Positions 1-64,000 of a DNA stretch of 64,000 nucleotides are shown here, piece after piece. Position numbers and translations under genes: made by a program. Numbering within the stretch: position 1 is the stretch's first letter; each line of letters starts with the position of its first letter. The stretch is from NCBI GenBank assembly GCA_965240325.2, contig OZ251222.1, positions 3,534,001 to 3,598,000 on the forward strand, in the 5' to 3' direction. A model generated the notes under the pieces. It was not told where the DNA came from, did not search any database, and worked only from the letters and a program-made list of their open reading frames with translations. The DNA is from Rebecca billardiae RCC1528 (Eukaryota > Protista > Haptophyta).

Positions 1-51
1 CGGACTGGCGCTGCGCCAGTGGCGGCCACCAACCCGGACTGCGGCGCACCA

Positions 52-954
52 GCGCTTGGCGCGCGCGCGGCGCGGCGCGCTGCGGCCGTCGAGTTGCCAT
101 GCGAAGGCGGCGCGTTGCGTGCGTGGCATCGGAACGCTACCGTGTTCCGCACTGCGCCCCGCAGCTCGCTCCTCGTCGACTTTGCCGCGCCTACGATCAG
201 CGCGCATGCGAGCGTCGCCTCGGAATGAGCAGCCCGCGCCGGCCTCAGCCGTGAGCGCCCGCCTGGCGCGCGATGCGATCAACTTGGGTCACGAGCTGCG
301 GCTGGGCGAGGAAGCATGTGCCTGCGCGCAAGCCGCGCCGCCTTGAGACACCGATCGTGAGCAGGGCATGCACCTTGCACGCAACTATTCTTCTTGCCCT
401 TGCGAATGTCGCGGTGCCCTTGAAAGGACTCCTCATCAGAGCAACTACTCAAGCATGGCATGACGGCAGCCACGCGCGCAGGCGATGCATACAGCTGTAC
501 ACGAGTCGCTGCGCGCACACGCAACCCGAAGACTCCTGTTCATCACTTCAGGGCGCTCACGGTCTGTTGTTTCATCTCCACTGCATGCAAGGCTCGTGCA
601 GGCTGATCGGCATTCGTCGACAACCGTCTGAAGCTGCATCAACGCGCACGATCGATGTCTCAAGGCGGCGCGGCTTGCGCGCGGGCACATGCTTCCTCGC
701 CCACCCGCAGCTCGTGCCCCAAGTTGATCGCATCGCGCGCCAGGCGGGCGCTCACGGCTGAGGCCGGCGCGGGCTGCTCATTCCGAGGCGACGCTCGCAT
801 GCGCGCTGATCGTAGGCGCGGCAAAGTCGACGAGGAGCGAGCTGCGGGGCGCAGTGCGGAACACGGTAGCGTTCCGATGCCATGCACGCAACGCGCCACC
901 TTCGCATGGCAACTCGACGGCCGCAGCGCGCCGCGCCGCGCGCGCGCCGAGCGC
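52..954. repeat. Long inverted repeat (fold-back): ~308-bp arms at 52-359 and 647-954 around a ~287-bp spacer
   Basis: The arms are near-perfect reverse complements with only a few substitutions. The ORF track shows the same peptides on opposite strands (56..346+ vs 660..995-). Confidence 0.95.
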
Positions 955-1161
955 CCATCGACGCCAGCGCGCCTTCGCGCCAAGCGCGTTTTCATTTTCC
1001 TCGCTTTGTTTTCGCGCGTGAGTTTTTATTGGCGCATGACCCGCGCGGAACGCCCCCTGCGGCTGAGCTGGTGAGCAGCAGGTGAGCTGCCATCGTGTTT
1101 TGCGGCGTCTCGGCAGCTACCGCTCTCCGCTCAGTCTCGTGCGGCGACGCACGCGGCAGCG

Positions 1162-2046
1162 ATGTCGGACGACCCGCTCTTCGACGCGCGCAACCACTTC
1201 CACCTGGGGCACTTTCAGACCGCGATCAATGAGGCGATGGGCGCGAATGTCGGCACCGACGCCCTGCGCGTCGAGCGCGACGTGCTGATGTACCGCGCAT
1301 ACCTCGAGCAGGGCAACTTTGCGGTCGTGATGAGCGAGGTGCAGGACAGCGCGCCGCCCGCGCTGCGCGCGGTGAAGCTGCTGTGCCAGTACAAGCAGTC
1401 TGACGACGCGGGTCGGCAGGCCGCCGTGGGCGCGCTGCAGGAGCTGCTCGCCGGCGCGAACGTGGCGAGCGACACGCCGCTGAGCGTGACGGCCGCGGCG
1501 ATTTTCTGCCTTGAGAAGGACTACAAGGAGGCGCTCAAGTGCACGCACCAGGGGCAGACGCTCGAGGCGCTGGCGATGGTCACGCACGTGTACGCCGCAA
1601 TGAACCGCGCAGACCTCGCGGAGAAGCAGGTCGCCATCATGCAGCGCCATGACGACGACGCGACGCTCACGCAGCTCGCGGCCGCGACCGCGATGATCGC
1701 AAAGGGCAGCGGCAAGTACCAGGACGCGATGTACATCTACCAGGACATGTCCGAGAAGTACGGCCCGTCGGCGCTGCTGCTCAACAACCTCGCCACGTGC
1801 TGCATGCTGCTCGGCAAGTACGAGGACGCCGAGTCGCACCTGCAGGAGGCGCTGGGCAAGAACCCGGCAGACCCGACCACGCTCGCCAACATGGTGGTGT
1901 GCCTGCAGCACCTCAAGAAGGCGCCCGACGTGGTGACGAGGTACATCACGCAGCTGCGCACCGCGGCGCCCACGCACCCGTGGGTCGAGGCGTACGGCGC
2001 GACCGAGCGCACCTTCGACAGGTGCGCGGCACAGCTGAGCCGCTGA
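1162..2046 (+). CDS. COPE: Coatomer subunit epsilon (epsilon-COP)
   Basis: 294-aa intronless ORF. N-terminal DPLFDARNHFHLGHFQ, DDDATLTQLA, TPR-like helices and C-terminal PTHPWV...FD are typical of epsilon-COP. Confidence 0.95.
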   Translation: MSDDPLFDARNHFHLGHFQTAINEAMGANVGTDALRVERDVLMYRAYLEQGNFAVVMSEVQDSAPPALRAVKLLCQYKQSDDAGRQAAVGALQELLAGANVASDTPLSVTAAAIFCLEKDYKEALKCTHQGQTLEALAMVTHVYAAMNRADLAEKQVAIMQRHDDDATLTQLAAATAMIAKGSGKYQDAMYIYQDMSEKYGPSALLLNNLATCCMLLGKYEDAESHLQEALGKNPADPTTLANMVVCLQHLKKAPDVVTRYITQLRTAAPTHPWVEAYGATERTFDRCAAQLSR

Positions 2047-2725
2047 GCGGGAGGAGCTGCGTGGACGAGACGCGCAACTGCTGGCCGCTGTGGTCAGTGC
2101 CCCGCTGCGCGCCGCCGCGCAGGCTTGGCGCTGTCGGGTCGGCGGTGTGGACACAGACGGGTGCCGCTCGAGACAAGGCGCGCTGGCACATCTCTCGGAG
2201 CTGGCCGAAGCTGGTTGCCAGGCCAGTGAGTGCTAAGCGCTTGTTCACCGGAATCACCGGTGACCCGGTGTCACTGAGAGACCTTGCGCAGGACAGCTTC
2301 ATTCTCAAGTTCAACCGCCAGAACCGTCAACCGGGATGAGCCATGAGACATGAGTCGGGGAGACGCCCAGCTGGCACTGGCAGCTAGCTGCAGACAGCCC
2401 GCAGCAGATCGGACCGGGACGGACTTAATCTCAAATCTCCACGCCGGGACACTCTATTACTCAGAAGCGCAGAGTAAGCCTGCTATAGTAACTCACATCA
2501 GTCGGGTAACGCGCGGGCTGCGCTCAGTCACTCGGCTCAGTCGGGTCGCGCCTCGCGGCCCCGGCTGCGACCGCCTGCGGGCGCTGCGGCGCCGTCGGCC
2601 GCGGGCGCCGCCCGGCATCACTCCGCACCGACAGCAGTGACCCTGCACTACTGATGTAACCACGGGCACTAGGCACCGTAACAGTAGCTAACAGTAGCTG
2701 CTATAACAATTACGACGATGAAGCC

Positions 2726-2763
2726 AATAAGAGACGCACACAGCGTAGTAGGCAGGCGAGATT
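2726..2763 (+). mobile_element. Partial copy A of the 55-bp dispersed element
   Basis: AATAAGAGACGCACACAGC(gtagt)AGGCAGGCGAGATT matches the copy at 22892-22959. Confidence 0.85.
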
Positions 2764-4137
2764 ACTACTACTACTAGGATAAGTACTGTTACTAGGTGCC
2801 GTGGAATCCGGCGTGTCCCAGTTGCTGCCAACCAACTCTGTTAAGTGTATCATGTCGTCATCATCGGAGTCCGGGGCCCCGGCGCCGATTCTCATTCAGA
2901 CTACGTACGTCTGATGAATCGGACTGAGCTCTAGGGCTCCCGTCATCAGTCCGTCGGGCCGTTCCGCCGTCCGGCGTGTCACGGGGCGTTCGGCCCGTTC
3001 GTCGGGTCCGATCAGCGCGCAGCTAGTGCCAGTCTGGGTCCCCGTCCTACTCAGCAGTATGATATATAAGCCTCGCGGCTCAGGCTACTTCTTCGAGCCA
3101 CTTCATCAGTGGCAACGGGCTTCATCACGAATCAATGCACAGGAGCTCGGTACCATATCCGATTCCATCACCGTTGCCCCCCCGGGCCGAGCCGGGTCCG
3201 CGATTACGTATCAACTGGCAGGCACGGGTCGTGAAAGCTCTCACGGGTCGTGAACGCGCTCATGGCTGTGTCAAGAAGCGCACTGCACGTTCGGCAAAGG
3301 CGGTGCCTCTAGGTGCGTGCTTACTGTGTTGCAGCGTGGCTCCTGTAAAAGCGAGCCCCCCTGCGCAAGGTAGACGTTGGGGTAGCAGAATCATAGATAC
3401 GCTGCCTCGAGTCCGTGCAACCCTGGCTTTAGGAGCGTTGCTTCTCGTGGGATTGCTCGGCGGGCGGGGCTAGCCCACAGGATGGAAAGCGAACGCAGGC
3501 ATGAACCACGGACGCCGTGCGCTCAGGGATGCAGGAACACGAAGCACGGATCCGCGTTGGTGTACGCGAACGATCCGCAGAAGCGCACTCGCAGTGTGCC
3601 TGCCGCGCTTCCAGCCAGCACCACAGTTTCAAGTTGCGAGGTCAACGAGAGGCAGGTCGCCTTGTGAACCAGTGCAGGTTGTATTCAGGCGCTCAATGCA
3701 TCATCCCCATCCTTGCCGCGACGGCGGGCGGGGCGCGACGACCGGAGCGACGGGCGCCACGACGGGCGCGATCGACGGCGGATCGATTAAGGAGATATCC
3801 CGCCACAATGCATGCTTTCCGGCCTCGTTTGCCCAACCTGCTTGCCAGCTGTGAAGAAGCTAAGATCATACTTGTATAGGATCATTTCTATAGTATGTTC
3901 TCTCACTTGTTCTCTCTGAACAAGATGAATCTCATACCCGCGAGGACGAGGCAGAAGAGTTGCGGGACACTGTGACAGCTGACAAGCTTCTTGACAGCAT
4001 CGATGCACGTTTCGAGCAATGTCTTCGATCTGAGAGGGTACAACGAAAAAACAATCTGAATCTAGATTGTCGACAGACGTGGCCAGCCACGACGACAGAG
4101 CGCGGCAGCGCGCGCGCGCACATCATCGGTCGCATCG

Positions 4138-5508
4138 ATGGCGGCAAGCGCCACGCGCGCCCGTCGTCACGCCGGGTGGTCGTGGGCAGCTGCGGCGGCG
4201 CTGGCTTGCGCGGCGCTGGGAGAGGAGCGGGCGTTATCGACGTGCAGCCTGGACGCGTTCGACGCGCCGCAACCCGCGCCACGTGACATCCTTGGCGGCG
4301 CTGGTGGCAGCGGCGGCGGCAGCGCAGACGTGGGCGGCTGGGACCCCGCGCTTACAGGGCCGTACGTGTGCGCGATCGGCCGCCCGGGCTGGTCGCTCGA
4401 CATCGAGGCGGAGTGGGACGCGTTTGCCCGCGTGTACAGCGCCCGCTCGCGCGCGTGGTGCGAGCTCGACGCCCTCGCCTTCCAGGTGCAGCGCTTCCCA
4501 AAGAACGCGCTGAGCGCGTGCGTGGCGACGACCGGTGGCACTGGCATCTCGCACCACTTCGGTATGTGGCTGAGCGTGCGCGCGGTGCGGCCCGCGCTGA
4601 TCGTCGAGTCGGGCGCGTACCGCGGCAAGGGCACCTGGGTGCTGCGCCAGGCCGCCGGCCCCGACGTGCCGATCGTCGTGCTCTCACCGGTCGCGCCGCG
4701 GCAGCTGGGCGGCTGGGTCGACCGCTCGGGGCGCACGCACTACATGGTGGGCGCCAACTTCACCGACTTTGGCGAGGTGGACTGGGCGGCGCTGCGCGCG
4801 CGACTCGGGCTCGGCCCGCGCGCGCCCGCGCTCGCCTTCTTCGACGACCACCAGTCCGCCACGCGCCGGCTGCCCCAGGCGCGCCGGCGCGGCTTCCTGC
4901 ACGTGCTCTGGGACGACAACTTTGCGCTGGTGCCGCCCGTGCAGCGCAAGGGGCTGTGCACCAGCCCCAAGATGCTGTGCGACGGGCACAACGCGCTCGG
5001 CGCGCTGTTCAACGTGAGCGATGCGCAGTCCGAGCGCGACCACTTCGGCGCCACCGTCCGCCCCGTCTCGCGCGCGCAGCGCGTGCAGCGCGCGCGAGAG
5101 CTGCGCGCGGCTGCTGAGGCGTACGTCGAGCTGCCCCCGGTCTCCTGGCTGCGCACCGCGTTCCCCAAGCCCGTGCTCGGGGCGATCGGCGCGGCGCGCA
5201 CGCGCGGCGGGGCTGCCGGGGCGTGCCGCCTCGTGCGCGACTTCTCGGGCATGCAGCAGCGCCCGTGGTTCGTCGGCGACGAGGCGGCGCGCCGGCGCGC
5301 CCAGCTGACGCCCGCCCCCCTCGAGCTGGACGCGCACACGGTGGACGCGCTGCGCAAGCTCGCCGCGCAGCGCAAGCCGGTGGCGGGCGGGCACGCGCGG
5401 CAGCCGGCCCTCGGCAGCCGCCTCGTGTTCTCGCCGCCGGCCGACGCGTATGGCAACATGGCGTACATCCGGCTCAGGCCGCTGCCGCCGTCGGCGTCAT
5501 ACTCGTAA
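4138..5508 (+). CDS. Uncharacterised class I SAM-methyltransferase-like protein, probably N-terminally anchored or secreted
   Basis: 456-aa ORF with host-like codon usage and a hydrophobic N-terminus. Motifs HFGMW..VRP.LIVESGAYRGKGTWVLRQA, FTDFGEVDW and FFDDHQ...LWDDN resemble a conserved plant/algal uncharacterised family with a Methyltransf_24-like motif I. Confidence 0.7.
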   Translation: MAASATRARRHAGWSWAAAAALACAALGEERALSTCSLDAFDAPQPAPRDILGGAGGSGGGSADVGGWDPALTGPYVCAIGRPGWSLDIEAEWDAFARVYSARSRAWCELDALAFQVQRFPKNALSACVATTGGTGISHHFGMWLSVRAVRPALIVESGAYRGKGTWVLRQAAGPDVPIVVLSPVAPRQLGGWVDRSGRTHYMVGANFTDFGEVDWAALRARLGLGPRAPALAFFDDHQSATRRLPQARRRGFLHVLWDDNFALVPPVQRKGLCTSPKMLCDGHNALGALFNVSDAQSERDHFGATVRPVSRAQRVQRARELRAAAEAYVELPPVSWLRTAFPKPVLGAIGAARTRGGAAGACRLVRDFSGMQQRPWFVGDEAARRRAQLTPAPLELDAHTVDALRKLAAQRKPVAGGHARQPALGSRLVFSPPADAYGNMAYIRLRPLPPSASYS

Positions 5509-6148
5509 CGCTTGCGCGGTGGCGCCTCAATCTCACTCGATCTCACTCTCAGGCAGACTCAGCCCGAGTCAGGCTCACGTCGTGAAAGCGTCGTCACAGC
5601 ATTGACGACTTAAATAATGACGACGAGGATAGACTACGACCCCGGCGTTAGACTGCCCTGATTACGACTGATATATATATATACTTACTCTATACTTATA
5701 TCTAGCCACTGCTCCTATCAGGCTGCTCATCAGATAGACTGATATAGTGAGTAACTATGGCGCCGGGCTGAGCTCAGCATCATATCGGATTATTGAAACG
5801 CGCACAGCGGCGTGATGCGCGGACAGGTTGCACGGGAAACGCGACTGTCCTTGGTGTTACATTTCTCAGACACGGCGCCTCTGAACTCACTGAAGCAAGG
5901 GTGTCCAGGGTCCGCCTTCTTACGCAGTGTGAGTGGAACCTTGTGCGGCCGGGCTGCGACACTCAGCAGAAGCCACGATAGCTGACGGCTGTCGCCGGCC
6001 GCCGCGCGCACTCTGCGCCGACATGCCGCTGCCGGGTAGTCATGAAATCCCAAAGCCCCGGGCGCGATGCTCCGCGAGTCCTCGACGGCGGCAGCGGGCC
6101 GCATCGCGCCGCACTCGCCGCCGTCCCGAGGCCCTTGCCGTCACGCGC

Positions 6149-6910
6149 TCATCGGAACGGGCGCGGGCGGAGGATGCGCGCCTTGCCCGGCCTCCGCTGC
6201 TCCTTGGCCCACTTGAGCGTCGCGTCGGAGATGTAAAAGTCCATCAGGCGTGACGGGTCCTCCTCCGCCGCGCGCATCACGTCGCCCAGGCTGGTGACAG
6301 TCACCGACGGCTTGGAGGGCAGTGGGTCGCGGCTCTTGATCGACGTGCGCGCCCACACGCGGTCGAGCTCCTCCTTCGAGAGGAAGAGCGGTGTGACGGT
6401 CTTGCCGCGCTTGTTCGCGGCAAGGCCCTCCGCGACGAACACCGGGACCTCGGGCGCCCGCTTGAACGGCTTGCCCTGCGAGAGGTAGACCATCTTTGCG
6501 TTGGTGCGCTGCCGCGTGTGCGGGTGGAAGCGCATCAGCATCCGCAGCTCGCGCCCCTGGTCGTTGTACAGGCCCGAGCGCTGCTGGCGCTGCGCCATGC
6601 GGATGGCACGGTGCAGATCCGTCTTCCACATCCGCGCGTCCGAGGCACCCGGCATGCGCTTGAGCTCGTCGAGCGAGCGCTCGGCGTCGCGCAGGAAGAC
6701 GTACATCTTGCCCACCTGGTCGCCCGACGGCATGTTGGTCAGGTACGGCTGGCCCATGTCGTTGGTGAGCAGGAACACGGGGACCTTGCCCAGGAGCGAC
6801 TTGAGCGACTGCTTCCGTATCAACACCTCACCGCGCGCCCCGGCCGCGCAGAGGGCCACCGCCGCGACGAGCACGCGACACATGGCGGCCGCTCGCATGA
6901 TGAAGGCCAC
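6149..6910 (-). CDS. TIC22: Tic22-like plastid protein-import chaperone with N-terminal signal peptide
   Basis: Contains the duplicated Tic22 motifs L.KVPVFLLTN..GQPYL and VPVF...TPLFLSKEELDRVW...VTSLGDV. A hydrophobic leader (VLVAAVALCAAGARG) precedes them. Confidence 0.8.
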   Translation of the reverse strand: MAFIMRAAAMCRVLVAAVALCAAGARGEVLIRKQSLKSLLGKVPVFLLTNDMGQPYLTNMPSGDQVGKMYVFLRDAERSLDELKRMPGASDARMWKTDLHRAIRMAQRQQRSGLYNDQGRELRMLMRFHPHTRQRTNAKMVYLSQGKPFKRAPEVPVFVAEGLAANKRGKTVTPLFLSKEELDRVWARTSIKSRDPLPSKPSVTVTSLGDVMRAAEEDPSRLMDFYISDATLKWAKEQRRPGKARILRPRPFR

Positions 6911-7045
6911 GTGTTGCCGTGCTGCGCGAGGCCGCTGCGCTCGGACGACTTGAGTCTTGACGAGCGACGCGATTGGTGGTCATCAAGCCGCTGAATGCAC
7001 GATGGCTGCCGCCCGCGCGTGCCCGAGAGAGGGGGCCCAAGAGCC

Positions 7046-8671
7046 ATGATGGCCGCGGAGGAGCAGCTGTACGCCTGGCTGCAGGCCCACGGCGCCCGCT
7101 TCGACGCGCTGCGGCTAGCCGACTTCCCAGACGGGCGCGGGCTCGCTGCGACGCGCGACCTCGCCGAGGGCGACGAGCTGCTCCGCGTGCCGGAGCGGCT
7201 CTTTGTCTGCGATGCGTCCGCAGCCGCATCGCAGCACGGCGAGCTCGCGCGCGCGGCGATGGCCGACGTGACCCCGGCCGAGCAGATCTGCGTGCAGCTC
7301 GTCGCCGAGCGCGAGCTCGGTGCCCGCTCCTTCTACGCCCCGTGGCTGCAGCTCGTGCCGCGCGAGTACACAAGCGGCCTCACCTTCGGCGCGGCCGAGC
7401 TGGAGCGACTGCGTGATGGCGGGCTGGTGGGAGCGGTGCGCGCGGAGCGCGAGCGGCTCCGCGCGCGGCACCGCATCCTGCGCGACGCGCTGCGCGCCGC
7501 GGGCGGCGCCGACTCGGCCGCGCTTGCGCAGCAGCTCAGCTGGCGCCGCTTCCTGTGGGCGTGGTGCACGCTGCAGAGCCGAGGCGCGCACATGCCCGCG
7601 GCACAGCGCGGCGGCGCGGACGGCGGCGAGCCCGCCCGCGGCGCGCGCGACGCGGGCTGGGCGATCGTGCCGTATGGCGACATGTTCAACCACCGCAACG
7701 TGCCCACGCGCGCCGCCTACGACCCCGCCTCGCGTGCGTACGTGTACACGCTCGCGTGCCCCTCTGGCGTGCGCGCGGGCTGCGAGGTGCACGTGCAGTA
7801 CGGTGCGCACCCCTCCGCCGAGCTGCTGCTGTCGTATGGCTTCGTGCCGAGGGAGAACGAGGCAGAGACGGTGGTGCTGCCGGCGGCGCTCGGCGAGGCG
7901 CGCGGCTCGGCGTCAGAGCAAGAGGTGGACGCGCGGCGCGCTGAGCTGCTCCTGCAGCTCGGCCTCAGCGGGCCGCCGTGCCTGCGCGCGCGCGCGGACG
8001 CTGGCGGCGTGGCAGCCGATGCCGAGTCGGCCGCGCCTGCGGTGGAGGCTGCGGGCACGGAGGATGCGCTGCCGTGGTCACTGCTCACGGCGGTCCGCAT
8101 CGCGCACATGCGCGAGGACGAGCTTCGCGCGTACTGGCGTGTCCTCGGCGGCGAGCCCATCTCGGTCGGCAACGAGCTGCGCGCGCTCAGCTGGCTGCGC
8201 TCCCAGCTGGACAGCCGGCTGCGCCAGCACCAGCACCCAGCGGCCGCCGCCAGGCGCGCCGAGCCGGGGGCACAGGGCGGTGCGCGTGCGGAGGTGGTGC
8301 GCGCCATCGACGCGTGGCACGCGTCGCAGCGCAAGCTGCTCGTCGCATGCCGTGCGGCGGTGGAGGCGCGACTCGTGGACCTCGAGCATGGGCCAAACAG
8401 CGCGGGATCGGCAGAGCCGGCCGCTGCCGAGCCCAAGGCGGCGCCGATCGTGGCCTCGCGCGCGCGGGATGCGCTGCCTGCGGCACCTCCGTCCACGAGC
8501 GTGCGGGGCGCCAGGCGCCAGGCGCGGCGGCGGAGGAGCGCCGGTGGGGATGACCTGGACCGGGCTGGCGAGCCACATGCTGACAGTGTGCACACTGGCG
8601 GCGGGTTCGAAGGCGGCGGCGCTCGCGCAGGCAAGAAGGGACGCCGATCGTCGAGCACGTTGGAATCGTAA
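7046..8671 (+). CDS. SET-domain protein-lysine methyltransferase (Rubisco LSMT/SETD3/SETD4-like)
   Basis: Motifs WL..HGA, GRGLAATRDL..G..LL.VP, P.GDMFNH, G.EV.VQYG...AELLLSYGFV, followed by an LSMT substrate-binding region (PISVGNE..AL..L). ATG at 7046 preferred over 6995. Confidence 0.9.
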   Translation: MMAAEEQLYAWLQAHGARFDALRLADFPDGRGLAATRDLAEGDELLRVPERLFVCDASAAASQHGELARAAMADVTPAEQICVQLVAERELGARSFYAPWLQLVPREYTSGLTFGAAELERLRDGGLVGAVRAERERLRARHRILRDALRAAGGADSAALAQQLSWRRFLWAWCTLQSRGAHMPAAQRGGADGGEPARGARDAGWAIVPYGDMFNHRNVPTRAAYDPASRAYVYTLACPSGVRAGCEVHVQYGAHPSAELLLSYGFVPRENEAETVVLPAALGEARGSASEQEVDARRAELLLQLGLSGPPCLRARADAGGVAADAESAAPAVEAAGTEDALPWSLLTAVRIAHMREDELRAYWRVLGGEPISVGNELRALSWLRSQLDSRLRQHQHPAAAARRAEPGAQGGARAEVVRAIDAWHASQRKLLVACRAAVEARLVDLEHGPNSAGSAEPAAAEPKAAPIVASRARDALPAAPPSTSVRGARRQARRRRSAGGDDLDRAGEPHADSVHTGGGFEGGGARAGKKGRRSSSTLES

Positions 8672-9029
8672 TCGTTGTCAGCATCAGCATATCAGCATCA
8701 GTCAGGCCGGGGTTGGGAACCGTCAGCCGTAGTGAGGCGCCGAGAGACTACTACGCGGTTCGTGTAACGGGCCGATGAGAATCAGAGCAGACTGCAGGCT
8801 GGCATTACCCATGAGACATGATGATGATAATTGATATGCGCATCACTAGCTTAGCTAGCAGTATCGTCATCAATAATAATTATTATCAGCATCGCGCATT
8901 ATGTGATGCGGATGTCAGCGTCAACGACAACGATCCTGCTCACGAGTCATGACGTGCACTTCTGTGACTGCTTCTTTCTGACCTGACTTGACTCGGACTG
9001 AGCAGAGTGAGCTCGAGCTCACTCCACCA

Positions 9030-9035
9030 TCTCTC

Positions 9036-9080
<45 letters not shown>
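9030..9080 (+). repeat. (CT)n microsatellite
   Basis: Seen directly in the sequence. Confidence 0.95.
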
Positions 9081-9082
<2 letters not shown>

Positions 9083-9637
9083 GTGCTGCTGTATCGCCGA
9101 GTAGTAGTAGTTACAGGGATGAGTAGTATGTAGTTTTGCAATAATCGTATCTGTCGATCCTGCTCTTAACACGCAACAGCGCTATATACATATCATCGTC
9201 GTCATTTCTGCATCACCGCCTAATACTGTCTCGGGTCAGCAAGTGCGTCGTGGCCGTGGAGTGCTCGGGGCGGGGCAGTGCCTCGGGCTCGGTGCGGTCG
9301 TACGACGGTAGTAAATATATACCACACATGCGCGAACGACACAATTGCCGCCAGCGCAGTGAGACTGATCGAGCGCGCGCCGACTTCATCCGAGCCACGG
9401 GCCATATTGAGGCCGGCCGACTCGTCAGCCTCAGTCAGTCCCACTCGCCACTCGGGCACTTGACAGTGTCCTGAGACTTGAGAGCTCACTGATAATGAGG
9501 GAGGTGACTGAGGCTCGCCGGGCGCGCCACACTCGCTGGCACGCAATAATAAATAATATGACAATTACGCCACGCGCGCGGCACGATTGGCCTCAGGCCT
9601 GGCGCCTGTCGGGCTCAGTAGTTGATGATATGACGAC

Positions 9638-9671
9638 GTGAGCACAGAGCAGTCGACTGCTCTGTGCTCAC
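9638..9671. repeat. Perfect 34-bp palindrome
   Basis: GTGAGCACAGAGCAGTC|GACTGCTCTGTGCTCAC, with no loop. Confidence 0.95.
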
Positions 9672-9874
9672 TACTCGTACACTAGCAGTACCGCATCATA
9701 TATATATATATATGTATAGCAGTTTGTGACGTCGACAAACTACGACTCATCATCAGGCGCTAATAATAACCAGCTGTCAGATTGCCGGAAAGTAACTCGG
9801 TAGCCTGGCTTGAGCCCCTGTGACTAGTGAGTGTGACTACGTCTACCGCCAATCAGTAACTCGTATGCACTTTG

Positions 9875-9878
<4 letters not shown>

Positions 9879-9965
<87 letters not shown>
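9879..9965 (+). repeat. (AG)n microsatellite
   Basis: Seen directly in the sequence. Confidence 0.95.
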
Positions 9966-9967
<2 letters not shown>

Positions 9968-10435
9968 ATCATCAGATTCGTTCAGCGGTCTGAGAAGGCA
10001 CTTGACTCTGTTGTGCCGCGCACTACTCAGACGACGTAGGCGGCCACTCGGCCGCCGGCACCGCCGGCACGGGCTCAGTTGAGTGCCGATGACTTCGAAT
10101 CATCATATATATTGCTGTAGTGAATGTGACCGTCACGGTGTACTCAATCGGGCAGGCCGTCTGGCGTCTGACTCTCAGGCTACAGGGCTGTCGGGCTGAC
10201 CGCTGAGCCCGCGCGGCCGCTCAGGTGGCTCAGCGGGCCATTCTCAGCCGCGTTGGCGCACCCCCGGTGTGCGGAGCAGTCTGATCAACGGATCCCAGGT
10301 GGCACGCACGGTGGCAACGATGTGGTCTGCGCGTTTGTGCCGTCGACTCTTTTGCCGTGCTCCGAGCTCGCCTGAGCAGGGCGATGCCGAGAGGCGAGAG
10401 GCGGAATCTTTGGCAGGAGTGGTCAGTCACGGCTG

Positions 10436-10780
10436 CTACTGCTTTGGTACAGCCTGCTGCTGCTGCTGCTTTTTCAAGCGCTTGCGGGCTGCTTTGCTCA
10501 TGTAGACCTTTCCGTCTCGCCCGACACTTGCGGGCACTCCATCGGGCGCGAGCTTCCGCTGCAGGTCGCTCGGCTTGGCCTTCTTCATCACGGCGCCTTC
10601 CTCCGGGATGCCGATGCTGCGGCCTTGCTTGCGCGCGATGGCCTTGGCCGCCTTGAGGGCGTTGTCGCGCTCGAGGCGCTGCGCCTCGAACTTGAGATGC
10701 GACGCGCTCTCACAGAAGGCGGAGTTGACGTTGTAATTGCCGGGCTTGGCTGCGTCGCCGAGTCGCTTCTTCTTCGTCAT
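10436..10780 (-). CDS. Small basic (Lys-rich) hypothetical protein, 114 aa
   Basis: Runs from ATG 10780 (MTKKKRLGDAAKPG...KRLKKQQQQQAVPKQ) with GC3-rich codons, divergent from Tex. The longer ORF to 11206 is antisense to Tex. Confidence 0.65.
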   Translation of the reverse strand: MTKKKRLGDAAKPGNYNVNSAFCESASHLKFEAQRLERDNALKAAKAIARKQGRSIGIPEEGAVMKKAKPSDLQRKLAPDGVPASVGRDGKVYMSKAARKRLKKQQQQQAVPKQ

Positions 10781-10963
10781 CGTAGTTTGGGCCTTTGGGT
10801 TAGTCAGTGCCCAGCGGCAGCCATCCTGCGCACCACACCCCCGCGCAACCAATTTCTTTGGTGCAACCAGCAACGCAGTGACCAGGCAGGCTGGCAGGGG
10901 CCGCGGCTGCCGCGCAGCGCCGGCGCCCGCCTGGCCGCGACCGCGAGGCCTTCCTTCGTCACG

Positions 10964-13750
10964 ATGGTCGCCGCCGTGCCCGCGGTCGCGGCGCGTGCCG
11001 TTGCCACCTCGGTGGGCTGTGCCGTGTGGCAGGTGGCGGCGGCGACCTCGCTGCTTCACGAGGGCGCGAGCGTGCCCTTCGTCGCGCGCTACCGCGCGCA
11101 CGTCACCGGCGGCCTCGAGCCCGCACAGCTGCGCTCGATCGACGCGGCCATGCGCGAGCAGGCGGACGTGGCCAAGCGGCGTGAGGCCATCGTCAAGGCG
11201 CTGCACGAGCGCGACGAGCTGCTACTCACCGACAAGCTGCGCGCGCAGCTTGACTCGGCGCCGACGCTGCGCGCCCTCGAAGCGATCTACGAGCCGTACA
11301 AGCGCAAGCGCGACACGCTCGCGCAGCGCGCGCGCGACGCGGGCCTGGGCGATCTGGCCACGCGGCTCTGGCGGCGCGAGCTGGGCTCGGACGCGCAGTT
11401 CGACGCGGCGCTGCGCGCGGTGGGCACGGCGAGCCCCACCGAGGCCGAGCAGCACCTCGTGCACGCGCTCGCCGAGCTTGTCGCGCTCGACGGCGGAGCG
11501 CGCGACGCGGCGCGTGATGCGTATGCGCGAGACGGCGTCGTCCGCGCCAAGACGGCGCCCAAGGCGGCGCCGGCGGAGGCGGCGAACTTCCGCGACTACG
11601 CGTCGTACGAGTCCGCGCTACGCCGCGTGCGCGGGCACACGTGGCTCGCGCTCCACCGCGGCGCCGAGCGCGGCGCGCTCACTGTCACCGTTGCACTTGG
11701 CACGCGCGGCGGCGCGGCGGCAGCGGCGCGCGGCGCGGGCCGCGGCGGCGCGCCCGACGGCCGGCCATCTGGTCGCGGCCGCGGCGGCGGTGGCGGGCGG
11801 GGCGAGAAGGAGGCGTCGGCGAGCGCGCTCGCCGCCGTGCAGGCGCGCGTCGACGCGCTGCGCGGGCTGCCGCCGCACAGCCGCCGCGCGGCCGTGCTGC
11901 GGAGCGCGGTCGACGACGCTTGGACGCGGCTGCTGTCGCGAGCAGCCGCGTCTTCGGCCAAGCGTGACGCGCTGGAGCGCGCGCGCGCCGAGGCGGTGGG
12001 CGTGTTCGAGGCGAATCTGGCGGAGCTGCTGCGCCAGCCGCCGGTGCAGCTGCCGGACGCACCCTCGGCGCACGCCCCGCGCGCCGTCCTGGGCATCGAT
12101 CCCGGTCTCGGCCACGGACACAAGTGCGCGCTGGTGGACGCGCGCACGGGCGCGCTGCGCGCCGCGCTCACAGTGAAGGCGCTGCCGGACGGCGGCGCGA
12201 GGGGCGGCAGCGGCGAGGAGGTGCCGCCGCCCGCGGCGACGGTGAGCACGCTCGCCGCGCTCATCCGCGAGCACGGCGTCGTCCTGGTCGCCGTGGGCGA
12301 CGGGCAGGGCTCCGCCCTCGCGCAGCGCGCCGTCTCGGCCGCGGCCGCGGCCGCGGCCGCGGCCGCCGACGGCGGCGGCGGCGGCGGCGGCGGCGGCGCG
12401 TCGTGCGCTGTGCCGTACACGGTGGTGGCGGAGGCGGGGGCTTCGGCGTACTCGGCGAGCGAGCTCGCGGAGAAGGAGCTACCCTCGGTGAGCGTGACGG
12501 AGCGCGGCGCCGTCTCGCTCGCGCGGCGCGTGCTCGACCCACTCTCGGAGCTGTGCAAGGTGCCGCCCTCCGCGCTCGGCGTGGGGCTCTACCAGAAGGA
12601 CGTCTCCGAGAAGCTACTCGCCGAGCGGCTGCGCGCGACCGTGGAGGACGCGGTCGCGGACGTGGGCGTGGACCTGAACAGCGCGTCGGCGGCGCTGCTC
12701 GCGAGCGTCGCCGGCCTGAACGCGCGCACGGCCGCCGCGATCCGCGCGCACGTCGAGTGCGAAGGCCCGCTCAGCTGCCGCTCGCAGCTCGGCGCCATCA
12801 AGGGGGTCGGACCCAAAGCGTTTGAGAACGCGGCCGGCTTCCTGCGCGTGCGGCCGCCGCGCGGCGCGGGCGGCGCGGCGGTGCCCGACGAGCCGCTCGA
12901 CTGCACGCGCGTGCACCCCGAGGCGTACGCCGCGGCGCGGCGCGAGCTCGCCGCCGCCGGCGTCGACGTGCGCGCGCTCGCCGCCGGCGAGCCGCCGCCG
13001 CCCGCCGCGGCCGCCAAGCTGCGCGAGCGCGCGGCGGCCGTGCCGGACGCAGCCGCGCGCGCGGAGGCTCAGGCGCTCGCGGCGCTGCTGTGCGACCCGA
13101 TGCTGGCGGGCGACCCGCGCGCGCGTATGGGGCAGCCGCCCACGCTCCGCGAGCGCGCGCTCAGCCTCGCCGAGCTTGGGCCGGGCGCGCGGCTGTCCGG
13201 CACCGTGCGCAACGTCACCCCGTTTGGCGCGTTTGTCGACGTGGGCGCGGGCGTGGACGCGCTGCTGCACGCGTCGCGCGTGCCGCCCGGCCGCGAGGGC
13301 GTGCTGCACGTGGGCGCGCGCGCGCCGATGATCGTGCTCGAGGTGGACCGCGAGCGCAAGCGGATTGGCGTCGCGCTCGACGACGGCGGCGGCGGAGGCG
13401 CCGAGCGCGGCGCGGCGCCCGCGCCCGGCGGCGCCGGCTGCGCCGCCGCGCCGCCGCCTGCGCGCGCGGGCGACAGCGCTCGCCGCGGCGTCGCGCTCGC
13501 GGGCACAAAGCGGCCGCTGTCGACGTCGGCGGGCCGGCACGCGGAGGGCGGGCGTGGCGCTGGCGGGAAGCCGCACGATGCGCGGCGTGCGGCGCCGCAA
13601 GGTCCGAAGCGGCCGCGCCAGCCGCCGCCGCCGCCGCCGCCGCAGTATCGTGCTCGTGCGCCGCCGTCCACGAGCACCTCTGGCGGCCCAGTCGGCAAGA
13701 AGCGCAGGACGGACCAGGCTGACCAATTCTATGATTTAACGACACCGTAG
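10964..13750 (+). CDS. Tex/SRBD1-like S1 RNA-binding protein (Tex N-terminus, YqgF-like, HhH, S1)
   Basis: Motifs LL.EGASVPFVARYR..VTGGL, VLGIDPG...GHKCA, V.EAGASAYSAS..A..E, GVG.YQ.DV, VGVDLNSAS..LL..V.GL, T.VHPE.Y and S1 GTVRNVTPFGAFVDVG. First ATG at 10964. Confidence 0.92.
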   Translation: MVAAVPAVAARAVATSVGCAVWQVAAATSLLHEGASVPFVARYRAHVTGGLEPAQLRSIDAAMREQADVAKRREAIVKALHERDELLLTDKLRAQLDSAPTLRALEAIYEPYKRKRDTLAQRARDAGLGDLATRLWRRELGSDAQFDAALRAVGTASPTEAEQHLVHALAELVALDGGARDAARDAYARDGVVRAKTAPKAAPAEAANFRDYASYESALRRVRGHTWLALHRGAERGALTVTVALGTRGGAAAAARGAGRGGAPDGRPSGRGRGGGGGRGEKEASASALAAVQARVDALRGLPPHSRRAAVLRSAVDDAWTRLLSRAAASSAKRDALERARAEAVGVFEANLAELLRQPPVQLPDAPSAHAPRAVLGIDPGLGHGHKCALVDARTGALRAALTVKALPDGGARGGSGEEVPPPAATVSTLAALIREHGVVLVAVGDGQGSALAQRAVSAAAAAAAAAADGGGGGGGGGASCAVPYTVVAEAGASAYSASELAEKELPSVSVTERGAVSLARRVLDPLSELCKVPPSALGVGLYQKDVSEKLLAERLRATVEDAVADVGVDLNSASAALLASVAGLNARTAAAIRAHVECEGPLSCRSQLGAIKGVGPKAFENAAGFLRVRPPRGAGGAAVPDEPLDCTRVHPEAYAAARRELAAAGVDVRALAAGEPPPPAAAAKLRERAAAVPDAAARAEAQALAALLCDPMLAGDPRARMGQPPTLRERALSLAELGPGARLSGTVRNVTPFGAFVDVGAGVDALLHASRVPPGREGVLHVGARAPMIVLEVDRERKRIGVALDDGGGGGAERGAAPAPGGAGCAAAPPPARAGDSARRGVALAGTKRPLSTSAGRHAEGGRGAGGKPHDARRAAPQGPKRPRQPPPPPPPQYRARAPPSTSTSGGPVGKKRRTDQADQFYDLTTP

Positions 13751-14200
13751 GTGGGACGGCGCCGGTCTCCTGCCGATAATTATAATAAATAAATAATAAG
13801 CAGACTAAATATATATACATATATTATAAATTCATTCGCGGCGGCGGCTGCAAGTCAGCCCGATGGCCGATGGCGAGCGGGCGATCGTGATCGTCCGGTC
13901 GTCGACAAGTCAGGTTACTCAGTCTCAGTGTCGACCCGCCGGTCGCCTACAGCGCAGTAGCTACTAGCATGATACACTTGCTGTCTGTCTTGCACCGAGT
14001 GACAGTGGCTGAGCCTGAGGGCTGACCATCTGCCGCCTATGGTGAGTGGCGGGGTCCGACCACGAGGGGACGGCGGTCCCAGTCTTAGTTTTTCATTATT
14101 GTAGGTACAGTTTACTAATATCGCTGTGGCCATATTCACAGGCTCATAGCTAAGTGGGTACTTCTCGCCACATTTTCGTACTGTGTCCTAGGAGGAAGAT

Positions 14201-14300
14201 GTCCACACATGCAAAGATTGGACGCTTTGCGCCTGAACGAGTCCACACATACAAAGATTGGACGCTCTCGAGTCCACACATACAAAGATTGGAGGCTTTG
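14201..14300 (+). repeat. Three short direct repeats GTCCACACAT(A/G)CAAAGATTGGA(C/G)GCT
   Basis: Copies start near 14201, 14241 and 14272, separated by 5-14 bp linkers. Confidence 0.85.
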
Positions 14301-14378
14301 CGGCCGAACTTTGTCCTATTTGCAAATACGGTAGAAGACCACGGGGGTGGGCATCAGGTTAAGAGGTGTTTTGCGTAA

Positions 14379-14396
14379 TAAGAATAAGAGACGCAC
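14379..14396 (+). mobile_element. Left part of split copy B of the 55-bp element
   Basis: TAAGAATAAGAGACGCAC. The continuation AGGCAGGCGAGATTGACGCCCG is at 16023-16044, and a possible outer fragment TACAGTTTACTAA is at 14106-14118. Confidence 0.8.
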
Positions 14397-16022
14397 TTTA
14401 TACCACTGTGGGGGGCAACGTGCATCAATGATCGGCAGGACCATGCACGTGGCCTTACTGAAGGCAGGGCTGGGCATCATGCAGGCCCGCAAGGACGTGG
14501 ACTCCCAGCTGTCAAAGGCAGGACGTCTCCTTCGACATGCCAAGGAGCTTCGGCCGCCGCCTGGGCACGGCCCGGGGGGGCAGCCCCCACCCCCACAGGC
14601 ACAGGCAGGCCCAGGAGGGGCAATCGCCATGAATAATCAGTTGCAAGGACCACCTGTCATCCAGCAGCAACCCCCTGCCCAGGCTGGCCAGGGCTGGCAG
14701 GCAGGCGCGGGGCAGGCCAACCTGCACCAGCCCATAGCGCGCGGTCACCACGTGCGCCCCCAGCTACTCTTGCGGGCGTGGCCTCTTCAGCGTGCTCGCC
14801 CCCTCCCTATGGTGATTGCGTGGCCGGTCTGCAGCCTGCCACACCTCTTGTGGCATGGCCGCTCCAATATCAATATGCCACCCCGCTGGCTCGCAGCGAT
14901 GTGGGTCCGCCGGACAATGTGAATGTGTTGACACATGGGGGCCCTGAGATGGAGGCAGACCCGGCTGCTGGCAGTCACACTGGTAACGGAGCTCAAAGCG
15001 GCCTTACACAGTCAGACACTGGACCGAGCAGGCCACACAGACACCTGCTGGCTCTGCCGGGCCACTGGCAGCCCCCAGGCGCAGGCTGCCTCCTCCTAGT
15101 CAAGCTCAGCAAGACAGCCCCCCGCCCAAACGACACTGCCCACCCCGCCAGGCAGATGTGCCGCAGCGGAGCACGCTACCCCCTGCAAAGCGCAGCAGGA
15201 AGAGGCGAGCAAACGACACCTTAGCCACTCGCCACCACTTTGCTTGCTTCCTACAGCGGCCCACGCCCTGACTTGATGCCCGATGTAGCACACATGTCTG
15301 ACATGACCCCCTCTGCCTCCATAGCTGCACGAGTGAAATACAGGCGCCTCGCTGCCAGGGCCAGTGGCCCAGACCCCTGCCCAGCTGTACTGGGCTCGAT
15401 GACAGTCCCCTCAGTCCCCTTCCCCTCGCAGGGATCGGCTAGTGGCTGGCCCTCTGCCCACACTCGGGGGCACCCTAGGGGGTGCCCCTTCTGCCGACTC
15501 GGCTCAAACTCGATGATCTTGAATTGCAACTCAGTGCACTGCTTGTACCTGGGACCACCCACCCCACACGGTGTTGGGCTTGTATGCTGTTGGCAATGGC
15601 ATACCCCCGCCCCCTCTGCGGGAGGCGGGCTGTCCACAGTGGAGTGGTGTCAAGACACTAGGTGTCTCGGTCAGTGGTTTGAGGTTGGGTGAGGGTGGTG
15701 GTTGGTTGGGGGCTGGCCAGGGTAGGGCTGGAGGCTTCGGCCGCCAGCCTGATCACCCGGAGCCCGTTATTATAAAGGGGAATTTAAAAACAGCTCTGCA
15801 GACAGTGTTGGGCTTGTAGTTGTATGCTGTCGGCAATGGCATACCCCCGCCCCCTCTGGAGGCGGGCTGTCCACAGTGGAGTGGTGTCAAGGCACTTGGT
15901 GTCTCGGTCAGTGGTTTGAGGTTGGGTGAGGGTGGTGGTTGGTTGGGGGCTGGCCAGGGTAGGGCTGGAGGCTTCGGCCGCCAGTCTGATCACCCGGAGC
16001 CCGTTATAAAGGGGAATTTAAA
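14397..16022. mobile_element. CpG-poor degenerate insertion, retroelement-like, with a tandemly duplicated structured terminus
   Basis: Composition differs sharply from the flanks (few CG, many CA/TG) and there is no intact ORF. It interrupts the 55-bp element. The terminal ~220 bp are duplicated, and a truncated copy of the same terminus lies at 41183-41267. Confidence 0.6.
15571..16022 (+). repeat. Tandem ~220-bp direct repeat (15571-15789 and 15805-16022)
   Basis: Both units run GTGTTGGGCTTGTA...GGCTGGAGGCTTCGGCCGCCAG...TATAAAGGGGAATTTAAAA. Confidence 0.95.
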
Positions 16023-16044
16023 AGGCAGGCGAGATTGACGCCCG
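16023..16044 (+). mobile_element. Right part of split copy B of the 55-bp element
   Basis: AGGCAGGCGAGATTGACGCCCG, identical to the corresponding part of copy E. Confidence 0.85.
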
Positions 16045-16203
16045 CCAAATGTCAAATTATTAGCAGGGGGCTCAGTCATCTGAGTCATCAGGCGTGGAAG
16101 CGATGCAGGAAATAAAGCGCCAAAATTACCGGTTTTTGGCCGTACTGTATACGTTATTTCCAGCTTTCCGCGATCGGGTAGTTAGAGCGTAGTGAAAAAG
16201 CAG

Positions 16204-16270
16204 TACGGGCGTCAATCTCGCCTGCCTGAGCTGTGTGCGACTGTGCGTCTCTTATTCTTAGTAAACTGTA
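16204..16270 (-). mobile_element. Full-length copy C of the 55-bp element (with 8-bp internal insertion)
   Basis: TACGGGCGTCAATCTCGCCTGCCTGAGCTGTGTGCG(actgtgcg)TCTCTTATTCTTAGTAAACTGTA. Confidence 0.9.
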
Positions 16271-16474
16271 GTACCCCCATAGCAAGGGCCCTTGCCCATA
16301 GTAGACGAATGATGGCGCTTCGGATTTCTGCGGGCCGCGGGCGTCTGTCCACGGCTCTGCAAAGCACCGCGCAAGAACTGGTGAACTGGAGCAGCAATCC
16401 ATCCCTTCCGCCGCCCCCGACGGCGAGGGCTGCAGCCGCAAGCTCCTCCCCCCCTCCGTAGTCCGACGAGACCG

Positions 16475-18646
16475 ATGGAGCACAACGAGACGCTCATGCT
16501 GACTGCCCTGATGGACCCAGCGGAGGACATCGGCTTTGCGATCTTTTCGTGGATGGGGCCGTTCACCCTTTTGCGCTTCCGCGCCACAAGCCGCGGGAAC
16601 CGCACCGTCGCCGACGATGTGTTCGCCCGGCGCCACGCGGCGTCGAGCTTTGCGACAAGCGACGAGGCCCTGCCACCGGCCGTGGCAAGTCTGTTCGCGC
16701 AGGACGACGTGCGCACCTGGCGCGACCTCGACGCGCCCGTCCCCTTTGAGGTGGCGGCGCTCTGCGACGTGGTGGCAAACACACCGTGTGCCGTGCTCTG
16801 CTGCAGCTCTTCAGCGGAGATCGGAGCCCTGAGCACCCTCGATGGCATGCTTGTGGTGGACCAGAGCCGTGCCGTGCTCTTTGCCGTGCGAGACCCTGCC
16901 CTGCCGGAGACCACGCAGCGTGCGCACATCGCAGAGGCCCTTGCCGTCGGCGCAGGGCCCGGTCGCCCCAAGCCGTCTTCGATGGACCTTGGGCAGGCGC
17001 GCAGCGCAGAGCAGATGGCGCAGATCCTCGCGTGCTTGGCACCGCCTTCGCCGTATGGCATTGGGGTGCCGGTCGGCATCTGGCGGCTGGTGGACGACCT
17101 GAGCGGCACGCAGCTCGAGGCATCCGACGCGCTCGCGCACGTGAGGGGGTCGCCGTACGAAGCGAGCACGGCCGAGGCGGCAGCGGCAGAGAGGGCACAC
17201 GAGCTCATTCTCTCCGAAGAGTTTGCGCTCGGCAGCGTGGAGTCAGAGACGACGCTCGCGCAAGTTCCGGCGGGGTACCTATCTCTGTGGGTGTATGCGC
17301 AGCGCCGGTGGGCACTCGGCCTGGCGCACGCCCTTCGCTGCGCCGTCGTGGCGGGCGCGCTGCGCACGCGCGGGGACTGCTTCTTTGCGGAGAAGCACGT
17401 GATACGTGCGGCGGAGACGTACCGCCACGCCCTCCGCTTCCAGCCCATGCACGAGATGCTGTGGACGGACAGCTCGGTCTGCATGCTGCGGCTCGGCGCG
17501 CTGCACGCCGCCGCCGCGTGCGCGGCCCTCGCGCTGAGTGAAGTTGGCCTCAACGGCGAGAAGCTCCGGGGATCAGGATGCGTGCAGCGGCAGTTTGGGT
17601 CGTTTGGTGGCACTTACGAGAGACCACAGCACCGAGCGTGCAACCCGAAGGCTGCTCGCACCCTCGGCTACGCGCTCGCCAGGCTCGGCTACGCTTCTGC
17701 CGAGGCCAAGCAGCTCGTGACGGCGAGCCTCCCGCGAGTGCTGTGGGAGGTGCGGGACAACGAGGCACTCGGGAGAGAGTTGAACGGAATCTACCAATGG
17801 GCGAGGAGCGTGCCGTTGCCTACGGTGCAGAACACGACGGCGGCTGTGCTTGCTGCCTGGCGCGACTCAGCGCCGAACAGCACGCTCGCCACCGATGACA
17901 AGGCGCGCATCCGTGCTCGGTACGAGCTGCAGCCTGCGCTGCTTGCGCACCAGAGGGCGCTCCGAGCTGCCGCTGGCCCAGAAGGCGGCAGCCGCGTCGA
18001 TCTCTGCCCCGCCGGCTCGGGGCTGCCCTCGGAGCTCGAGCTCCTCGCGCGCGCCCTGACGCAGGGCGATGCGCCGATGGACCTGCAGCTCTTCGAGGCG
18101 CTCACGACTCCGGCTGCCGAGCAGCGCGCGGGCTGGGCGGCGCACGACGCGCTCGCCGACTTTGTGCTGCGCGGCGCCGGCCTGTGGAGCGGCCGGGGCA
18201 GCACGCGGAAGATGCTCGGACGGCTTGCAGAACACCTCCAGCGCCGCGCAGGCGAGGCTGCGTCTCACGAGGTGCCGGCGGGGCGCACGCGCCATCCGGG
18301 GCTGTGCGCCCAGGCGTACCAGCTGTCCAACGACTGCCAGCTGTGCTCGGAGCTGCGCTGGCTCTGCGGCAATAATGGCGAGCTGCAGGTGCTGGTGCAC
18401 ACTGCGCTGCGCGCGGCGGTGAGAAACACCGCGCTCCTGAGCCTGAGCATCCAAAAGCTTAACGGCGCCGCGCCATTGCGCAGTGCTGCCGGGTGGGCCC
18501 CAGCGAGGGAGCAAGCCTGGGGGCGCGCTGTGCTCAACCTCGAAGACGACAAGAAGACGCCTGACAGGCTGCGCAGCCAGATGCGCTTGGACATCGGAGA
18601 TGTCTTCTCGGCGCGTGACCTCGACGCTGAAAGGGATTTTTATTGA
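16475..18646 (+). CDS. Orphan protein with an F-box-like N-terminus and a TPR-like region
   Basis: 723-aa intronless ORF. DPAEDIGFAIFSWMGPFTLLRFRATSR is F-box-like. LRTRGDCFF...AAETYRHALRFQP...LWTDSSVCMLRLG....A...A..AL is TPR-like. Confidence 0.7.
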   Translation: MEHNETLMLTALMDPAEDIGFAIFSWMGPFTLLRFRATSRGNRTVADDVFARRHAASSFATSDEALPPAVASLFAQDDVRTWRDLDAPVPFEVAALCDVVANTPCAVLCCSSSAEIGALSTLDGMLVVDQSRAVLFAVRDPALPETTQRAHIAEALAVGAGPGRPKPSSMDLGQARSAEQMAQILACLAPPSPYGIGVPVGIWRLVDDLSGTQLEASDALAHVRGSPYEASTAEAAAAERAHELILSEEFALGSVESETTLAQVPAGYLSLWVYAQRRWALGLAHALRCAVVAGALRTRGDCFFAEKHVIRAAETYRHALRFQPMHEMLWTDSSVCMLRLGALHAAAACAALALSEVGLNGEKLRGSGCVQRQFGSFGGTYERPQHRACNPKAARTLGYALARLGYASAEAKQLVTASLPRVLWEVRDNEALGRELNGIYQWARSVPLPTVQNTTAAVLAAWRDSAPNSTLATDDKARIRARYELQPALLAHQRALRAAAGPEGGSRVDLCPAGSGLPSELELLARALTQGDAPMDLQLFEALTTPAAEQRAGWAAHDALADFVLRGAGLWSGRGSTRKMLGRLAEHLQRRAGEAASHEVPAGRTRHPGLCAQAYQLSNDCQLCSELRWLCGNNGELQVLVHTALRAAVRNTALLSLSIQKLNGAAPLRSAAGWAPAREQAWGRAVLNLEDDKKTPDRLRSQMRLDIGDVFSARDLDAERDFY

Positions 18647-18926
18647 GTGACGGATCATGACAAGTGTAGGATGACGACAAGTCCGCATCACGTATAGTGT
18701 ATATATACTGTACAGCCTAGTACTAGTAGTACAGCCCATGCGGCGCGGCGGCGCACGTGAGCCAGTCACGATCGCGGAGCCTCGCGGCCGCTCGGGCCAC
18801 CGGGCCCCGTGAGGCCGCAGTCGCCGCAGAGTCGGCGGCAGAGTCCGTGGGTCACGTGATACAGTTAACAGTATAGCTGCATAGCAGCCTAGCTATGCTG
18901 ATATAGTACGACTGTTTACTAAATTA

Positions 18927-18971
18927 CTCGCCTGCCTGAGCTGTCTGCTGTGTGCGTCTCTTATTCTTAGT
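18927..18971 (-). mobile_element. Partial copy D of the 55-bp element
   Basis: CTCGCCTGCCTGAG(ctgtctg)CTGTGTGCGTCTCTTATTCTTAGT. Confidence 0.88.
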
Positions 18972-19475
18972 CAACGGTAGTCGTAGAAGTTCTGTGGTGA
19001 TAACGCGACCGAAGGCTCGTGGTACCTTTAACCTTACTAATCTGCAGCCGGACCGGCCGAGCCGGACCGTTTTCGGCAACTGGCGTCCGGCACCTCGTCG
19101 CGTCAAACTCAAAGCGTGCGGCTCTCAGGGCTCGCGCCGCAGATTCACGCCGCCGACAGCCAGACACCGCACCAACAGCAGTTGCCTCGGCCAGCGGTCA
19201 GCGGCTCCCTCGCTCGCCGAGCCAGCGGGGGAGCACGCTAAAGTGCGCTTTTGTCCCGCGTTGATGAACCGCGCTGTGTTCATCATCATGAGCTACCCGA
19301 GTGGCTGTCCAGTGTCCTGGCGAGCGAGGCCAGGCTGCCAGATTAGTGATTAGTGATTCGGTCAGGTGGCGACTGACAGTGACGAGTCATCAGGCTCACT
19401 CACTGTTCATCGTATCATTCACGTCGGCAGTCCGTCCGTGGGATCCAAGCGGAAGAGGGGTCATCAATCGTGGCG

Positions 19476-22400
19476 ATGGCGGAGCGCGTGCAGACTGCGG
19501 CGCGGAGCGCGGCCGCGATGGTGGCGAGCGGCCTCATCGCGTACCAGCGCGGCTTCGCCGTGACAAACCTTCCCCAAGCGCCCTTCGTCGCGTACATCTC
19601 GGTGTTCTGCGTCGAGCCCACAGCGGGCGCGACGCTGCGGACGTCCACGGACGCCGTGCTGGGCGGCGCATGTGCGGTCGTGGCGCAGCTGCCGTGCCTC
19701 CTCGTGCCCGCGGGCGTGCGCTCGCACGCGGCGTTCGCGGGCGGGCTGGTGGTCCTGCAGGCCTTCGTCCTCGCCCTGGGCGCCTTCCCCCCGGCCACCC
19801 GCCGCGTCGCTCTCTCCAGCTCGGTGATCCTCTCGCTCGCGCCGCTGATGGACGCGCGCGCGCTGCGGCCCACGTACGCGCTCGAGTTCCTCGCCCTCGT
19901 GGCGCTGGGCGCGGCGGCGGCGGCGGCGGCGGCGTGGATTCCCCCGGCGCGCACCGCACGCGGCCGTCTCGCCGCGCACCTCGCGCGCGCGGACGCGGAC
20001 GGCGCGGCGTGCTTTGCGGAGCTCACCGCTGCCTTCTGCGACGAGGCAGTCGGCGCTGCCCCGCTTGCGCCGGGCGGCGCGGGCGCGGGCTCGTCTGCGG
20101 ACGGGGACGATGGCGCGCGCGAGGCGGACGACGGCGCGGGAGGCGCGGGCGTCGCGGCGCTCGTGCGCGCGCACTACCGCCTGGCGCGCCTCGAGGGCGC
20201 GGCGGCGGTGTCGTCAGACCTCCGCGCCGCGTGCGCGTGGGAGCCGGGCTGCGCGGACGGGGGCGCGGCCCCGGCGGGCGTCGGGCTGAGCGGGGCGGAT
20301 CAGGTGCGCCACTTGCAGCGCATGGCGCGCGCGATCGAGGCCCACCGCGCCGCCGTCGCGCGCGGCGCCGCGCACGAGGCGCACCTCCACCGCGGCTTTG
20401 CGCGCGGGCTGCGGCCCGCACTGCGCCGGCTGGCGGGGAGCATCAGCGCGCGCGTGCAAGGCGAAGGCGGCGGCAGGGGGGCGGGCAAGGGCCCGGCCGA
20501 CGAGGGTGCTCGCGGCTTGGAAGAGCCGCACGCCGCGCCGTGCGCCGACGAGCTGCGCCGCGTGCACGCCGCCTTCGCCGTGGCGCGCTCCTCCCTGCTC
20601 TACCCGCCGGAGCTGCACCCGCCACCAGGGCAGCAGCCGCCAGGGCAGCAGGAGCTGCACGCGCGCGGCGCCGTGCGAGCGGGCGCGGGGCAGGGTGTGG
20701 CGGCGGATGGCGGCGTGGGCGGCGCGGGCGCGCCTGCCGGCGCGCCCTCCGCGCGCGCGCCCGACGCGCAGTCGCTGGGCAGCGCGTACGCCACCTCGTA
20801 CTCGCGCCAGCTGAACGCGTTTCTGCTCAGCGCCCTTCTCTTCACGCAGGGGGAGCGGCACGGGCGGGGGCAGGGGCGGCAGGGGGAGGAGCGGGGTGGC
20901 GGGGCGTGCGCGCGGACCTGCCGCGGGCTCGGCGCGCCTGCGCGCGCGGCGGCGGCGCGCGCGCGCGCCGTCGCGCTCGGCCTCGCGCCTCGCGCCGCGC
21001 TCACGCGCGCGTCCGCGCGCCGCGGCGCGCACTTTGCGCTGGCGGTGGGCGCGGCCGCGTGCACGGCGCTGCTGCCCGCGTCGCGCGCGGCGTTCCGGCA
21101 CGAGCTGTTCGCGCCGGTGGAGGCGACGTTCGTGGTGCAGGAGCGGGCGGGCGCGTCCGCGCACCAGGCGCTGCTGCGGCTGCTCGGCACCGCGGTCGGC
21201 GCGTGTGCGGGTTACCTCGTGCAGCGCGCGTGCGCGGGCGCGCACGCCGGCTGGCTCGCGGCCGCGCTCGGCGCGTGGGCGTTTGGCGCGTGCCTGCTGC
21301 GCGGCTCGCGCACGCACGGGTACGCGGCCATCGTCGCGGCGTGGACCGCGCCGATCGTCGCCGCGGCGGAGGGCAGCACCGCCGCCCTCGAGCGCTGCGT
21401 GCACGCGCTGATCGGCGCGGCGGCGTGCGTGGCCGCCTCCAGGGCCGTGGCCGCGGGCTGGGCGCACACGGAAGTGCTCGGCGCCGCGTCGCGCGCCGCC
21501 GCGGACTCGGCCCGGCTGCTGGCGGCGGAGGTGCTGGGCTGGCGCGCGCTGCTCGGCTTCGCGGACGCGTCGGCCGAGGAGGAGGAGGTGGGCGGCGCGG
21601 GCGGCGGCGCCGCGGCGGAGGCGGCGGACGCGCAGCTGATCACTGTCCAGATTGCGGACGAGTCCCGGGCGGAGGGCGCGCGCAACGGCGCCGCGCTCTC
21701 GGCCGTGCGCGCGCGCTGGGCGGCGGTGGCGGCGCTGCAGAGGGAGGCGGAGGCGGAGGCGGGGCTGTGCGCGCCGGCGGGCGCCGCGCCGCCCAGCCTC
21801 GCCGACGTCGCCGCCGCCGGCGCGCGCCTCGCCGCCTCGCTCGCCACCGTGCGCGCCACCGCGACCGCGCCCCTCGGCGTGCTGAGCGGCGTCCTCAACT
21901 TTGAGCTGCACGCGTGGGCGGGGCAGCCGTGCGCGCGCATCCTGCGCGCGCTGAGCGAGGACGCGGGGCGGGCGGGCGCGGCGGCGGGCGAGGCGCTCGA
22001 GGCGGCGGCGGGGCTCCGGAGGGAGGGCGCTGCCGACGTCGCCGGCTGCGCCGCGCTCGCCGCGCTCGGCCAGCCGCGCACCGACGACGCGCGCCGCGCC
22101 GCCTCCGCCGCCGAGCGGCTTGCGCGCGCGCTCGGCCGGCTGCGCGCGCGCCGCACTGAGCTCGACGCGCTCTACATCGAGACGCTGGGCACCGCGATCG
22201 AGTCGGGGCGCGCGACGCCGGCGAAGCGCGTGTCGAACGCGGACATGCTGCTGAACAACTCGATGTGCGACGCGCTGCTCGGCGCCGTCGACGAGCTGCT
22301 CGCCCTCGGCGCCGCGGCCGAGGGCGCGGCCGCGCGCGTCGCACTCGACAGGGGCCTGGACGTGCTCGGCGGCGCGCGCGGCGGAGGGGGCGAGCCCGGC

Positions 22401-22517
22401 GCCGCGCGCGAGGCCAGCCGCCGCCCTCCGGCGGCCGCGCTGCCTGCCGACGAGGTGCAGCCAGTGCCAGAGCTGCCCGCCGCAAGCACGTCGCCGCGTC
22501 GCCGATGCTCCGTCTGA
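19476..22517 (+). CDS. FUSC / aromatic-acid-exporter (ArAE)-family integral membrane protein
   Basis: Two hydrophobic multi-TM blocks separated by a helical linker. The second block has FAPVEATFVVQERAGAS...ALLRLLGTAVG and ALERCVHALIG, typical of FUSC_2. Confidence 0.75.
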   Translation: MAERVQTAARSAAAMVASGLIAYQRGFAVTNLPQAPFVAYISVFCVEPTAGATLRTSTDAVLGGACAVVAQLPCLLVPAGVRSHAAFAGGLVVLQAFVLALGAFPPATRRVALSSSVILSLAPLMDARALRPTYALEFLALVALGAAAAAAAAWIPPARTARGRLAAHLARADADGAACFAELTAAFCDEAVGAAPLAPGGAGAGSSADGDDGAREADDGAGGAGVAALVRAHYRLARLEGAAAVSSDLRAACAWEPGCADGGAAPAGVGLSGADQVRHLQRMARAIEAHRAAVARGAAHEAHLHRGFARGLRPALRRLAGSISARVQGEGGGRGAGKGPADEGARGLEEPHAAPCADELRRVHAAFAVARSSLLYPPELHPPPGQQPPGQQELHARGAVRAGAGQGVAADGGVGGAGAPAGAPSARAPDAQSLGSAYATSYSRQLNAFLLSALLFTQGERHGRGQGRQGEERGGGACARTCRGLGAPARAAAARARAVALGLAPRAALTRASARRGAHFALAVGAAACTALLPASRAAFRHELFAPVEATFVVQERAGASAHQALLRLLGTAVGACAGYLVQRACAGAHAGWLAAALGAWAFGACLLRGSRTHGYAAIVAAWTAPIVAAAEGSTAALERCVHALIGAAACVAASRAVAAGWAHTEVLGAASRAAADSARLLAAEVLGWRALLGFADASAEEEEVGGAGGGAAAEAADAQLITVQIADESRAEGARNGAALSAVRARWAAVAALQREAEAEAGLCAPAGAAPPSLADVAAAGARLAASLATVRATATAPLGVLSGVLNFELHAWAGQPCARILRALSEDAGRAGAAAGEALEAAAGLRREGAADVAGCAALAALGQPRTDDARRAASAAERLARALGRLRARRTELDALYIETLGTAIESGRATPAKRVSNADMLLNNSMCDALLGAVDELLALGAAAEGAAARVALDRGLDVLGGARGGGGEPGAAREASRRPPAAALPADEVQPVPELPAASTSPRRRCSV

Positions 22518-22891
22518 TGACTGCTGATGAGTTGAGCTGTACTACGACGCGAAACTGTAGTCTAGTAATAACTAGCAGTAGCATCAGCAGCAGACAGCAG
22601 TGCGCGCGAGACGACCGTAGCGCAGCAGCGGCCACCACACTCATATCATCAAGCCGGCTGATGGCGGAAACTCGTTGATGGCAGGCGGCTGTGTCCGTGG
22701 TGCAGGCCCCACGTCAGTCGTCAGTCTCGGAGTCTCAGCGACAGCAGCCGAGTGCATCAGTGTCAGCAGGACTGCGTGGCGCATATGCACTACGCAGTGC
22801 GCGTGATGGTCATGCATGGTACCGTCGACCTACAGACACTGCTCATCGATCTAATCATCTATACTGAATACTGCGCGCTCGCCCGGCACTT

Positions 22892-22959
22892 TACAGTTTA
22901 TTGTAAAAACTAAGAATAAGAGACGCACACAGCTCAGGCAGGCGAGATTGACGCCCGTA
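22892..22959 (+). mobile_element. Full-length copy E of the 55-bp element (with 9-bp insertion)
   Basis: TACAGTTTA(ttgtaaaaa)CTAAGAATAAGAGACGCACACAGCTCAGGCAGGCGAGATTGACGCCCGTA. Confidence 0.9.
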
Positions 22960-23002
22960 TACAGGGCACAGCGCCGCCACGGTTTATTATATATTGGCCT
23001 TA

Positions 23003-23736
23003 TTATAAACTCTGCCCTGGCGGGCGGGGGGGTCGGCGGGCCGTGCCAGTGCTGTCGCAATGTTCCCTCTGCGGGTTCGCGTCTTTCCGCAGCATTCGCT
23101 CGTGGCCGTGCCGGTGCCGGTGGGTGACGGACAGTCGGACCAGTGACACCTGTGAAGAGTTCTCCCACGCGGTGCGGTACGCGTCTGTGCGCATAAGCGA
23201 GGTCCACACCCACGAGGGAATGTGCAGCACGCGGGGCGGGGCGGGTAGCCCGTAGCTCCACGCGAGCGCGGGTACGCGCTGTATGTGCCGCATCTCGACC
23301 GCGATGGCGTAATCGAGCGCCTCGCCACCGACGAAGCCGCCAGAGTAGATCGTGTGCATGTCCTCCTGTCGCCAGCCGAGAGCGGTCGTCGCGAGGACGC
23401 TTGCCGATGTCCGCTCCGGGCATGATGGGCTCGTCGCAAGTCGCGTTGACATCGTACACGGCCGCCAGGCTGAGCACGAGCGCGTTGACGTTTACGCGGT
23501 CGTCGCTCTTCGCATCTTCGACAGGTCTGGCGCTCGCGTGCTCGGCGGCACGAGGAGCTGTTGGTTGTGCGCGCGCGCGCGCACAGCGACAGCGTGTGCC
23601 ACTCGCGATCGAGAGTGGGCAAGCGCTGCTCACGCGAGCACACGAATCGCAGCGCATCCGTCACCGGCGTGACGACTTCCGCCTCGTCCCGCAGCGCCTG
23701 CGCCATGGACGAGGCCATGGCGCGGCGATGTTGCAT
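23003..23736 (-). pseudogene. Frameshifted gene relic (coding-like segments spread over three frames)
   Basis: Protein-like stretches MAQALRDEAEVVTPVTDALRF..., VNALVLSLAAVYD... and MHTIYSGGFVGGEALDYAI...LHIPSWVWTSLM lie in different frames and end next to element copy E. Confidence 0.35.
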
Positions 23737-24838
23737 GCTCGACGTTTCATCTCTCTGCGGATGGCATCACGGGCTTGTCTGTGTCGCGCTGCGGCGAGGG
23801 TCGCCAACTCGCGATGACGCGGTTGCTGCCACGGCGACAGACCCGGGAGGTGCGTCCGCTGCGCGTCGTACGCCGTTGGCGCTGCGCTTCCGTCGCATTG
23901 GTCACCGTCGACGCCATGCAGGCCGGACGTGGGCTTCGGCTGAGGGACCGGACCGCGAGCAATGACTGAGTCCGGTGCGCGGATTCCGGCGATCGAGTTC
24001 AGAAGGCCGCGCCAAATCTTGCGTCGCGTGCGATGGCGCTTCCCGCCCGCGAGACGCCTCGTGATGAGGGCTTTCTCGCACCGAGCCCGACGCGCGACGG
24101 TGGATCGCGCGAGGCGGTCATCGTGCGCAGCGCATGATGCTATGGCCGGTGCGAGCTTTCGACGTGCACGTCGGGCGAGGATCGCCCCAGGTCGCACGAT
24201 CGTGTCGACGCGCCGAGCGTACCGCTCCAAACGCGTCGATTTGGATCCCGTTCGACCTGCACGCGAGACGACGAGGGCAGCAATCGCGAATCGGGCGAAA
24301 ACCCGTCTAGGGAGTCCTCGCGCGATGTCCGCGCCGGCGTTGGATTCGGCGCGCGCGGCCCATGCGCTCCGCGCCATGCGGAAGTTGTTTTCGGCCGAGC
24401 GTCCCCAGTGGGAGCTGCGAGGGCGCCCGGTAGTGAGCGAAGCGATTTTCTTTTCTTGGCGAGGCGATTTTCTTTTCCTTTTCTTTTTCTTATCTTTTTC
24501 CCGGGCACTACAAGGGGCGGACCTACGGCCCGCCATTATTTGACCTCGCGACTCATCATCGACATCAGCGCCTCCTGCCCGTGCGCGGGGCACTCACTAG
24601 TCGTCGGCGTTATCGCAGAACCGATCGGACTTCCATCCGCAGCCGTCGGCTAGTGAGCAGAGCACTGATTGTGCGGGCTGCGGGCCTTGGGTCGCATAGC
24701 TTCTAGCTATATAACTCAATACGTCTCATCAGAAAAAGCTAACTACCAGCGGAGCGAGTAGACCGTCGAGTGCCGAGTCTCACTTCTCTCAAGTCTCAGT
24801 CCGATCGACGTCGTCCGCGCGATCGTCCTCATGAATCA

Positions 24839-25041
24839 TCAAGCGAATTGCACCGTCGCCGTGGGCTGCGCGCGCGCGAGGACGTGCTGGTGCTTCGCCT
24901 TCTCGCTGGAGAAGAGCTCCTTGGTCTGCTTCTTCTCCTCGCGCCGCGCGCGCCGCGCCGCCTTGACCGCGTGCTTGCGCGCGCGCTTCTCGTCGGCGCT
25001 CTCGCCCTCCGGCCGCGCGCCGCCCGCGTCCAGGGCCGCCT

Positions 25042-25093
<52 letters not shown>

Positions 25094-26784
25094 GTCGGCG
25101 AGCGCGGCCGCCTCGGCGGCGCGCGCCGCGCTCGCCCGCGCCTGCTTGCCCACCACGCCCGCCGGGAAGCCCTTCTCGTCGAGCGCGATCCTCGGCCTGT
25201 GCGGCTTGCGCAGCACGCGCACAAGCGTCGGGTGGTTCTCCGTGTTTGAGTAGGTGGTCACGATCGACTCGCAGTCCCAGCGCTCGGCGCGCTCGGGGTC
25301 GTCGACGAGGCCGGAGAGGTACGGGTGCGCCTCGAGCTCCGCGTCGTCCAGCGCCTCCGCCTCCTCCGGCACGAGCGCCAGCCGCTCGCGCGCCTCGGCG
25401 CTCAGCGGCACCGGCCGGTCCAGTGCGCCTGCGGCTGCGCCGCGCGCGCTCGGCGCGCCGTCCGCGCGCTCCGCGTTGGGCTCGGTTCCGTACAGCTCGT
25501 GCAGCGAGCGCGATGGCTCGGCCTCGTGCTCGAGGAAGCCGTCGAGCACCGCGTCAAAGTCCTGCAGCGTCGCCGAGCCCTTCAGCCGCTCGTCCTCCGC
25601 GTCGAGCTCGCCGATCTCGTCGTCGGCGTAGTCGTCGAGCAGCGCGCTCAGGTGCTGCTCCAAGTGCTGCTCGAGCTGCGCGCGCTGGGCGGAGCTCGCG
25701 CCGCCGTCCGACGCGGCGACGGAGCGGGCGTAGCGGGACGGGGCGTAGCGCGAGAGCGCGCGTCGCGGGCCGGCCTCGCTGACCGTCCGCCTGCGCGCGC
25801 CCTCCGCCGCCTCCCGCTCCGCCCCCTCGTCGCTCTCCCCAGCACTGCTGCCCTCCCCCCCCTCCTCCTCCTCCTCCTCCTCGTCCTCGTCCTCGTCCGC
25901 ACCGCCGGAGCCGCGCGCTGCCCGGTTCTGCGCGCGCTTGCGTCCGTGGCCGCGCCCCCGCAGCGAGCGGCGCGCGATCATGCCCACAATGTCGTCGGGC
26001 AGGTCGCCGTACTCGAACGCGCCGCCGCGCGCGCCCTCGTCCCCGCCTGCTGCGGGCTGCTGCTGGTCAGAGTCCCGCCTCGGCCGGTGCCCGCGCAGCT
26101 GCAGCCCGAGGGTTGGCATCTCCAGGGCCTCGAGGAGGTCGTCGTCGAGCTCGCCCACGTCCGCGTCCACCTGCAGCACCGGGCCTGCGTCCTCGTCGTC
26201 CTCGCTGCCGGCCTGCGCGCGCCCCACAGCGGCGGCGGCGGCGGCGGCGGCACCACCGGGGCGGTCAGGCCACGCACGCGGGCGCTGCGAGTGCGCGCAG
26301 GCGCGGCGCGGCGCACGCGCGCACGCACATCGCCCGTGGCGCCGCCTCGCGGCGCTGCCTTCGCGTCGCGCATGATGACCTCGTCCACGCGCGTCGGCTC
26401 CTTCGCTGCGGACACGATCGGCTCGCCGCCGCGGCCATAGTCCGATGGGATCCACGTGCCCCCGCCGCTCGGGCGCATGTGCTGGCTGTAGTCGTAGCCG
26501 TCCTTGGTGAAGCCGAACTCGTCCAACTCGTCCATCTCAGCCGCCCCACCGTCGCGCTCCTCCGCGCCGTCGCGCGCCTCGCCCTCGTCCATCACGAGCG
26601 CGGCGAGGTCGTCGTCCACATCGCGGTACAGCTCCTCCTCGCGCATGCCCGGCGCGGGCACCTCCTTGAAGACGCGCTGCGCGGCGCCGCCATCTTCGGC
26701 GAGTGGATCGTCCTGACTCCGGCTGACCAGGTGGAAGTGCCGCGCCTTCGACTTGTCGATGAACTGGACCTTCTTCTTGGGCAT
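24839..26784 (-). CDS. LTV1: LTV1 40S ribosome biogenesis factor; join(26329..26784,24839..26212), intron 26213-26328
   Basis: Motifs MPKKK..FIDK.KA.HFHLV.RSQ.DPL, DGYDYSQHMR, Y.DDEIGELD, WDCESIVTTYSN.ENHP and E...EKRARK.AVK..RR..R.EKK. A phase-0 GT..CTGAC..CAG intron joins the two ORFs. Confidence 0.93.
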
Positions 26785-27073
26785 GGCGCGTCACGTCGAT
26801 GGCCGCGTGGGCGAGCCCAGGGCTGAGGGCGTGGCAGCAGTGAGCAGTCCAACCGGAGCCGGACGGTGGGCGCGAGATGCACGCACAGCTCAGAGTTTCT
26901 TTTTCGGGCGCCATCATTTTTTTTGTTTTTTTAGGTCATCAGAGTTCTGTCTGCTGCACGCGCACGGCCGCCGGACGCGGGGACTCTCCGACTGAGTCTC
27001 ACGGTGCGCGGTGACAGTGCAGTCGTCTAAACTTGTGCTTGGCAAGATTCAGTCCAGAGCCAGACGGAAGGGA

Positions 27074-27095
27074 GCCTGAGCTGTGCGCGTCTCTT
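27074..27095 (-). mobile_element. Degenerate core fragment F of the 55-bp element
   Basis: GCCTGAGCTGTGCGCGTCTCTT, one mismatch to the consensus over 22 bp. Confidence 0.6.
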
Positions 27096-28592
27096 GCTGT
27101 TTTGCATGATGATTATTATCGGATCGATCGAGTACGTATATATTAACGACGTGGTATGCAACGGGCAGGCGTCAGAGTCAGCAAGCTGTAGCGGCAGATC
27201 GAGCAGCAGAGACAAACACCAGGATCAGCGCTCCTCGCCGTCGTCCCCCCCCTCCCTCGTAGTCGCCCATCACTCCATCGCCGAGCGGAAGCTCGACGCA
27301 CCGTCTGGCGTATATATATATATATATATTATGTGTCCTCCTGCATGAAGAGCGACGCGACGCCAAATGTTATTGAGTTATAATGGACGAACATCACCCA
27401 CAGTCTGCGTGATGTGCATGCGAGGGCAGGTATTGCAGCATATATGCGAGCGTGCAGCAAATGCCGATACACACCATGCCGAAATGGTGATGTATAAATA
27501 TATACTTGCGCGTGGTGGGGATTTGTCCCTGGCTGAACGGGAAGAGCGACTACTGAGCCGACGGTGCCAAAGCTGCGCGCAGACTGCGCCAGCGTGTGGC
27601 AGCAAGGCTCAGGCAAGCGCAGCACTCACAGGCCTGACGACAAGGTTGTCAACCACAACGGAGGCTGCAGGGGCGGATGGCGGGTTTCGCAACGAGCACA
27701 AGCAAAGAACGCAGAGGAGATGGCGGGACCTCGGGCTTTGCAGATGCGCAGGCCGAAGCAGGGGCTGCAGAGAGATGAGCAGCTCGGCCCGAAAGGTCGT
27801 GTAACCGATGATCGAGCGAGCTCTGCTAGGTGGGCTGCTTGATATGAACTTTGGTAAGTTGCCACGCCGACTTAAGATGACCTTGGATATGATCTCGAGC
27901 GCCGGATAGTGGAGAGGAGCGGGTACTTACAGAGGAGCCAGTGTGGTTGGCCGATATGAAAGGACCAGCGCCCGCCATGATGATGATAAAGGATAGCTCC
28001 GTGGCCGATGAGCTCCCGGGAAATCGACTGCAACTACCTGCAGGACCTAGAAGACGATGGCGGCCCTTGTCCACCAGCTGCGCGCGTTGCCTTTCCAGCC
28101 TCCCGACACACTCGGTTATAACTCCGTTATAACGCCACATATTATATAATATAAACTATGCATGCACATTAATCGGTGCATGCATCAATTTGATCAAACC
28201 CGCGTCACTCCGACCCGGCTCGGAGTCGGACTCGGACTCAGGACTCTGACTGACACTCTGTGACAGTCTGACTCGGTGACTGGCAAGCCGCCGCGCATTC
28301 CGGACTCGTCCGACTTAGCATCAGTCACATCAGCACGATCCGCGATAACACGATTCACGACTCACGTAGTACGTACCCGGTCCGACTCGACTCACGAGTC
28401 ACGGCCGGATAGTGGGGAATCAGCCGGGCTCTGCCTCTGGCCGCCCGACGGGGCGCGCCGCCGAGTCAGTCATACGGAGGGAGGGATAGACGGGGCGCCT
28501 GCTTCGTGGCGCTGCCCGTCCCGGCCGGCCTCCTAGTCCTAGGCTCTCCGCGCGTGCCGCTCGGCGCGACCACGCTCGGTGCCCACCTGTGC

Positions 28593-30500
28593 TCAGGCTG
28601 CGATGGTCACGACCGGCGGCTGGCGCCCGCCCGGGCTGCCGGCCTCGTCGCCGCCCGGCGCGTCGCCTGCGGCCGCCACACCGCCGCTCGCCACACCGCC
28701 GCCGACCGGCGGGCGCGCCGGCGAGAGCGGGCTGGGAGCGCGGACCTCGCCACCCTCCGCGGTGGCGTCGCCCGCCTCCCCCTTGCCGCGCCCCGCCCTG
28801 CGCATCTTGCCCATGAAGCGCACGACGCGCAATGTGCCAAGCTGCCGGCGGCGGAAGAAGCTGCGGCCGCGCGGGTCTTCGCTGTGCGTGGCCACGCCCG
28901 GCAGCACCGTCGCCGTCTTGCCCGTCACGCGCAGCAGCCGCCGTTGCCTCCGCTTGCCGGCGGCCTCCGCCGACTCCGACGGCGTGCGCATCGCATTGCC
29001 CGTGAGCCGCGAGTAGTCCGCCGCGATGCGCTTCGCCCACAGCGCCGACTGCTCGCTCGGGTTTGGCAGCGTGTCGCGCTTGGGGATGCACGACAGCCCG
29101 GCGCTCAGCCGCGGCGTCGGCGGCAGCGCCTGCAGGAAGTTGACCTGCATGCCGCCCGGCGCGTCGGTGGAGACGCGGCGCTCGGCGCTCGACGCGAGGC
29201 CGGGCACGGCGAACAGCCCGTTCAGCCGCAGCGTCACGCGGTCGGTGAGCGCGGTGAAGCGGCGCGCGATCGCCTCGCTCTCGTTGGCCGCGCGGTTCAC
29301 CCAGTCGGGGATGTACTCAAACCCGTCGTCCACGCGCAGCACCGCCTGGATGAGCGCGGCGGAGAAGTGGTTGCAGTTGCGCGTGATCGTGTCGTACGAG
29401 TTGCCCGGCCACTCCGCCATCAGCGGGACCAGCGTCCGCCGCAGCACGCGCGGCGTCATCTTGGACACGCCCACCTCGATCACCGTGGTGTGCGTCGCGT
29501 GCCCGCCCGCAAAGCCGGGCGGCAACACGGACGGCTCCTGCATCCACACGCCCGTGCGCTCCTCGTCGTGCGAGCCGAAGGCATACTCGACGCCGGCGAT
29601 CTCGACGCCCGAGTGGTACACGCCGCCGCCGAGGATCGCCGAGAGCGCCGCGTCGACCACCGGGCTCGTCAGCCTGTACACGTGCAGCCGCACCGGCAGC
29701 GCCGTGACCGCGGCCGCGCGCTGCAGCCGCGGCATGCCGCTGTTCCGCCGCGAGCCGTACGGCATGAGCATGTTGGCGATGCCGCTGCCGCGCCGCGAGC
29801 CCGAGCGGCTCGTGCCATCGGCCGCCGGCTCGGGCCGCGAGCCGTACGGCATGAGCATGTTGGCGATGCCGCTGCCGCGACGCGAGCCCGAGCGGCTCGT
29901 GCCATCGGCCGCCGGCTCGGGCGGCGCGGCGTTGCGCGCCGCGGACGAGCCGCGGCGCAGGCCGCCGCGCATGCGAGAGAAGGAGCCCGCCTGGCCCGCG
30001 CTCTCGGGGCTCGCCGCCGTCGGCTGGCCGCTGCTCGGCGAGGCGGAGGGGCGGGCGAAGGGGCTGCGGAAGGCGCGCTTCTTGCTCGAGGTGGCCGACT
30101 GGCCGCCCGTCGAGCGCGGCTCCGTGCTCCGGCGCATGGCGCTCTCCGTGTCTGAGCCTGCGTCCGGAGGCGTGGCCGACGGCTGCCCACTCGAGATGGA
30201 GTGAACGTCGTCAGGCGCCTTGATGCCGGGCGGCCGGGCGAGGCCGTTGAGCGGCGCGACGACGTCCTTGCGCTCCGACGCCTCGGGCGAAGGGCCGGCT
30301 GCTGCCGATGCCCGCATCACGCCGCTCGGCGCAGCGGGTGGGTCGCCCATCACGGCGTCGTCGTCGTCGTCGTCGTCCAGAATTGGAGCGGCGACGCGCG
30401 AGTGCAGGCCCTGCAAGCCCCCTTCTCGTGCTTGCCCGGGGAGCGGAGCGCGCGTGGGTGCGTAGGGATCAGCGTCGGCCGCCGCGTCAGCAACGGCCAT
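28593..30500 (-). CDS. PPPDE/DeSI-family deubiquitinating/desumoylating peptidase with long disordered flanks
   Basis: V.LHVY.L...GVYHSGVEI.G.EYAFG (catalytic His) and W.G..YD...RNCNHFS (catalytic Cys), then IP.WVNR. Start codon uncertain (first ATG 30500). Confidence 0.88.
   Translation of the reverse strand: MAVADAAADADPYAPTRAPLPGQAREGGLQGLHSRVAAPILDDDDDDDAVMGDPPAAPSGVMRASAAAGPSPEASERKDVVAPLNGLARPPGIKAPDDVHSISSGQPSATPPDAGSDTESAMRRSTEPRSTGGQSATSSKKRAFRSPFARPSASPSSGQPTAASPESAGQAGSFSRMRGGLRRGSSAARNAAPPEPAADGTSRSGSRRGSGIANMLMPYGSRPEPAADGTSRSGSRRGSGIANMLMPYGSRRNSGMPRLQRAAAVTALPVRLHVYRLTSPVVDAALSAILGGGVYHSGVEIAGVEYAFGSHDEERTGVWMQEPSVLPPGFAGGHATHTTVIEVGVSKMTPRVLRRTLVPLMAEWPGNSYDTITRNCNHFSAALIQAVLRVDDGFEYIPDWVNRAANESEAIARRFTALTDRVTLRLNGLFAVPGLASSAERRVSTDAPGGMQVNFLQALPPTPRLSAGLSCIPKRDTLPNPSEQSALWAKRIAADYSRLTGNAMRTPSESAEAAGKRRQRRLLRVTGKTATVLPGVATHSEDPRGRSFFRRRQLGTLRVVRFMGKMRRAGRGKGEAGDATAEGGEVRAPSPLSPARPPVGGGVASGGVAAAGDAPGGDEAGSPGGRQPPVVTIAA
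29748..29922 (-). repeat. In-frame 87-bp tandem duplication within the PPPDE gene
   Basis: PEPAADGTSRSGSRRGSGIANMLMPYGSR is present twice. Confidence 0.9.
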
Positions 30501-30740
30501 GTGCCAAGCCCGAAGCTCACCCGCCGATGCTCCACCCGCCCCGCGGCAGCGCGCGACGGGCGCCTCGTGCAACAGCAAGGCAAGGTGAACTACCACCCCG
30601 CTCGCCACCACCGAAGCGCGGGGGCCCGCCTCGTCAAATACCGTAGCGGGTATTTACCGTTCGGGTTCCGTCGCCATACAGTATCTACTAGTAACTATTA
30701 ATAACTACTAGTAGTATGATAGTAGCTGCGTAACGTCCCA

Positions 30741-32616
30741 CTAATACTCGCCCGGCCGTGGCGGAGTCGTCGTGCCGTCGTCGCCAGCCGCCGGCGGCGC
30801 CGCCGCGGTCACGCCGTCGCCCTCCCCTGGGGGTATTTCCAGGAAGGCACGGAGCGGCTCGAGCCACGCCTCCTCGGCCGCCTTGTCCTCGTCGCACCGC
30901 CGCACCAGCAGGGAGAGGTACTCGCCCAGGCGCACGGCCTTCTCCTGCGGGCGCGGCGGCGGTGTGGGCATGAGTATGGGTGCGCGCACGCGTCGCGGTC
31001 AGCAGGCGCACGCGCGCACCTGGAGGTACGACGGCTCGAACCGGTTCCAGATGTGCGTCTTGGGCAGCCGGGGCGGCGGCTCGTTGGTCGAGAGGTTGGC
31101 CAGCGTCGCGTGCAGCGCCTGGAACTCGGAGAAGCGGTGCTGCGTGATCAGCGTGCGCCCGCTCGAGCAGACCGTGCGGATGACGAACACGACGAACTGC
31201 GAGGCGCGCCCGTCGCGGACCACCTTGTACCCATCGATCGAGATGGTAGGCGGCCGGTCGCCTCCCCACGCGCCGACCGAGCCGCCGCCGCCCGCGGCCG
31301 CGCCCGCGCCCGCGACGCTCGGCAGGGGCTCCGCCGAGGCAAGCGTGCGCGCCCACTCGGTCCACTCCTCGCCGCCCGGCGCGCCCGCGAGCGGCGGGAG
31401 CCGCCTGCTCCCGTTCGGCTCGGCGCCACCCCCGACTGCAAGCGCGTGGCGTGCGCCGCCCACCGCGCCGCCCTTGCGCACGCCCTTTGGCGTGCTGCCG
31501 CGCGCCGTGTGCCGCCGGCCGTGCGCGAGCGGCGCCCAGCGCTCGTAGTCGCCGGCGGTGTTCGCGCGCAGCATGAGCGACACGCCCTCCGGCTGCTCCA
31601 CGCGCACGGCGAGCACGTCGTCCACGAGCTCGATGCGGCAGCCCGCGAGCGAGAGCGTGCGCACGTCGCGCGAGTGCAGCCACTCGGGCTCGCGGTCGTA
31701 GTAGTCGAGGGCGCACCGCTCGGCCGAGAGGCAGAACCAGCGGTACGTGAGCGAGACGGCGTGCAGCATGGACGAGGGGTTGCCGCGCTTGCGCAGCCAG
31801 CCCGTCTTGTGCGCGCAGAAGAAGAGCTCGGGCGGCGAGAAGGCCCACGCGCCCGACGGCACCACCGCCGAGCCGTCGGCCGCACCGCCCGCGCCCGCGG
31901 CCGCGGCGCCTCCTCCGGGCTCCGCGCCGCCGCCGCCGCCGCCTCCATTGCCGCCGCCGCCGACGCCGCCGCCGACGCCGACGCCGCCGTTGACGCCCGG
32001 CTCGGTCGCGCCGAGCAGCTCGGCGCACGACTCCGCGCCATGGCCGAGCGGCGGCGCGCGCGCTCTCGCGCCCAGCGGGCCGCTCGCGAGCGCGGCCGCG
32101 GCGCCCAGCACGTCCTCCTCCCACGAGGGCGGCGCACGGCCGGCTCGCGCGTCGGCGAGCGCGCGCTTGTGCGCCTCCTGCACCTCGCGGCACGCGGAGA
32201 ACCACGCGTCCGCGTCCGCCGCGTCGGCGAGCACCATCTCGTACGTGCGCGCGCTCGTGTGCACGAGCAGCGACGCGCTGCCCGCGCCGCTCGCCGCGGA
32301 CGAGTCGGTGCGCACCGTCACGTCCGCGGTCGCAAGGTCGATCGAGCCCTTGCGCGCGACGGCGGTGGTGACGCTCGGCGCAAAGAGGCGGAGCTGGTCG
32401 TCCTGGCACACGCAGAAGTGGTCCGAGAGGAAGCCCGTCAGCGAGTCGTGCACGAGCATGTAGCAGCACAGCTGCGCCGGCCGCGCGATGTCGAACGGCA
32501 CCCACGGCTCCGGCAGCAGCGCGCCGAGCGTCTCGCCGTCCACCGCCGAGGCGGGCAGCCGCATCGGCGGCGTGCCCAGCCGGGCTGGGAGCGTGCGCGC
32601 GCCCGTCGCGCCCAGC

Positions 32617-32656
<40 letters not shown>

Positions 32657-33379
32657 TCGCGAGCCCTCCGACGCGCGTGGCCGGCGCACTCGTGCCGCCG
32701 CCGCCGGCGGCGGCAGCAGCGGCGGTCGCCGCGGCGGCGTCGGTGGCGGCGTCGGCGGGCGCGGCCGCCTCGGGCGCGTCGGCCGCGGGCGCGGGCGCGG
32801 GCGCTTCGGGCGGCGCGGGCAGCGCCGGCGCGTCGACCGCGGCGCGGAACGCGGCGCGCGCGAGGAGCCACTCGCCGATCGGCGCGCACAGCTGCGCGAG
32901 CACGAACAGCCCCACGTCGTCGTTCGTCCAGTACGCCGAGTGCGAGGGCAGTGCAAACAGGTTGTCAGACACCCAGTTGGACGACTTTTGCACCTCCCAG
33001 TCCGTGCGCTGCTCGGGCGCGCGGAGGCGGAGCTCGCTCGCCCAGGCGAGGAGCTTGAGCAGCGCGTGCGACGGCGCCGCCGCGCGCGGCAGCGCGCGCG
33101 CGCGCTCCACCCGGTTCGGCCGCTCGAACGCCCAGCCGCCCTCCTGCGTCGGCGGGCGCATCAGCGGCTCCAGCCGGTGCGCGACCGGGTCGATCGCGTA
33201 GTACAGCGAGAAGAAGGAGCCGCACCGCGGGTGCAGCGGGTGGCGCGGCGCGCCGAGCGCGTCGGCGGGCGTGGGGAGCAGCGGGGCGGACGCCGCGCTC
33301 AGCAGCGCCGGCGACACGCGCGGCCGCGGCGAGCCCTGCGGCGAGAGGTGCGGCGACGGCTGCGTCGGCTGGGGCGCCG

Positions 33380-33416
<37 letters not shown>

Positions 33417-34385
33417 GCCGGGCAGCGGCATCGCCGGCGGCGAGGCGCTGCGGCTGCCGACGCCGTTGGGCGCGTCGGCGCTCGCCGGGGCGGGCGCGGG
33501 CGGGCGCGGCGGCACGGCCGGCCGGGGCGGCGGCGGCGGCGTGCAGCCGCGCGAGAGCAGGAACGCCGAGACCGGCGAGCCGATCGCGAAGAAATGGTCG
33601 ACGGCAAAGTCGAGCGATGGCCGGCGCAGCGTGGGCGCGCGGTAGCCGCGGCCGACGCCGTCGCCGCCGCCGAGCAGGTCGTACACGATCATCGAGCCGA
33701 GCGAGTGCCCCACGATCGACACGCCCCCGCGGAACCCCGGGTGCTCCTTCATGTACGCCGCGTACCGGCCGTTCATCTGGCTGCTCACCTCGTCCAGGAT
33801 GATCTGGCCGTACGACGGCTGCACGTAGTACAGGATGTCCATGAGGTACTCGCCGGCGAACCAGCGCATGTCGGAGGGGGTCGCGCCGGGGAGCGTCGAG
33901 AGCGTCGCGAAGTTCTGGTCCAGCCCGCGCGCGCGCACGCGCGAGTGCCACTCGATCGCGCGCACGTCGACGTGCACGGGCAGCTGGCTGAAGTGCGCGT
34001 CGAGCAGCCGCCGCAGCGTCTGGCGGAACTCGAGGTTGCCGCCCGTGCGCAGGCCGGCGGTGCCGTCCCACGAGGTGCACTTGTCCTCGTCGAAGTCGTC
34101 GTGCCGGCCGATCCCGTGCACGATGAAGATCAGCTGCCGCACCGCCGGCGGCCGCGGCCGCGTGTCCTCGGCGCGCGCGCGCGCGCCGCGCAGCCGCGCC
34201 TCGTTCCACAGCGGCGCGCGCGGGCCGACGGCGGGCGGCGGGCCGGCCGAGCTCGGTGGCGACGTCGGATGCGCCACCACGGGGCCGCTCGCCACGCTCA
34301 GCACCGCCGCCACCCGCCCCGAGTCGCACACATCGATGCGCACAGAGACAGCGCCGGCGACCATTCTTTTTGCCGCCGCTTGCAT
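30741..34385 (-). CDS. DDHD-family (PA-preferring) phospholipase A1 fused to PH, PH and PX domains; intron 30945-31019
   Basis: Lipase motifs LIFIVHGIG, IEWH, DILYY, GHSLG, FFAIGSP, DPVAHRLEP and SHSAYW. Then PH-like (KGSIDL...RTYEM.....DADAWF; KTGWLRKRG...RWFCL) and PX-like (FVVFVI...HRFSEFQALH..L....PP.LPK) regions. The PX helix is completed by the exon at 30741-30944. Start uncertain. Confidence 0.85.
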
Positions 34386-34530
34386 CCGCACGACTTTGCC
34401 GACCGTGACCCAACCGGACTGCACAACCGGACTTCTCCGACCGGCCAATCAGGAAGCCTGACCGCGCGCAAGTTGAAATCTCGAAATCCGTCAAGCCCGT
34501 GCAGCCGCTCAAACGAGACAGCGACAAGCA

Positions 34531-36145
34531 ATGTTCGGCGTGTGGCGCGCGGCGATAATTGCAGCATGCCTCGCCGGCGGGGGCGGCGGCGTGGCGGCGA
34601 GCGAGCGCGCGCTTGTGGTCTCCCAGACGCACGGCGCGCCGCCGATACGCATGCGCCTCGACCAGCTGCGCACCGCGCTCAGGCGCGACGTCCTCAAGCT
34701 GCCGTCGTTTGTCTCGGGGACGAAGCGGCGGAAGCGCAACGTGCTCATCCTCATGTCTGACACGGGCGGCGGCCACCGCGCCTCGGCGATCGCGCTCAAG
34801 GCGGCGATGGAGGAGCTCCACCCGAATCGCCTCAACGTCACCATCGTCGACATGTACGCGCAGTGCGCCGCCCTGCCGTGGCGCTGGATCCCGCACATGT
34901 ACCGGCGGCTCGCAAAGAAGCCGCTGCAGTGGCGGCTCACCGTGCTGCTCTTCGCGGACTTCCGCCCGGTGCGCACGTTCTGCGAGTGGTGGATCCACTA
35001 CTCGACCGCGAGCGGCCTGCGCCAAGTGCTCGAGTCCTTCGAGCCCGACCTCGTCGTGAGCATGCACGCGATGTGCAACATCTACCCGCTCGCGGTGCTG
35101 CGCCGGCTAGGCGGCGGCCGGCGGCGCATCCCCGTCGTCACGGTGGTGACGGACCTGACGACGGTGCACTCGGCGTGGTTCGACAAGGGCGTGGACGCGT
35201 GCTTCGTCGCCTCGGAGGAGGCCGCCGCCGTCGCGCGCTCCAGAGGCCTCAAGCCCTCGCAGCTCCGGCTGTACGGCCTGCCGATCCACCCGATGTTTGG
35301 GCGGCGCGGCGCGGGCAAGGGCGCGCTGCGCAAGCGCGTGGGCGTGACGGCGCACAAGCCGCTCGTGCTGCTCGTCGGCGGGGGCGACGGCGTGGGCGGG
35401 CTGGGGCGCCTTGCCGACGTCGTGGCGGCCGAGCTCGGCCAGCGCTTCCCCGGGCAGGTCCAGCTGCTCGTCGTGTGCGGGAAAAACGAGCGGGTGTGTG
35501 CGCGCGCGCGCGCGCGGCGCCGATGCGCGCCGCGCGCGGCCGGCGGCGCGACCGCCGCGCTCGCGGCTGAGCGCCGCGCGCCGCGCGCCGCGCCCGCGCC
35601 GCCCCGCTCGCAGGTGCGCCAAGACCTGTGCGCGAAGAGCTGGCCCGGCGTGGACGTCTTCATCCGCGGCTTCGTCAAGCCGATGAGCGACTTCATGGGC
35701 GCGGCCGAGGTGGTGATCACCAAGGCGGGGCCGGGCACGGTGATGGAGGCGGCCTCGCAGGGGCTGCCTGTGATGCTCTCCGGCTACCTGCCGCCGCAGG
35801 AGTCGGGGAACGTCGACTGCGTGGTCAACGGCGGCTTCGGCGCGTACAGCCGCAAGCCGGCGGTGATCGCGCGCACTGTGTGCGAGTGGCTGGTGCGCGC
35901 GCCGCGCCCCCCGCCGCGCGCGCCGTCGTGCGCGCGCCGCTCGGCGCCAACACGCGCCCCACTGCACGCCCCGCGCCTCTGCCGCGCGCGACACGCAGGC
36001 GGACCCCAAGCTCCTCGCCCAGATGAGCACCAAGGCGAAGCAGGCTGCTCGGCCGCAGGCGGTGTACGCGATCGCGCAAGACATCTGCAACATGCTGCCG
36101 CCGGTCGCGGAGGAGAGGAGACACCCTGCGCGCATCGTCACGTAG
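34531..36145 (+). CDS. MGD: Monogalactosyldiacylglycerol (MGDG) synthase, GT28; join(34531..35493,35614..35892,35999..36145)
   Basis: Motifs VLILMSDTGGGHRASA.AL, PDLVVS.H, TVVTDL..H..WF, VLLVGGG.G.G, ITKAGPGT..EA and P.QE.GNV. Removing two GT-AG introns gives the conserved tail LLAQMS......ARPQAVYAIA. N-terminal signal peptide present. Confidence 0.93.
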
Positions 36146-36800
36146 GCACGTGTTTTCGGGGCGCACGCGCGCCGCCACCAGCCGCGCGCACCGCCGAGCC
36201 GCCGGGCGCACGGCACGCCAGGGATCGAGAGCGTGCGCACGGGTGCACCATCGGCACGGGCAGGGGCCAGGGGCTGGCGTCGCTGCCGCAGATGACCGTG
36301 GTGCGGTAACCGCTGCGACGATGCACACGCCGCCTCTCGAAGTCGATCGGCCGTGCCGTGCCCCAGGCCTCGTGAGCTCGTCCGGACGGCAATGCCGCGC
36401 GCGTTGCCACCGCGCTCACTGTCGGCTCACCGGCGCGTCGTGGGTCGTGCCTCGTGGCCGGTGGCGGCGGCGCGTCGGCGTTGTAATTGGAGAGGATGGG
36501 GTCTGGGGATGGGCGCAAGCCGCATGAGGCTGCTACGCCAGGCTTGCAGCATGACACTGTGCGCGGTCCGCATGATGACACTCCATGATGATGATACGGC
36601 ACTACTGTACTAGCTTTCATACTTAATATGTACTACTACTACAAGGATGATACCCTGCTTACCCCCATTTTCTTCAATAGACAATAGACAATAGACAATA
36701 TAGCAGTAGTAGGTTTGGCGGCAAAGAGGCCGTTCAAAATCCGGCTGAGAAGGGCGGAAGGGTCAAGGGCCGCCGCCCGCGAGCTTGGCGATCGGCGACG

Positions 36801-37349
36801 ATGTCATCGGGGGCTGATCCGCAGAGCCCTTCAGACCGCCTGGTGGCGAGTTTGACGTCCATGGTCGAGCGGGCGGAGCGTCTCCTGGCCGACGACGCTG
36901 GGCCGTTGCTCTCGCCGCGTCGCCTCGCCTTTGGCAGTGGCGCAGCGTACTCGCCGCAAATGCAATCCACGTGCTCGCGCAAGACCATGCGCTCGCCTCT
37001 GCGGCCGCCGCTGTGCGCCGTGTCGCCGGCGCGCGCGCAGGAGCCTCCGACGTCCACGCGCACGCCCGTCTCGGCCACGCGCCGCGCTGCCGAGCACAGC
37101 GCCCTCCTCTCCAACATCGAGAAGATCGTCGAGTCTCGGCTGGCGCACGAGTCGGCCAAGTGGGAGGTGCTGCAGCAGCAGCTCGCCGCGTGCATCCGGA
37201 TCGTGGGCGAGGGCTCGGCGGTCCATGTGCCGCCGCCGCCCCCCGCGCCGCCGCCGCCGCCGGTGGCGCCGCGCGTGCCGCCGCCCACGCGCACACCGAG
37301 CGCTGCGGCGCTGCCAGTGCCCGAGCTCCCTCGCCCGGCAGAGCTGGGC

Positions 37350-37396
<47 letters not shown>

Positions 37397-38595
37397 TCCT
37401 GTGAGCGCACGAGCGCAGGCGCCGCCACGTGCCGAGCCTCCTCCGGCGTGCGCACCCACGGGCAGGCCTGCGCCCGCGCCACCGCCGCCGCCTGTGCCCG
37501 CGCGGCCGAGAGGCGGCAAGGCGGGCGGCAGCGGCAGCGCGGCCGACGCGATGAAGGCGGCGATCCGGAGGCGCGCGAACACGAAGCTGGTGCAGCGCAA
37601 GGAGGAGGTGCTCGCCCTCATCTCGCACGCCCTCGACACCCCGCTCGCCACGCCCGACGCCGCCGCCGCCCTCGCGCGCACGCTGGAGGGCAGTGCGGAC
37701 GAGCTCGGCCTGCAGCTGTGCGGCGCCGAGGGCTGGGCGCAGCGGCTGGAGATTGGGAAGAAGGGCGCGGCGGGGGAGTGGCACTTCAGCGAGGCGGAGC
37801 GCGCGCGGGCGGCGGAGGCGCAGCTGCGCCTGCTCGCCGCGCGCTCCGTGCGTACGTGGACCGAGCAGCTCCGCGCGCAGGCAGATGCGGCCACGCGCGC
37901 GGCGGACGACGCGAGCGCGGCGCGCGGCGCGAGCGCGCGCCGGGGGCGCGGCGCGGGCGGAGGAGCGGCGCGCTCGCGCGGGCAGCAGGTGGAGCACTGC
38001 CGCGACGTGGTGCACGGCGCACTGCGCACGTGGCGCGCCATCTTCGACGACCCCTCCTTCCGCGGCGCCGCGCGCGACATGGCCGCGCGCGCGGTGCCGC
38101 ACGCCCTCCCCGCCGAGGCCGAGCGTCTCGTGCGCGCGCTCGGCGCGCTCGGGCACACGCTGGCCGCGCTGGCGAGGGACGAGCTGGTGCGCGCGGCGCG
38201 GGCGCGGCGCGCGCGCGCGGTGTGCCCCGCGCGCGGCGGCTGAGGCGGCGCCCTCCCCTCGCCCCCTCCCCGCGCCGCAGGAGAGCCTGAGCGCGGAGCG
38301 GCTGGCGATGACGCGCCGCTATCGCGCGCCGCAGAGCGCCGCGCTGCTGCACGGCTGCCTGGCGCTGCTGCACGAGCTGGCAGGGCTGCCCTCCGCGCCC
38401 GCGTGCGAGGGCGCGGTGGCGTCGGACGCGGACGACGCGATGCCCGCGCCGGTCGACCCGTCGGAGCTCGCCGCGCACTCGCGCACGGTGTCGGCCGCGC
38501 TCGAGGCGCTCTACACCCTCGAGCCCTCGGCCGCGCCCGGCGCGCGCGCGGCGGACGCGCTTGCCGGCGACGAGTCGGACGACGATGCCGTCTGA
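36801..38595 (+). CDS. Proline-rich protein with a WH2-like motif; intron 38187-38280
   Basis: Coiled-coil-like segment, poly-Pro tracts, then AADAMKAAIRRRANTKL. A GT..CTGAG..CAG intron links the 36801 and 37693 ORFs in phase 0. Confidence 0.65.
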
Positions 38596-38815
38596 ATCAG
38601 CAGTAGTAGCAGCCACCTCGTGGGCGACTCGTAGTACGTCCACGAAGGACTGCGTCCGGCGTGCTGCACTCGAACGGGCGCTAGCTGCACTAGTAGCGCG
38701 ATCGGCTCCGGTGACTCCGCGTATTAAACGGTCATTACTCTCTATAAGTATCAGTCACTATGACCATTACACGCCGTATATATTATATTATATAACTAGC
38801 GCCGAGCACTCGAGC

Positions 38816-38818
<3 letters not shown>

Positions 38819-38874
<56 letters not shown>

Positions 38875-38956
38875 TCCGTGACGAGGCATCGTCAATAATA
38901 AATGTCGCGTAGTCGTTGTAGAATTTTCCGTACATACAGTAGTCGTAGCAGCTCAG

Positions 38957-39011
<55 letters not shown>
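38819..39011 (+). repeat. Two (AG)n microsatellites (38819-38870, ~38966-39011)
   Basis: Seen directly in the sequence. Confidence 0.95.
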
Positions 39012-39014
<3 letters not shown>

Positions 39015-40090
39015 GACTGTCGTCATAGTTAGTCAGCGGTAAGTCACGGTCATCCAATAAGACCAAATGCTCGTGAGGCCGTGTCAGTGCCTCAGTCGTG
39101 GTCTGTACCAGACCATCGCCGCTCAAAGGGCCGCGCGCTCCCGTGGCGGACAAACATAAATATAAACAGTCGTTCGTCCGTCCGGGTTAATACTTCTATG
39201 CCCCGGTGACGAGATATCGTACGGTTCCGGGGCCCGGGCCGCCGCCAGGCGCGGGCGTGCGAGATGGACGAGCCTAGCCAGCCTTGAAGCGCGTCCTGCG
39301 TCGCCGGCGGCGGCGGCTCGCACCCGGGGGGCGCGTCGCGTGCACCGACCAACATACATCTTTCGGCAACCCGCCCACGCCGGCCCACGCAGGGTTCGTT
39401 GGTCTTGTGCTCGGGCGGCGGGACCACAACTACACCCGCTGTCCAACCGCCCGGTCTTGCGGCGCTGCAATTAGGGCTTATCATGTGACCCCCCTGCGCG
39501 TCCCAACACGCGGAGACGATGGCGTTCTTCGAGTGACTGGACGCGCCGCCGCGCTGGCACTGGCAGCAGCGACCGCAGCGCCACGCGGACACAGTGGCGG
39601 CCGGCGCTGACTGATATATGACTCATCGTCACTTTCATCAGATCGATGATGAGTCACTGAGCGACTGACAGATGCTGTGAGATGACTCGCGCCATGTCGG
39701 CGAATATGCTGATGCTGAGTTTACGTACAGATCTGATGATGAGCGACCTGACGACAATGCTCAGATGGAGTACTATAATTCTATCGGAATTCGGATGCCA
39801 ACGCCTGTATGACCGCTATAGTATTGACATATACTACTCTACTACTTATACACGCGCGCCTACTACCGCGGCGCAGCGCGGCATACGTCGAAGACCGCGA
39901 CCTGCGCTGCTGCTTATGATTGGTATGCTGAACTAGCTACTGCAGCGCGCCTGCGGAGTGCGGAGCGAGTTGCCGCGGCTGCCAGCCGGCCGCTCAGCCG
40001 CGCCCAGCCAGACTCAGAATGGCGGCGCGACGACGAGCTGCTCCGAATGAAAGTGGTCGCCGACGGGGTACATGTGCGCACGCCTACGTA

Positions 40091-40762
40091 TCATGCGCGA
40101 CTCATCGTGCTCGAGAGCGGCGTGGCCGGCGTGATCTGCGGAGTGCCGTACGGGTCGGGGTCCGGCATCTCCGAGCGCTTCCACTCGCGCTGCCACATGA
40201 TCATCACGTTCATGCCCGAGAGGATGGTAATCTGGCCTGGCTCGTCGTCGACGATGTGCGAGCCGATGTTGTCCAAGTAGATGGTTCCGTCTGGTCCACG
40301 GAAGAAGATGGCCCGCTGCTCCACGGTTGGGTTCGGAACAGCCACATGCATGTCAACAGGTCTGCCGTTGTCACCCATCACTTTGTGGACTTCAGTGTGC
40401 GTGCCTCCCGACAGAATGATGGTGCTGTTCCTCGTGTTGAAGAAAGCCTCGGTGTACTGGTGCTGAGCGCTTCCCACGCTTGACTGAAGGGGCTGGACCT
40501 TCCAGTTGCCCGACAGAATCTTGTGCACGTGCTCGAGCTCGGGGCCAACGAGTTCGACGGCGCCCTTTGGGATGCCAACCACTTCCGCGGAGTGGATTTT
40601 GCGGCAGTACCACAGCGTGCACGGGTAGCAGACGAAGCAAGTGAACGCGCACGAACGGCACAGCGCTGTCCTCAGCTCGTCCCACGTCTCGTCGTCGACG
40701 AGCAGGACTTGCTTGTGCGAGCCATCCTGCGTGACGGCGAGCACCGGCACGTGGGCACCCAT
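40091..40762 (-). CDS. Orphan 223-aa protein with a Cys-rich hydrophobic segment
   Basis: Intronless ORF with globular-looking composition and less extreme GC than its neighbours. Contains LCRSCAFTCFVCYPCTLWYC. Confidence 0.6.
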   Translation of the reverse strand: MGAHVPVLAVTQDGSHKQVLLVDDETWDELRTALCRSCAFTCFVCYPCTLWYCRKIHSAEVVGIPKGAVELVGPELEHVHKILSGNWKVQPLQSSVGSAQHQYTEAFFNTRNSTIILSGGTHTEVHKVMGDNGRPVDMHVAVPNPTVEQRAIFFRGPDGTIYLDNIGSHIVDDEPGQITILSGMNVMIMWQREWKRSEMPDPDPYGTPQITPATPLSSTMSRA

Positions 40763-41128
40763 GCGTGGTCAGGCAAGCCCATCGAGACGCTGGGCGAGTG
40801 CGAAAGCCTGCGTGCCGGCTCGCGACTCACGAGCGCACGCAGATGCACGGCGGACGTGATGCTCGTCGCGCGCGCACCTGCCACACGGGCTCGCCGTTGT
40901 TGATTATCCCTGGCATGCGCGGAAGGACCGCTCCCGAGCTGCTGAGTGAGGGTGCACTGCCCACCCGCACTTCGAGGTCCCGGGAATCGCCGTCACGAAA
41001 CGAGGCAGCTTTCCAGATCCGCCAATTAAATAGATGAGGTTCGTGTCAGATGCGCGGTATCCCAGTCGCTCCCGACCGACGACGATCGCCACAGAGTACT
41101 GTGCACGTTAAAAACATAGTAAACTGTC

Positions 41129-41175
41129 TCTCGCCTGCCTGAGCTGTGTGCGTCTCTTATTCTTAGTAAACTGTA
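41129..41175 (-). mobile_element. Copy G of the 55-bp element
   Basis: TCTCGCCTGCCTGAGCTGTGTGCGTCTCTTATTCTTAGTAAACTGTA. TAGTAAACTGT also occurs immediately left, at 41117-41127. Confidence 0.9.
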
Positions 41176-41182
41176 ACGGAAC

Positions 41183-41267
41183 GGGGGCTGGCCAGTGTAC
41201 CTGGTAGGGCTGGAGGCTTCGGCCGCCAGTCTGATCACCCGGAGGCCGTTACAAAGGGGAATCTTAA
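41183..41267 (+). mobile_element. Truncated terminal copy of the 14397-16022 element
   Basis: GGGGGCTGGCCAG..GTAGGGCTGGAGGCTTCGGCCGCCAGTCTGATCACCCGGAG.CCGTTA.AAAGGGGAAT matches ~15945-16020. Confidence 0.9.
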
Positions 41268-41695
41268 TTAAGAGTCGTGCTATGATACTCGTACTTTTTA
41301 CCCGCCACGGGACCCCCATACCCGGCAATTAGCTGATTTCAGCCGATACCTCTGATCAAAACCAGCAGCTATTAGCTAATTGCCGGTCGGATGCGGCCCG
41401 AGTGCGCAGCAAACCCTTGGTACATTATGGTACGTATTATTGTATCATGGGATTGTTGTTCCTCGGAAACAAAGTGCGAGCGGCAGCCAGCGCTCGGGCC
41501 GAGCGCGCGGCAAGAAGAAGGGCCGCTCGAAGCCGACAGACGCGCGGTGAGAGATGGATCCCAAGAACACTGTCACATATGTACGTCGTAGTAGTGCCGA
41601 TGTGCGCTGGCGCGATGATGACGCTTGATGACTATCCTGGCACGAGCGAGGAGTAGCTTAAGAGCAAGCACGCGATGAGAGAGGCAGAGCGCAGC

Positions 41696-44600
41696 TCACA
41701 CCGGCAGCGTGCTCGGTGACATCGCGGTGACCGATCCGCTGGCACCAGCAGTCGTCGGACCACTTGCCGGCATCGCGCGAGTCGGCAGCGAGCGGCCATG
41801 ATCTGACGAGTTTGTCGTTGTGCCCTCGCGCACCAGGCGCGGCGCAGAGCTCGAGCGCCGGGCAGTCCGCGGCCGCGGGGCGGCCGCGGCGGCGAGGAAG
41901 TTGGACACGCTTTGGCTGCGGCTGGAGCTGGAGAGCCCGCGGCTGAGGCCGCTGCCCAGCGCGCGGCTGGCCTGAGGCGGGCCGCTCGGGCGCCGCTCAG
42001 AGTGCGAGGTGGCGCGGGCGGCTGTGCTCTGCCCGGCGGTCACCGGCAGCTCGGGCTCCGAGGAAGGCAAGAGGCCGAGCGCGCTCAGGTTAGCGCCAAT
42101 CGACAACTTGATCGAGGTGAGGATGCTCGTCCCGTTCTGCGGCGCGCGCATCGCGTTCAGCTCCTCGCGTGCCAGCCTGGCGCGCACGGCCGACTGGATG
42201 CGCACGGCCGCCTGCTGCTGCCGCTGGATCTGCGCACGTGGCGCGCGCAGAGGCGGCGGGTGCGAGGGCGCGCGGTGGAAGAGGGCGCGAGAGGGCGGAT
42301 GGGGATGGGCCGGTGAGCATGCTGCTGGGCATATGGTGACGCGCCCGGCTGCTCTTGACCCCGAGCGGTCGGCACGGTGCTCGCCGGGCGCACGCAGCGC
42401 GTCAGCTGCAGGCCCGGGGCCGCACGCACCTCCAAGAATGCCTTCCGGCGGCGGCGGAGGACGATGAACGCCAGCGTGCAGCTGCCCACGAAGCACACGA
42501 TGCTCGCTACCAAGCCGAGGATCGTCTGCGCGCGCGCGGCGGAGGGCACGGCGGCGGAGGGGTCACGCGTGTGGTGCGGCGGGGCGTGAGCACGGGCCCT
42601 TGCGCGAGCCTCTCTCGCACGCGCGCACGGCTGCGCGGCGCGTGCGCGCGCGCGCGCATGCGCGCACCGGCAGCACGGCTTCGATCTGTGGGCTCTGCTG
42701 CCCTGCCGTGCTCGCCTGCTCCGCTGGCGGTGGAGCGCCAGGCGGCGGCGGGGCTGGCGTGGCCGCGTCAGCGCCCGGCGGTGGCGCGCTCCGAGGCGGA
42801 GGCGAGGGCGTCGGCTGCGGCGAGGGCTCAGGAGGCGGCGAGCGCGGCGGCTGAAGCGGCGGCGGCTTCGGCGAGGGCGGCGGCTTCGGCGAGGGCGGTG
42901 GCGGCGGCGGCTGCGCCGGGCTGGGCGGTGGGTTCGGCGGCGAGCTCGGCGGCGGCGGCGGCGAGTGGAACTGGCACGAGAGGTCGTCGAACGTCGCGAG
43001 CGGGTCGTAGTTGATTGCGGCCGAGTCGCGGCAGCCGCCGCGCGTGCACGCGCCCGTGTCCACCGTGGCGAGCGAGTCGTAGTTGTCAGCGTTCGAGTCG
43101 GTGCAGCCGGGCACGGGGTACACGCAGCTGTCGGGTGTCGTCGCCGTCGAGTCGTAGTTCTCCGCGCTCGAGTCGGTACAGCCGAGGTACTGGCAGCCGC
43201 CGTTGTCCACCTCCGCGCTCGATCGGAAGTTGACCGCGTTCGGGTCGGTACAGCCGGCGATAGGGAACGTGCACGTGCCGTCGGGCTGGTTGGCGGTGGA
43301 GTCGTAGTTGGCCGCAGCCGGGTTGGTGCAGCCGAGGTAGACGCACGCCGCCTCGTCGAGGAGCGTCGCGCTCGAGTCGTAGTTGTCCGCCGCCTCGAGC
43401 GTGCAGCCGAGCACCTCGGGCACGCAGCTGCCGTCGTCGGCCGTCGCCGTCGAGTCGAAGTTGCGCGCGCGGCTGTCTGCGCAGCCGGGCACGACGCAGC
43501 TGCCGTCGTCCGTGTCGGCGGTGGAGTCGTAGTTGTCCCCGGCCGGGTCGGTGCAGCCGCGCACGGGGCACACGCAGCTGCCGTCGTCGACGGTCGCGCT
43601 CGGGTCGAAGCCGGCGCACGCCGAGTTGGTGCAGCCCGCAAAGACGCAGCTGCCGTCGTCGCGCGTCGCGCCCGCGTCGAAGTTCTCCGCGCGAGAGTCG
43701 GCGCAGCCCGCGACGGGGAGGACGCACGTGCCGTCGCTCGCCGAGGCGGTCGAGTCGTAGTTGAGCGCGGCCGGGTCTGTGCACCCAAAGTACACGCACT
43801 CGCCGCTGTCGACGTCCGCGCCGGGATCGTAGTTGGACGCGGCCGGGTCGAGGCAGCCGACCGTCGCGACGTTCACGCAGTCGTTCGAGTCGACGGTGGC
43901 GATGGACTTGTAGTTCTCGGCGAGCGGGTTGAGGCAGCCGGTGATCACGCACGAGCCGTCGTCAGCGTCCGCCGCCGAGTCGTAGTTGTCCGCGACCGAG
44001 TCCGTGCAGCCCTCGACCGGCAGCACGCACGAGCCCGCGGCGTCAACGTCGGCGGTCGAGTCGTAGTTGGTCGCGGCCGGGTTGGTGCAGCCCGAGTAGA
44101 GGCACGAGCCGTCGTCCGCGTCGGCGGAGGCGACGAAGTTGACGGCGGCGGCGTCGGTGCAGCCGGGCTTGGGGTACACGCAGCTGCCGTCGTTCTGCGT
44201 CGCCGTCGGGTCGTAGTTCTTCGCGCTGCTGAGCGTGCAGCCGGCGAACGCGCAGCTGCCGTCGTCGACGGTCGCGAACGCCTCGTAGTTGAGCGCGGCC
44301 GAGAAGGGGCAGCCGCGCAGCACGCCCGCGCACGAGTTGTCGTCAAGCGTGGCGCGCGAGTCGTAGTTGGCGGCGTTGGGCTCGGTGCAGCCGGGGCGCA
44401 CGCAGCTGCCGTCCTCGTCCGTCGCCGCCGCGTCGAAGTTCGTCGCCGCCGAGTCGGTGCAGCCCGGGACGGAGAAGGCGCACGAGCCGTCGTTGGTCGT
44501 CGCCTCCGACCAGTAGTTGGCAGCGGCCGTGTTCGTGCAGCCGGGGAGGGCGCACGAGCCGTCGTCCGCCTCGGCGAGCGCGTTGTAGTTGGTCGCGCGC

Positions 44601-47600
44601 GAGTCGGTGCAGCCGCGTACCGGGTACGTGCACGAGCCGTCGTCCGTGTTCGCGGCCGAGTCGAAGTTGGCCGCGGCCGGGTCGATGCAGCCGCGCGCCG
44701 CGTACGCGCACGCGCCGCTCGGCACGGTCGCGAGCGCGTCGAAGTTGGTCGCGGACGAGTCGGTGCAGCCGACGACGTCGTAGCGACAGACCGCGTCGCC
44801 CTGCGCGGTGGCGGCAGAGTTGTAGTTCGACGCGCCCTCGTCCAGGCAGCCGAAGACCGTGAGCACGCACGACCCGTCGTTCACGGTCGCGCGCGCGTCG
44901 AAGTTGGTCGCGCTCGGCTCGGTGCAGCCGGCGTACTCGCACGAGTCGTCGTCGAGCGTCGCGGCGGTGTCGAAGGTGATCGCATCCGGGTCGGTGCAGC
45001 CGGGCAGCGGGCAGCTCGACGCGCCGTACGTCCGGACCAGCGGGCTGTCGTCGCACGACGCCTGCAGCGCGCGCGAGCCCTGGCGCGGGCGCGCGAAGAG
45101 GCGCCGAGAGCGGCGAGCGTCCGGCTGCGCCCACGCGTCGATGACCGCGGCCGATCGCGCGCCGAGCGTGTCGGCCGCGGCGGCGAGCTCCGCGTCGGTC
45201 GGCGCGGAGGAGGCGAGCCCGAGCGCCTCGCGCACGTTGGCCAGCGCCTGCTGCGCGCCCGCCGCCGTGCCCATCGGCGTGACGATCTCGCCCGCCGCCG
45301 CCCCGCACGCGCGGTCGAGCTCGGCGAGCGCGGCCGTCTCGATGTCGGCCGAGGGCGCGCGCGCGGTGAAGAGCTGCACGGCCGCGCCGAGCAGCTCGCC
45401 GATCAGCGCCGAGGCGCGGATCACGTGGAGCGCGCGCGCGTCGTCGGCGAGGAGCTGCTTGATCGGCCGGTACTCCGTGAGCTCCACCTCGGCCGCGAAG
45501 TCGAAGCAGCGGCTGAGCTCGGCGTGCGCGCCGCTGGAAGTCGGCGCGGGCGGCGCCGCGCGCTCGAGCACGTGCACGAGCAGCGTGGTGAGGGGCGAGA
45601 CGGTGGCCGAGGTGATGGGCGCGCGGAGGGCGTAGAGGAGCGCGGTGCCGTCGAGCGTGTCGCGGCACTGCTCCGACGCGTCGACGCGCAGCGTTGCGTC
45701 GAGCTGCGAGTACGCCAGCTCGAACGCGCCGTTCGTGCCCGTCACGGCCTCGCCGACCTGCGCGCCGGCCGCGCCGCCGATCGCCTTGACGACGCACTGC
45801 CGGCGCTGCGCGACCACCTGCACGACGCCCTTGGCGTACGCGAACTCGCACGAGCCGTCGTTGAAGTCGGCGGTCGGGTCGTAGTTGAGCGCGGTTGAGA
45901 CCGTGCAGCCCTGGAACTGGCAGTCGGCCGGCAGCGTCGCGTCGGACACGTAGTTGACCGCGTTCGAGTCGACGCAGCCGATCAGGTGCGCGACGCACGA
46001 GCCGTCGTCCAGCGTCGCGTCCACGTCGTAGTTGCGCGCGCTCACGTCGGTGCAGCCGGGGACGACGCAGCTAGGCGACTCGAACTCGGCGTTCGCGTCG
46101 GAGTTGTAGTTGGTCGCGCGCGAGTCGGTGCAGCCGAACACCTTCGCCACGCACGAGCCGTCGTCCACGTTCGCGAGCGAGTCGTAGTTGAGCGCCGTGC
46201 GCGACGTGCAGCCGAGCACGGCGGCGATGCAGCCGCCGTTGTCCCGCGTCGCGTCCGAGCGGAAGTTGAGCGCGGTCGGGTCGGTGCAGCCGAGCACGGG
46301 GAAGACGCAGCCGCCGTTGTCAACCGTCGCGGTCGAGTCGAAGTTGAGCGCGCCCGTCGCGAGGCAGCCGGGGTGCGGCAGGATGCACGAGCCGTCGTCC
46401 ACCGTCGCAGCGGAGAGGAAGTTGAGCGCGGCGGGTGCGGTGCAGCCGTCGACCTCGAAGACGCAGCTGCCATCGTCCAAGGTGGCGCTCGGGACGAAGT
46501 TGGTGGCGCGGGAGGCCATGCAGCCGGGCACAGAGAGCACGCAGCTGCCGTCGTCCACGTTGGCGTCCGAGCGGAAGTTAAGCGCGGCCGAGTCGGCGCA
46601 GCCCGCGATCGCCGCCACGCACGCGCCCTCGCGCAGCGTGTTGGCGAGCGGGTCGTAGTTGAGCGCGCTCGGGTCGGTGCAGCCCTCGACGACGAAGACG
46701 CACGCGTCGGGCACGGCGTCGACGTTGGCGCGCGAGTTGTAGTTGAGCGCCGCGCTCGCGCGGCAGCCGGGGCGCGGCAGCTCGCACGGCGTGGACTCGA
46801 GCTGCACGGTCGCCTCCGAGTCGAAGTTGAGCGCGTCCGGGTTGCGGCAGCCCGGCGCGTACGGCACGCACGCGCTCGGCGCGCTCTCGATCTCGAGCGC
46901 GGAGGAGTCGTAGTTGAGGCTGCCAGGCACGTTGCACTTGAGCTGCGCGAAGCTGCAGCTCCCGTCGTACACGGTGGCGCTCGGGTCGTAGTTGGTCGCG
47001 GAGGGCGCGGTGCAGCCGGGCACGGCGTACGTGCAGCCGCCGCTGTCCTGCGTCGCGTCCGCGCGGAAGTTGGACGCGGCCGAGTCGGTGCAGCCGAGCA
47101 CGGGGTACACGCAGCTGCCGTCGTTGGCCGTCGCGTCCGGGTCGTAGTTGGTCGCGCTCGGCGCGTTGCACCCGCTGATCACGCACGTGCCGCTCGACAC
47201 CGTCGCGAGCGGGTCGTAGTTGGACGCGCGCGTGTCCGTGCAGCCGGCGCGCGGGAAGACGCACGCGCCCGCGAGCAGCCGGTTGGCCGTCGGGTCGTAG
47301 TTGGTCGCGGCGGTGCTCGTGCAGCCGTAGAACTCGCAGCTGCCGTCGTCGAGCGTCGCGCCCGAGGCGTAGTTGGCCGCATCCGCGTCCGTGCACCCGC
47401 GGCAGCTCGTCAGGTCGCAACCGCTGAAGACGGTGGCGCTCGGGTTGTAGTCGCACGCGGCGCTCAGCGTGCAGCCGGGCACGTCAAACACGCAGCTGCC
47501 GTCGTCCGTGTCCGCGCCCGAGTCGAAGTTGGCCGCGTCCGGGTCGACGCAGCCGAGCGTGTACGGCGCGCACCCGCCGAACGCGTTGGCGAGCGAGTGG

Positions 47601-50600
47601 TAGTCTGGCGCCCACGAGTCCGTGCAGCCCATGACCACGTACTGGCAGACGATGTCGCCCGGCGACGTCGCGTCCGAGCGGTAGTTGGACGCAGCCGGGT
47701 CGGTGCAGCCGAACACGGGGTACGCGCAGCAGCCCGGCTCGGCGGCAGAGCAGCCGTACGCGAGCGAGTCGTAGTTCACCGCGATCGGGTCGATGCATCC
47801 GACGCGGGGCGGCGGGGACGAGGGCGGCGGCGGCGACGGCGGCGGCGACGGCGGCGGCGACGGCGGCGGGCTCGGCGGCCCGGCCGGCGGCGCGGCCGGC
47901 GGCGGAGGCTGACGAGGCGCGGACGTGGGCGGCGGCGAGGGCGGCGAGGGCGGCGGATGGGCGGGCGGCGGGCTCGGCGGTGGCGACGGCGGCGGCGGCG
48001 GCGGGCTCGGCGGCGGAGACGGCGGCTGCGACGGCGGCGGGCTCGGCGGTGGCGACGGCGGCGGCGGCGGCGGGCTCGGCGGCGGAGATGGCGGCTGCGA
48101 CGGCGGCGGGCTCGGCGGTGGCGAGGGTGGTGGCAGTGGCGGCGGGCTCGGCGGTGGTGACGGTGGAGCCGATGGCGGCGGCGATGGCGGCGGGCTGGGC
48201 GGAGGCGGCGGTGGCGGGCTGGGTGGCGGCGATGGCGGCGGGCTCGGCGGTGGTGGCGGCGGAGGGCTCGGCGGCGGCGGGCTCGGCGGTGGGCTCGGCG
48301 GCGGCGAGGGCGGTGGCGAGGGCGGTGGCGGTGGCGGCAAGCTCGGCGGCACCGACGGCGGCGGGCTCGGCGGCGGTGGCGGCGGTGGGCTCGGCGGCGG
48401 CGGGCTCGGCGGAGGGCTCGGCGGTGGCGAGGGTGGTGGCGATGGCGGCGGGCTCGGCGGCGGGCTCGGCGGCGGAGGGCTCGGCGGCGGCGGGCTCGGC
48501 GGCGGGCTCGGCGGCGGCGAGGGTGGTGGCAATGGCGGCGGGCTCGGCGGTGGTGACGGTGGAGCCGATGGCGGCGGCGATGGCGGCGGGCTGGGCGGAG
48601 GCGGCGGTGGCGGGCTGGGCGGCGGCGAGGGCGGCGGGCTCGGCGGCGGAGACGGCGGTGGAGGGCTCGGCGGCGGCGGGCTCGGCGGCGGGCTCGGCGG
48701 CGGCGAGGGTGGTGGCAATGGCGGCGGGCTCGGCGGTGGTGACGGTGGAGCCGATGGCGGGGGCGATGGCGGCGGGCTGGGCGGAGGCGGCGGTGGCAAG
48801 CTGGGTGGCGGCGATGGCGGCGGGCTCGGCGGCGGGCTCGGCGGCGGAGGGCTCGGCGGCGGCGGGCTCGGCGGAGGGCTCGGCGGCGGCGAGGGTGGTG
48901 GCAATGGCGGCGGGCTCGGCGGTGGTGACGGTGGAGCCGATGGCGGCGGCGATGGGGGCGGGCTGGGCGGAGGTGGCGGTGGCGGGCTGGGTGGCGGCGA
49001 GGGCGGCGGGCTCGGCGGCGGAGACGGCGGTGGAGGGCTCGGCGGCGGCGGGCTCGGCGGCGGGCTCGGCGGCGGCGAGGGTGGTGGCAGTGGCGGCGGG
49101 CTCGGCGGTGGTGACGGTGGAGCCGATGGCGGCGGCGATGGGGGCGGGCTGGGCGGAGGCGGCGGTGGCGGGCTGGGTGGCGGCGAGGGCGGCGGGCTCG
49201 GCGGCGGGCTCGGCGGCGGCGAAGGTGGTGGCAGTGGCGGCGGGCTTGGCGGTGGTGACGGTGGAGCCGATGGCGGCGGGCTCGGCGGTGGCGATGGCGG
49301 CGGCGGCGGCGGGCTCGGCGGCGGAGGGCTTGGCGGCGGCGGGCTCGGCGGCGGGCTCGGCGGCGGCGAGGGTGGTGGCAATGGCGGCGGGCTCGGCGGT
49401 GGTGACGGTGGAGCCGATGGCGGCGGCGATGGCGGCGGGCTGGGCGGAGGCGGCGGTGGTGGGCTGGGTGGCGGCGAGGGCGGCGGAAGCGGTGGCGGGC
49501 TCGGCGGCGGAGGGCTCGGCGGCGGCGGGCTTGGCGGCGGGCTCGGCGGCGGCGAGGGTGGTGGCAGTGGCGGCGGGCTCGGCGGTGGTGACGGTGGAGC
49601 CGATGGCGGCGGGCTCGGCGGTGGCGACGGCGGCGGCGGCGGCGGGCTCGGCGGCGGAGGGCTCGGCGGCGGCGGGCTCGGCGGCGGGCTCGGCGGCGGC
49701 GAGGGTGGTGGCAGTGGCGGCGGGCTCGGCGGTGGTGACGGTGGAGCCGATGGCGGCGGGCTCGGCGGTGGCGACGGCGGCGGCGGCGGCGGGCTCGGCG
49801 GCGGAGATGGCGGCTGCGACGGCGGCGGGCTCGGCGGTGGCGACGGCGGCGGCGGCGGCGGGCTCGGCGGCGGAGACGGCGGCTGCGACGGCGGCGGGCT
49901 CGGCGGTGGCGACGGCGGCGGCGGCGGCGGGCTTGGCGGCGGAGATGGCGGCTGCGATGGCGGCGGGCTCGGCGGTGGCGACGGAGGCGGCGGCGGCGGG
50001 CTTGGAGGCGGAGATGGCGGCGGCGAGCTGGGCGGCGGCGACGGCGGCGGCGGCGGCGGTGAGCTCGGTGGCGGCGACGGTGGCGGCGGCGGCGGCGAGC
50101 TCGGTGGCGGGCTCGGCGGTGGCGGCGGCGGCGAGCTCGGTGGCGGGCTCGGCGGCGGCGGCGGCGGCGAGCTGGGCGGCGGCGACGGCGGCGGCGGCGG
50201 CGGCGAGCTGGGCGGCGGGCTTGGCGGAGGCGGCGGCGGCGAGCTCGGTGGCGGGCTCGGAGGCGGCGGCGGCGGCGAGCTCGGTGGCGGGCTCGGCGGC
50301 GGCGGCGGCGGCGAGCTGGGCGGCGGCGACGGCGGCGGCGGCGGCGGTGAGCTCGGTGGCGGCGACGGTGGCGGCGGCGGCGGCGAGCTCGGTGGCGGGC
50401 TCGGCGGTGGCGGCGGCGGCGAGCTCGGTGGCGGGCTCGGCGGCGGCGGCGGCGGCGAGCTGGGCGGCGGCGACGGCGGCGGCGGCGGCGGCGAGCTGGG
50501 CGGCGGGCTCGGAGGCGGGGGCGGCGGCGAGCTCGGTGGCGGGCTCGGTGGCGGCGGCGGCGGCGAGCTGGGCGGCGGCGACGGCGGCGGCGGCGGCGGC

Positions 50601-53600
50601 GAGCTGGGCGGTGGGCTTGGCGGAGGCGGCGGCGGCGAGCTTGGTGGCGGGCTCGGCGGCGGCGGCGGCGGCGAGCTTGGTGGCGGGCTCGGTGGCGGCG
50701 GCGGCGGCGAGCTGGGCGGTGGGCTCGGCGGTGGCGGCGGCGGCGAGCTCGGTGGCGGGCTCGGCGGCGGCGGCGGCGGCGAGCTGGGCGGCGGCGACGG
50801 CGGCGGCGGCGGCGGCGAGCTGGGCGGCGGGCTTGGCGGAGGTGGCGGCGGCGAGCTTGGTGGCGGACTTGGCGGTGGCGGCGGCGGCGAGCTCGGTGGC
50901 GGGCTCGGCGGCGGCGGCGGCGGCGAGCTCGGTGGCGGGCTCGGAGGCGGCGGCGGCGGCGAGCTCGGTGGCGGGCTCGGCGGCGGCGGCGGCGGCGAGC
51001 TGGGCGGCGGCGACGGCGGCGGCGGCGGCGGCGAGCTGGGCGGTGGGCTTGGCGGAGGCGGCGGCGGCGGTGAGCTCGGTGGCGGCGATGGCGGCTGCGA
51101 CGGCGGCGGGCTCGGCGGTGGCGAAGGTGGAGCCGATGGCGGCGGCGATGGCGGCGGGCTGGGCGGAGGCGGCGGTGGCGGGCTGGGTGGCGGCGAGGGC
51201 GGCGGAAGCGGGGGCGGCGACGGCACGGCCGACGGCGGTGGCGACGGCGGCGGTGAGGGCGGCGGGCTGGGCGGCGGCAGCGGCGAGGGCGGCGGGCTGG
51301 GTGGCGGGCTCGGCGGCGGGCTCGGCAGCGGGCTCGGCGGCGGGCTCGGCGGCGGCGCGGGCGGCGGGCTCGGCGGCGGCGCGGGCGGCGTGGGCGGCGA
51401 GTAAGGACTGCTGCGCGGCGGCGGCGGCGGGCTCGGCGGCGGGCTCGGCGGCGGGCTCGGCGGCGGGCTCGGCGGCGGGCTCGGCGGAGGCGGCGGTGGC
51501 GGGCTGGGCGGCGGCGAGGGCGGTGGAAGCGGTGGCGGCGACGGCACGGCCGACGGCGGCGGGCTGGGCGGCGGCGACGGCGGCGGGCTGGGCAGCGGCG
51601 AGGGTGGCGGGCTTGGCGGTGGTGACGGTGGAGCCGATGGCGGCGGCGACGGCGGCGGGCTCGGCGGCGGCGATGGCGGCGGCGGCGGCGGGCTCGGCGG
51701 CGGAGATGGCGGCTGCGACGGCGGCGGGCTCGGCGGTGGCGACGGCGGAGCCGATGGCGGCGGCGATGGCGGCGGGCTGGGCGGAGGCGGCGGTGGCGGG
51801 CTGGGTGGCGGCAAGGGCGGCGGAAGCGGGGGCGGCGACGGCACGGCCGACGGCGGTGGCGACGGCGGCGGTGAGGGCGGCGGGCTGGGCGGCGGCAGCG
51901 GCGAGGGCGGCGGGCTGGGTGGCGGGCTCGGCGGCGGGCTCGGCAGCGGGCTCGGCGGCGGGCTCGGCGGCGGCGCGGGCGGCGGGCTCGGCGGCGGCGC
52001 GGGCGGCGTGGGCGGCGAGTAAGGACTGCTGCGCGGCGGCGGCGGCGGGCTCGGCGGCGGGCTCGGCGGCGGGCTCGGCGGCGGGCTCGGCGGCGGGCTC
52101 GGCGGAGGCGGCGGTGGCGGGCTGGGCGGCGGCGAGGGCGGCGGAAGCGGTGGCGGCGACGGCACGGCCGACGGCGGCGGGCTGGGCGGCGGCGACGGCG
52201 GCGGGCTGGGCAGCGGCGAGGGCGGCGGGCTTGGCGGTGGTGACGGTGGAGCCGATGGCGGCGGCGACGGCGGCGGGCTCGGCGGCGGCGATGGCGGCGG
52301 CGGCGGCGGGCTCGGCGGCGGAGATGGCGGCTGCGACGGCGGCGGGCTCGGCGGTGGCGACGGTGGAGCCGATGGCGGCGGCGATGGCGGCGGGCTGGGC
52401 GGAGGCGGCGGTGGCGGGCTGGGTGGCGGCGAGGGCGGCGGAAGCGGGGGCGGCGACGGCACGGCCGACGGCGGTGGCGACGGCGGCGGTGAGGGCGGCG
52501 GGCTGGGCGGCGGCAGCGGCGGCGGCGGCGGCGGGCTGGGTGGTGGGCTTGGTGGCGGGCTGGGTGGCGGCGCAGGCGCGTCGGCGCCGAGCTCGACGGT
52601 CGCGCTGACGAGCGGCACGAACGCGAAGCCCGACGCGTCGTACGGCGACGCGCTCGAGCCGAGGAACGGGAAGTTGCGGTCGGTCTCCGTGCCGCCGAGC
52701 GCGTCGGTCGTCTCCACCATGAACGCGACGCGCACCGCGCCGGGCTCGGGCCAGCGGCCGTCGGCCGTGTCTGGGCGGAAGGCGGCGGTGAAGGTGCCGT
52801 CGCCGGCGTGCGCGGCGGTGAGCACCCAGTTGCCCTCACCCGAGTCCGAGCCCGCGCTGCCGCTTGACACCACCACCTCGTACGCGCCGCCGCCGTACTC
52901 CACCTCCGCGCGCACGGCCGTCTTGTCCGCGCTCGCGGGCGCAGAGGCGTCGTCGACCACCGCCACGGCGAGCACGAGGTCGGTGGAGGGCGCGGCGCCG
53001 CCGAGGGGCGAGGGGAGCAGCGTGTAGTTGGCGATGAAGCGGCGCTTGCCCGCCACCGCGAGCTGCAGGTACGCCGCGTCGTTCGTCGTCACCGATCCGT
53101 CCAGCGTCGGGTCGAGCTGCGAGCGCCGCCACTCGCAGAAGCTACTCACGTCATACTCAGCCGAGCCGAGCACGACCAGCGCCGCGACGCGGATGTCGAA
53201 CGAGGTGAAGGCGCAGTCGCCCGAGACGTCGCCGTACACGCGCTCGGTGCACGGGTCGCACGCCTGGAGACGCCGCGCCGCGCGCGCCGCCGCGCGCGCG
53301 CCGGTCGCGCGCCGCGCCGCGGCGAGCGCGGCGCGCGCGCCGAGCAGCGCGTCCGCGGCCGCGGGCGGCTGCGCGCCGAGCCGCGCCGACGGCTCGTCGG
53401 CGAGCGCGCGCCGCGCGGCCGACACGCTCGCGACGCCGGCGCCGGCAAAGATGTCGGCGTTCTGCGTGCGCGTGGTCACGCCCGAGCCGTCCTGCGTGAC
53501 GAGCTCGACGATCGTGCCGGTGAACGCCGCCGAGCCCGTGCCGAGCACGTCGAAGGTGATGGTGCCGATCTGCAGGTACGCGCCCGCGTCGGTCGAGGCG

Positions 53601-56600
53601 GTGTCGTCGCCGACGAGCAGCACGCGCGTCACCGGGTCGTTGATCGTGCACGTGGCCCACGCGAGCGAGGTGGCGCAGCCGGAGGCCTGGAGCAGGCTCG
53701 AGTCCAGGAAGATCTCGATCTGGAAGTTGACCAGCCTCTCGCCGCCCGTGTTGGCGTACACGCCCACGGAGAGCTGCGAGCCCGACTGCGCAAACTGCAG
53801 CCCGGCGCTGTCGCCGAGGTCGACGTCGTTCACGGCGGGCCGGAGGTTTGGCGAGACGGTCACCTGCAGGTCGGCGGCGGAGGCGGAGGCGGGGAGCGCG
53901 GCGTCGCACGCCCACGCGACGGAGACCGTCGTCGCGCCCGGCGCGTTGCCCTGCAGCGTGAGCACGCCCTCCGCGTCCACGCTCACAGCGTCCGCGTCGT
54001 CCGAAGCGAAGTCAAACAGCTCGGCCGTGGGCACATAGAAGCCGCTGCCGGCCGCGTCGTCCCAGACGGTGCCGTCGGAGAAGGTGACGGCGACGCCGAG
54101 CGCGCGCGTCGTGCCCTGCTGCCCGACGAGGTCGAACGCCTTCGCGCCGTTCGACGCGCGCGAGAGCACGAGCTGCGTCGGCTGCACGGGCGCGGCCGCG
54201 TCCACGGTCACGCCGAGCGTGCTGCCGAGGCTCAGCCCCTGCCACAGCACGTCCAGCTGCGTGACGCCCGCACCGACCGGCCGGAGCTCGGCGGCGGAGA
54301 CGGTGGCGACGGCGGCGTCGGAGGAGGAGAAGGTGGCGGCGCTCGTCACGTCGACGACGCTGCCCGCGACGTCGCTCAGCGTCACGCTCGCCGCGAGCGC
54401 CGCGCGCTGGAAGGACGACGTGCAGCCGATCGCCGAGAGCGTCGTCGCGTCGACCGCCGCCGAGCCCGCGTACGCGGGCGAGGGCGAGGCGAAGAGCGCG
54501 ATGGATGCCACCTCGACCAGCTCGATCGTGAGCGTCTTGTCGCCGTCGAAGCCGGGGACGAGCGCGCCGAACAGCGGCACGCGGCCGTGCACCGTCAGCG
54601 ACGACGGGCACGCCGGGTTGCTCGCTGCGCCCGCGATCACGCTCAGCACGTTGCCGCTTAGGCTCGCGCACTGCTCGGAGCCGTCGGCCGCGCTCAGCGT
54701 GAAGTTGGCGCGCGCGTCGGTGGAGAAGTCGACGGTGGTGCCGTCGTCGTACGTGACGAGCATCGTCAGCGTCGCGCCGGTGGGCAGGCTCACCGGCGGC
54801 TGCGACGCGCCCTCGGACGGGTCGGCCACGCGCGCCGCGGACGCGCTCAACGTGGAGATGGCGGTGGGCGCGGGCACGGCGATCGCCACGCGCGCCGAGC
54901 CGACGGCCGCGGCGCCGCCGGCGGAGGCGCACGCGACCCACGACGCCTGGAGGAGGGGCCCGGACTGCGCGACCGCGTTGGTCGCGACGGTCGCGCGCCA
55001 CGCGTCCTCCTCGCCCGAGCCGCGCGACAGCTCGAGCGACGCCGTCGTCGAGCTGAGCGCCAGCTCCGCATGCGGCACCGGCTGCACCGAGCCGTCGGAG
55101 AGCGTCGCCCACGCAAACACGCGCGCCTCGTCGCCCTCCGCGTCGAGGAGCTGCGCGAGCGCGAGCTCGGGCTGCACCGCGTCCTCGTACTCGGGCGCGG
55201 CCTGCGGCGCGCTGCTCCACGCCGTCTCCTCCGGGTTGAGCGCGACGACGCTGAGCGACGTCACGTTGGCCGCGCTCGCGCGCAGCGTGAGCGTCGCGGG
55301 CGTTGCCGCGCCCGGCGCGCCTCCGGAGAGGCTGATGTTGGTCGAGCCCGCGCCCGCGCCCGCCGCGCCGGACACGTGCCACACGCCGGTGGTGCTGTCG
55401 AAGCTGACGCTCGCCAGCGCGCCGTCGTCGCTCGCCAGCGTCACCTCCGCCGACACGTCCACCAGCCCGTCCGCGAAGCCGGCCGCGAGCGCGGCCGTCG
55501 AGCCGGCGCCGCCGTCCGAGTTGTCGTAGGAGAAGGCGGCCAGCAGCCGCGCGCGCGTGCGGCCGTACGGCGCGTACGGCGCGGTGCACTCGGCGGAGGC
55601 GGAGCGGAGGAGGCCGCCGATGGGCGAGAGCGCCGGCGCGTCGAGCTGCACGCGCGCGCGCCGCGGGTACCACACGCGCAGCGGCACCGTGTCGTTCACG
55701 GCCGCGTCGGCCGCGAGCGCGAGCGACACGCGCGCCGCGGCCGCGCCCGCCGTGTGCGACGCGTCGAGCGAGAGCGCGCACGCCGAGCTGACGCTGAGCA
55801 CGGACGCGTCGGCGGACGCGTCGGCGAGCGCGCAGGTGAACGTCGAGCCCGCGCTGCCGCTCGCCGGCCCGTCCGCCGCGCGCGAGTAGAGCACCGCCGC
55901 GGCGAGCGTCGGCGCGTCCGCCGCGCCCGACAGCGGGCCCATGTTGACGCGCTCCGCGTCGCCGCTGCCCGAGACGTAGCCGACGAGGCCGAGCGGCGTC
56001 GAGGCCTGCACGGTGAGCTGCGCGTCGGCCTGCGCGCCGCCGCGCTCGTCGTCCAGCTGCGCGGCCACGTTGGTCACGAACGGGTTGCCGCCGCGGTTGA
56101 TCAGGTCGTTGACGAACACAGACAGCACCGCCGGCCGCGCGCCGGTCGGCGCGGCGCCGAGCACGCTGAAGGTGACGCTCACGAGCTGCACGTCGGTGCC
56201 CGTGACGTCGGCGTCGTCCGTCGAGGCGGGCACGCCCGAGACGAGGATGCCGAGCTCGCCCGTCGCGTCCGGGTCGCCCGGGCTCACCGTCGGCGTGTTG
56301 TACGCCGACGCCACCGCCGTCGAGCCGTACGAGAGCACGGCCGGGTCGTAGCGCCACGTGAGGCGGAACGAGGTGCACGGGAAGCCGCCCGTGTGCGCGT
56401 ACGCGGTCGCGACGATCGTGTCGGAGCGGAAGCGGGGCGAGTGGGCGAAGTCGACGCGCACGCCGGCGGCGGAGAGCGGCGTGTGCGTCGGGCGCTGCGC
56501 GAGCGCGATCGCCGAGCTCAGCGCCGCGCCCACCGAGCCGCCGCCCGACGGGGTCGCTGTGACGCTCACGTGCAGCGCGCGCGCCTCCGACTGAGAGAAC

Positions 56601-59600
56601 CATGAGGACGCGACGCTGTGCGAGCACTCGGCGAGGCCGCTCGTCTGGTGGGCCGCGGCGCACGAGACGGTGGTCGAGTCGCCCGCCGTGCTCTGCAGCG
56701 TGAGGCTCACGCCCAGCCCCGACAGCTGCACGTTCGTCCGCCCCGACTCGTCGCGCAGCTGGTACGTCACCGCCACGTCCGCGCGGTCGGCGTACACGAC
56801 AGCCGTGCGCACCCACGCGCGCACGCTCGCCGGGTCGCGCCGCTGCACGCGGAAGGCGGAGTTGCCCGAGATGGAGGCGATCCGTGCGTCGGGGCCGCTG
56901 AAGCCCGAGAGCGCGCCGCGCAGCACGCCGTGCGCGTTCGGCGTGCTCCCCGCGAAGAAGCCAAAGCCGCCCGCGTGCCGCGCGCCGCTCGAAGACTCCG
57001 TGCCCGGCACGCGCCGGCCGAGGCCGAGCGCGGACGAGTACACGAGCGCGTGCGCGCCCTCGACGAGTTGCTCGGCCGTGTACGAGGCGGGCGGCGAGGG
57101 CGGCGGCGAAGGCAGCGGCGAGGGCGGCGGGCTTGGCGGTGGCGACGGTGGAGCCGATGGCGGCGGCGATGGCGGCGGGCTGGGCGGAGGCGGTGGCGGC
57201 GGGCTCGGCGGAGGCGAGGGCGGCGGGCGCGGCGGCGCGTTGGGTGGTGGTGGCGATGGGGGCGGCGGCGGGCTCGGTGGCGGTGACGGCGGCACGTTGA
57301 GCAGCGCCACGCTCTGCACGCTGACGCCCACCGCCTCCTGCAGCGCGGTGCTGTCCGTCCCAGCGATCGTCGCCACGACGTCCACCGGCGTCGGGTCGTC
57401 ACTCGGCTGGTAGATCTCGACGTTCACGACGGTCGAGCCCGAGCTCACGGCGACCACGCGGATGCGCGACGCGGCGAAGTCGCAGCCGCACTCGTCCGAG
57501 AGCTGCGCGGCGATGAAGGCGACCAGCGCCGCCTCCTGCGCCGCGTCCCACGAGCTGAGGTCGACGTCGAACTCGTACGTGACGAGCACGATCTCGCCGG
57601 GAGGCGGCGGCGAGGGCGGCGGGTGCGGCGGCGGGCGGGGCGGTGGGCTGGGCGGTGGAGACGGCGGCGGGCTCGGCGGTGGTGACGGCGGCGGCGGCGG
57701 CGGGCTCGGTGGTGGAGATGGCGGAGAGCTCGGCGGTGGACTCGACGGTGGCGCTGGCGGTGAACTCGTCGGCGGAGGGCTCGGCGGCGGAGATGGCGGC
57801 TGCGACGGCGGCGGGCTCGGCGGCGGCGATGGCGGCGGTGGCGGCGGCGGAGCTGGCGGCGGCGGGCTTGGTGGCGGGCTCGGAGGCGGCGACGGCGGTG
57901 GCGGCGGTGGCGAGCTGGGCGGCGGTGGCGACGGCGGCGGCGATGGCGGCGGTGGCGGAGCTGGCGGCGGCGGGCTTGGTGGCGGGCTCGGAGGCGGCGA
58001 CGGCGGTGGCGGCGGTGGCGAGCTGGGCGGCGGTGGCGACGGCGGCGGCGATGGCGGCGGTGGCGGCGGCGGAGCTGGCGGCGGCGGGCTTGGTGGCGGG
58101 CTCGGAGGCGGCGACGGCGGTGGCGGCGGTGGCGAGCTGGGCGGCGGTGGCGACGGCGGCGGCGATGGCGGCGGTGGCGACGGCGGAGCTGGCGGCGGCG
58201 GGCTTGGTGGCGGGCTCGGAGGCGGCGACGGCGGTGGCGGCGGTGGCGAGCTGGGCGGCGGTGGCGACGGCGGTCGGCGATGGCGGCGGTGGCGGCGGCG
58301 GAGCTGGCGGCGGCGGGCTTGGTGGCGGGCTCGGAGGCGGCGACGGCGGTGGCGGCGGTGGCGAGCTGGGCGGCGGTGGCGACGGCGGCGGCGATGGCGG
58401 CGGTGGCGGCGGCGGAGCTGGCGGCGGCGGGCTTGGTGGCGGGCTCGGAGGCGGCGACGGCGGTGGCGGCGGTGGCGAGCTGGGCGGCGGTGGCGACGGC
58501 GGCGGCGATGGCGGCGGTGGCGGCGGCGGAGCTGGCGGCGGCGGGCTTGGTGGCGGGCTCGGAGGCGGCGACGGCGGTGGCGGCGGTGGCGAGCTGGGCG
58601 GCGGTGGCGACGGCGGCGGCGATGGCGGCGGTGGCGGCGGCGGAGCTGGCGGCGGCGGGCTTGGTGGCGGGCTCGGAGGCGGCGACGGCGGTGGCGGCGG
58701 TGGCGAGCTGGGCGGCGGTGGCGACGGCGGCGGCGATGGCGGCGGTGGCGGCGGCGGAGCTGGCGGCGGCGGGCTTGGTGGCGGGCTCGGAGGCGGCGAC
58801 GGCGGTGGCGGCGGTGGCGAGCTGGGCGGCGGTGGCGACGGCGGCGGCGATGGCGGCGGTGGCGGGGCGGAGCTGGTGGCGGCGGGCTTGGTGGCGGGCT
58901 CGGAGGCGGCGACGGCGGTGGCGGCGGTGGCGAGCTGGGCGGCGGTGGCGACGGCGGCGGCGATGGCGGCGGTGGCGGCGGCGGAGCTGGCGGCGGCGGG
59001 CTTGGTGGCGGGCTCGGAGGTGGCGACGGCGGTGGCGGCGGTGGCGAGCTGGGCGGCGGTGGCGACGGCGGCGGCGATGGCGGCGGTGGCGGCGGCGGAG
59101 CTGGCGGCGGCGGGCTTGGTGGCGGGCTCGGAGGCGGCGACGGCGGTGGCGGCGGTGGCGAGCTGGGCGGCGGTGGCGACGGCGGCGGCGATGGCGGCGG
59201 GGCGGCGGCGGAGCTGGCGGCGGCGGGCTTGGTGGCGGGCTCGGAGGCGGCGACGGCGGTGGCGGCGGTGGCGAGCTGGGCGGCGGTGGCGACGGCGGTG
59301 GCGATGGCGGCGGTGGCGGCGGCGGAGCTGGCGGCGGCGGGCTGGGTGGCGGGCTCGGAGGCGGCGACGGCGGTGGCGGCGGTGGCGAGCTGGGCGGCGG
59401 TGGCGACGGCGGTGGCGATGGCGGCGGTGGCGGCGGCGGAGCTGGTGGCGGCGGGCTTGGTGGCGGGCTCGGAGGCGGCGACGGCGGTGGCGGCGGTGGC
59501 GAGCTGGGCGGCGGTGGCGACGGCGGCGGCGATGGCGGCGGTGGCGGCGGCGAAGCTGGTGGCGGCGGGCTTGGTGGCGGGCTCGGAGGCGGCGACGGCG

Positions 59601-62600
59601 GTGGCGGCGGTGGCGAGCTGGGCGGCGGTGGCGACGGCGGCGGCGATGGCGGCGGTGGCGGCGGCGGAGCTGGCGGCGGCGGGCTTGGTGGCGGGCTCGG
59701 AGGTGGCGACGGCGGTGGCGGCGGTGGCGAGCTGGGCGGCGGTGGCGACGGCGGCGGCGATGGCGGCGGTGGCGGCGGCGGAGCTGGCGGCGGCGGGCTG
59801 GGTGGCGGGCTCGGAGGTGGCGACGGCGGTGGCGGCGGTGGCGAGCTGGGCGGCGGTGGCGACGGCGGCGGCGATGGCGGCGGTGGCGGCGGCGGAGCTG
59901 GCGGCGGCGGGCTGGGTGGCGGGCTCGGAGGCGGCGACGGCGGTGGCGGCGGTGGCGAGCTGGGCGGCGGTGGCGACGGCGGCGGCGATGGCGGCGGTGG
60001 CGGCGGCGGAGCTGGCGGCGGCGGGCTGGGAGGCGGGCTCGGAGGCGGCGACGGCGGTGGCGGCGGTGGCGAGCTGGGCGGCGGCGGCGACGGCGGTGGC
60101 GATGGCGGCGGTGGCGGCGGCGGAGCTGGCGGCGGCGGGCTTGGTGGCGGGCTCGGAGGCGGCGACGGCGGTGGCGGCGGTGGCGAGCTGGGCGGCGGTG
60201 GCGACGGCGGCGGCGATGGCGGCGGTGGCGGCGGCGGAGCTGGCGGCGGCGGGCTGGGTGGCGGGCTCGGAGGCGGCGACGGCGGTGGCGGCGGTGGCGA
60301 GCTGGGCGGCGGTGGCGACGGCGGCGGCGATGGCGGCGGTGGCGGCGGCGGAGCTGGCGGCGGCGGGCTTGGTGGCGGGCTCGGAGGCGGCGACGGCGGT
60401 GGCGGCGGTGGCGAGCTGGGCGGCGGTGGCGACGGCGGCGGCGATGGCGGCGGCGGCGGCGGCGGAGCTGGCGGCGGCGGGCTTGGTGGCGGGCTCGGAG
60501 GCGGCGACGGCGGTGGCGGCGGTGGCGAGCTGGGCGGCGGTGACGACGGCCGCGGCGATGGCGGCGGTGGCGGCGGCGGAGCTGGCGGCGGCGGGCTTGG
60601 TGGCGGGCTCGGAGGCGGCGACGGCGGCGGCGGCGGTGGCGAGCTGGGCGGCGGTGGCGACGGCGGCGGCGATGGCGGCGGTGGCGGCGGCGGAGCTGGC
60701 GGCGGCGGGCTTGGTGGCGGGCTCGGAGGCGGCGACGGCGGTGGCGGCGGTGGCGAGCTGGGCGGCGGTGGCGACGGCGGCGGCGATGGCGGCGGTGGCG
60801 GCGGCGGAGCTGGCGGCGGCGGGCTGGGTGGCGGGCTCGGAGGCGGCGACGGCGGTGGCGGCGGTGGCGAGCTGGGCGGCGGTGGCGACGGCGGCGGCGA
60901 TGGCGGCGGTGGCGGCGGCGGAGCTGGCGGCGGCGGGCTTGGTGGCGGGCTCGGAGGTGGCGACGGCGGTGGCGGCGGTGGCGAGCTGGGCGGCGGTGGC
61001 GACGGCGGTGGCGATGGCGGCGGTGGCGGCGGCGGAGCTGGCGGCGGCGGGCTGGGTGGCGGGCTCGGAGGCGGCGACGGCGGTGGCGGCGGTGGCGAGC
61101 TGGGCGGCGGTGGCGACGGCGGCGGCGATGGCGGCGGTGGCGGCGGCGGAGCTGGCGGCGGCGGGCTTGGTGGCGGGCTCGGAGGCGGCGACGGCGGTGG
61201 CGGCGGTGGCGAGCTGGGCGGCGGTGGCGACGGCGGCGGCGATGGCGGCGGTGGCGGCGGCGGAGCTGGCGGCGGCGGGCTTGGTGGCGGGCTCGGAGGC
61301 GGCGACGGCGGTGGCGGCGGTGGCGAGCTGGGCGGCGGTGGCGACGGCGGCGGCGATGGCGGCGGTGGCGGCGGCGGAGCTGGCGGCGGCGGGCTGGGTG
61401 GCGGGCTCGGAGGCGGCGACGGCGGTGGCGGCGGTGGCGAGCTGGGCGGCGGTGGCGACGGCGGCGGCGATGGCGGCGGTGGCGGCGGCGGAGCTGGCGG
61501 CGGCGGGCTTGGTGGCGGGCTCGGAGGCGGCGACGGCGGTGGCGGCGGTGGCGAGCTGGGCGGCGGTGGCGACGGCGGCGGCGATGGCGGCGGTGGCGGC
61601 GGCGGAGCTGGCGGCGGCGGGCTTGGTGGCGGGCTCGGAGGCGGCGACGGCGGTGGCGGCGGTGGCGAGCTGGGCGGCGGTGGCGACGGCGGCGGCGATG
61701 GCGGCGGCGGCGGCGGCGGAGCTGGCGGCGGCGGGCTTGGTGGCGGGCTCGGAGGCGGCGACGGCGGTGGCGGCGGTGGCGAGCTGGGCGGCGGTGGCGA
61801 CGGCGGCGGCGATGGCGGCGGTGGCGGCGGCGGAGCTGGCGGCGGCGGGCTTGGTGGCGGGCTCGGAGGCGGCGACGGCGGTGGCGGCGGTGGCGAGCTG
61901 GGCGGCGGTGGCGACGGCGGCGGCGATGGCGGCGGTGGCGGCGGTGGAGCTGGCGGCGGCGGGCTTGGTGGCGGGCTCGGAGGTGGCGACGGCGGTGGCG
62001 GCGGTGGCGAGCTGGGCGGCGGTGGCGACGGCGGTGGCGATGGCGGCGGTGGCGGCGGCGGAGCTGGCGGCGGCGGGCTTGGTGGCGGGCTCGGAGGCGG
62101 CGACGGCGGTGGCGGCGGTGGCGAGCTGGGCGGCGGTGGCGACGGCGGCGGCGATGGCGGCGGCGGCGGCGGCGGAGCTGGCGGCGGCGGGCTTGGTGGC
62201 GGGCTCGGAGGCGGCGACGGCGGTGGCGGCGGTGGCGAGCTGGGCGGCGGTGGCGACGGCGGCGGCGATGGCGGCGGTGGCGGCGGCGGAGCTGGCGGCG
62301 GCGGGCTTGGTGGCGGGCTCGGAGGCGGCGACGGCGGTGGCGGCGGTGGCGAGCTGGGCGGCGGTGGCGACGGCGGCGGCGATGGCGGCGGTGGCGGCGG
62401 CGGAGCTGGTGGCGGCGGGCTTGGTGGCGGGCTCGGAGGCGGCGACGGCGGTGGCGGCGGTGGCGAGCTGGGCGGCGGTGGCGACGGCGGCGGCGATGGC
62501 GGCGGTGGCGGCGGTGGAGCTGGCGGCGGCGGGCTTGGTGGCGGGCTCGGAGGTGGCGACGGCGGTGGCGGCGGTGGCGAGCTGGGCGGCGGTGGCGACG

Positions 62601-64000
62601 GCGGTGGCGATGGCGGCGGTGGCGGCGGCGGAGCTGGCGGCGGCGGGCTTGGTGGCGGGCTCGGAGGCGGCGACGGCGGTGGCGGCGGTGGCGAGCTGGG
62701 CGGCGGTGGCGACGGCGGCGGCGATGGCGGCGGCGGCGGCGGCGGAGCTGGCGGCGGCGGGCTCGGCGGCGGGCTCGGCGGCGGGCTCGGCGGCGGGCTC
62801 GGCGGAGGCGGCGGTGGCGGGCTCGGCGGCGGCGAGGGCGGCGGAAGCGGTGGCGGCGACGGCACGGCCGACGGCGGCGGGCTGGGCGGCGGCGACGGCG
62901 GCGGGCTGGGCAGCGGCGAGGGTGGCGGGCTTGGCGGTGGTGACGGTGGAGCCGATGGCGGCGGCGACGGCGGCGGGCTCGGCGGCGGCGATGGCGGCGG
63001 CGGCGGCGGGCTCGGCGGCGGAGATGGCGGCTGCGACGGAAGTGGGCTCGGCGGTGGTGACGGTGGCGGCGGCGGCGGGCTCGGCGGTGGCGATGGCGGC
63101 TGCGACGGCGGCGGGCTTGGCGGTGGCGACGGCGGCGGTGACGGCGGCGGCGGCGGTGGGCTCGGCGGTGGAGATGGCGGCTGCGACGGCGGCGGACTCG
63201 GCGGTGGCGGTGGCGGTGGGCGCGCTGGCGGCGGGCTGGGCGGCGGGCTCGGCGGTGGCAACGGCGGCGGAGGCTGCGGGCTTGGCGGTGGAGACGGCGG
63301 TGGCAACGGCGGCGGGCTCGGCGTCGGCGACGGCGGCGGCGGCGGCGGGCTCGGCGGTGGAGACGGCGGTGGCGACGGCGGCGGGCTCGGCGGCGGGCTC
63401 GGCGGTGGCGGCGGCGGCGTTGGCGGCGGGCTCGGCGGTGGAGATGGCGGTGGCAACGGCGGCGGGCTCGGCGGCGGCGACGGCGGTGGAGGCGGCGGGC
63501 TCGGCGGTGGAGTCGGCGGTGGCGACGGCGGCGGGCTCGGCGGTGGCGGTGGCGGCGGGCTCGCCGGTGGCGGGCTCGCCGGCGGGCTCGGCGGTGGCGA
63601 CGGCGGCGGCGGCGGCGGGCTCGGCGGCGGAGATGGCGGCTGCGACGGAAGTGGGCTCGGCGGTGGTGACGGTGGCGGCGGCGGCGGGCTCGGCGGTGGC
63701 GATGGCGGCTGCGACGGCGGCGGGCTTGGCGGTGGCGACGGCGGCGGTGACGGCGGCGGCGGCGGTGGGCTCGGCGGTGGAGATGGCGGCTGCGACGGCG
63801 GCGGACTCGGCGGTGGCGGTGGCGGTGGGCGCGCTGGCGGCGGGCTGGGCGGCGGGCTCGGCGGTGGCAACGGCGGCGGAGGCTGCGGGCTTGGCGGTGG
63901 AGACGGCGGTGGCAACGGCGGCGGGCTCGGCGTCGGCGACGGCGGCGGCGGCGGCGGGCTCGGCGGTGGAGACGGCGGTGGCGACGGCGGCGGGCTCGGC
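41696..64000 (-). CDS. Giant type-I membrane surface protein (5' end outside window); introns 42526-42667 and 42230-42429; apparent single-base indels near 58275, 58865 and 59200
   Basis: The 5008-aa ORF extends upstream into a Pro/Ser repeat array. Two phase-0 GT-AG introns add a TM exon (TILGLVASIVCFVGSCTLAFIVLRRRRK, 42430-42525) and a last exon carrying the IQ motif AAVRIQSAVRARLARE. Confidence 0.85.
42965..47810 (-). repeat. About 52 Cys/Asp-rich ~26-aa coding repeats GCTD..A.NYD..A..DDGSC in two blocks (~25 and ~27)
   Basis: Counted by eye from the translation. The blocks are separated by a non-repeat domain at ~45010-45850. Confidence 0.9.
47810..52575 (-). repeat. Ser/Pro-rich (SPPP)n coding array with 39-bp sub-repeats and a 618-bp internal duplication
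   Basis: The marker GTAAGGACTGCTGCGCGG occurs at 51401 and 52019. 13-aa Ser/Pro units run across ~50020-51060. Confidence 0.92.
57830..62760 (-). repeat. Homogeneous 114-bp (38-aa) coding minisatellite, about 43 copies
   Basis: Unit APPPPPPPSPPPSPPPPSSPPPPPPSPPPSPPPSPPPP. The GAGCTGGCGG marker recurs at 59211, 59325 and onward. Confidence 0.92.

What the first reader, a model, noticed from the sequence alone, without database searches (positions are those of the whole stretch)
2726..41175. Unexplained 55-bp TA-bounded dispersed element present 7 times in 41 kb
Seen: consensus TA-CAGTTTACTAAGAATAAGAGACGCACACAGCTCAGGCAGGCGAGATTGACGCCCG-TA at 2726(+), 14379/16023(+, split), 16204(-), 18927(-), 22892(+), 27074(-) and 41129(-). 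It is always intergenic. The two full copies (C, E) begin and end at the same bases, with TA on both sides and unrelated flanks, yet the element has no internal terminal inverted repeat and no poly-A. Known: TA|CAGT ends are typical of Tc1/mariner/pogo. Inference: it could be an ultra-short non-autonomous element with asymmetric ends, solo TIRs of a larger transposon, or a recombination or landing site. None of these is established from this window.
Basis: partly seen in the sequence, partly recalled or inferred. Interest (0 to 1): 0.75.

Follow-up and report, generated by a model that had tools for sequence, protein, structure and literature searches.

The report
Truncated tails of a LINE retrotransposon
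The "55-bp TA-bounded element" is the reverse-complemented last 45-56 bases of an 8.3-kb LINE retrotransposon of this GC-rich alga. The LINE has left well over a thousand tiny 5'-truncated stubs next to TA sites, so this is an ordinary repeat, not a new kind of transposon.

Summary
The motif is real at all seven sites, but it is not a 55-bp unit. The right end stops anywhere from about 33 nt to 8.3 kb. The longest copy (L063:214-8479) carries, on the opposite strand, an open 2,631-aa ORF with an AP-endonuclease domain and a reverse-transcriptase domain.

The window therefore holds extreme 5'-truncated LINE copies. The core 19-mer occurs 1,441 times in the 72-Mb genome, and only about 8 copies reach the 5' end. 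The TA is the insertion site: the 3' junction reads AAACTG|TA in 47 of 50 copies.

Half of the stubs start inside the 7-nt apical loop of a conserved 3' hairpin. A second family of 446 copies shares that hairpin. Stubs are never in coding sequence and show no orientation bias towards genes.

The "split" copy is a stub interrupted by a second, non-coding retroposon. That retroposon has hit the same spot of the LINE tail at least 10 separate times.

Earlier follow-ups of this scan reached the same main reading on other DNA of this genome. Interest is low to moderate.

The parts
2726..2763 (-). Copy A: degenerate LINE-tail fragment (tail positions about 14-48 from the 3' end). It lacks the terminal 13 nt.
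   Evidence: blastn against the full-length copy: 87% identity over 38 nt; sequence.
14377..14396 (-). Copy B1: the 3' part of an interrupted LINE stub (tail positions about 8-26).
   Evidence: It lies directly next to the 5' end of the inserted 1.62-kb repeat.
14402..16022 (+). A 1.62-kb non-coding retroposon that splits copy B. It has an A-rich 3' end, and its last ~215 nt are present twice (15570-15790 and 15808-16022).
   Evidence: Its 5' 160 nt has 37 genomic matches at 86-100% identity. Its 3'-end 16-mer has 366 hits. A 78-nt 5'-truncated copy sits at the same spot of another LINE stub at L089:250-327.
16024..16054 (-). Copy B2: the 5' part of the interrupted LINE stub (tail positions about 35-66).
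   Evidence: blastn: 97% identity over 32 nt.
16206..16268 (+). Copy C: LINE stub of 55 nt plus an 8-nt internal duplication, with TA on both sides.
18927..18977 (+). Copy D: LINE stub of 44 nt plus a 7-nt internal duplication. The 3' terminus has 2 substitutions, and TA lies on both sides.
22894..22957 (-). Copy E: LINE stub of 55 nt plus a 9-nt insertion in the terminal region, with TA on both sides.
27074..27095 (+). Copy F: 22-nt internal fragment of the tail, missing the last 16 nt.
   Evidence: 95% identity over 22 nt; E = 0.003, the weakest of the seven.
41129..41173 (+). Copy G: 45-nt LINE stub, 100% identical to the full-length copy. It starts in the hairpin loop and is followed by TA.
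41102..41126 (+).
14108..14118 (-). An 11-nt micro-stub (TTAGTAAACTG followed by TA).
   Evidence: The 11-mer with its TA is expected 0.02 times in the window.

Best explanation
The motif is the antisense strand of the 3' terminus of an 8,266-bp non-LTR retrotransposon (LINE). The LINE has one giant ORF of 2,631 aa. It runs AP endonuclease, then reverse transcriptase with an intact YMDD motif, then a Cys/His motif, then an OTU-like C-terminal region. A 358-nt 3' UTR follows, with no poly-A.

Inferred mechanism (target-primed reverse transcription):
1. The endonuclease nicks at a TA, often within ACTG|TA.
2. The RNA 3' end (...UAGUAAACUG, perhaps followed by UA) is primed there.
3. cDNA synthesis usually aborts after only 33-60 nt. 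Half of the time it stops inside the 7-nt apical loop of a stable 3' hairpin 43-49 nt from the end.
4. The short cDNA is joined to the upstream DNA end by 1-5 nt of microhomology.

The result is a stub with one fixed end, one ragged end, and TA on one or both sides.

Shown here: the sequence continuity from stub to full-length element, the domains, the truncation series, the junction statistics and the hairpin. Inferred: the order of biochemical steps and the cause of the stop in the loop.
For: Copy number and boundaries:
- The core 19-mer has 1,441 hits and the reversed control has 0. The terminal 22-mer has 1,029 hits.
- One end is fixed and the other is ragged.
- Truncation points form a continuous series out to more than 1.7 kb among 29 longer copies.

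The full-length element:
- L063 matches L062 at 94.9% over 7,541 bp, L061 at 96.0% over 3,904 bp and L064 at 93.6% over 1,861 bp.
- The 2,646-aa open frame lies on the strand that puts the motif at the 3' end.
- Pfam finds RVT_1 at E = 1.9e-25 and Exo_endo_phos at E = 5.4e-07.
- The RT region matches solved R2 (E = 4e-11) and L1 ORF2p (E = 4e-07) structures.
- The 5'-most 330 nt occurs only 8 times, 3 of them at 100% identity. The DNA beyond it is an unrelated repeat found at other loci.

Stub statistics from an unbiased sample:
- 52 copies have an intact 3' end. 44 are 60 nt or shorter and 27 are 45-48 nt. 29 of 45 short copies start in the 7-nt loop (p = 6e-8 against a uniform spread). Mean identity is 99.6%.
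- The 3' junction is AAACTG|TA in 47 of 50 copies. TA lies at the 5' junction in 37 of 50 copies against 34 of 100 controls. ACTG, CTGT or TGTA lies there in 18 of 50 against 13 of 100 (p = 0.002).

Structure and sister family:
- The hairpin folds at -28.9 kcal/mol, z = -2.9.
- Family 2 has 446 copies. It shares the inner stem, the loop and the last 10 nt, while its outer stems differ in sequence but still pair.

The window matches only the last 66 nt of the LINE.
Against: - No locus-specific target-site duplication beyond 2-3 bp exceeds the shuffle control. The usual LINE hallmark of variable TSDs is therefore absent or minimal.
- No empty site could be inspected.
- The clade is unresolved. 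No restriction-like endonuclease or RNase H was detected by Pfam or by similarity to solved structures.
- The cause of the loop hot spot is not shown. A protein roadblock, RNA cleavage in the loop, or microhomology with the loop's A residues would all fit.
- In family 2 the loop class is only 3-4 of about 16 copies, and another hot spot fits microhomology.
My copies give 8.27 kb.
Confidence: 0.95

Rival explanations
1. Ultra-short DNA transposon or MITE of the Tc1/mariner/pogo type, or solo TIRs of one, duplicating a TA target.
For: TA flanks both sides of copies C, D and E, and one end reads TA|CAGT.
Against: The element has no inverted repeat. The second boundary is not conserved. The sequence runs on without a break into an ORF with AP endonuclease and reverse transcriptase on the other strand. 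Head-to-head pairs share a single TA and involve two different families, which looks like two independent insertions and not a TIR pair.
Confidence: 0.01
2. Relic of a spliced leader, shared 5' leader or promoter module placed upstream of genes in sense.
For: Of the sampled stubs that lie within 800 bp of a gene, 25 of 36 face a 5' end. Earlier first readers in this genome proposed this (s1-371933, s1-371943).
Against: Orientation is unbiased: 13 against 12 at 5' ends and 5 against 6 at 3' ends. In the window, C and D point away from the downstream gene and E lies between two 3' ends. The motif continues into a LINE 3' UTR. Rfam gives no match.
Confidence: 0.01
3. The 45-48 nt stubs are full-length copies of a discrete small RNA, the LINE 3' fragment released by cleavage in the hairpin loop. 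The LINE enzyme would copy that RNA in trans, making it a 'mini-SINE', and the stubs would not be aborted cDNAs. This concerns the mechanism of truncation only; the LINE origin stands.
For: There is a sharp length peak: 27 of 52 copies are 45-48 nt, and 29 of 45 short copies start in the 7-nt loop. The same loop position is used in family 2. A polymerase stalled by RNA structure would be expected to stop at the base of the stem, not in the loop (inference).
Against: There is a continuum of other lengths (33-43, 53-60, 92 nt up to 8.3 kb). Start positions are blurred over 4 nt. The loop holds the only A residues between tail positions 33 and 49, so microhomology with a TA target could also make the peak.
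Confidence: 0.12
4. The motif exists primarily as a recombination or landing site for other mobile elements.
For: A second retroposon abuts the tail at positions about 25-35 in 14 of 366 copies, with at least 10 different junction sequences. Three more copies abut the very end of the tail. Both halves of the stub flank the insert in window copy B and in L089.
Against: Only about 5% of that element's copies are in tails, so the tail is a hot spot and not an obligatory site. Junctions vary by up to 10 nt, unlike a recombinase core site. The origin of the motif is fully explained by the LINE.
Confidence: 0.03

Closest known systems
5'-truncated ('dead on arrival') copies of AP-endonuclease-type LINEs such as L1 and CR1/L2
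   Same: A fixed 3' end with ragged 5' ends. The parent has AP endonuclease and reverse transcriptase. Truncated copies vastly outnumber full-length ones (1,441 against about 8).
   Different: Truncation is far more extreme (85% of copies are 60 nt or shorter). It peaks in a hairpin loop. There is no poly-A or microsatellite tail, and the TSD is at most a TA.
Stringent-type LINEs recognised through a 3' stem-loop (eel UnaL2, zebrafish ZfL2; PMC1636434, PMC4176376)
   Same: A conserved hairpin lies a few tens of nt from the 3' end, followed by a short conserved terminal sequence. Two families share both features, as a LINE and its partners do.
   Different: Protein binding to the hairpin is not tested here. 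RT clade membership is unknown. Those papers are not known to me to report truncation hot spots in the loop.
Dualen/RandI LINEs of green algae and cryptophytes (PMC9977147, PMC5029228, PMC4640811)
   Same: An algal host. A single giant ORF (2.5-5 thousand aa in the cited cases) that starts with AP endonuclease then RT, has a Cys/His motif downstream, and carries an extra protease-type domain in some members. The RT matches R2 slightly better than L1.
   Different: The defining second (restriction-like) endonuclease was not detected, and neither was RNase H. No RT phylogeny could be made.
Sequence-specific retroposons that insert into other repeats (target-specific non-LTR elements reviewed in PMC4640811)
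   Same: This applies to the 1.62-kb element only. It inserts repeatedly at one spot of another transposon's sequence, and it has a fixed A-rich 3' end with 5'-truncated copies.
   Different: Only about 5% of its copies are at that spot. It is non-coding and its autonomous partner is unknown.

Membership tests
Non-LTR retrotransposon (LINE), AP-endonuclease type | Encodes a reverse transcriptase of the LINE type | tested here: met
   RVT_1 at E = 1.9e-25, aa 803-1086. YMDD is present. phmmer hits R2 and L1 ORF2p structures.
Non-LTR retrotransposon (LINE), AP-endonuclease type | N-terminal apurinic/apyrimidinic-like endonuclease | tested here: met
   Exo_endo_phos at E = 5.4e-07, 30 bits against a cut-off of 24.5, aa 93-326.
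Non-LTR retrotransposon (LINE), AP-endonuclease type | Fixed 3' end with a series of 5'-truncated copies, and no LTR or TIR | tested here: met
   lengths run from 33 nt to 8.27 kb, all ending at ...AAACTG.
Non-LTR retrotransposon (LINE), AP-endonuclease type | Variable-length target-site duplications | tested here: inconclusive
   Only TA or ACTGTA-like matches were found. Nothing locus-specific exceeds the shuffle control.
Tc1/mariner/pogo DNA transposon or MITE | Terminal inverted repeats | tested here: not met
   No internal or paired inverted repeat. One boundary is ragged.
Tc1/mariner/pogo DNA transposon or MITE | DDE/D transposase in autonomous copies | tested here: not met
   The longest copies encode AP endonuclease plus RT only.
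Tc1/mariner/pogo DNA transposon or MITE | TA target-site duplication | tested here: inconclusive
   TA follows the fixed end in 47 of 50 copies and lies near the other end in 37 of 50. This is equally expected from priming at TA.
Spliced-leader or leader relic | Sense orientation upstream of genes, and an SL RNA gene | tested here: not met
   13 against 12 orientations at gene 5' ends. No Rfam match.
Dualen/RandI clade | Both AP endonuclease and a restriction-like endonuclease in one ORF | tested here: inconclusive
   The AP endonuclease is present. The C-terminal 1,231 aa gives no hit to R2 structures or to any Pfam family. A divergent domain cannot be excluded.
Dualen/RandI clade | Position in an RT phylogeny | not testable with these tools
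Stringent-type LINE (3' stem-loop recognition) | Conserved 3' hairpin shared with partner families | tested here: met
   The hairpin and the terminal 10 nt are shared by families 1 and 2. The outer stems differ in sequence but still pair.
Stringent-type LINE (3' stem-loop recognition) | The hairpin is required for retrotransposition and is bound by the ORF protein | not testable with these tools
   This needs a retrotransposition or binding assay.

The most novel reading that the evidence does not exclude
The LINE's own 3' recognition hairpin acts as a built-in stop. Most integration events would then end in its apical loop, so that a 45-48 nt stub, not a gene-sized copy, is the element's main product. 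Each stub re-creates the ACTG|TA target and also offers a hot spot for a second retroposon. Stubs would thus seed self-reinforcing insertion nests in the short AT-rich spacers of a very GC-rich, gene-dense genome.
Probability: 0.25. Interest if true: 0.5.

Novelty: new member of a known kind. Interest (0 to 1): 0.25.

Why it matters
The main value is for annotation. One repeat family explains more than a thousand short conserved 'motifs' in the intergenic DNA of this alga. First readers have repeatedly taken them for leaders, TIRs or promoter elements.

Two features could interest transposon specialists:
- the loop-centred truncation peak shared by two LINE families;
- the repeated landing of a second retroposon at one spot of the tail.

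The LINE looks active: it has an open 2,631-aa ORF, three copies identical over their 5' 330 nt, and stubs 99.6% identical. The truncation mechanism could therefore be tested directly.

Tried and rejected
- Whole-window repeat finding was swamped by the proline/serine-coding repeat at 47.7-64 kb and gave nothing for this finding.
- A search for locus-specific TSDs did not exceed the shuffled control.
- Pfam on five pieces of the ORF outside the two known domains found nothing at E up to 5.
- The C-terminal half had no relative among solved structures.
- Rfam found nothing in the 3' UTR.
- The exact 24-mer for family 2 found only 3 copies, because of an A-run length difference. The corrected 19-mer gave 446.
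- A pattern for the tail next to the 5' end of the 1.62-kb element found only the window copy, because most copies of that element are 5'-truncated.
I could therefore not inspect the flanks of the other copies of the second element, or take an unbiased family-2 sample.
- The large protein searches were not used.
Full report
**Observation**

Searches with its two halves find the clean copies and expect none by chance. Printing all seven sites shows their state.

- C and E are 63 and 64 nt, not 55, because each has an 8-9 nt internal duplication or insertion.
- D has a 7-nt duplication and two changes at its terminus.
- A and F are degenerate pieces that lack the fixed end.

**What kind of genome this is**

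The assembly holding the window is 72 Mb in 41 contigs, with 64-85% GC. Window genes include a Rubisco-LSMT-like protein, an MGDG synthase, a Tex-like protein and a PPPDE peptidase, mostly as long uninterrupted ORFs. A giant Ser-Pro-repeat ORF is also present. This is a photosynthetic eukaryote. I did not identify the species.

**One end fixed, one end ragged**

The core 19-mer of the motif occurs 1,441 times in the genome at up to one mismatch, and never in the reversed control. I aligned the first 30 places by position.

The right side stops at many different points, commonly after about 45 nt, sometimes after about 55 or 60 nt, and sometimes much later.

Among 29 longer copies the end points form a continuous ladder from about 130 nt to beyond 1.6 kb. 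A fixed end with a ladder of truncations at the other is the signature of a non-LTR retrotransposon read on its antisense strand.

**The full-length element**

Walking out from the longest copies gave L063. It matches:
- L062 at 94.9% over 7,541 bp;
- L061 at 96.0% over 3,904 bp;
- L064 at 93.6% over 1,861 bp.

It holds an Exo_endo_phos (AP endonuclease) domain at aa 93-326 and an RVT_1 domain at aa 803-1086.

From the first ATG the ORF is 2,631 aa. The YMDD box is intact. The RT region matches solved R2 and L1 ORF2p structures.

The 5'-most 330 nt occurs only 8 times, three times at 100% identity. The DNA beyond it in L063 is a different repeat found at other loci. The element is therefore L063:214-8479, 8,266 bp. 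My copies do not support that length, and I could not resolve the difference.

Within the window, the only matches to this element are to its last 66 nt.

**Statistics of the stubs**

I sampled 84 copies taken in genomic order from two contigs.
- 52 have an intact 3' end.
- 44 of those are 60 nt or shorter, and 27 are 45-48 nt.
- Short copies are on average 99.6% identical to L063, and 36 of 45 are identical.
- The terminal 22-mer has 1,029 hits. On the first contig only 7 of its 57 listed places are absent from the core list, so few stubs are shorter than 34 nt. The peak at 45-48 nt is real and is not the tail of a monotonic decay.
- The last 15 nt often carry small duplications of the terminal TAGTA/TAGTAAACTG unit. 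This looks like slippage at the start of reverse transcription.

**The TA**

Downstream of ...AAACTG the next two bases are TA in 47 of 50 copies.

At the ragged end, a TA lies within the 9-nt junction window in 37 of 50 copies, against 34 of 100 control windows. ACTG, CTGT or TGTA lies there in 18 of 50 against 13 of 100 (p = 0.002; p = 0.02 after removing tandem tails).

No longer, locus-specific duplication exceeds a shuffle control.

The simplest reading is that the target is TA, preferably ACTG|TA, which resembles the element's own end. That also explains two arrangements seen in the sample:
- head-to-tail stubs (L024, L102, and window copy G behind a family-2 stub);
- head-to-head pairs that share one TA (L007, L027).

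It reflects the insertion site, not a Tc1/mariner duplication.

**The hairpin**

The last 74 nt fold into a three-tier hairpin (-28.9 kcal/mol, z = -2.9), followed by about 20 unpaired nt. The inner stem is 8 bp and the loop is UCAAUCU, at positions 43-49 from the end.

29 of the 45 short stubs begin in that loop, against 26% expected for a uniform spread over positions 34-60 (p = 6e-8).

A second family has 446 copies. It shares only three features with family 1: the inner stem and loop, a short GTGTGC block, and the last 10 nt. Its outer stems differ in sequence but still pair. This is limited support for the structure from just two families.

Three or four of about 16 family-2 stubs also start in the loop. 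Another family-2 class starts where TGTG in the element overlaps ACTGT in the flank, which points to microhomology-mediated joining.

I infer that the hairpin plus terminal sequence is the recognition signal. This is known for stringent-type LINEs (PMC1636434, PMC4176376). I also infer that synthesis often ends in the loop. Whether that is due to a bound protein, cleavage of the RNA, or microhomology is not shown.

**Relation to genes**

I used a codon-position GC rule calibrated on the Pfam-supported window genes.
- None of the 84 stubs lies in coding-like sequence.
- 25 face a gene 5' end and 11 face a 3' end within 800 bp.
- Orientation is unbiased: 13 against 12 at 5' ends and 5 against 6 at 3' ends.

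This argues against a leader or promoter role. Rfam has no match to the 3' UTR.

**The split copy**

Copy B is a stub interrupted at tail positions 26/35 by a 1.62-kb non-coding repeat at 14402-16022. That repeat has a fixed A-rich 3' end and 5'-truncated copies. One example is a 78-nt copy at L089:250-327, which sits at the same spot of another, otherwise canonical 46-nt stub.

Its 3'-end 16-mer has 366 genomic hits. Fourteen of them are followed within 30 nt by the LINE tail from positions about 25-35 onward, always in the same relative orientation. They show at least 10 different junction sequences. Three more abut the very end of the tail.

LINE tails make up roughly 0.1% of the genome, so this is far above chance. 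About 95% of that element's copies are elsewhere, so the tail is a hot spot and not an obligatory site.

My counts extend that reading.

**Classification and novelty**

The element is an AP-endonuclease-type LINE. Three features recall Dualen/RandI (PMC9977147, PMC5029228):
- its giant single ORF;
- its algal host;
- a C-terminal region that a language-model search links to OTU proteases. That is a lead only (score 0.93; I also read a Cys motif and a His-Tyr motif).

However, the restriction-like endonuclease that defines Dualen was not detected, and no RT tree could be built. I therefore do not file the element in that clade.

The phenomenon is an ordinary one, 5'-truncated LINE copies, in an unusually extreme form. 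Other follow-ups of this scan reached the same main conclusion on other pieces of this genome (s1-371933, s1-371943). I reached it independently, before reading them.

Noticed in passing
window 14402-16022; L089:250-327; genome counts: A 1.62-kb non-coding retroposon with an A-rich 3' end, 5'-truncated copies and 366 3' ends genome-wide. It has inserted at least 10 separate times at the same spot (positions about 25-35 from the 3' end) of the LINE tail, always in one orientation. Its autonomous partner is unknown.
   Followed up: partly
window 41102-41126; L007:1350-1473 and other loci: A second retroposon family (446 tails) shares the LINE's inner hairpin and last 10 nt but nothing else in the last 120 nt. 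It could be a sister LINE or a non-autonomous partner. Three copies end at the same 124-nt point.
   Followed up: partly
L063:1267-2229 (-), aa about 2080-2400 of the LINE ORF: The C-terminal region has a Cys motif and a His-Tyr motif. A language-model search links it to OTU-type protease clusters (score 0.93). Pfam finds nothing.
   Followed up: partly
window 42563-57589 (-), and GC 77-85% up to 64000: A giant open frame (over 5,000 codons, third-position GC 0.96). It encodes long Ser-Pro(n) repeats of the extensin/hydroxyproline-rich glycoprotein type, after a C-terminal region of repeated Cys-containing ...NYDS... modules.
   Followed up: partly
L025, L089:370-395, L019: A short repeat ending ...TATGATTTAACGACAC(AGG) abuts the LINE 3' end in several loci. 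It may be another element using the same TA site.
   Followed up: no
window 52-362 and 644-954: A 311-nt inverted repeat, 97% complementary, with 281 nt between the arms.
   Followed up: no
L063:8480-9400 and G000:C10:604330-605900 region: The DNA just 5' of the full-length LINE copy is a different multi-copy element, with inverted segments and a tandem array of units of about 200 bp.
   Followed up: no

What the first reader, a model, noticed from the sequence alone, without database searches (positions are those of the whole stretch)
53045..56430. Cohesin-like and dockerin-like modules in one eukaryotic surface protein, separated by an RRL processing-type linker
Seen: a paired Ca-loop motif YGDVSGDCAFTSFDI..AALVVLG (53192-53236) and LDPTLDGSVTTNDAAYLQL (53066-53116), with dockerin-like spacing (GDxxGD...D..hh / D...DG....D..hL). 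Two beta-sandwich segments have the cohesin pattern 'V.VYA.T....L..F.h.h.YD..hL' (~56010-56430 and ~53430-53790). A low-complexity AARRALA...AARRLQ linker lies between the second cohesin-like segment and the dockerin-like segment. Known: cohesin-dockerin pairs assemble bacterial cellulosomes; anaerobic-fungal dockerins are a different fold. Inference: cleavage at RRL could give a cohesin-bearing distal part that re-docks in a Ca-dependent way on the membrane-anchored dockerin part, or polymerises. That would be a cellulosome-like assembly system for an algal cell covering.
Basis: partly seen in the sequence, partly recalled or inferred. Interest (0 to 1): 0.85.

Follow-up and report, generated by a model that had tools for sequence, protein, structure and literature searches.

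The report
Algal TMEM132-like cassette with cohesins and dockerin
A giant proline-rich surface protein of a haptophyte-type alga carries an animal-TMEM132-like cassette with two genuine cohesin modules and one genuine calcium-loop dockerin (the bacterial "cellulosome glue" pair), but whether they plug into each other, or are cut apart at the conserved RRxL loop, is untested.

Summary
All quoted motifs sit at the stated coordinates on the minus strand, inside a reading frame open from 42566 to the window end.

- **Cohesins:** both cohesin-like segments fold as cohesins. VIA-align Z is 13.1 to 13.8, and the top 13 to 15 solved-structure rows are all cohesins.
- **Dockerin:** the Ca-loop pair is a true type-I-like dockerin. 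The family profile hits solved dockerins at E 4.8e-8. The model superposes on 4fl4_A and 2ccl_B at 1.7-1.8 Å over the whole module.
- **Pfam limits:** Pfam alone misses this copy's dockerin and cohesin 2. Cohesin 1 scores below threshold.
- **Context:** the first ~1,100 residues are a TMEM132-type ectodomain. Cohesin 2, linker, dockerin and a β-sandwich form a triad in the same order in all 125 units where both modules were detected. Named sources are haptophytes, Cymbomonas and Mesostigma.
- **Linker motif:** an R-x-L motif, often RRxL, is enriched but not universal.

The modules and motif are real. Cleavage, re-docking and polymerisation remain inference, and nothing supports an enzyme-recruiting, cellulosome-like system. 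My preferred reading is an in-cassette cohesin-dockerin clasp across an exposed loop.

This scan has already found the same cassette on other DNA of this genome. I found no paper describing it.

The parts
56489..56842 (-). Ig-like beta-sandwich that precedes cohesin 1. It takes the place of the conserved region before the cohesin in TMEM132.
   Evidence: AF2 model m3c4942c07e51, residues 23-140, pLDDT about 90. VIA matches to filamin- and macroglobulin-type Ig domains at Z 9.3-9.7. That is fold level only.
56000..56473 (-). Cohesin 1, the cohesin of the TMEM132-type ectodomain.
   Evidence: Pfam Cohesin E 0.0067, 17.1 bits, below the 24.1 cut-off. Model residues 146-303 match 2vo8_A at Z 13.1, rmsd 2.6 over 132 residues, and the top 15 VIA rows are all cohesins. 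The family profile hits cohesin 4ums_A at E 0.0015. hhalign against cohesin 2 gives probability 96.9%, E 1.5e-10.
55670..55996 (-). Ig-like domain matching the TMEM132 fourth domain.
   Evidence: PF16070 at E 7.6e-6, 26.2 bits against a cut-off of 27. The same family is hit in 23 of 23 aligned relatives, best E 3.2e-17.
53831..55669 (-). Array of further Ig-like domains, resembling TMEM132 5th/6th and Big_2.
   Evidence: Weak Pfam hits: Ig_TMEM132_6th E 0.002, RibLong E 0.001, Big_2 E 0.0016. PF23486 (TMEM132 5th) is hit in 5 of 23 relatives. These domains were not modelled here.
53411..53830 (-). Cohesin 2.
   Evidence: No Pfam hit for this copy, but 11 of 45 relatives hit PF00963, best E 2.4e-9. 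Model m29265c74f7e5, residues 1-140, matches 4ums_A at Z 13.8 and 5nrk_A at Z 13.4 (rmsd 2.4 over 123). The top 13 VIA rows are cohesins. Foldseek's top PDB hits are cohesins, E 6e-7 to 1e-4.
53243..53410 (-). Ala/Arg-rich low-confidence linker between cohesin 2 and the dockerin. It contains RRLQ at 53264-53275 and CDPC at 53249-53260.
   Evidence: pLDDT is 50-71 for model residues 141-190. The Arg of RRLQ (R186) is at least 90% conserved. R.L is enriched, 88 of 125 units against about 48 in shuffles. Linker length varies from 1 to 72 residues across the family.
53030..53242 (-). Type-I-like dockerin with two Ca loops, at 53195-53230 and 53078-53113, and four cysteines.
   Evidence: Family profile against PDB sequences: 4fl4_A E 4.8e-8, 4dh2_B, 2ccl_B, 1ohz_B and about 20 more dockerins, covering both repeats. 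VIA: 4fl4_A Z 9.8, rmsd 1.8 over 67 of 68 residues, 21% identity; 2ccl_B Z 9.8, rmsd 1.7 over 62 of 62. Nine of 45 relatives hit PF00404, best E 1.4e-7. This copy alone gets no Pfam hit and only E 0.13 to 1.1 against dockerin chains.
52586..53029 (-). Conserved beta-sandwich that always follows the dockerin. Its family is unknown.
   Evidence: pLDDT is mostly 90-98 for model residues about 265-415. It is present after the dockerin in every untruncated unit. No informative Pfam or Atlas match.
47819..52561 (-). Proline-rich (SPPP-type) rod of about 1,580 residues after the cassette. A short rod at 57113-57274 precedes it.
   Evidence: Translation and the Pro-fraction scan.
42457..42522 (-). Candidate transmembrane helix followed by RRRRK. 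It lies in another frame, just after the stop of the main frame at 42563-42565.
   Evidence: Translation of ORF 42157..43788. Joining it to the main frame needs a short intron or a frame change, which was not verified.

Best explanation
**Shown.** Window 52586-56842, minus strand, encodes one copy of a conserved extracellular cassette of about 1,400 residues inside a giant proline-rich surface protein of a haptophyte-type alga.

The cassette is a TMEM132-type ectodomain: an Ig-like domain, cohesin 1, then TMEM132-4th/5th/6th-like and further Ig domains. It is extended by cohesin 2, a variable Ala/Arg-rich linker, a disulfide-bearing type-I-like Ca2+ dockerin, and a beta-sandwich. Both cohesins and the dockerin are true homologues of the bacterial modules.

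**Inferred mechanism.** Cohesin 2, the dockerin and the beta-sandwich form one compact supermodule, with the dockerin engaged inside its own cassette as a cis clasp. The linker is an exposed loop.

In most family members the loop carries an RRxL-type site that a secretory subtilisin/S1P-like protease could cut. After a cut, the distal TMEM132-like head would stay attached to the rod-and-anchor part only through the Ca2+-dependent cohesin-dockerin contact. This resembles two-chain junctions such as Notch S1, SEA or GAIN domains. Cohesin 1 would remain free for another ligand.

**Rough odds.** Module identities about 0.95; compact cis supermodule about 0.5; proteolytic cut at RRxL about 0.3. The single confidence figure given for this explanation refers to the identities together with the cis-supermodule reading.
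For: - **Folds and homology.** Cohesin 2 Z 13.8 and dockerin Z 9.8 at rmsd 1.7-1.8 over the full module. Cohesin 1 Z 13.1. Dockerin profile hits at E 4.8e-8. Cohesin 1 against cohesin 2 by hhalign, E 1.5e-10. Pfam across relatives: PF16070 in 23 of 23, Cohesin in 11 of 45, Dockerin_1 in 9 of 45.
- **Invariant order.** Cohesin 2 is followed by the dockerin in 125 units, the beta domain follows in every unit not cut short, and whole cassettes are duplicated in tandem.
- **Compactness.** The module model has pTM 0.85 and pLDDT 90.3 despite a linker of about 55 residues at low confidence. My inference is that such a pTM for 436 residues requires all three domains to be placed confidently relative to each other.
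- **Short linkers.** Some relatives join cohesin 2 to the dockerin by only 9-15 residues. This fits direct packing, with the long linker as a loop.
- **Ca loops.** Loop 1 is canonical in 125 of 130 units. Both loops are canonical in this copy.
- **Cysteines.** Counts are even within domains, so a cut would leave only a non-covalent link.
- **Motif.** R186 is at least 90% conserved. R.L is found in 88 of 125 units against about 48 in shuffles. RXLX and RXXL are quoted subtilase recognition sequences (PMC4983112).
Against: - No coordinates or PAE were available, so no cohesin-dockerin contact was seen. The face used is unknown.
- The pTM argument is indirect.
- A linker of 9-15 residues may be too short to reach the canonical 8-3-6-5 face, so any cis packing could be non-canonical.
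- RxL is missing in about 30% of units, and the linkers are Arg- and Leu-rich anyway (48 of 125 by chance).
- Dockerin loop 2 is expanded or degenerate in about a third of the family.
- No RNA run was listed, so there is no expression, processing or binding evidence.
- In bacteria, a cohesin and a dockerin on one chain normally do not bind each other.
Confidence: 0.5

Rival explanations
1. Trans docking. The dockerin binds cohesin 1 or cohesin 2 of a neighbouring molecule or another cassette. The giant rods would then cross-link into a Ca2+-dependent surface network or polymer.
For: There are two cohesins per dockerin in each cassette. Both Ca loops are intact and near-symmetric in this copy, which in bacterial dockerins allows dual binding. 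Tandem multi-cassette proteins exist. The protein sits on long proline-rich rods with a candidate membrane anchor.
Against: Strict adjacency and co-duplication of cohesin 2 and the dockerin, together with pTM 0.85 for the triad, point to an intramolecular unit. No binding data exist.
Confidence: 0.25
2. Structural relics. The cohesins act only as Ig-like spacers, and the dockerin only as a small Ca2+-stiffened hinge between domains. There is no cohesin-dockerin recognition. RxL is a compositional or structural feature, not a cleavage site.
For: Animal TMEM132 proteins keep a cohesin with no detectable dockerin (PMC6030884). Dockerin loop 2 is degenerate in about a third of units. About 30% of units lack RxL, and some have almost no linker. 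Cohesin folds resemble many adhesin and pilin domains.
Against: The dockerin's Ca ligands and helices are conserved across haptophytes and green algae. G200, D201, D212 and D251 are invariant. The dockerin is never lost from the triad. A single conserved Arg in an otherwise unalignable linker is hard to explain structurally.
Confidence: 0.2
3. True cellulosome-like scaffold. The cohesins recruit separate dockerin-bearing enzymes or wall proteins to the algal surface.
For: Genuine cohesin folds are exposed on a surface rod. This is how the modules work in bacteria.
Against: Among the 150 best relatives no dockerin lies outside the triad order, apart from cut fragments. A word-based search for small dockerin-bearing proteins found none (low sensitivity). 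There is only one dockerin in this 64-kb window.
Confidence: 0.04

Closest known systems
TMEM132 family (animal adhesion-type membrane proteins; Sanchez-Pulido and Ponting 2017, PMC6030884)
   Same: The order is the same: an Ig-like region, a cohesin, then tandem Ig domains. PF16070 is hit in the window at 26.2 bits and in 23 of 23 relatives. UniRef names relatives 'TMEM132 fourth domain-containing protein'. A probable single-pass anchor is present.
   Different: Found in algae rather than holozoans. It carries extra Ig domains, a second cohesin, a true dockerin and a beta-sandwich. It is embedded between SPPP rods and Cys-rich repeats, and cassettes can repeat in tandem. The paper states that no dockerin homologue is detectable in vertebrates.
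Bacterial type I cohesin-dockerin modules (for example C. thermocellum 1ohz, 2ccl, 4fl4; C. perfringens 2vo8, 2w1n)
   Same: The folds and Ca-loop sequence pattern are the same, and the two-repeat dockerin is superposable at 1.7-1.8 Å. Cohesin and dockerin on one chain also occurs in bacterial adaptor scaffoldins.
   Different: The host is eukaryotic. Loop position 6 is Cys, not Gly, in 98 of 125 units, and four cysteines are typical. The dockerin is always directly downstream of a cohesin and followed by a fixed beta domain. No enzyme-borne dockerins were seen, and binding is untested.
Cleaved non-covalent receptor junctions: Notch S1 heterodimerisation domain, SEA and GAIN domains (from general knowledge; a functional analogy only)
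   Same: The proposed logic is the same. A loop inside a compact extracellular unit is cut, the halves stay together non-covalently, and for Notch the junction is Ca2+-dependent.
   Different: The folds are unrelated. Cleavage here is only inferred from an RRxL-type motif.
S1P/SBT6.1-type subtilase substrates with RXXL or RXLX sites (PMC4983112)
   Same: The linker motif R-(R/x)-L-x fits RXLX, often with a further upstream Arg.
   Different: No protease or cleavage is shown in haptophytes. The motif is absent in about 30% of units.

Membership tests
Dockerin type I (PF00404) | Two tandem segments, each a 12-residue Ca loop (D-x-N/D-x-D-G-x-x-x-x-x-D) followed by a helix. | tested here: met
   The loops DVSGDCAFTSFD and DPTLDGSVTTND have D at positions 1, 5 and 12. 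Helices follow each loop in the model.
Dockerin type I (PF00404) | Score above Pfam's gathering threshold. | tested here: not met
   This copy gets no Pfam hit even at E 10. Nine of 45 relatives hit PF00404 at E<=0.01, best 1.4e-7. The family profile hits about 20 solved dockerins, best E 4.8e-8.
Dockerin type I (PF00404) | Dockerin three-helix fold. | tested here: met
   4fl4_A Z 9.8, rmsd 1.8 over 67 of 68 residues. 2ccl_B Z 9.8, rmsd 1.7 over 62 of 62. The model was built without templates.
Dockerin type I (PF00404) | Ca2+-dependent binding to a cohesin. | not testable with these tools
   Needs ITC or pull-down, or at least a multimer model with PAE.
Cohesin (PF00963) | Nine-stranded jelly-roll cohesin fold. 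| tested here: met
   Cohesin 2 matches 4ums_A at Z 13.8, with the top 13 rows cohesins. Cohesin 1 matches 2vo8_A at Z 13.1, with the top 15 rows cohesins.
Cohesin (PF00963) | Score above Pfam's gathering threshold. | tested here: not met
   Cohesin 1 scores 17.1 bits against 24.1. Cohesin 2 has no hit. Relatives hit Cohesin in 11 of 45 (cohesin 2) and 2 of 23 (cohesin 1) at E<=0.01.
TMEM132 | TMEM132 fourth domain (PF16070). | tested here: inconclusive
   The window copy scores 26.2 bits, E 7.6e-6, just under the cut-off of 27. All 23 aligned relatives hit it, best E 3.2e-17.
TMEM132 | Domain order: conserved N region, cohesin, tandem Ig domains, then a membrane anchor. | tested here: met
   The order Ig-like, cohesin 1, 4th-like, (5th), 6th-like is seen. 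The anchor is only a candidate helix in another frame.
TMEM132 | Cytoplasmic tail with the family's C-terminal domain. | not tested
   The C-terminal exon structure is unresolved.
Cellulosome-type system | Separate dockerin-bearing enzymes recruited to a multi-cohesin scaffoldin. | tested here: not met
   No dockerin among the 150 best relatives lies outside the triad order, apart from cut fragments. No dockerin-only hits were found (low sensitivity). The whole proteome was not searched.

The most novel reading that the evidence does not exclude
The cohesin 2 - dockerin pair is a Ca2+-dependent, protease-primed clasp. This would be a new kind of non-covalent two-chain junction in eukaryotic surface receptors. 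A distal TMEM132-like adhesion head would be held on its rod and anchor by one of the mechanically strongest known protein-protein bonds, and could be released by Ca2+ loss or by force. It would also name the long-missing type of partner for the orphan cohesin of the TMEM132 family.
Probability: 0.25. Interest if true: 0.85.

Novelty: new variant of a known kind. Interest (0 to 1): 0.62.

Why it matters
Cohesin-dockerin pairs are the high-affinity, force-resistant glue of bacterial cellulosomes. In eukaryotes the cohesin of TMEM132 proteins (linked to deafness, panic disorder and cancer) has no known partner. The 2017 domain paper says dockerin homologues are not detectable in vertebrates.

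This cassette puts a bona fide dockerin next to TMEM132-type cohesins in one chain. It is conserved across haptophytes and early-diverging green algae. That makes 'what does a TMEM132 cohesin bind?' testable with recombinant algal modules.

It also suggests how giant algal surface fibres might be joined or assembled. I found no paper on this in the searchable library. Public records call the relatives hypothetical proteins or TMEM132-fourth-domain proteins.

Tried and rejected
- **Pfam on isolated segments.** The dockerin and cohesin 2 segments gave no hit. The modules were established through the family profile and models instead.
- **Single-sequence PDB search.** The dockerin segment against PDB sequences gave only E 0.13 to 1.1. 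The two best hits were dockerins, but alone they are not significant.
- **Cohesin 1 profile.** The best-scoring row against PDB was a designed repeat protein (5byo). I rejected it as summed weak repeats, because no single stretch passed. Cohesin 4ums_A at E 0.0015 is the meaningful hit.
- **ESM Atlas fold search of the module.** It returned only single-domain cohesin matches and nothing on inter-domain geometry.
- **Atlas feature search of the beta domain.** Nothing informative.
- **RNA runs.** None was listed.
- **Word-based search for 240-760 aa proteins sharing the dockerin.** No hit. Given the method, a blank means little.
- **Peer et al. 2009 (PMC3035643).** Not held.
- **Pfam on the pre-rod N-terminal segment and the helical insert between Cys-repeat blocks.** Nothing.
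- **Furin/kexin reading of the linker.** Considered and set aside. The conserved core is R-x-L rather than R-x-K/R-R.
- **PEXEL-like reading (RxLxE/Q/D).** Rejected because the motif lies mid-protein, far from a signal peptide.

Full report
**1. What is at the coordinates**

The finding lies on the minus strand, inside a very long reading frame. The ORF listing gives 42563..57589, 5,008 codons from the first GTG. The same frame has no stop from 42566 to the window end at 64000, which is 7,145 codons. The gene therefore probably continues beyond the window.

G+C is 73-87% here. Long ORFs occur in every frame at that composition, and ORF length alone proves nothing. Coding is shown by homology instead.

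The two Ca loops are exact 12-residue loops at 53195-53230 and 53078-53113. RRLQ is at 53264-53275.

**2. First pass with family libraries**

- Pfam on the 1,441-residue globular part gives Ig_TMEM132_4th at E 7.6e-6, 26.2 bits against a cut-off of 27.
- Cohesin scores E 0.0067, 17.1 bits against 24.1, on the first cohesin-like segment.
- There are weak Ig_TMEM132_6th, RibLong and Big_2 hits.
- The dockerin-like segment and the second cohesin-like segment get nothing.
- The dockerin segment alone against PDB sequences finds two dockerins as its best hits, but only at E 0.13 and 1.1.

The single sequence is therefore suggestive but not sufficient.

**3. The family**

I searched a 436-residue query (window:52523-53830:-) against 1.84 billion representative proteins. 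The query covers cohesin 2, the linker, the dockerin-like segment and the following beta domain.

- It found 242 proteins at E<=1e-3, 129 at E<=1e-10 and 23 at E<=1e-30. Most align over the whole query.
- Named members come from three haptophytes: Prymnesium parvum, Diacronema lutheri and Pavlovales sp. CCMP2436. Two come from the green lineage: Cymbomonas tetramitiformis and Mesostigma viride. The rest are metagenomic.
- Sources call them hypothetical proteins or 'TMEM132 fourth domain-containing protein'.

Sub-profiles for the three parts were run over all retrieved proteins.

- The order cohesin 2, dockerin, beta domain holds wherever a protein is not cut short. Cohesin 2 is followed by the dockerin in 125 units.
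- Whole cassettes repeat two or three times in some proteins.
- The cohesin 2 profile also detects a second cohesin about 800 residues upstream in many members.
- In this window there is exactly one cassette: one dockerin and two cohesins.

**4. The dockerin is real**

- An alignment of 45 modules (A1) has G200, D201, D212 and D251 invariant, with R186 and D205 at 90% or more.
- Its profile hits about 20 solved type I dockerins. Examples are 4fl4_A at E 4.8e-8, 4dh2_B at 4.8e-7, 2ccl_B at 1.6e-6 and 1ohz_B at 6.3e-6. The alignments span both repeats.
- Nine of the 45 members reach Pfam Dockerin_1 at E<=0.01 on their own, best 1.4e-7.
- The template-free AF2 model has pLDDT 90.3 and pTM 0.85.
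- Residues 197-267 of the model superpose on 4fl4_A at Z 9.8, rmsd 1.8 Å over 67 of 68 residues, 21% identity. They superpose on 2ccl_B at Z 9.8, rmsd 1.7 Å over 62 of 62.

Across 130 dockerin units:

- Loop 1 is D-x-(N/S/D)-G-D-(C/G)-x-F-x-x-x-D in 125.
- Loop 2 is a canonical 12-mer in 84 and expanded in the rest.
- This window's copy keeps both loops.
- Two features differ from bacterial dockerins. Loop position 6 is Cys in 98 of 125 units, and four cysteines per module are typical. I infer two disulfides.

**5. Both cohesins are real**

- **Cohesin 2** (model residues 1-140, nt 53411-53830): 4ums_A Z 13.8; 5nrk_A Z 13.4 at rmsd 2.4 over 123; 2vo8_A Z 13.1. The first 13 VIA rows are cohesins. 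Foldseek's top PDB hits are also cohesins. Eleven of 45 relatives hit Pfam Cohesin, best 2.4e-9.
- **Cohesin 1** (nt 56000-56473): a second model covers the N domain, cohesin 1 and the 4th-like Ig domain, with pLDDT 86.5 and pTM 0.80. It matches 2vo8_A at Z 13.1, rmsd 2.6 over 132, and the first 15 rows are cohesins. Its family profile hits cohesin 4ums_A at E 0.0015.
- **The two cohesins are homologous to each other:** hhalign probability 96.9%, E 1.5e-10.

**6. The context is a TMEM132-type ectodomain**

- All 23 aligned upstream regions hit PF16070, best 3.2e-17. Five hit the TMEM132 fifth domain.
- The order Ig-like domain, cohesin, 4th, 5th, 6th matches the published TMEM132 architecture.
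- The 2017 paper describes the cohesin as the first in animals. It notes that dockerin homologues are not detectable in vertebrates (PMC6030884).
- The algal cassette adds further Ig domains, cohesin 2, the dockerin and a beta-sandwich of unknown family.
- Around the cassette lie SPPP-type rods at 57113-57274 and 47819-52561, and about 48 Cys-rich repeats of roughly 35 residues.
- A candidate transmembrane helix plus RRRRK sits at 42457-42522, in another frame just past the stop.

**7. The linker and the RRL motif**

- In this copy the linker (nt 53243-53410) is Ala/Arg-rich. It is predicted at low confidence, pLDDT 50-71.
- Across the family it is unalignable except for one Arg, at least 90% conserved. 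That Arg is usually preceded by another Arg and followed by x-Leu.
- R.L occurs within 50 residues upstream of the dockerin GD in 88 of 125 units. Composition-matched shuffles give about 48. The median distance is 14.5 residues.
- The pattern fits RXLX, one of the recognition sequences quoted for SBT6.1/S1P-type subtilases (PMC4983112). It does not fit a furin R-x-K/R-R site.
- About 30% of units lack it, and some relatives have linkers of only 9-15 residues.

The motif is therefore real and enriched, but it is not a defining feature. Cleavage is pure inference.

**8. How it most likely works**

*Shown:* the module identities, the invariant triad, the conserved Ca ligands and the enriched RxL.

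*Inferred:* cohesin 2, the dockerin and the beta domain pack into one rigid supermodule. I base this on three points.

- A pTM of 0.85 for 436 residues cannot be reached if the 140-residue cohesin floats freely relative to the rest.
- Short-linker relatives suggest direct packing.
- The triad is never broken up in evolution.

On this reading the long linker is an exposed loop. If it is cut at RRxL, the TMEM132-like head would be held to the rod and anchor only by a Ca2+-dependent, non-covalent cohesin-dockerin contact. Cysteine counts are even within each domain, so no inter-domain disulfide is expected. Cohesin 1 would remain available for another partner.

I could not inspect coordinates or PAE. 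The interface, and whether it is the canonical 8-3-6-5 face, are unknown.

*Rivals:*

- Trans docking into a network. Two cohesins per dockerin and an intact symmetric dockerin favour it.
- Purely structural relics.
- A true enzyme-recruiting scaffold, for which I found nothing.

**9. Comparison and novelty**

The cassette is a member-like relative of TMEM132 by domain order and PF16070. It carries true homologues of bacterial cohesin and type I dockerin. It differs from both known settings in four ways.

- The host is an alga.
- The dockerin is in cis, directly after a cohesin.
- The dockerin bears disulfides.
- A fixed beta domain follows it.

Full-text searches found no paper on dockerins in haptophytes or algae, or on TMEM132-like cassettes with dockerins.

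Earlier notes of this scan describe the same cassette on other DNA of this genome, with the same conclusions, including the RR-x-L signal. My tests were run independently on this copy and agree. I did not confirm the choanoflagellate occurrence mentioned in one of those notes.

**10. Verdict**

This is a new variant of known kinds (TMEM132 ectodomain; cohesin-dockerin). It is of solid but not exceptional interest until binding or cleavage is shown.

Noticed in passing
window 43031-47797, minus strand: About 48 tandem Cys-rich repeats of roughly 35 residues, of the type G-C-T-D-x-x-A-x-N-Y-D-x-x-A-x-x-D-D-G-S-C. They form two blocks separated by a mostly helical insert of about 330 residues at 44924-45907. 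No Pfam family matches either the repeats or the insert.
   Followed up: partly
window 42457-42522, minus strand, different frame from the main ORF: A hydrophobic 22-residue helix followed by RRRRK lies 41 nt past the main frame's stop at 42563-42565. A short intron or frame change would make the giant protein a type I membrane protein. This agrees with the scan note s1-355176.
   Followed up: partly
window 57400-64000, minus strand: The main frame stays open to the window end (7,145 codons) but reads Ala-rich (AEPAAVATA...) upstream of 57.6 kb. The SPPP-type translation is in the +1 frame there. Either the rod frame switches through an intron or a frameshift near 57.4-59 kb, or the upstream part is a different repeat type. 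All three minus-strand frames are largely open in this 85% G+C DNA.
   Followed up: partly
window 57290-57589, minus strand: A segment of about 100 residues lies between the upstream repeats and the first SPPP rod (VTYEFDVDLSSWDAAQEAALVAFIAAQL...VVNVEIY). It looks like a small alpha/beta domain, possibly SEA-like. Pfam gave no hit.
   Followed up: partly
relatives P0016, P0030, P0033, P0044, P0055, P0076, P0078 (alignment A1): A subfamily, which includes the named Cymbomonas members P0016 and P0030, has dockerin loop 2 expanded by an insert of about 20 residues containing two cysteines (...LDYL...C...C P...D A Q Y). The second Ca site may therefore be remodelled there.
   Followed up: no
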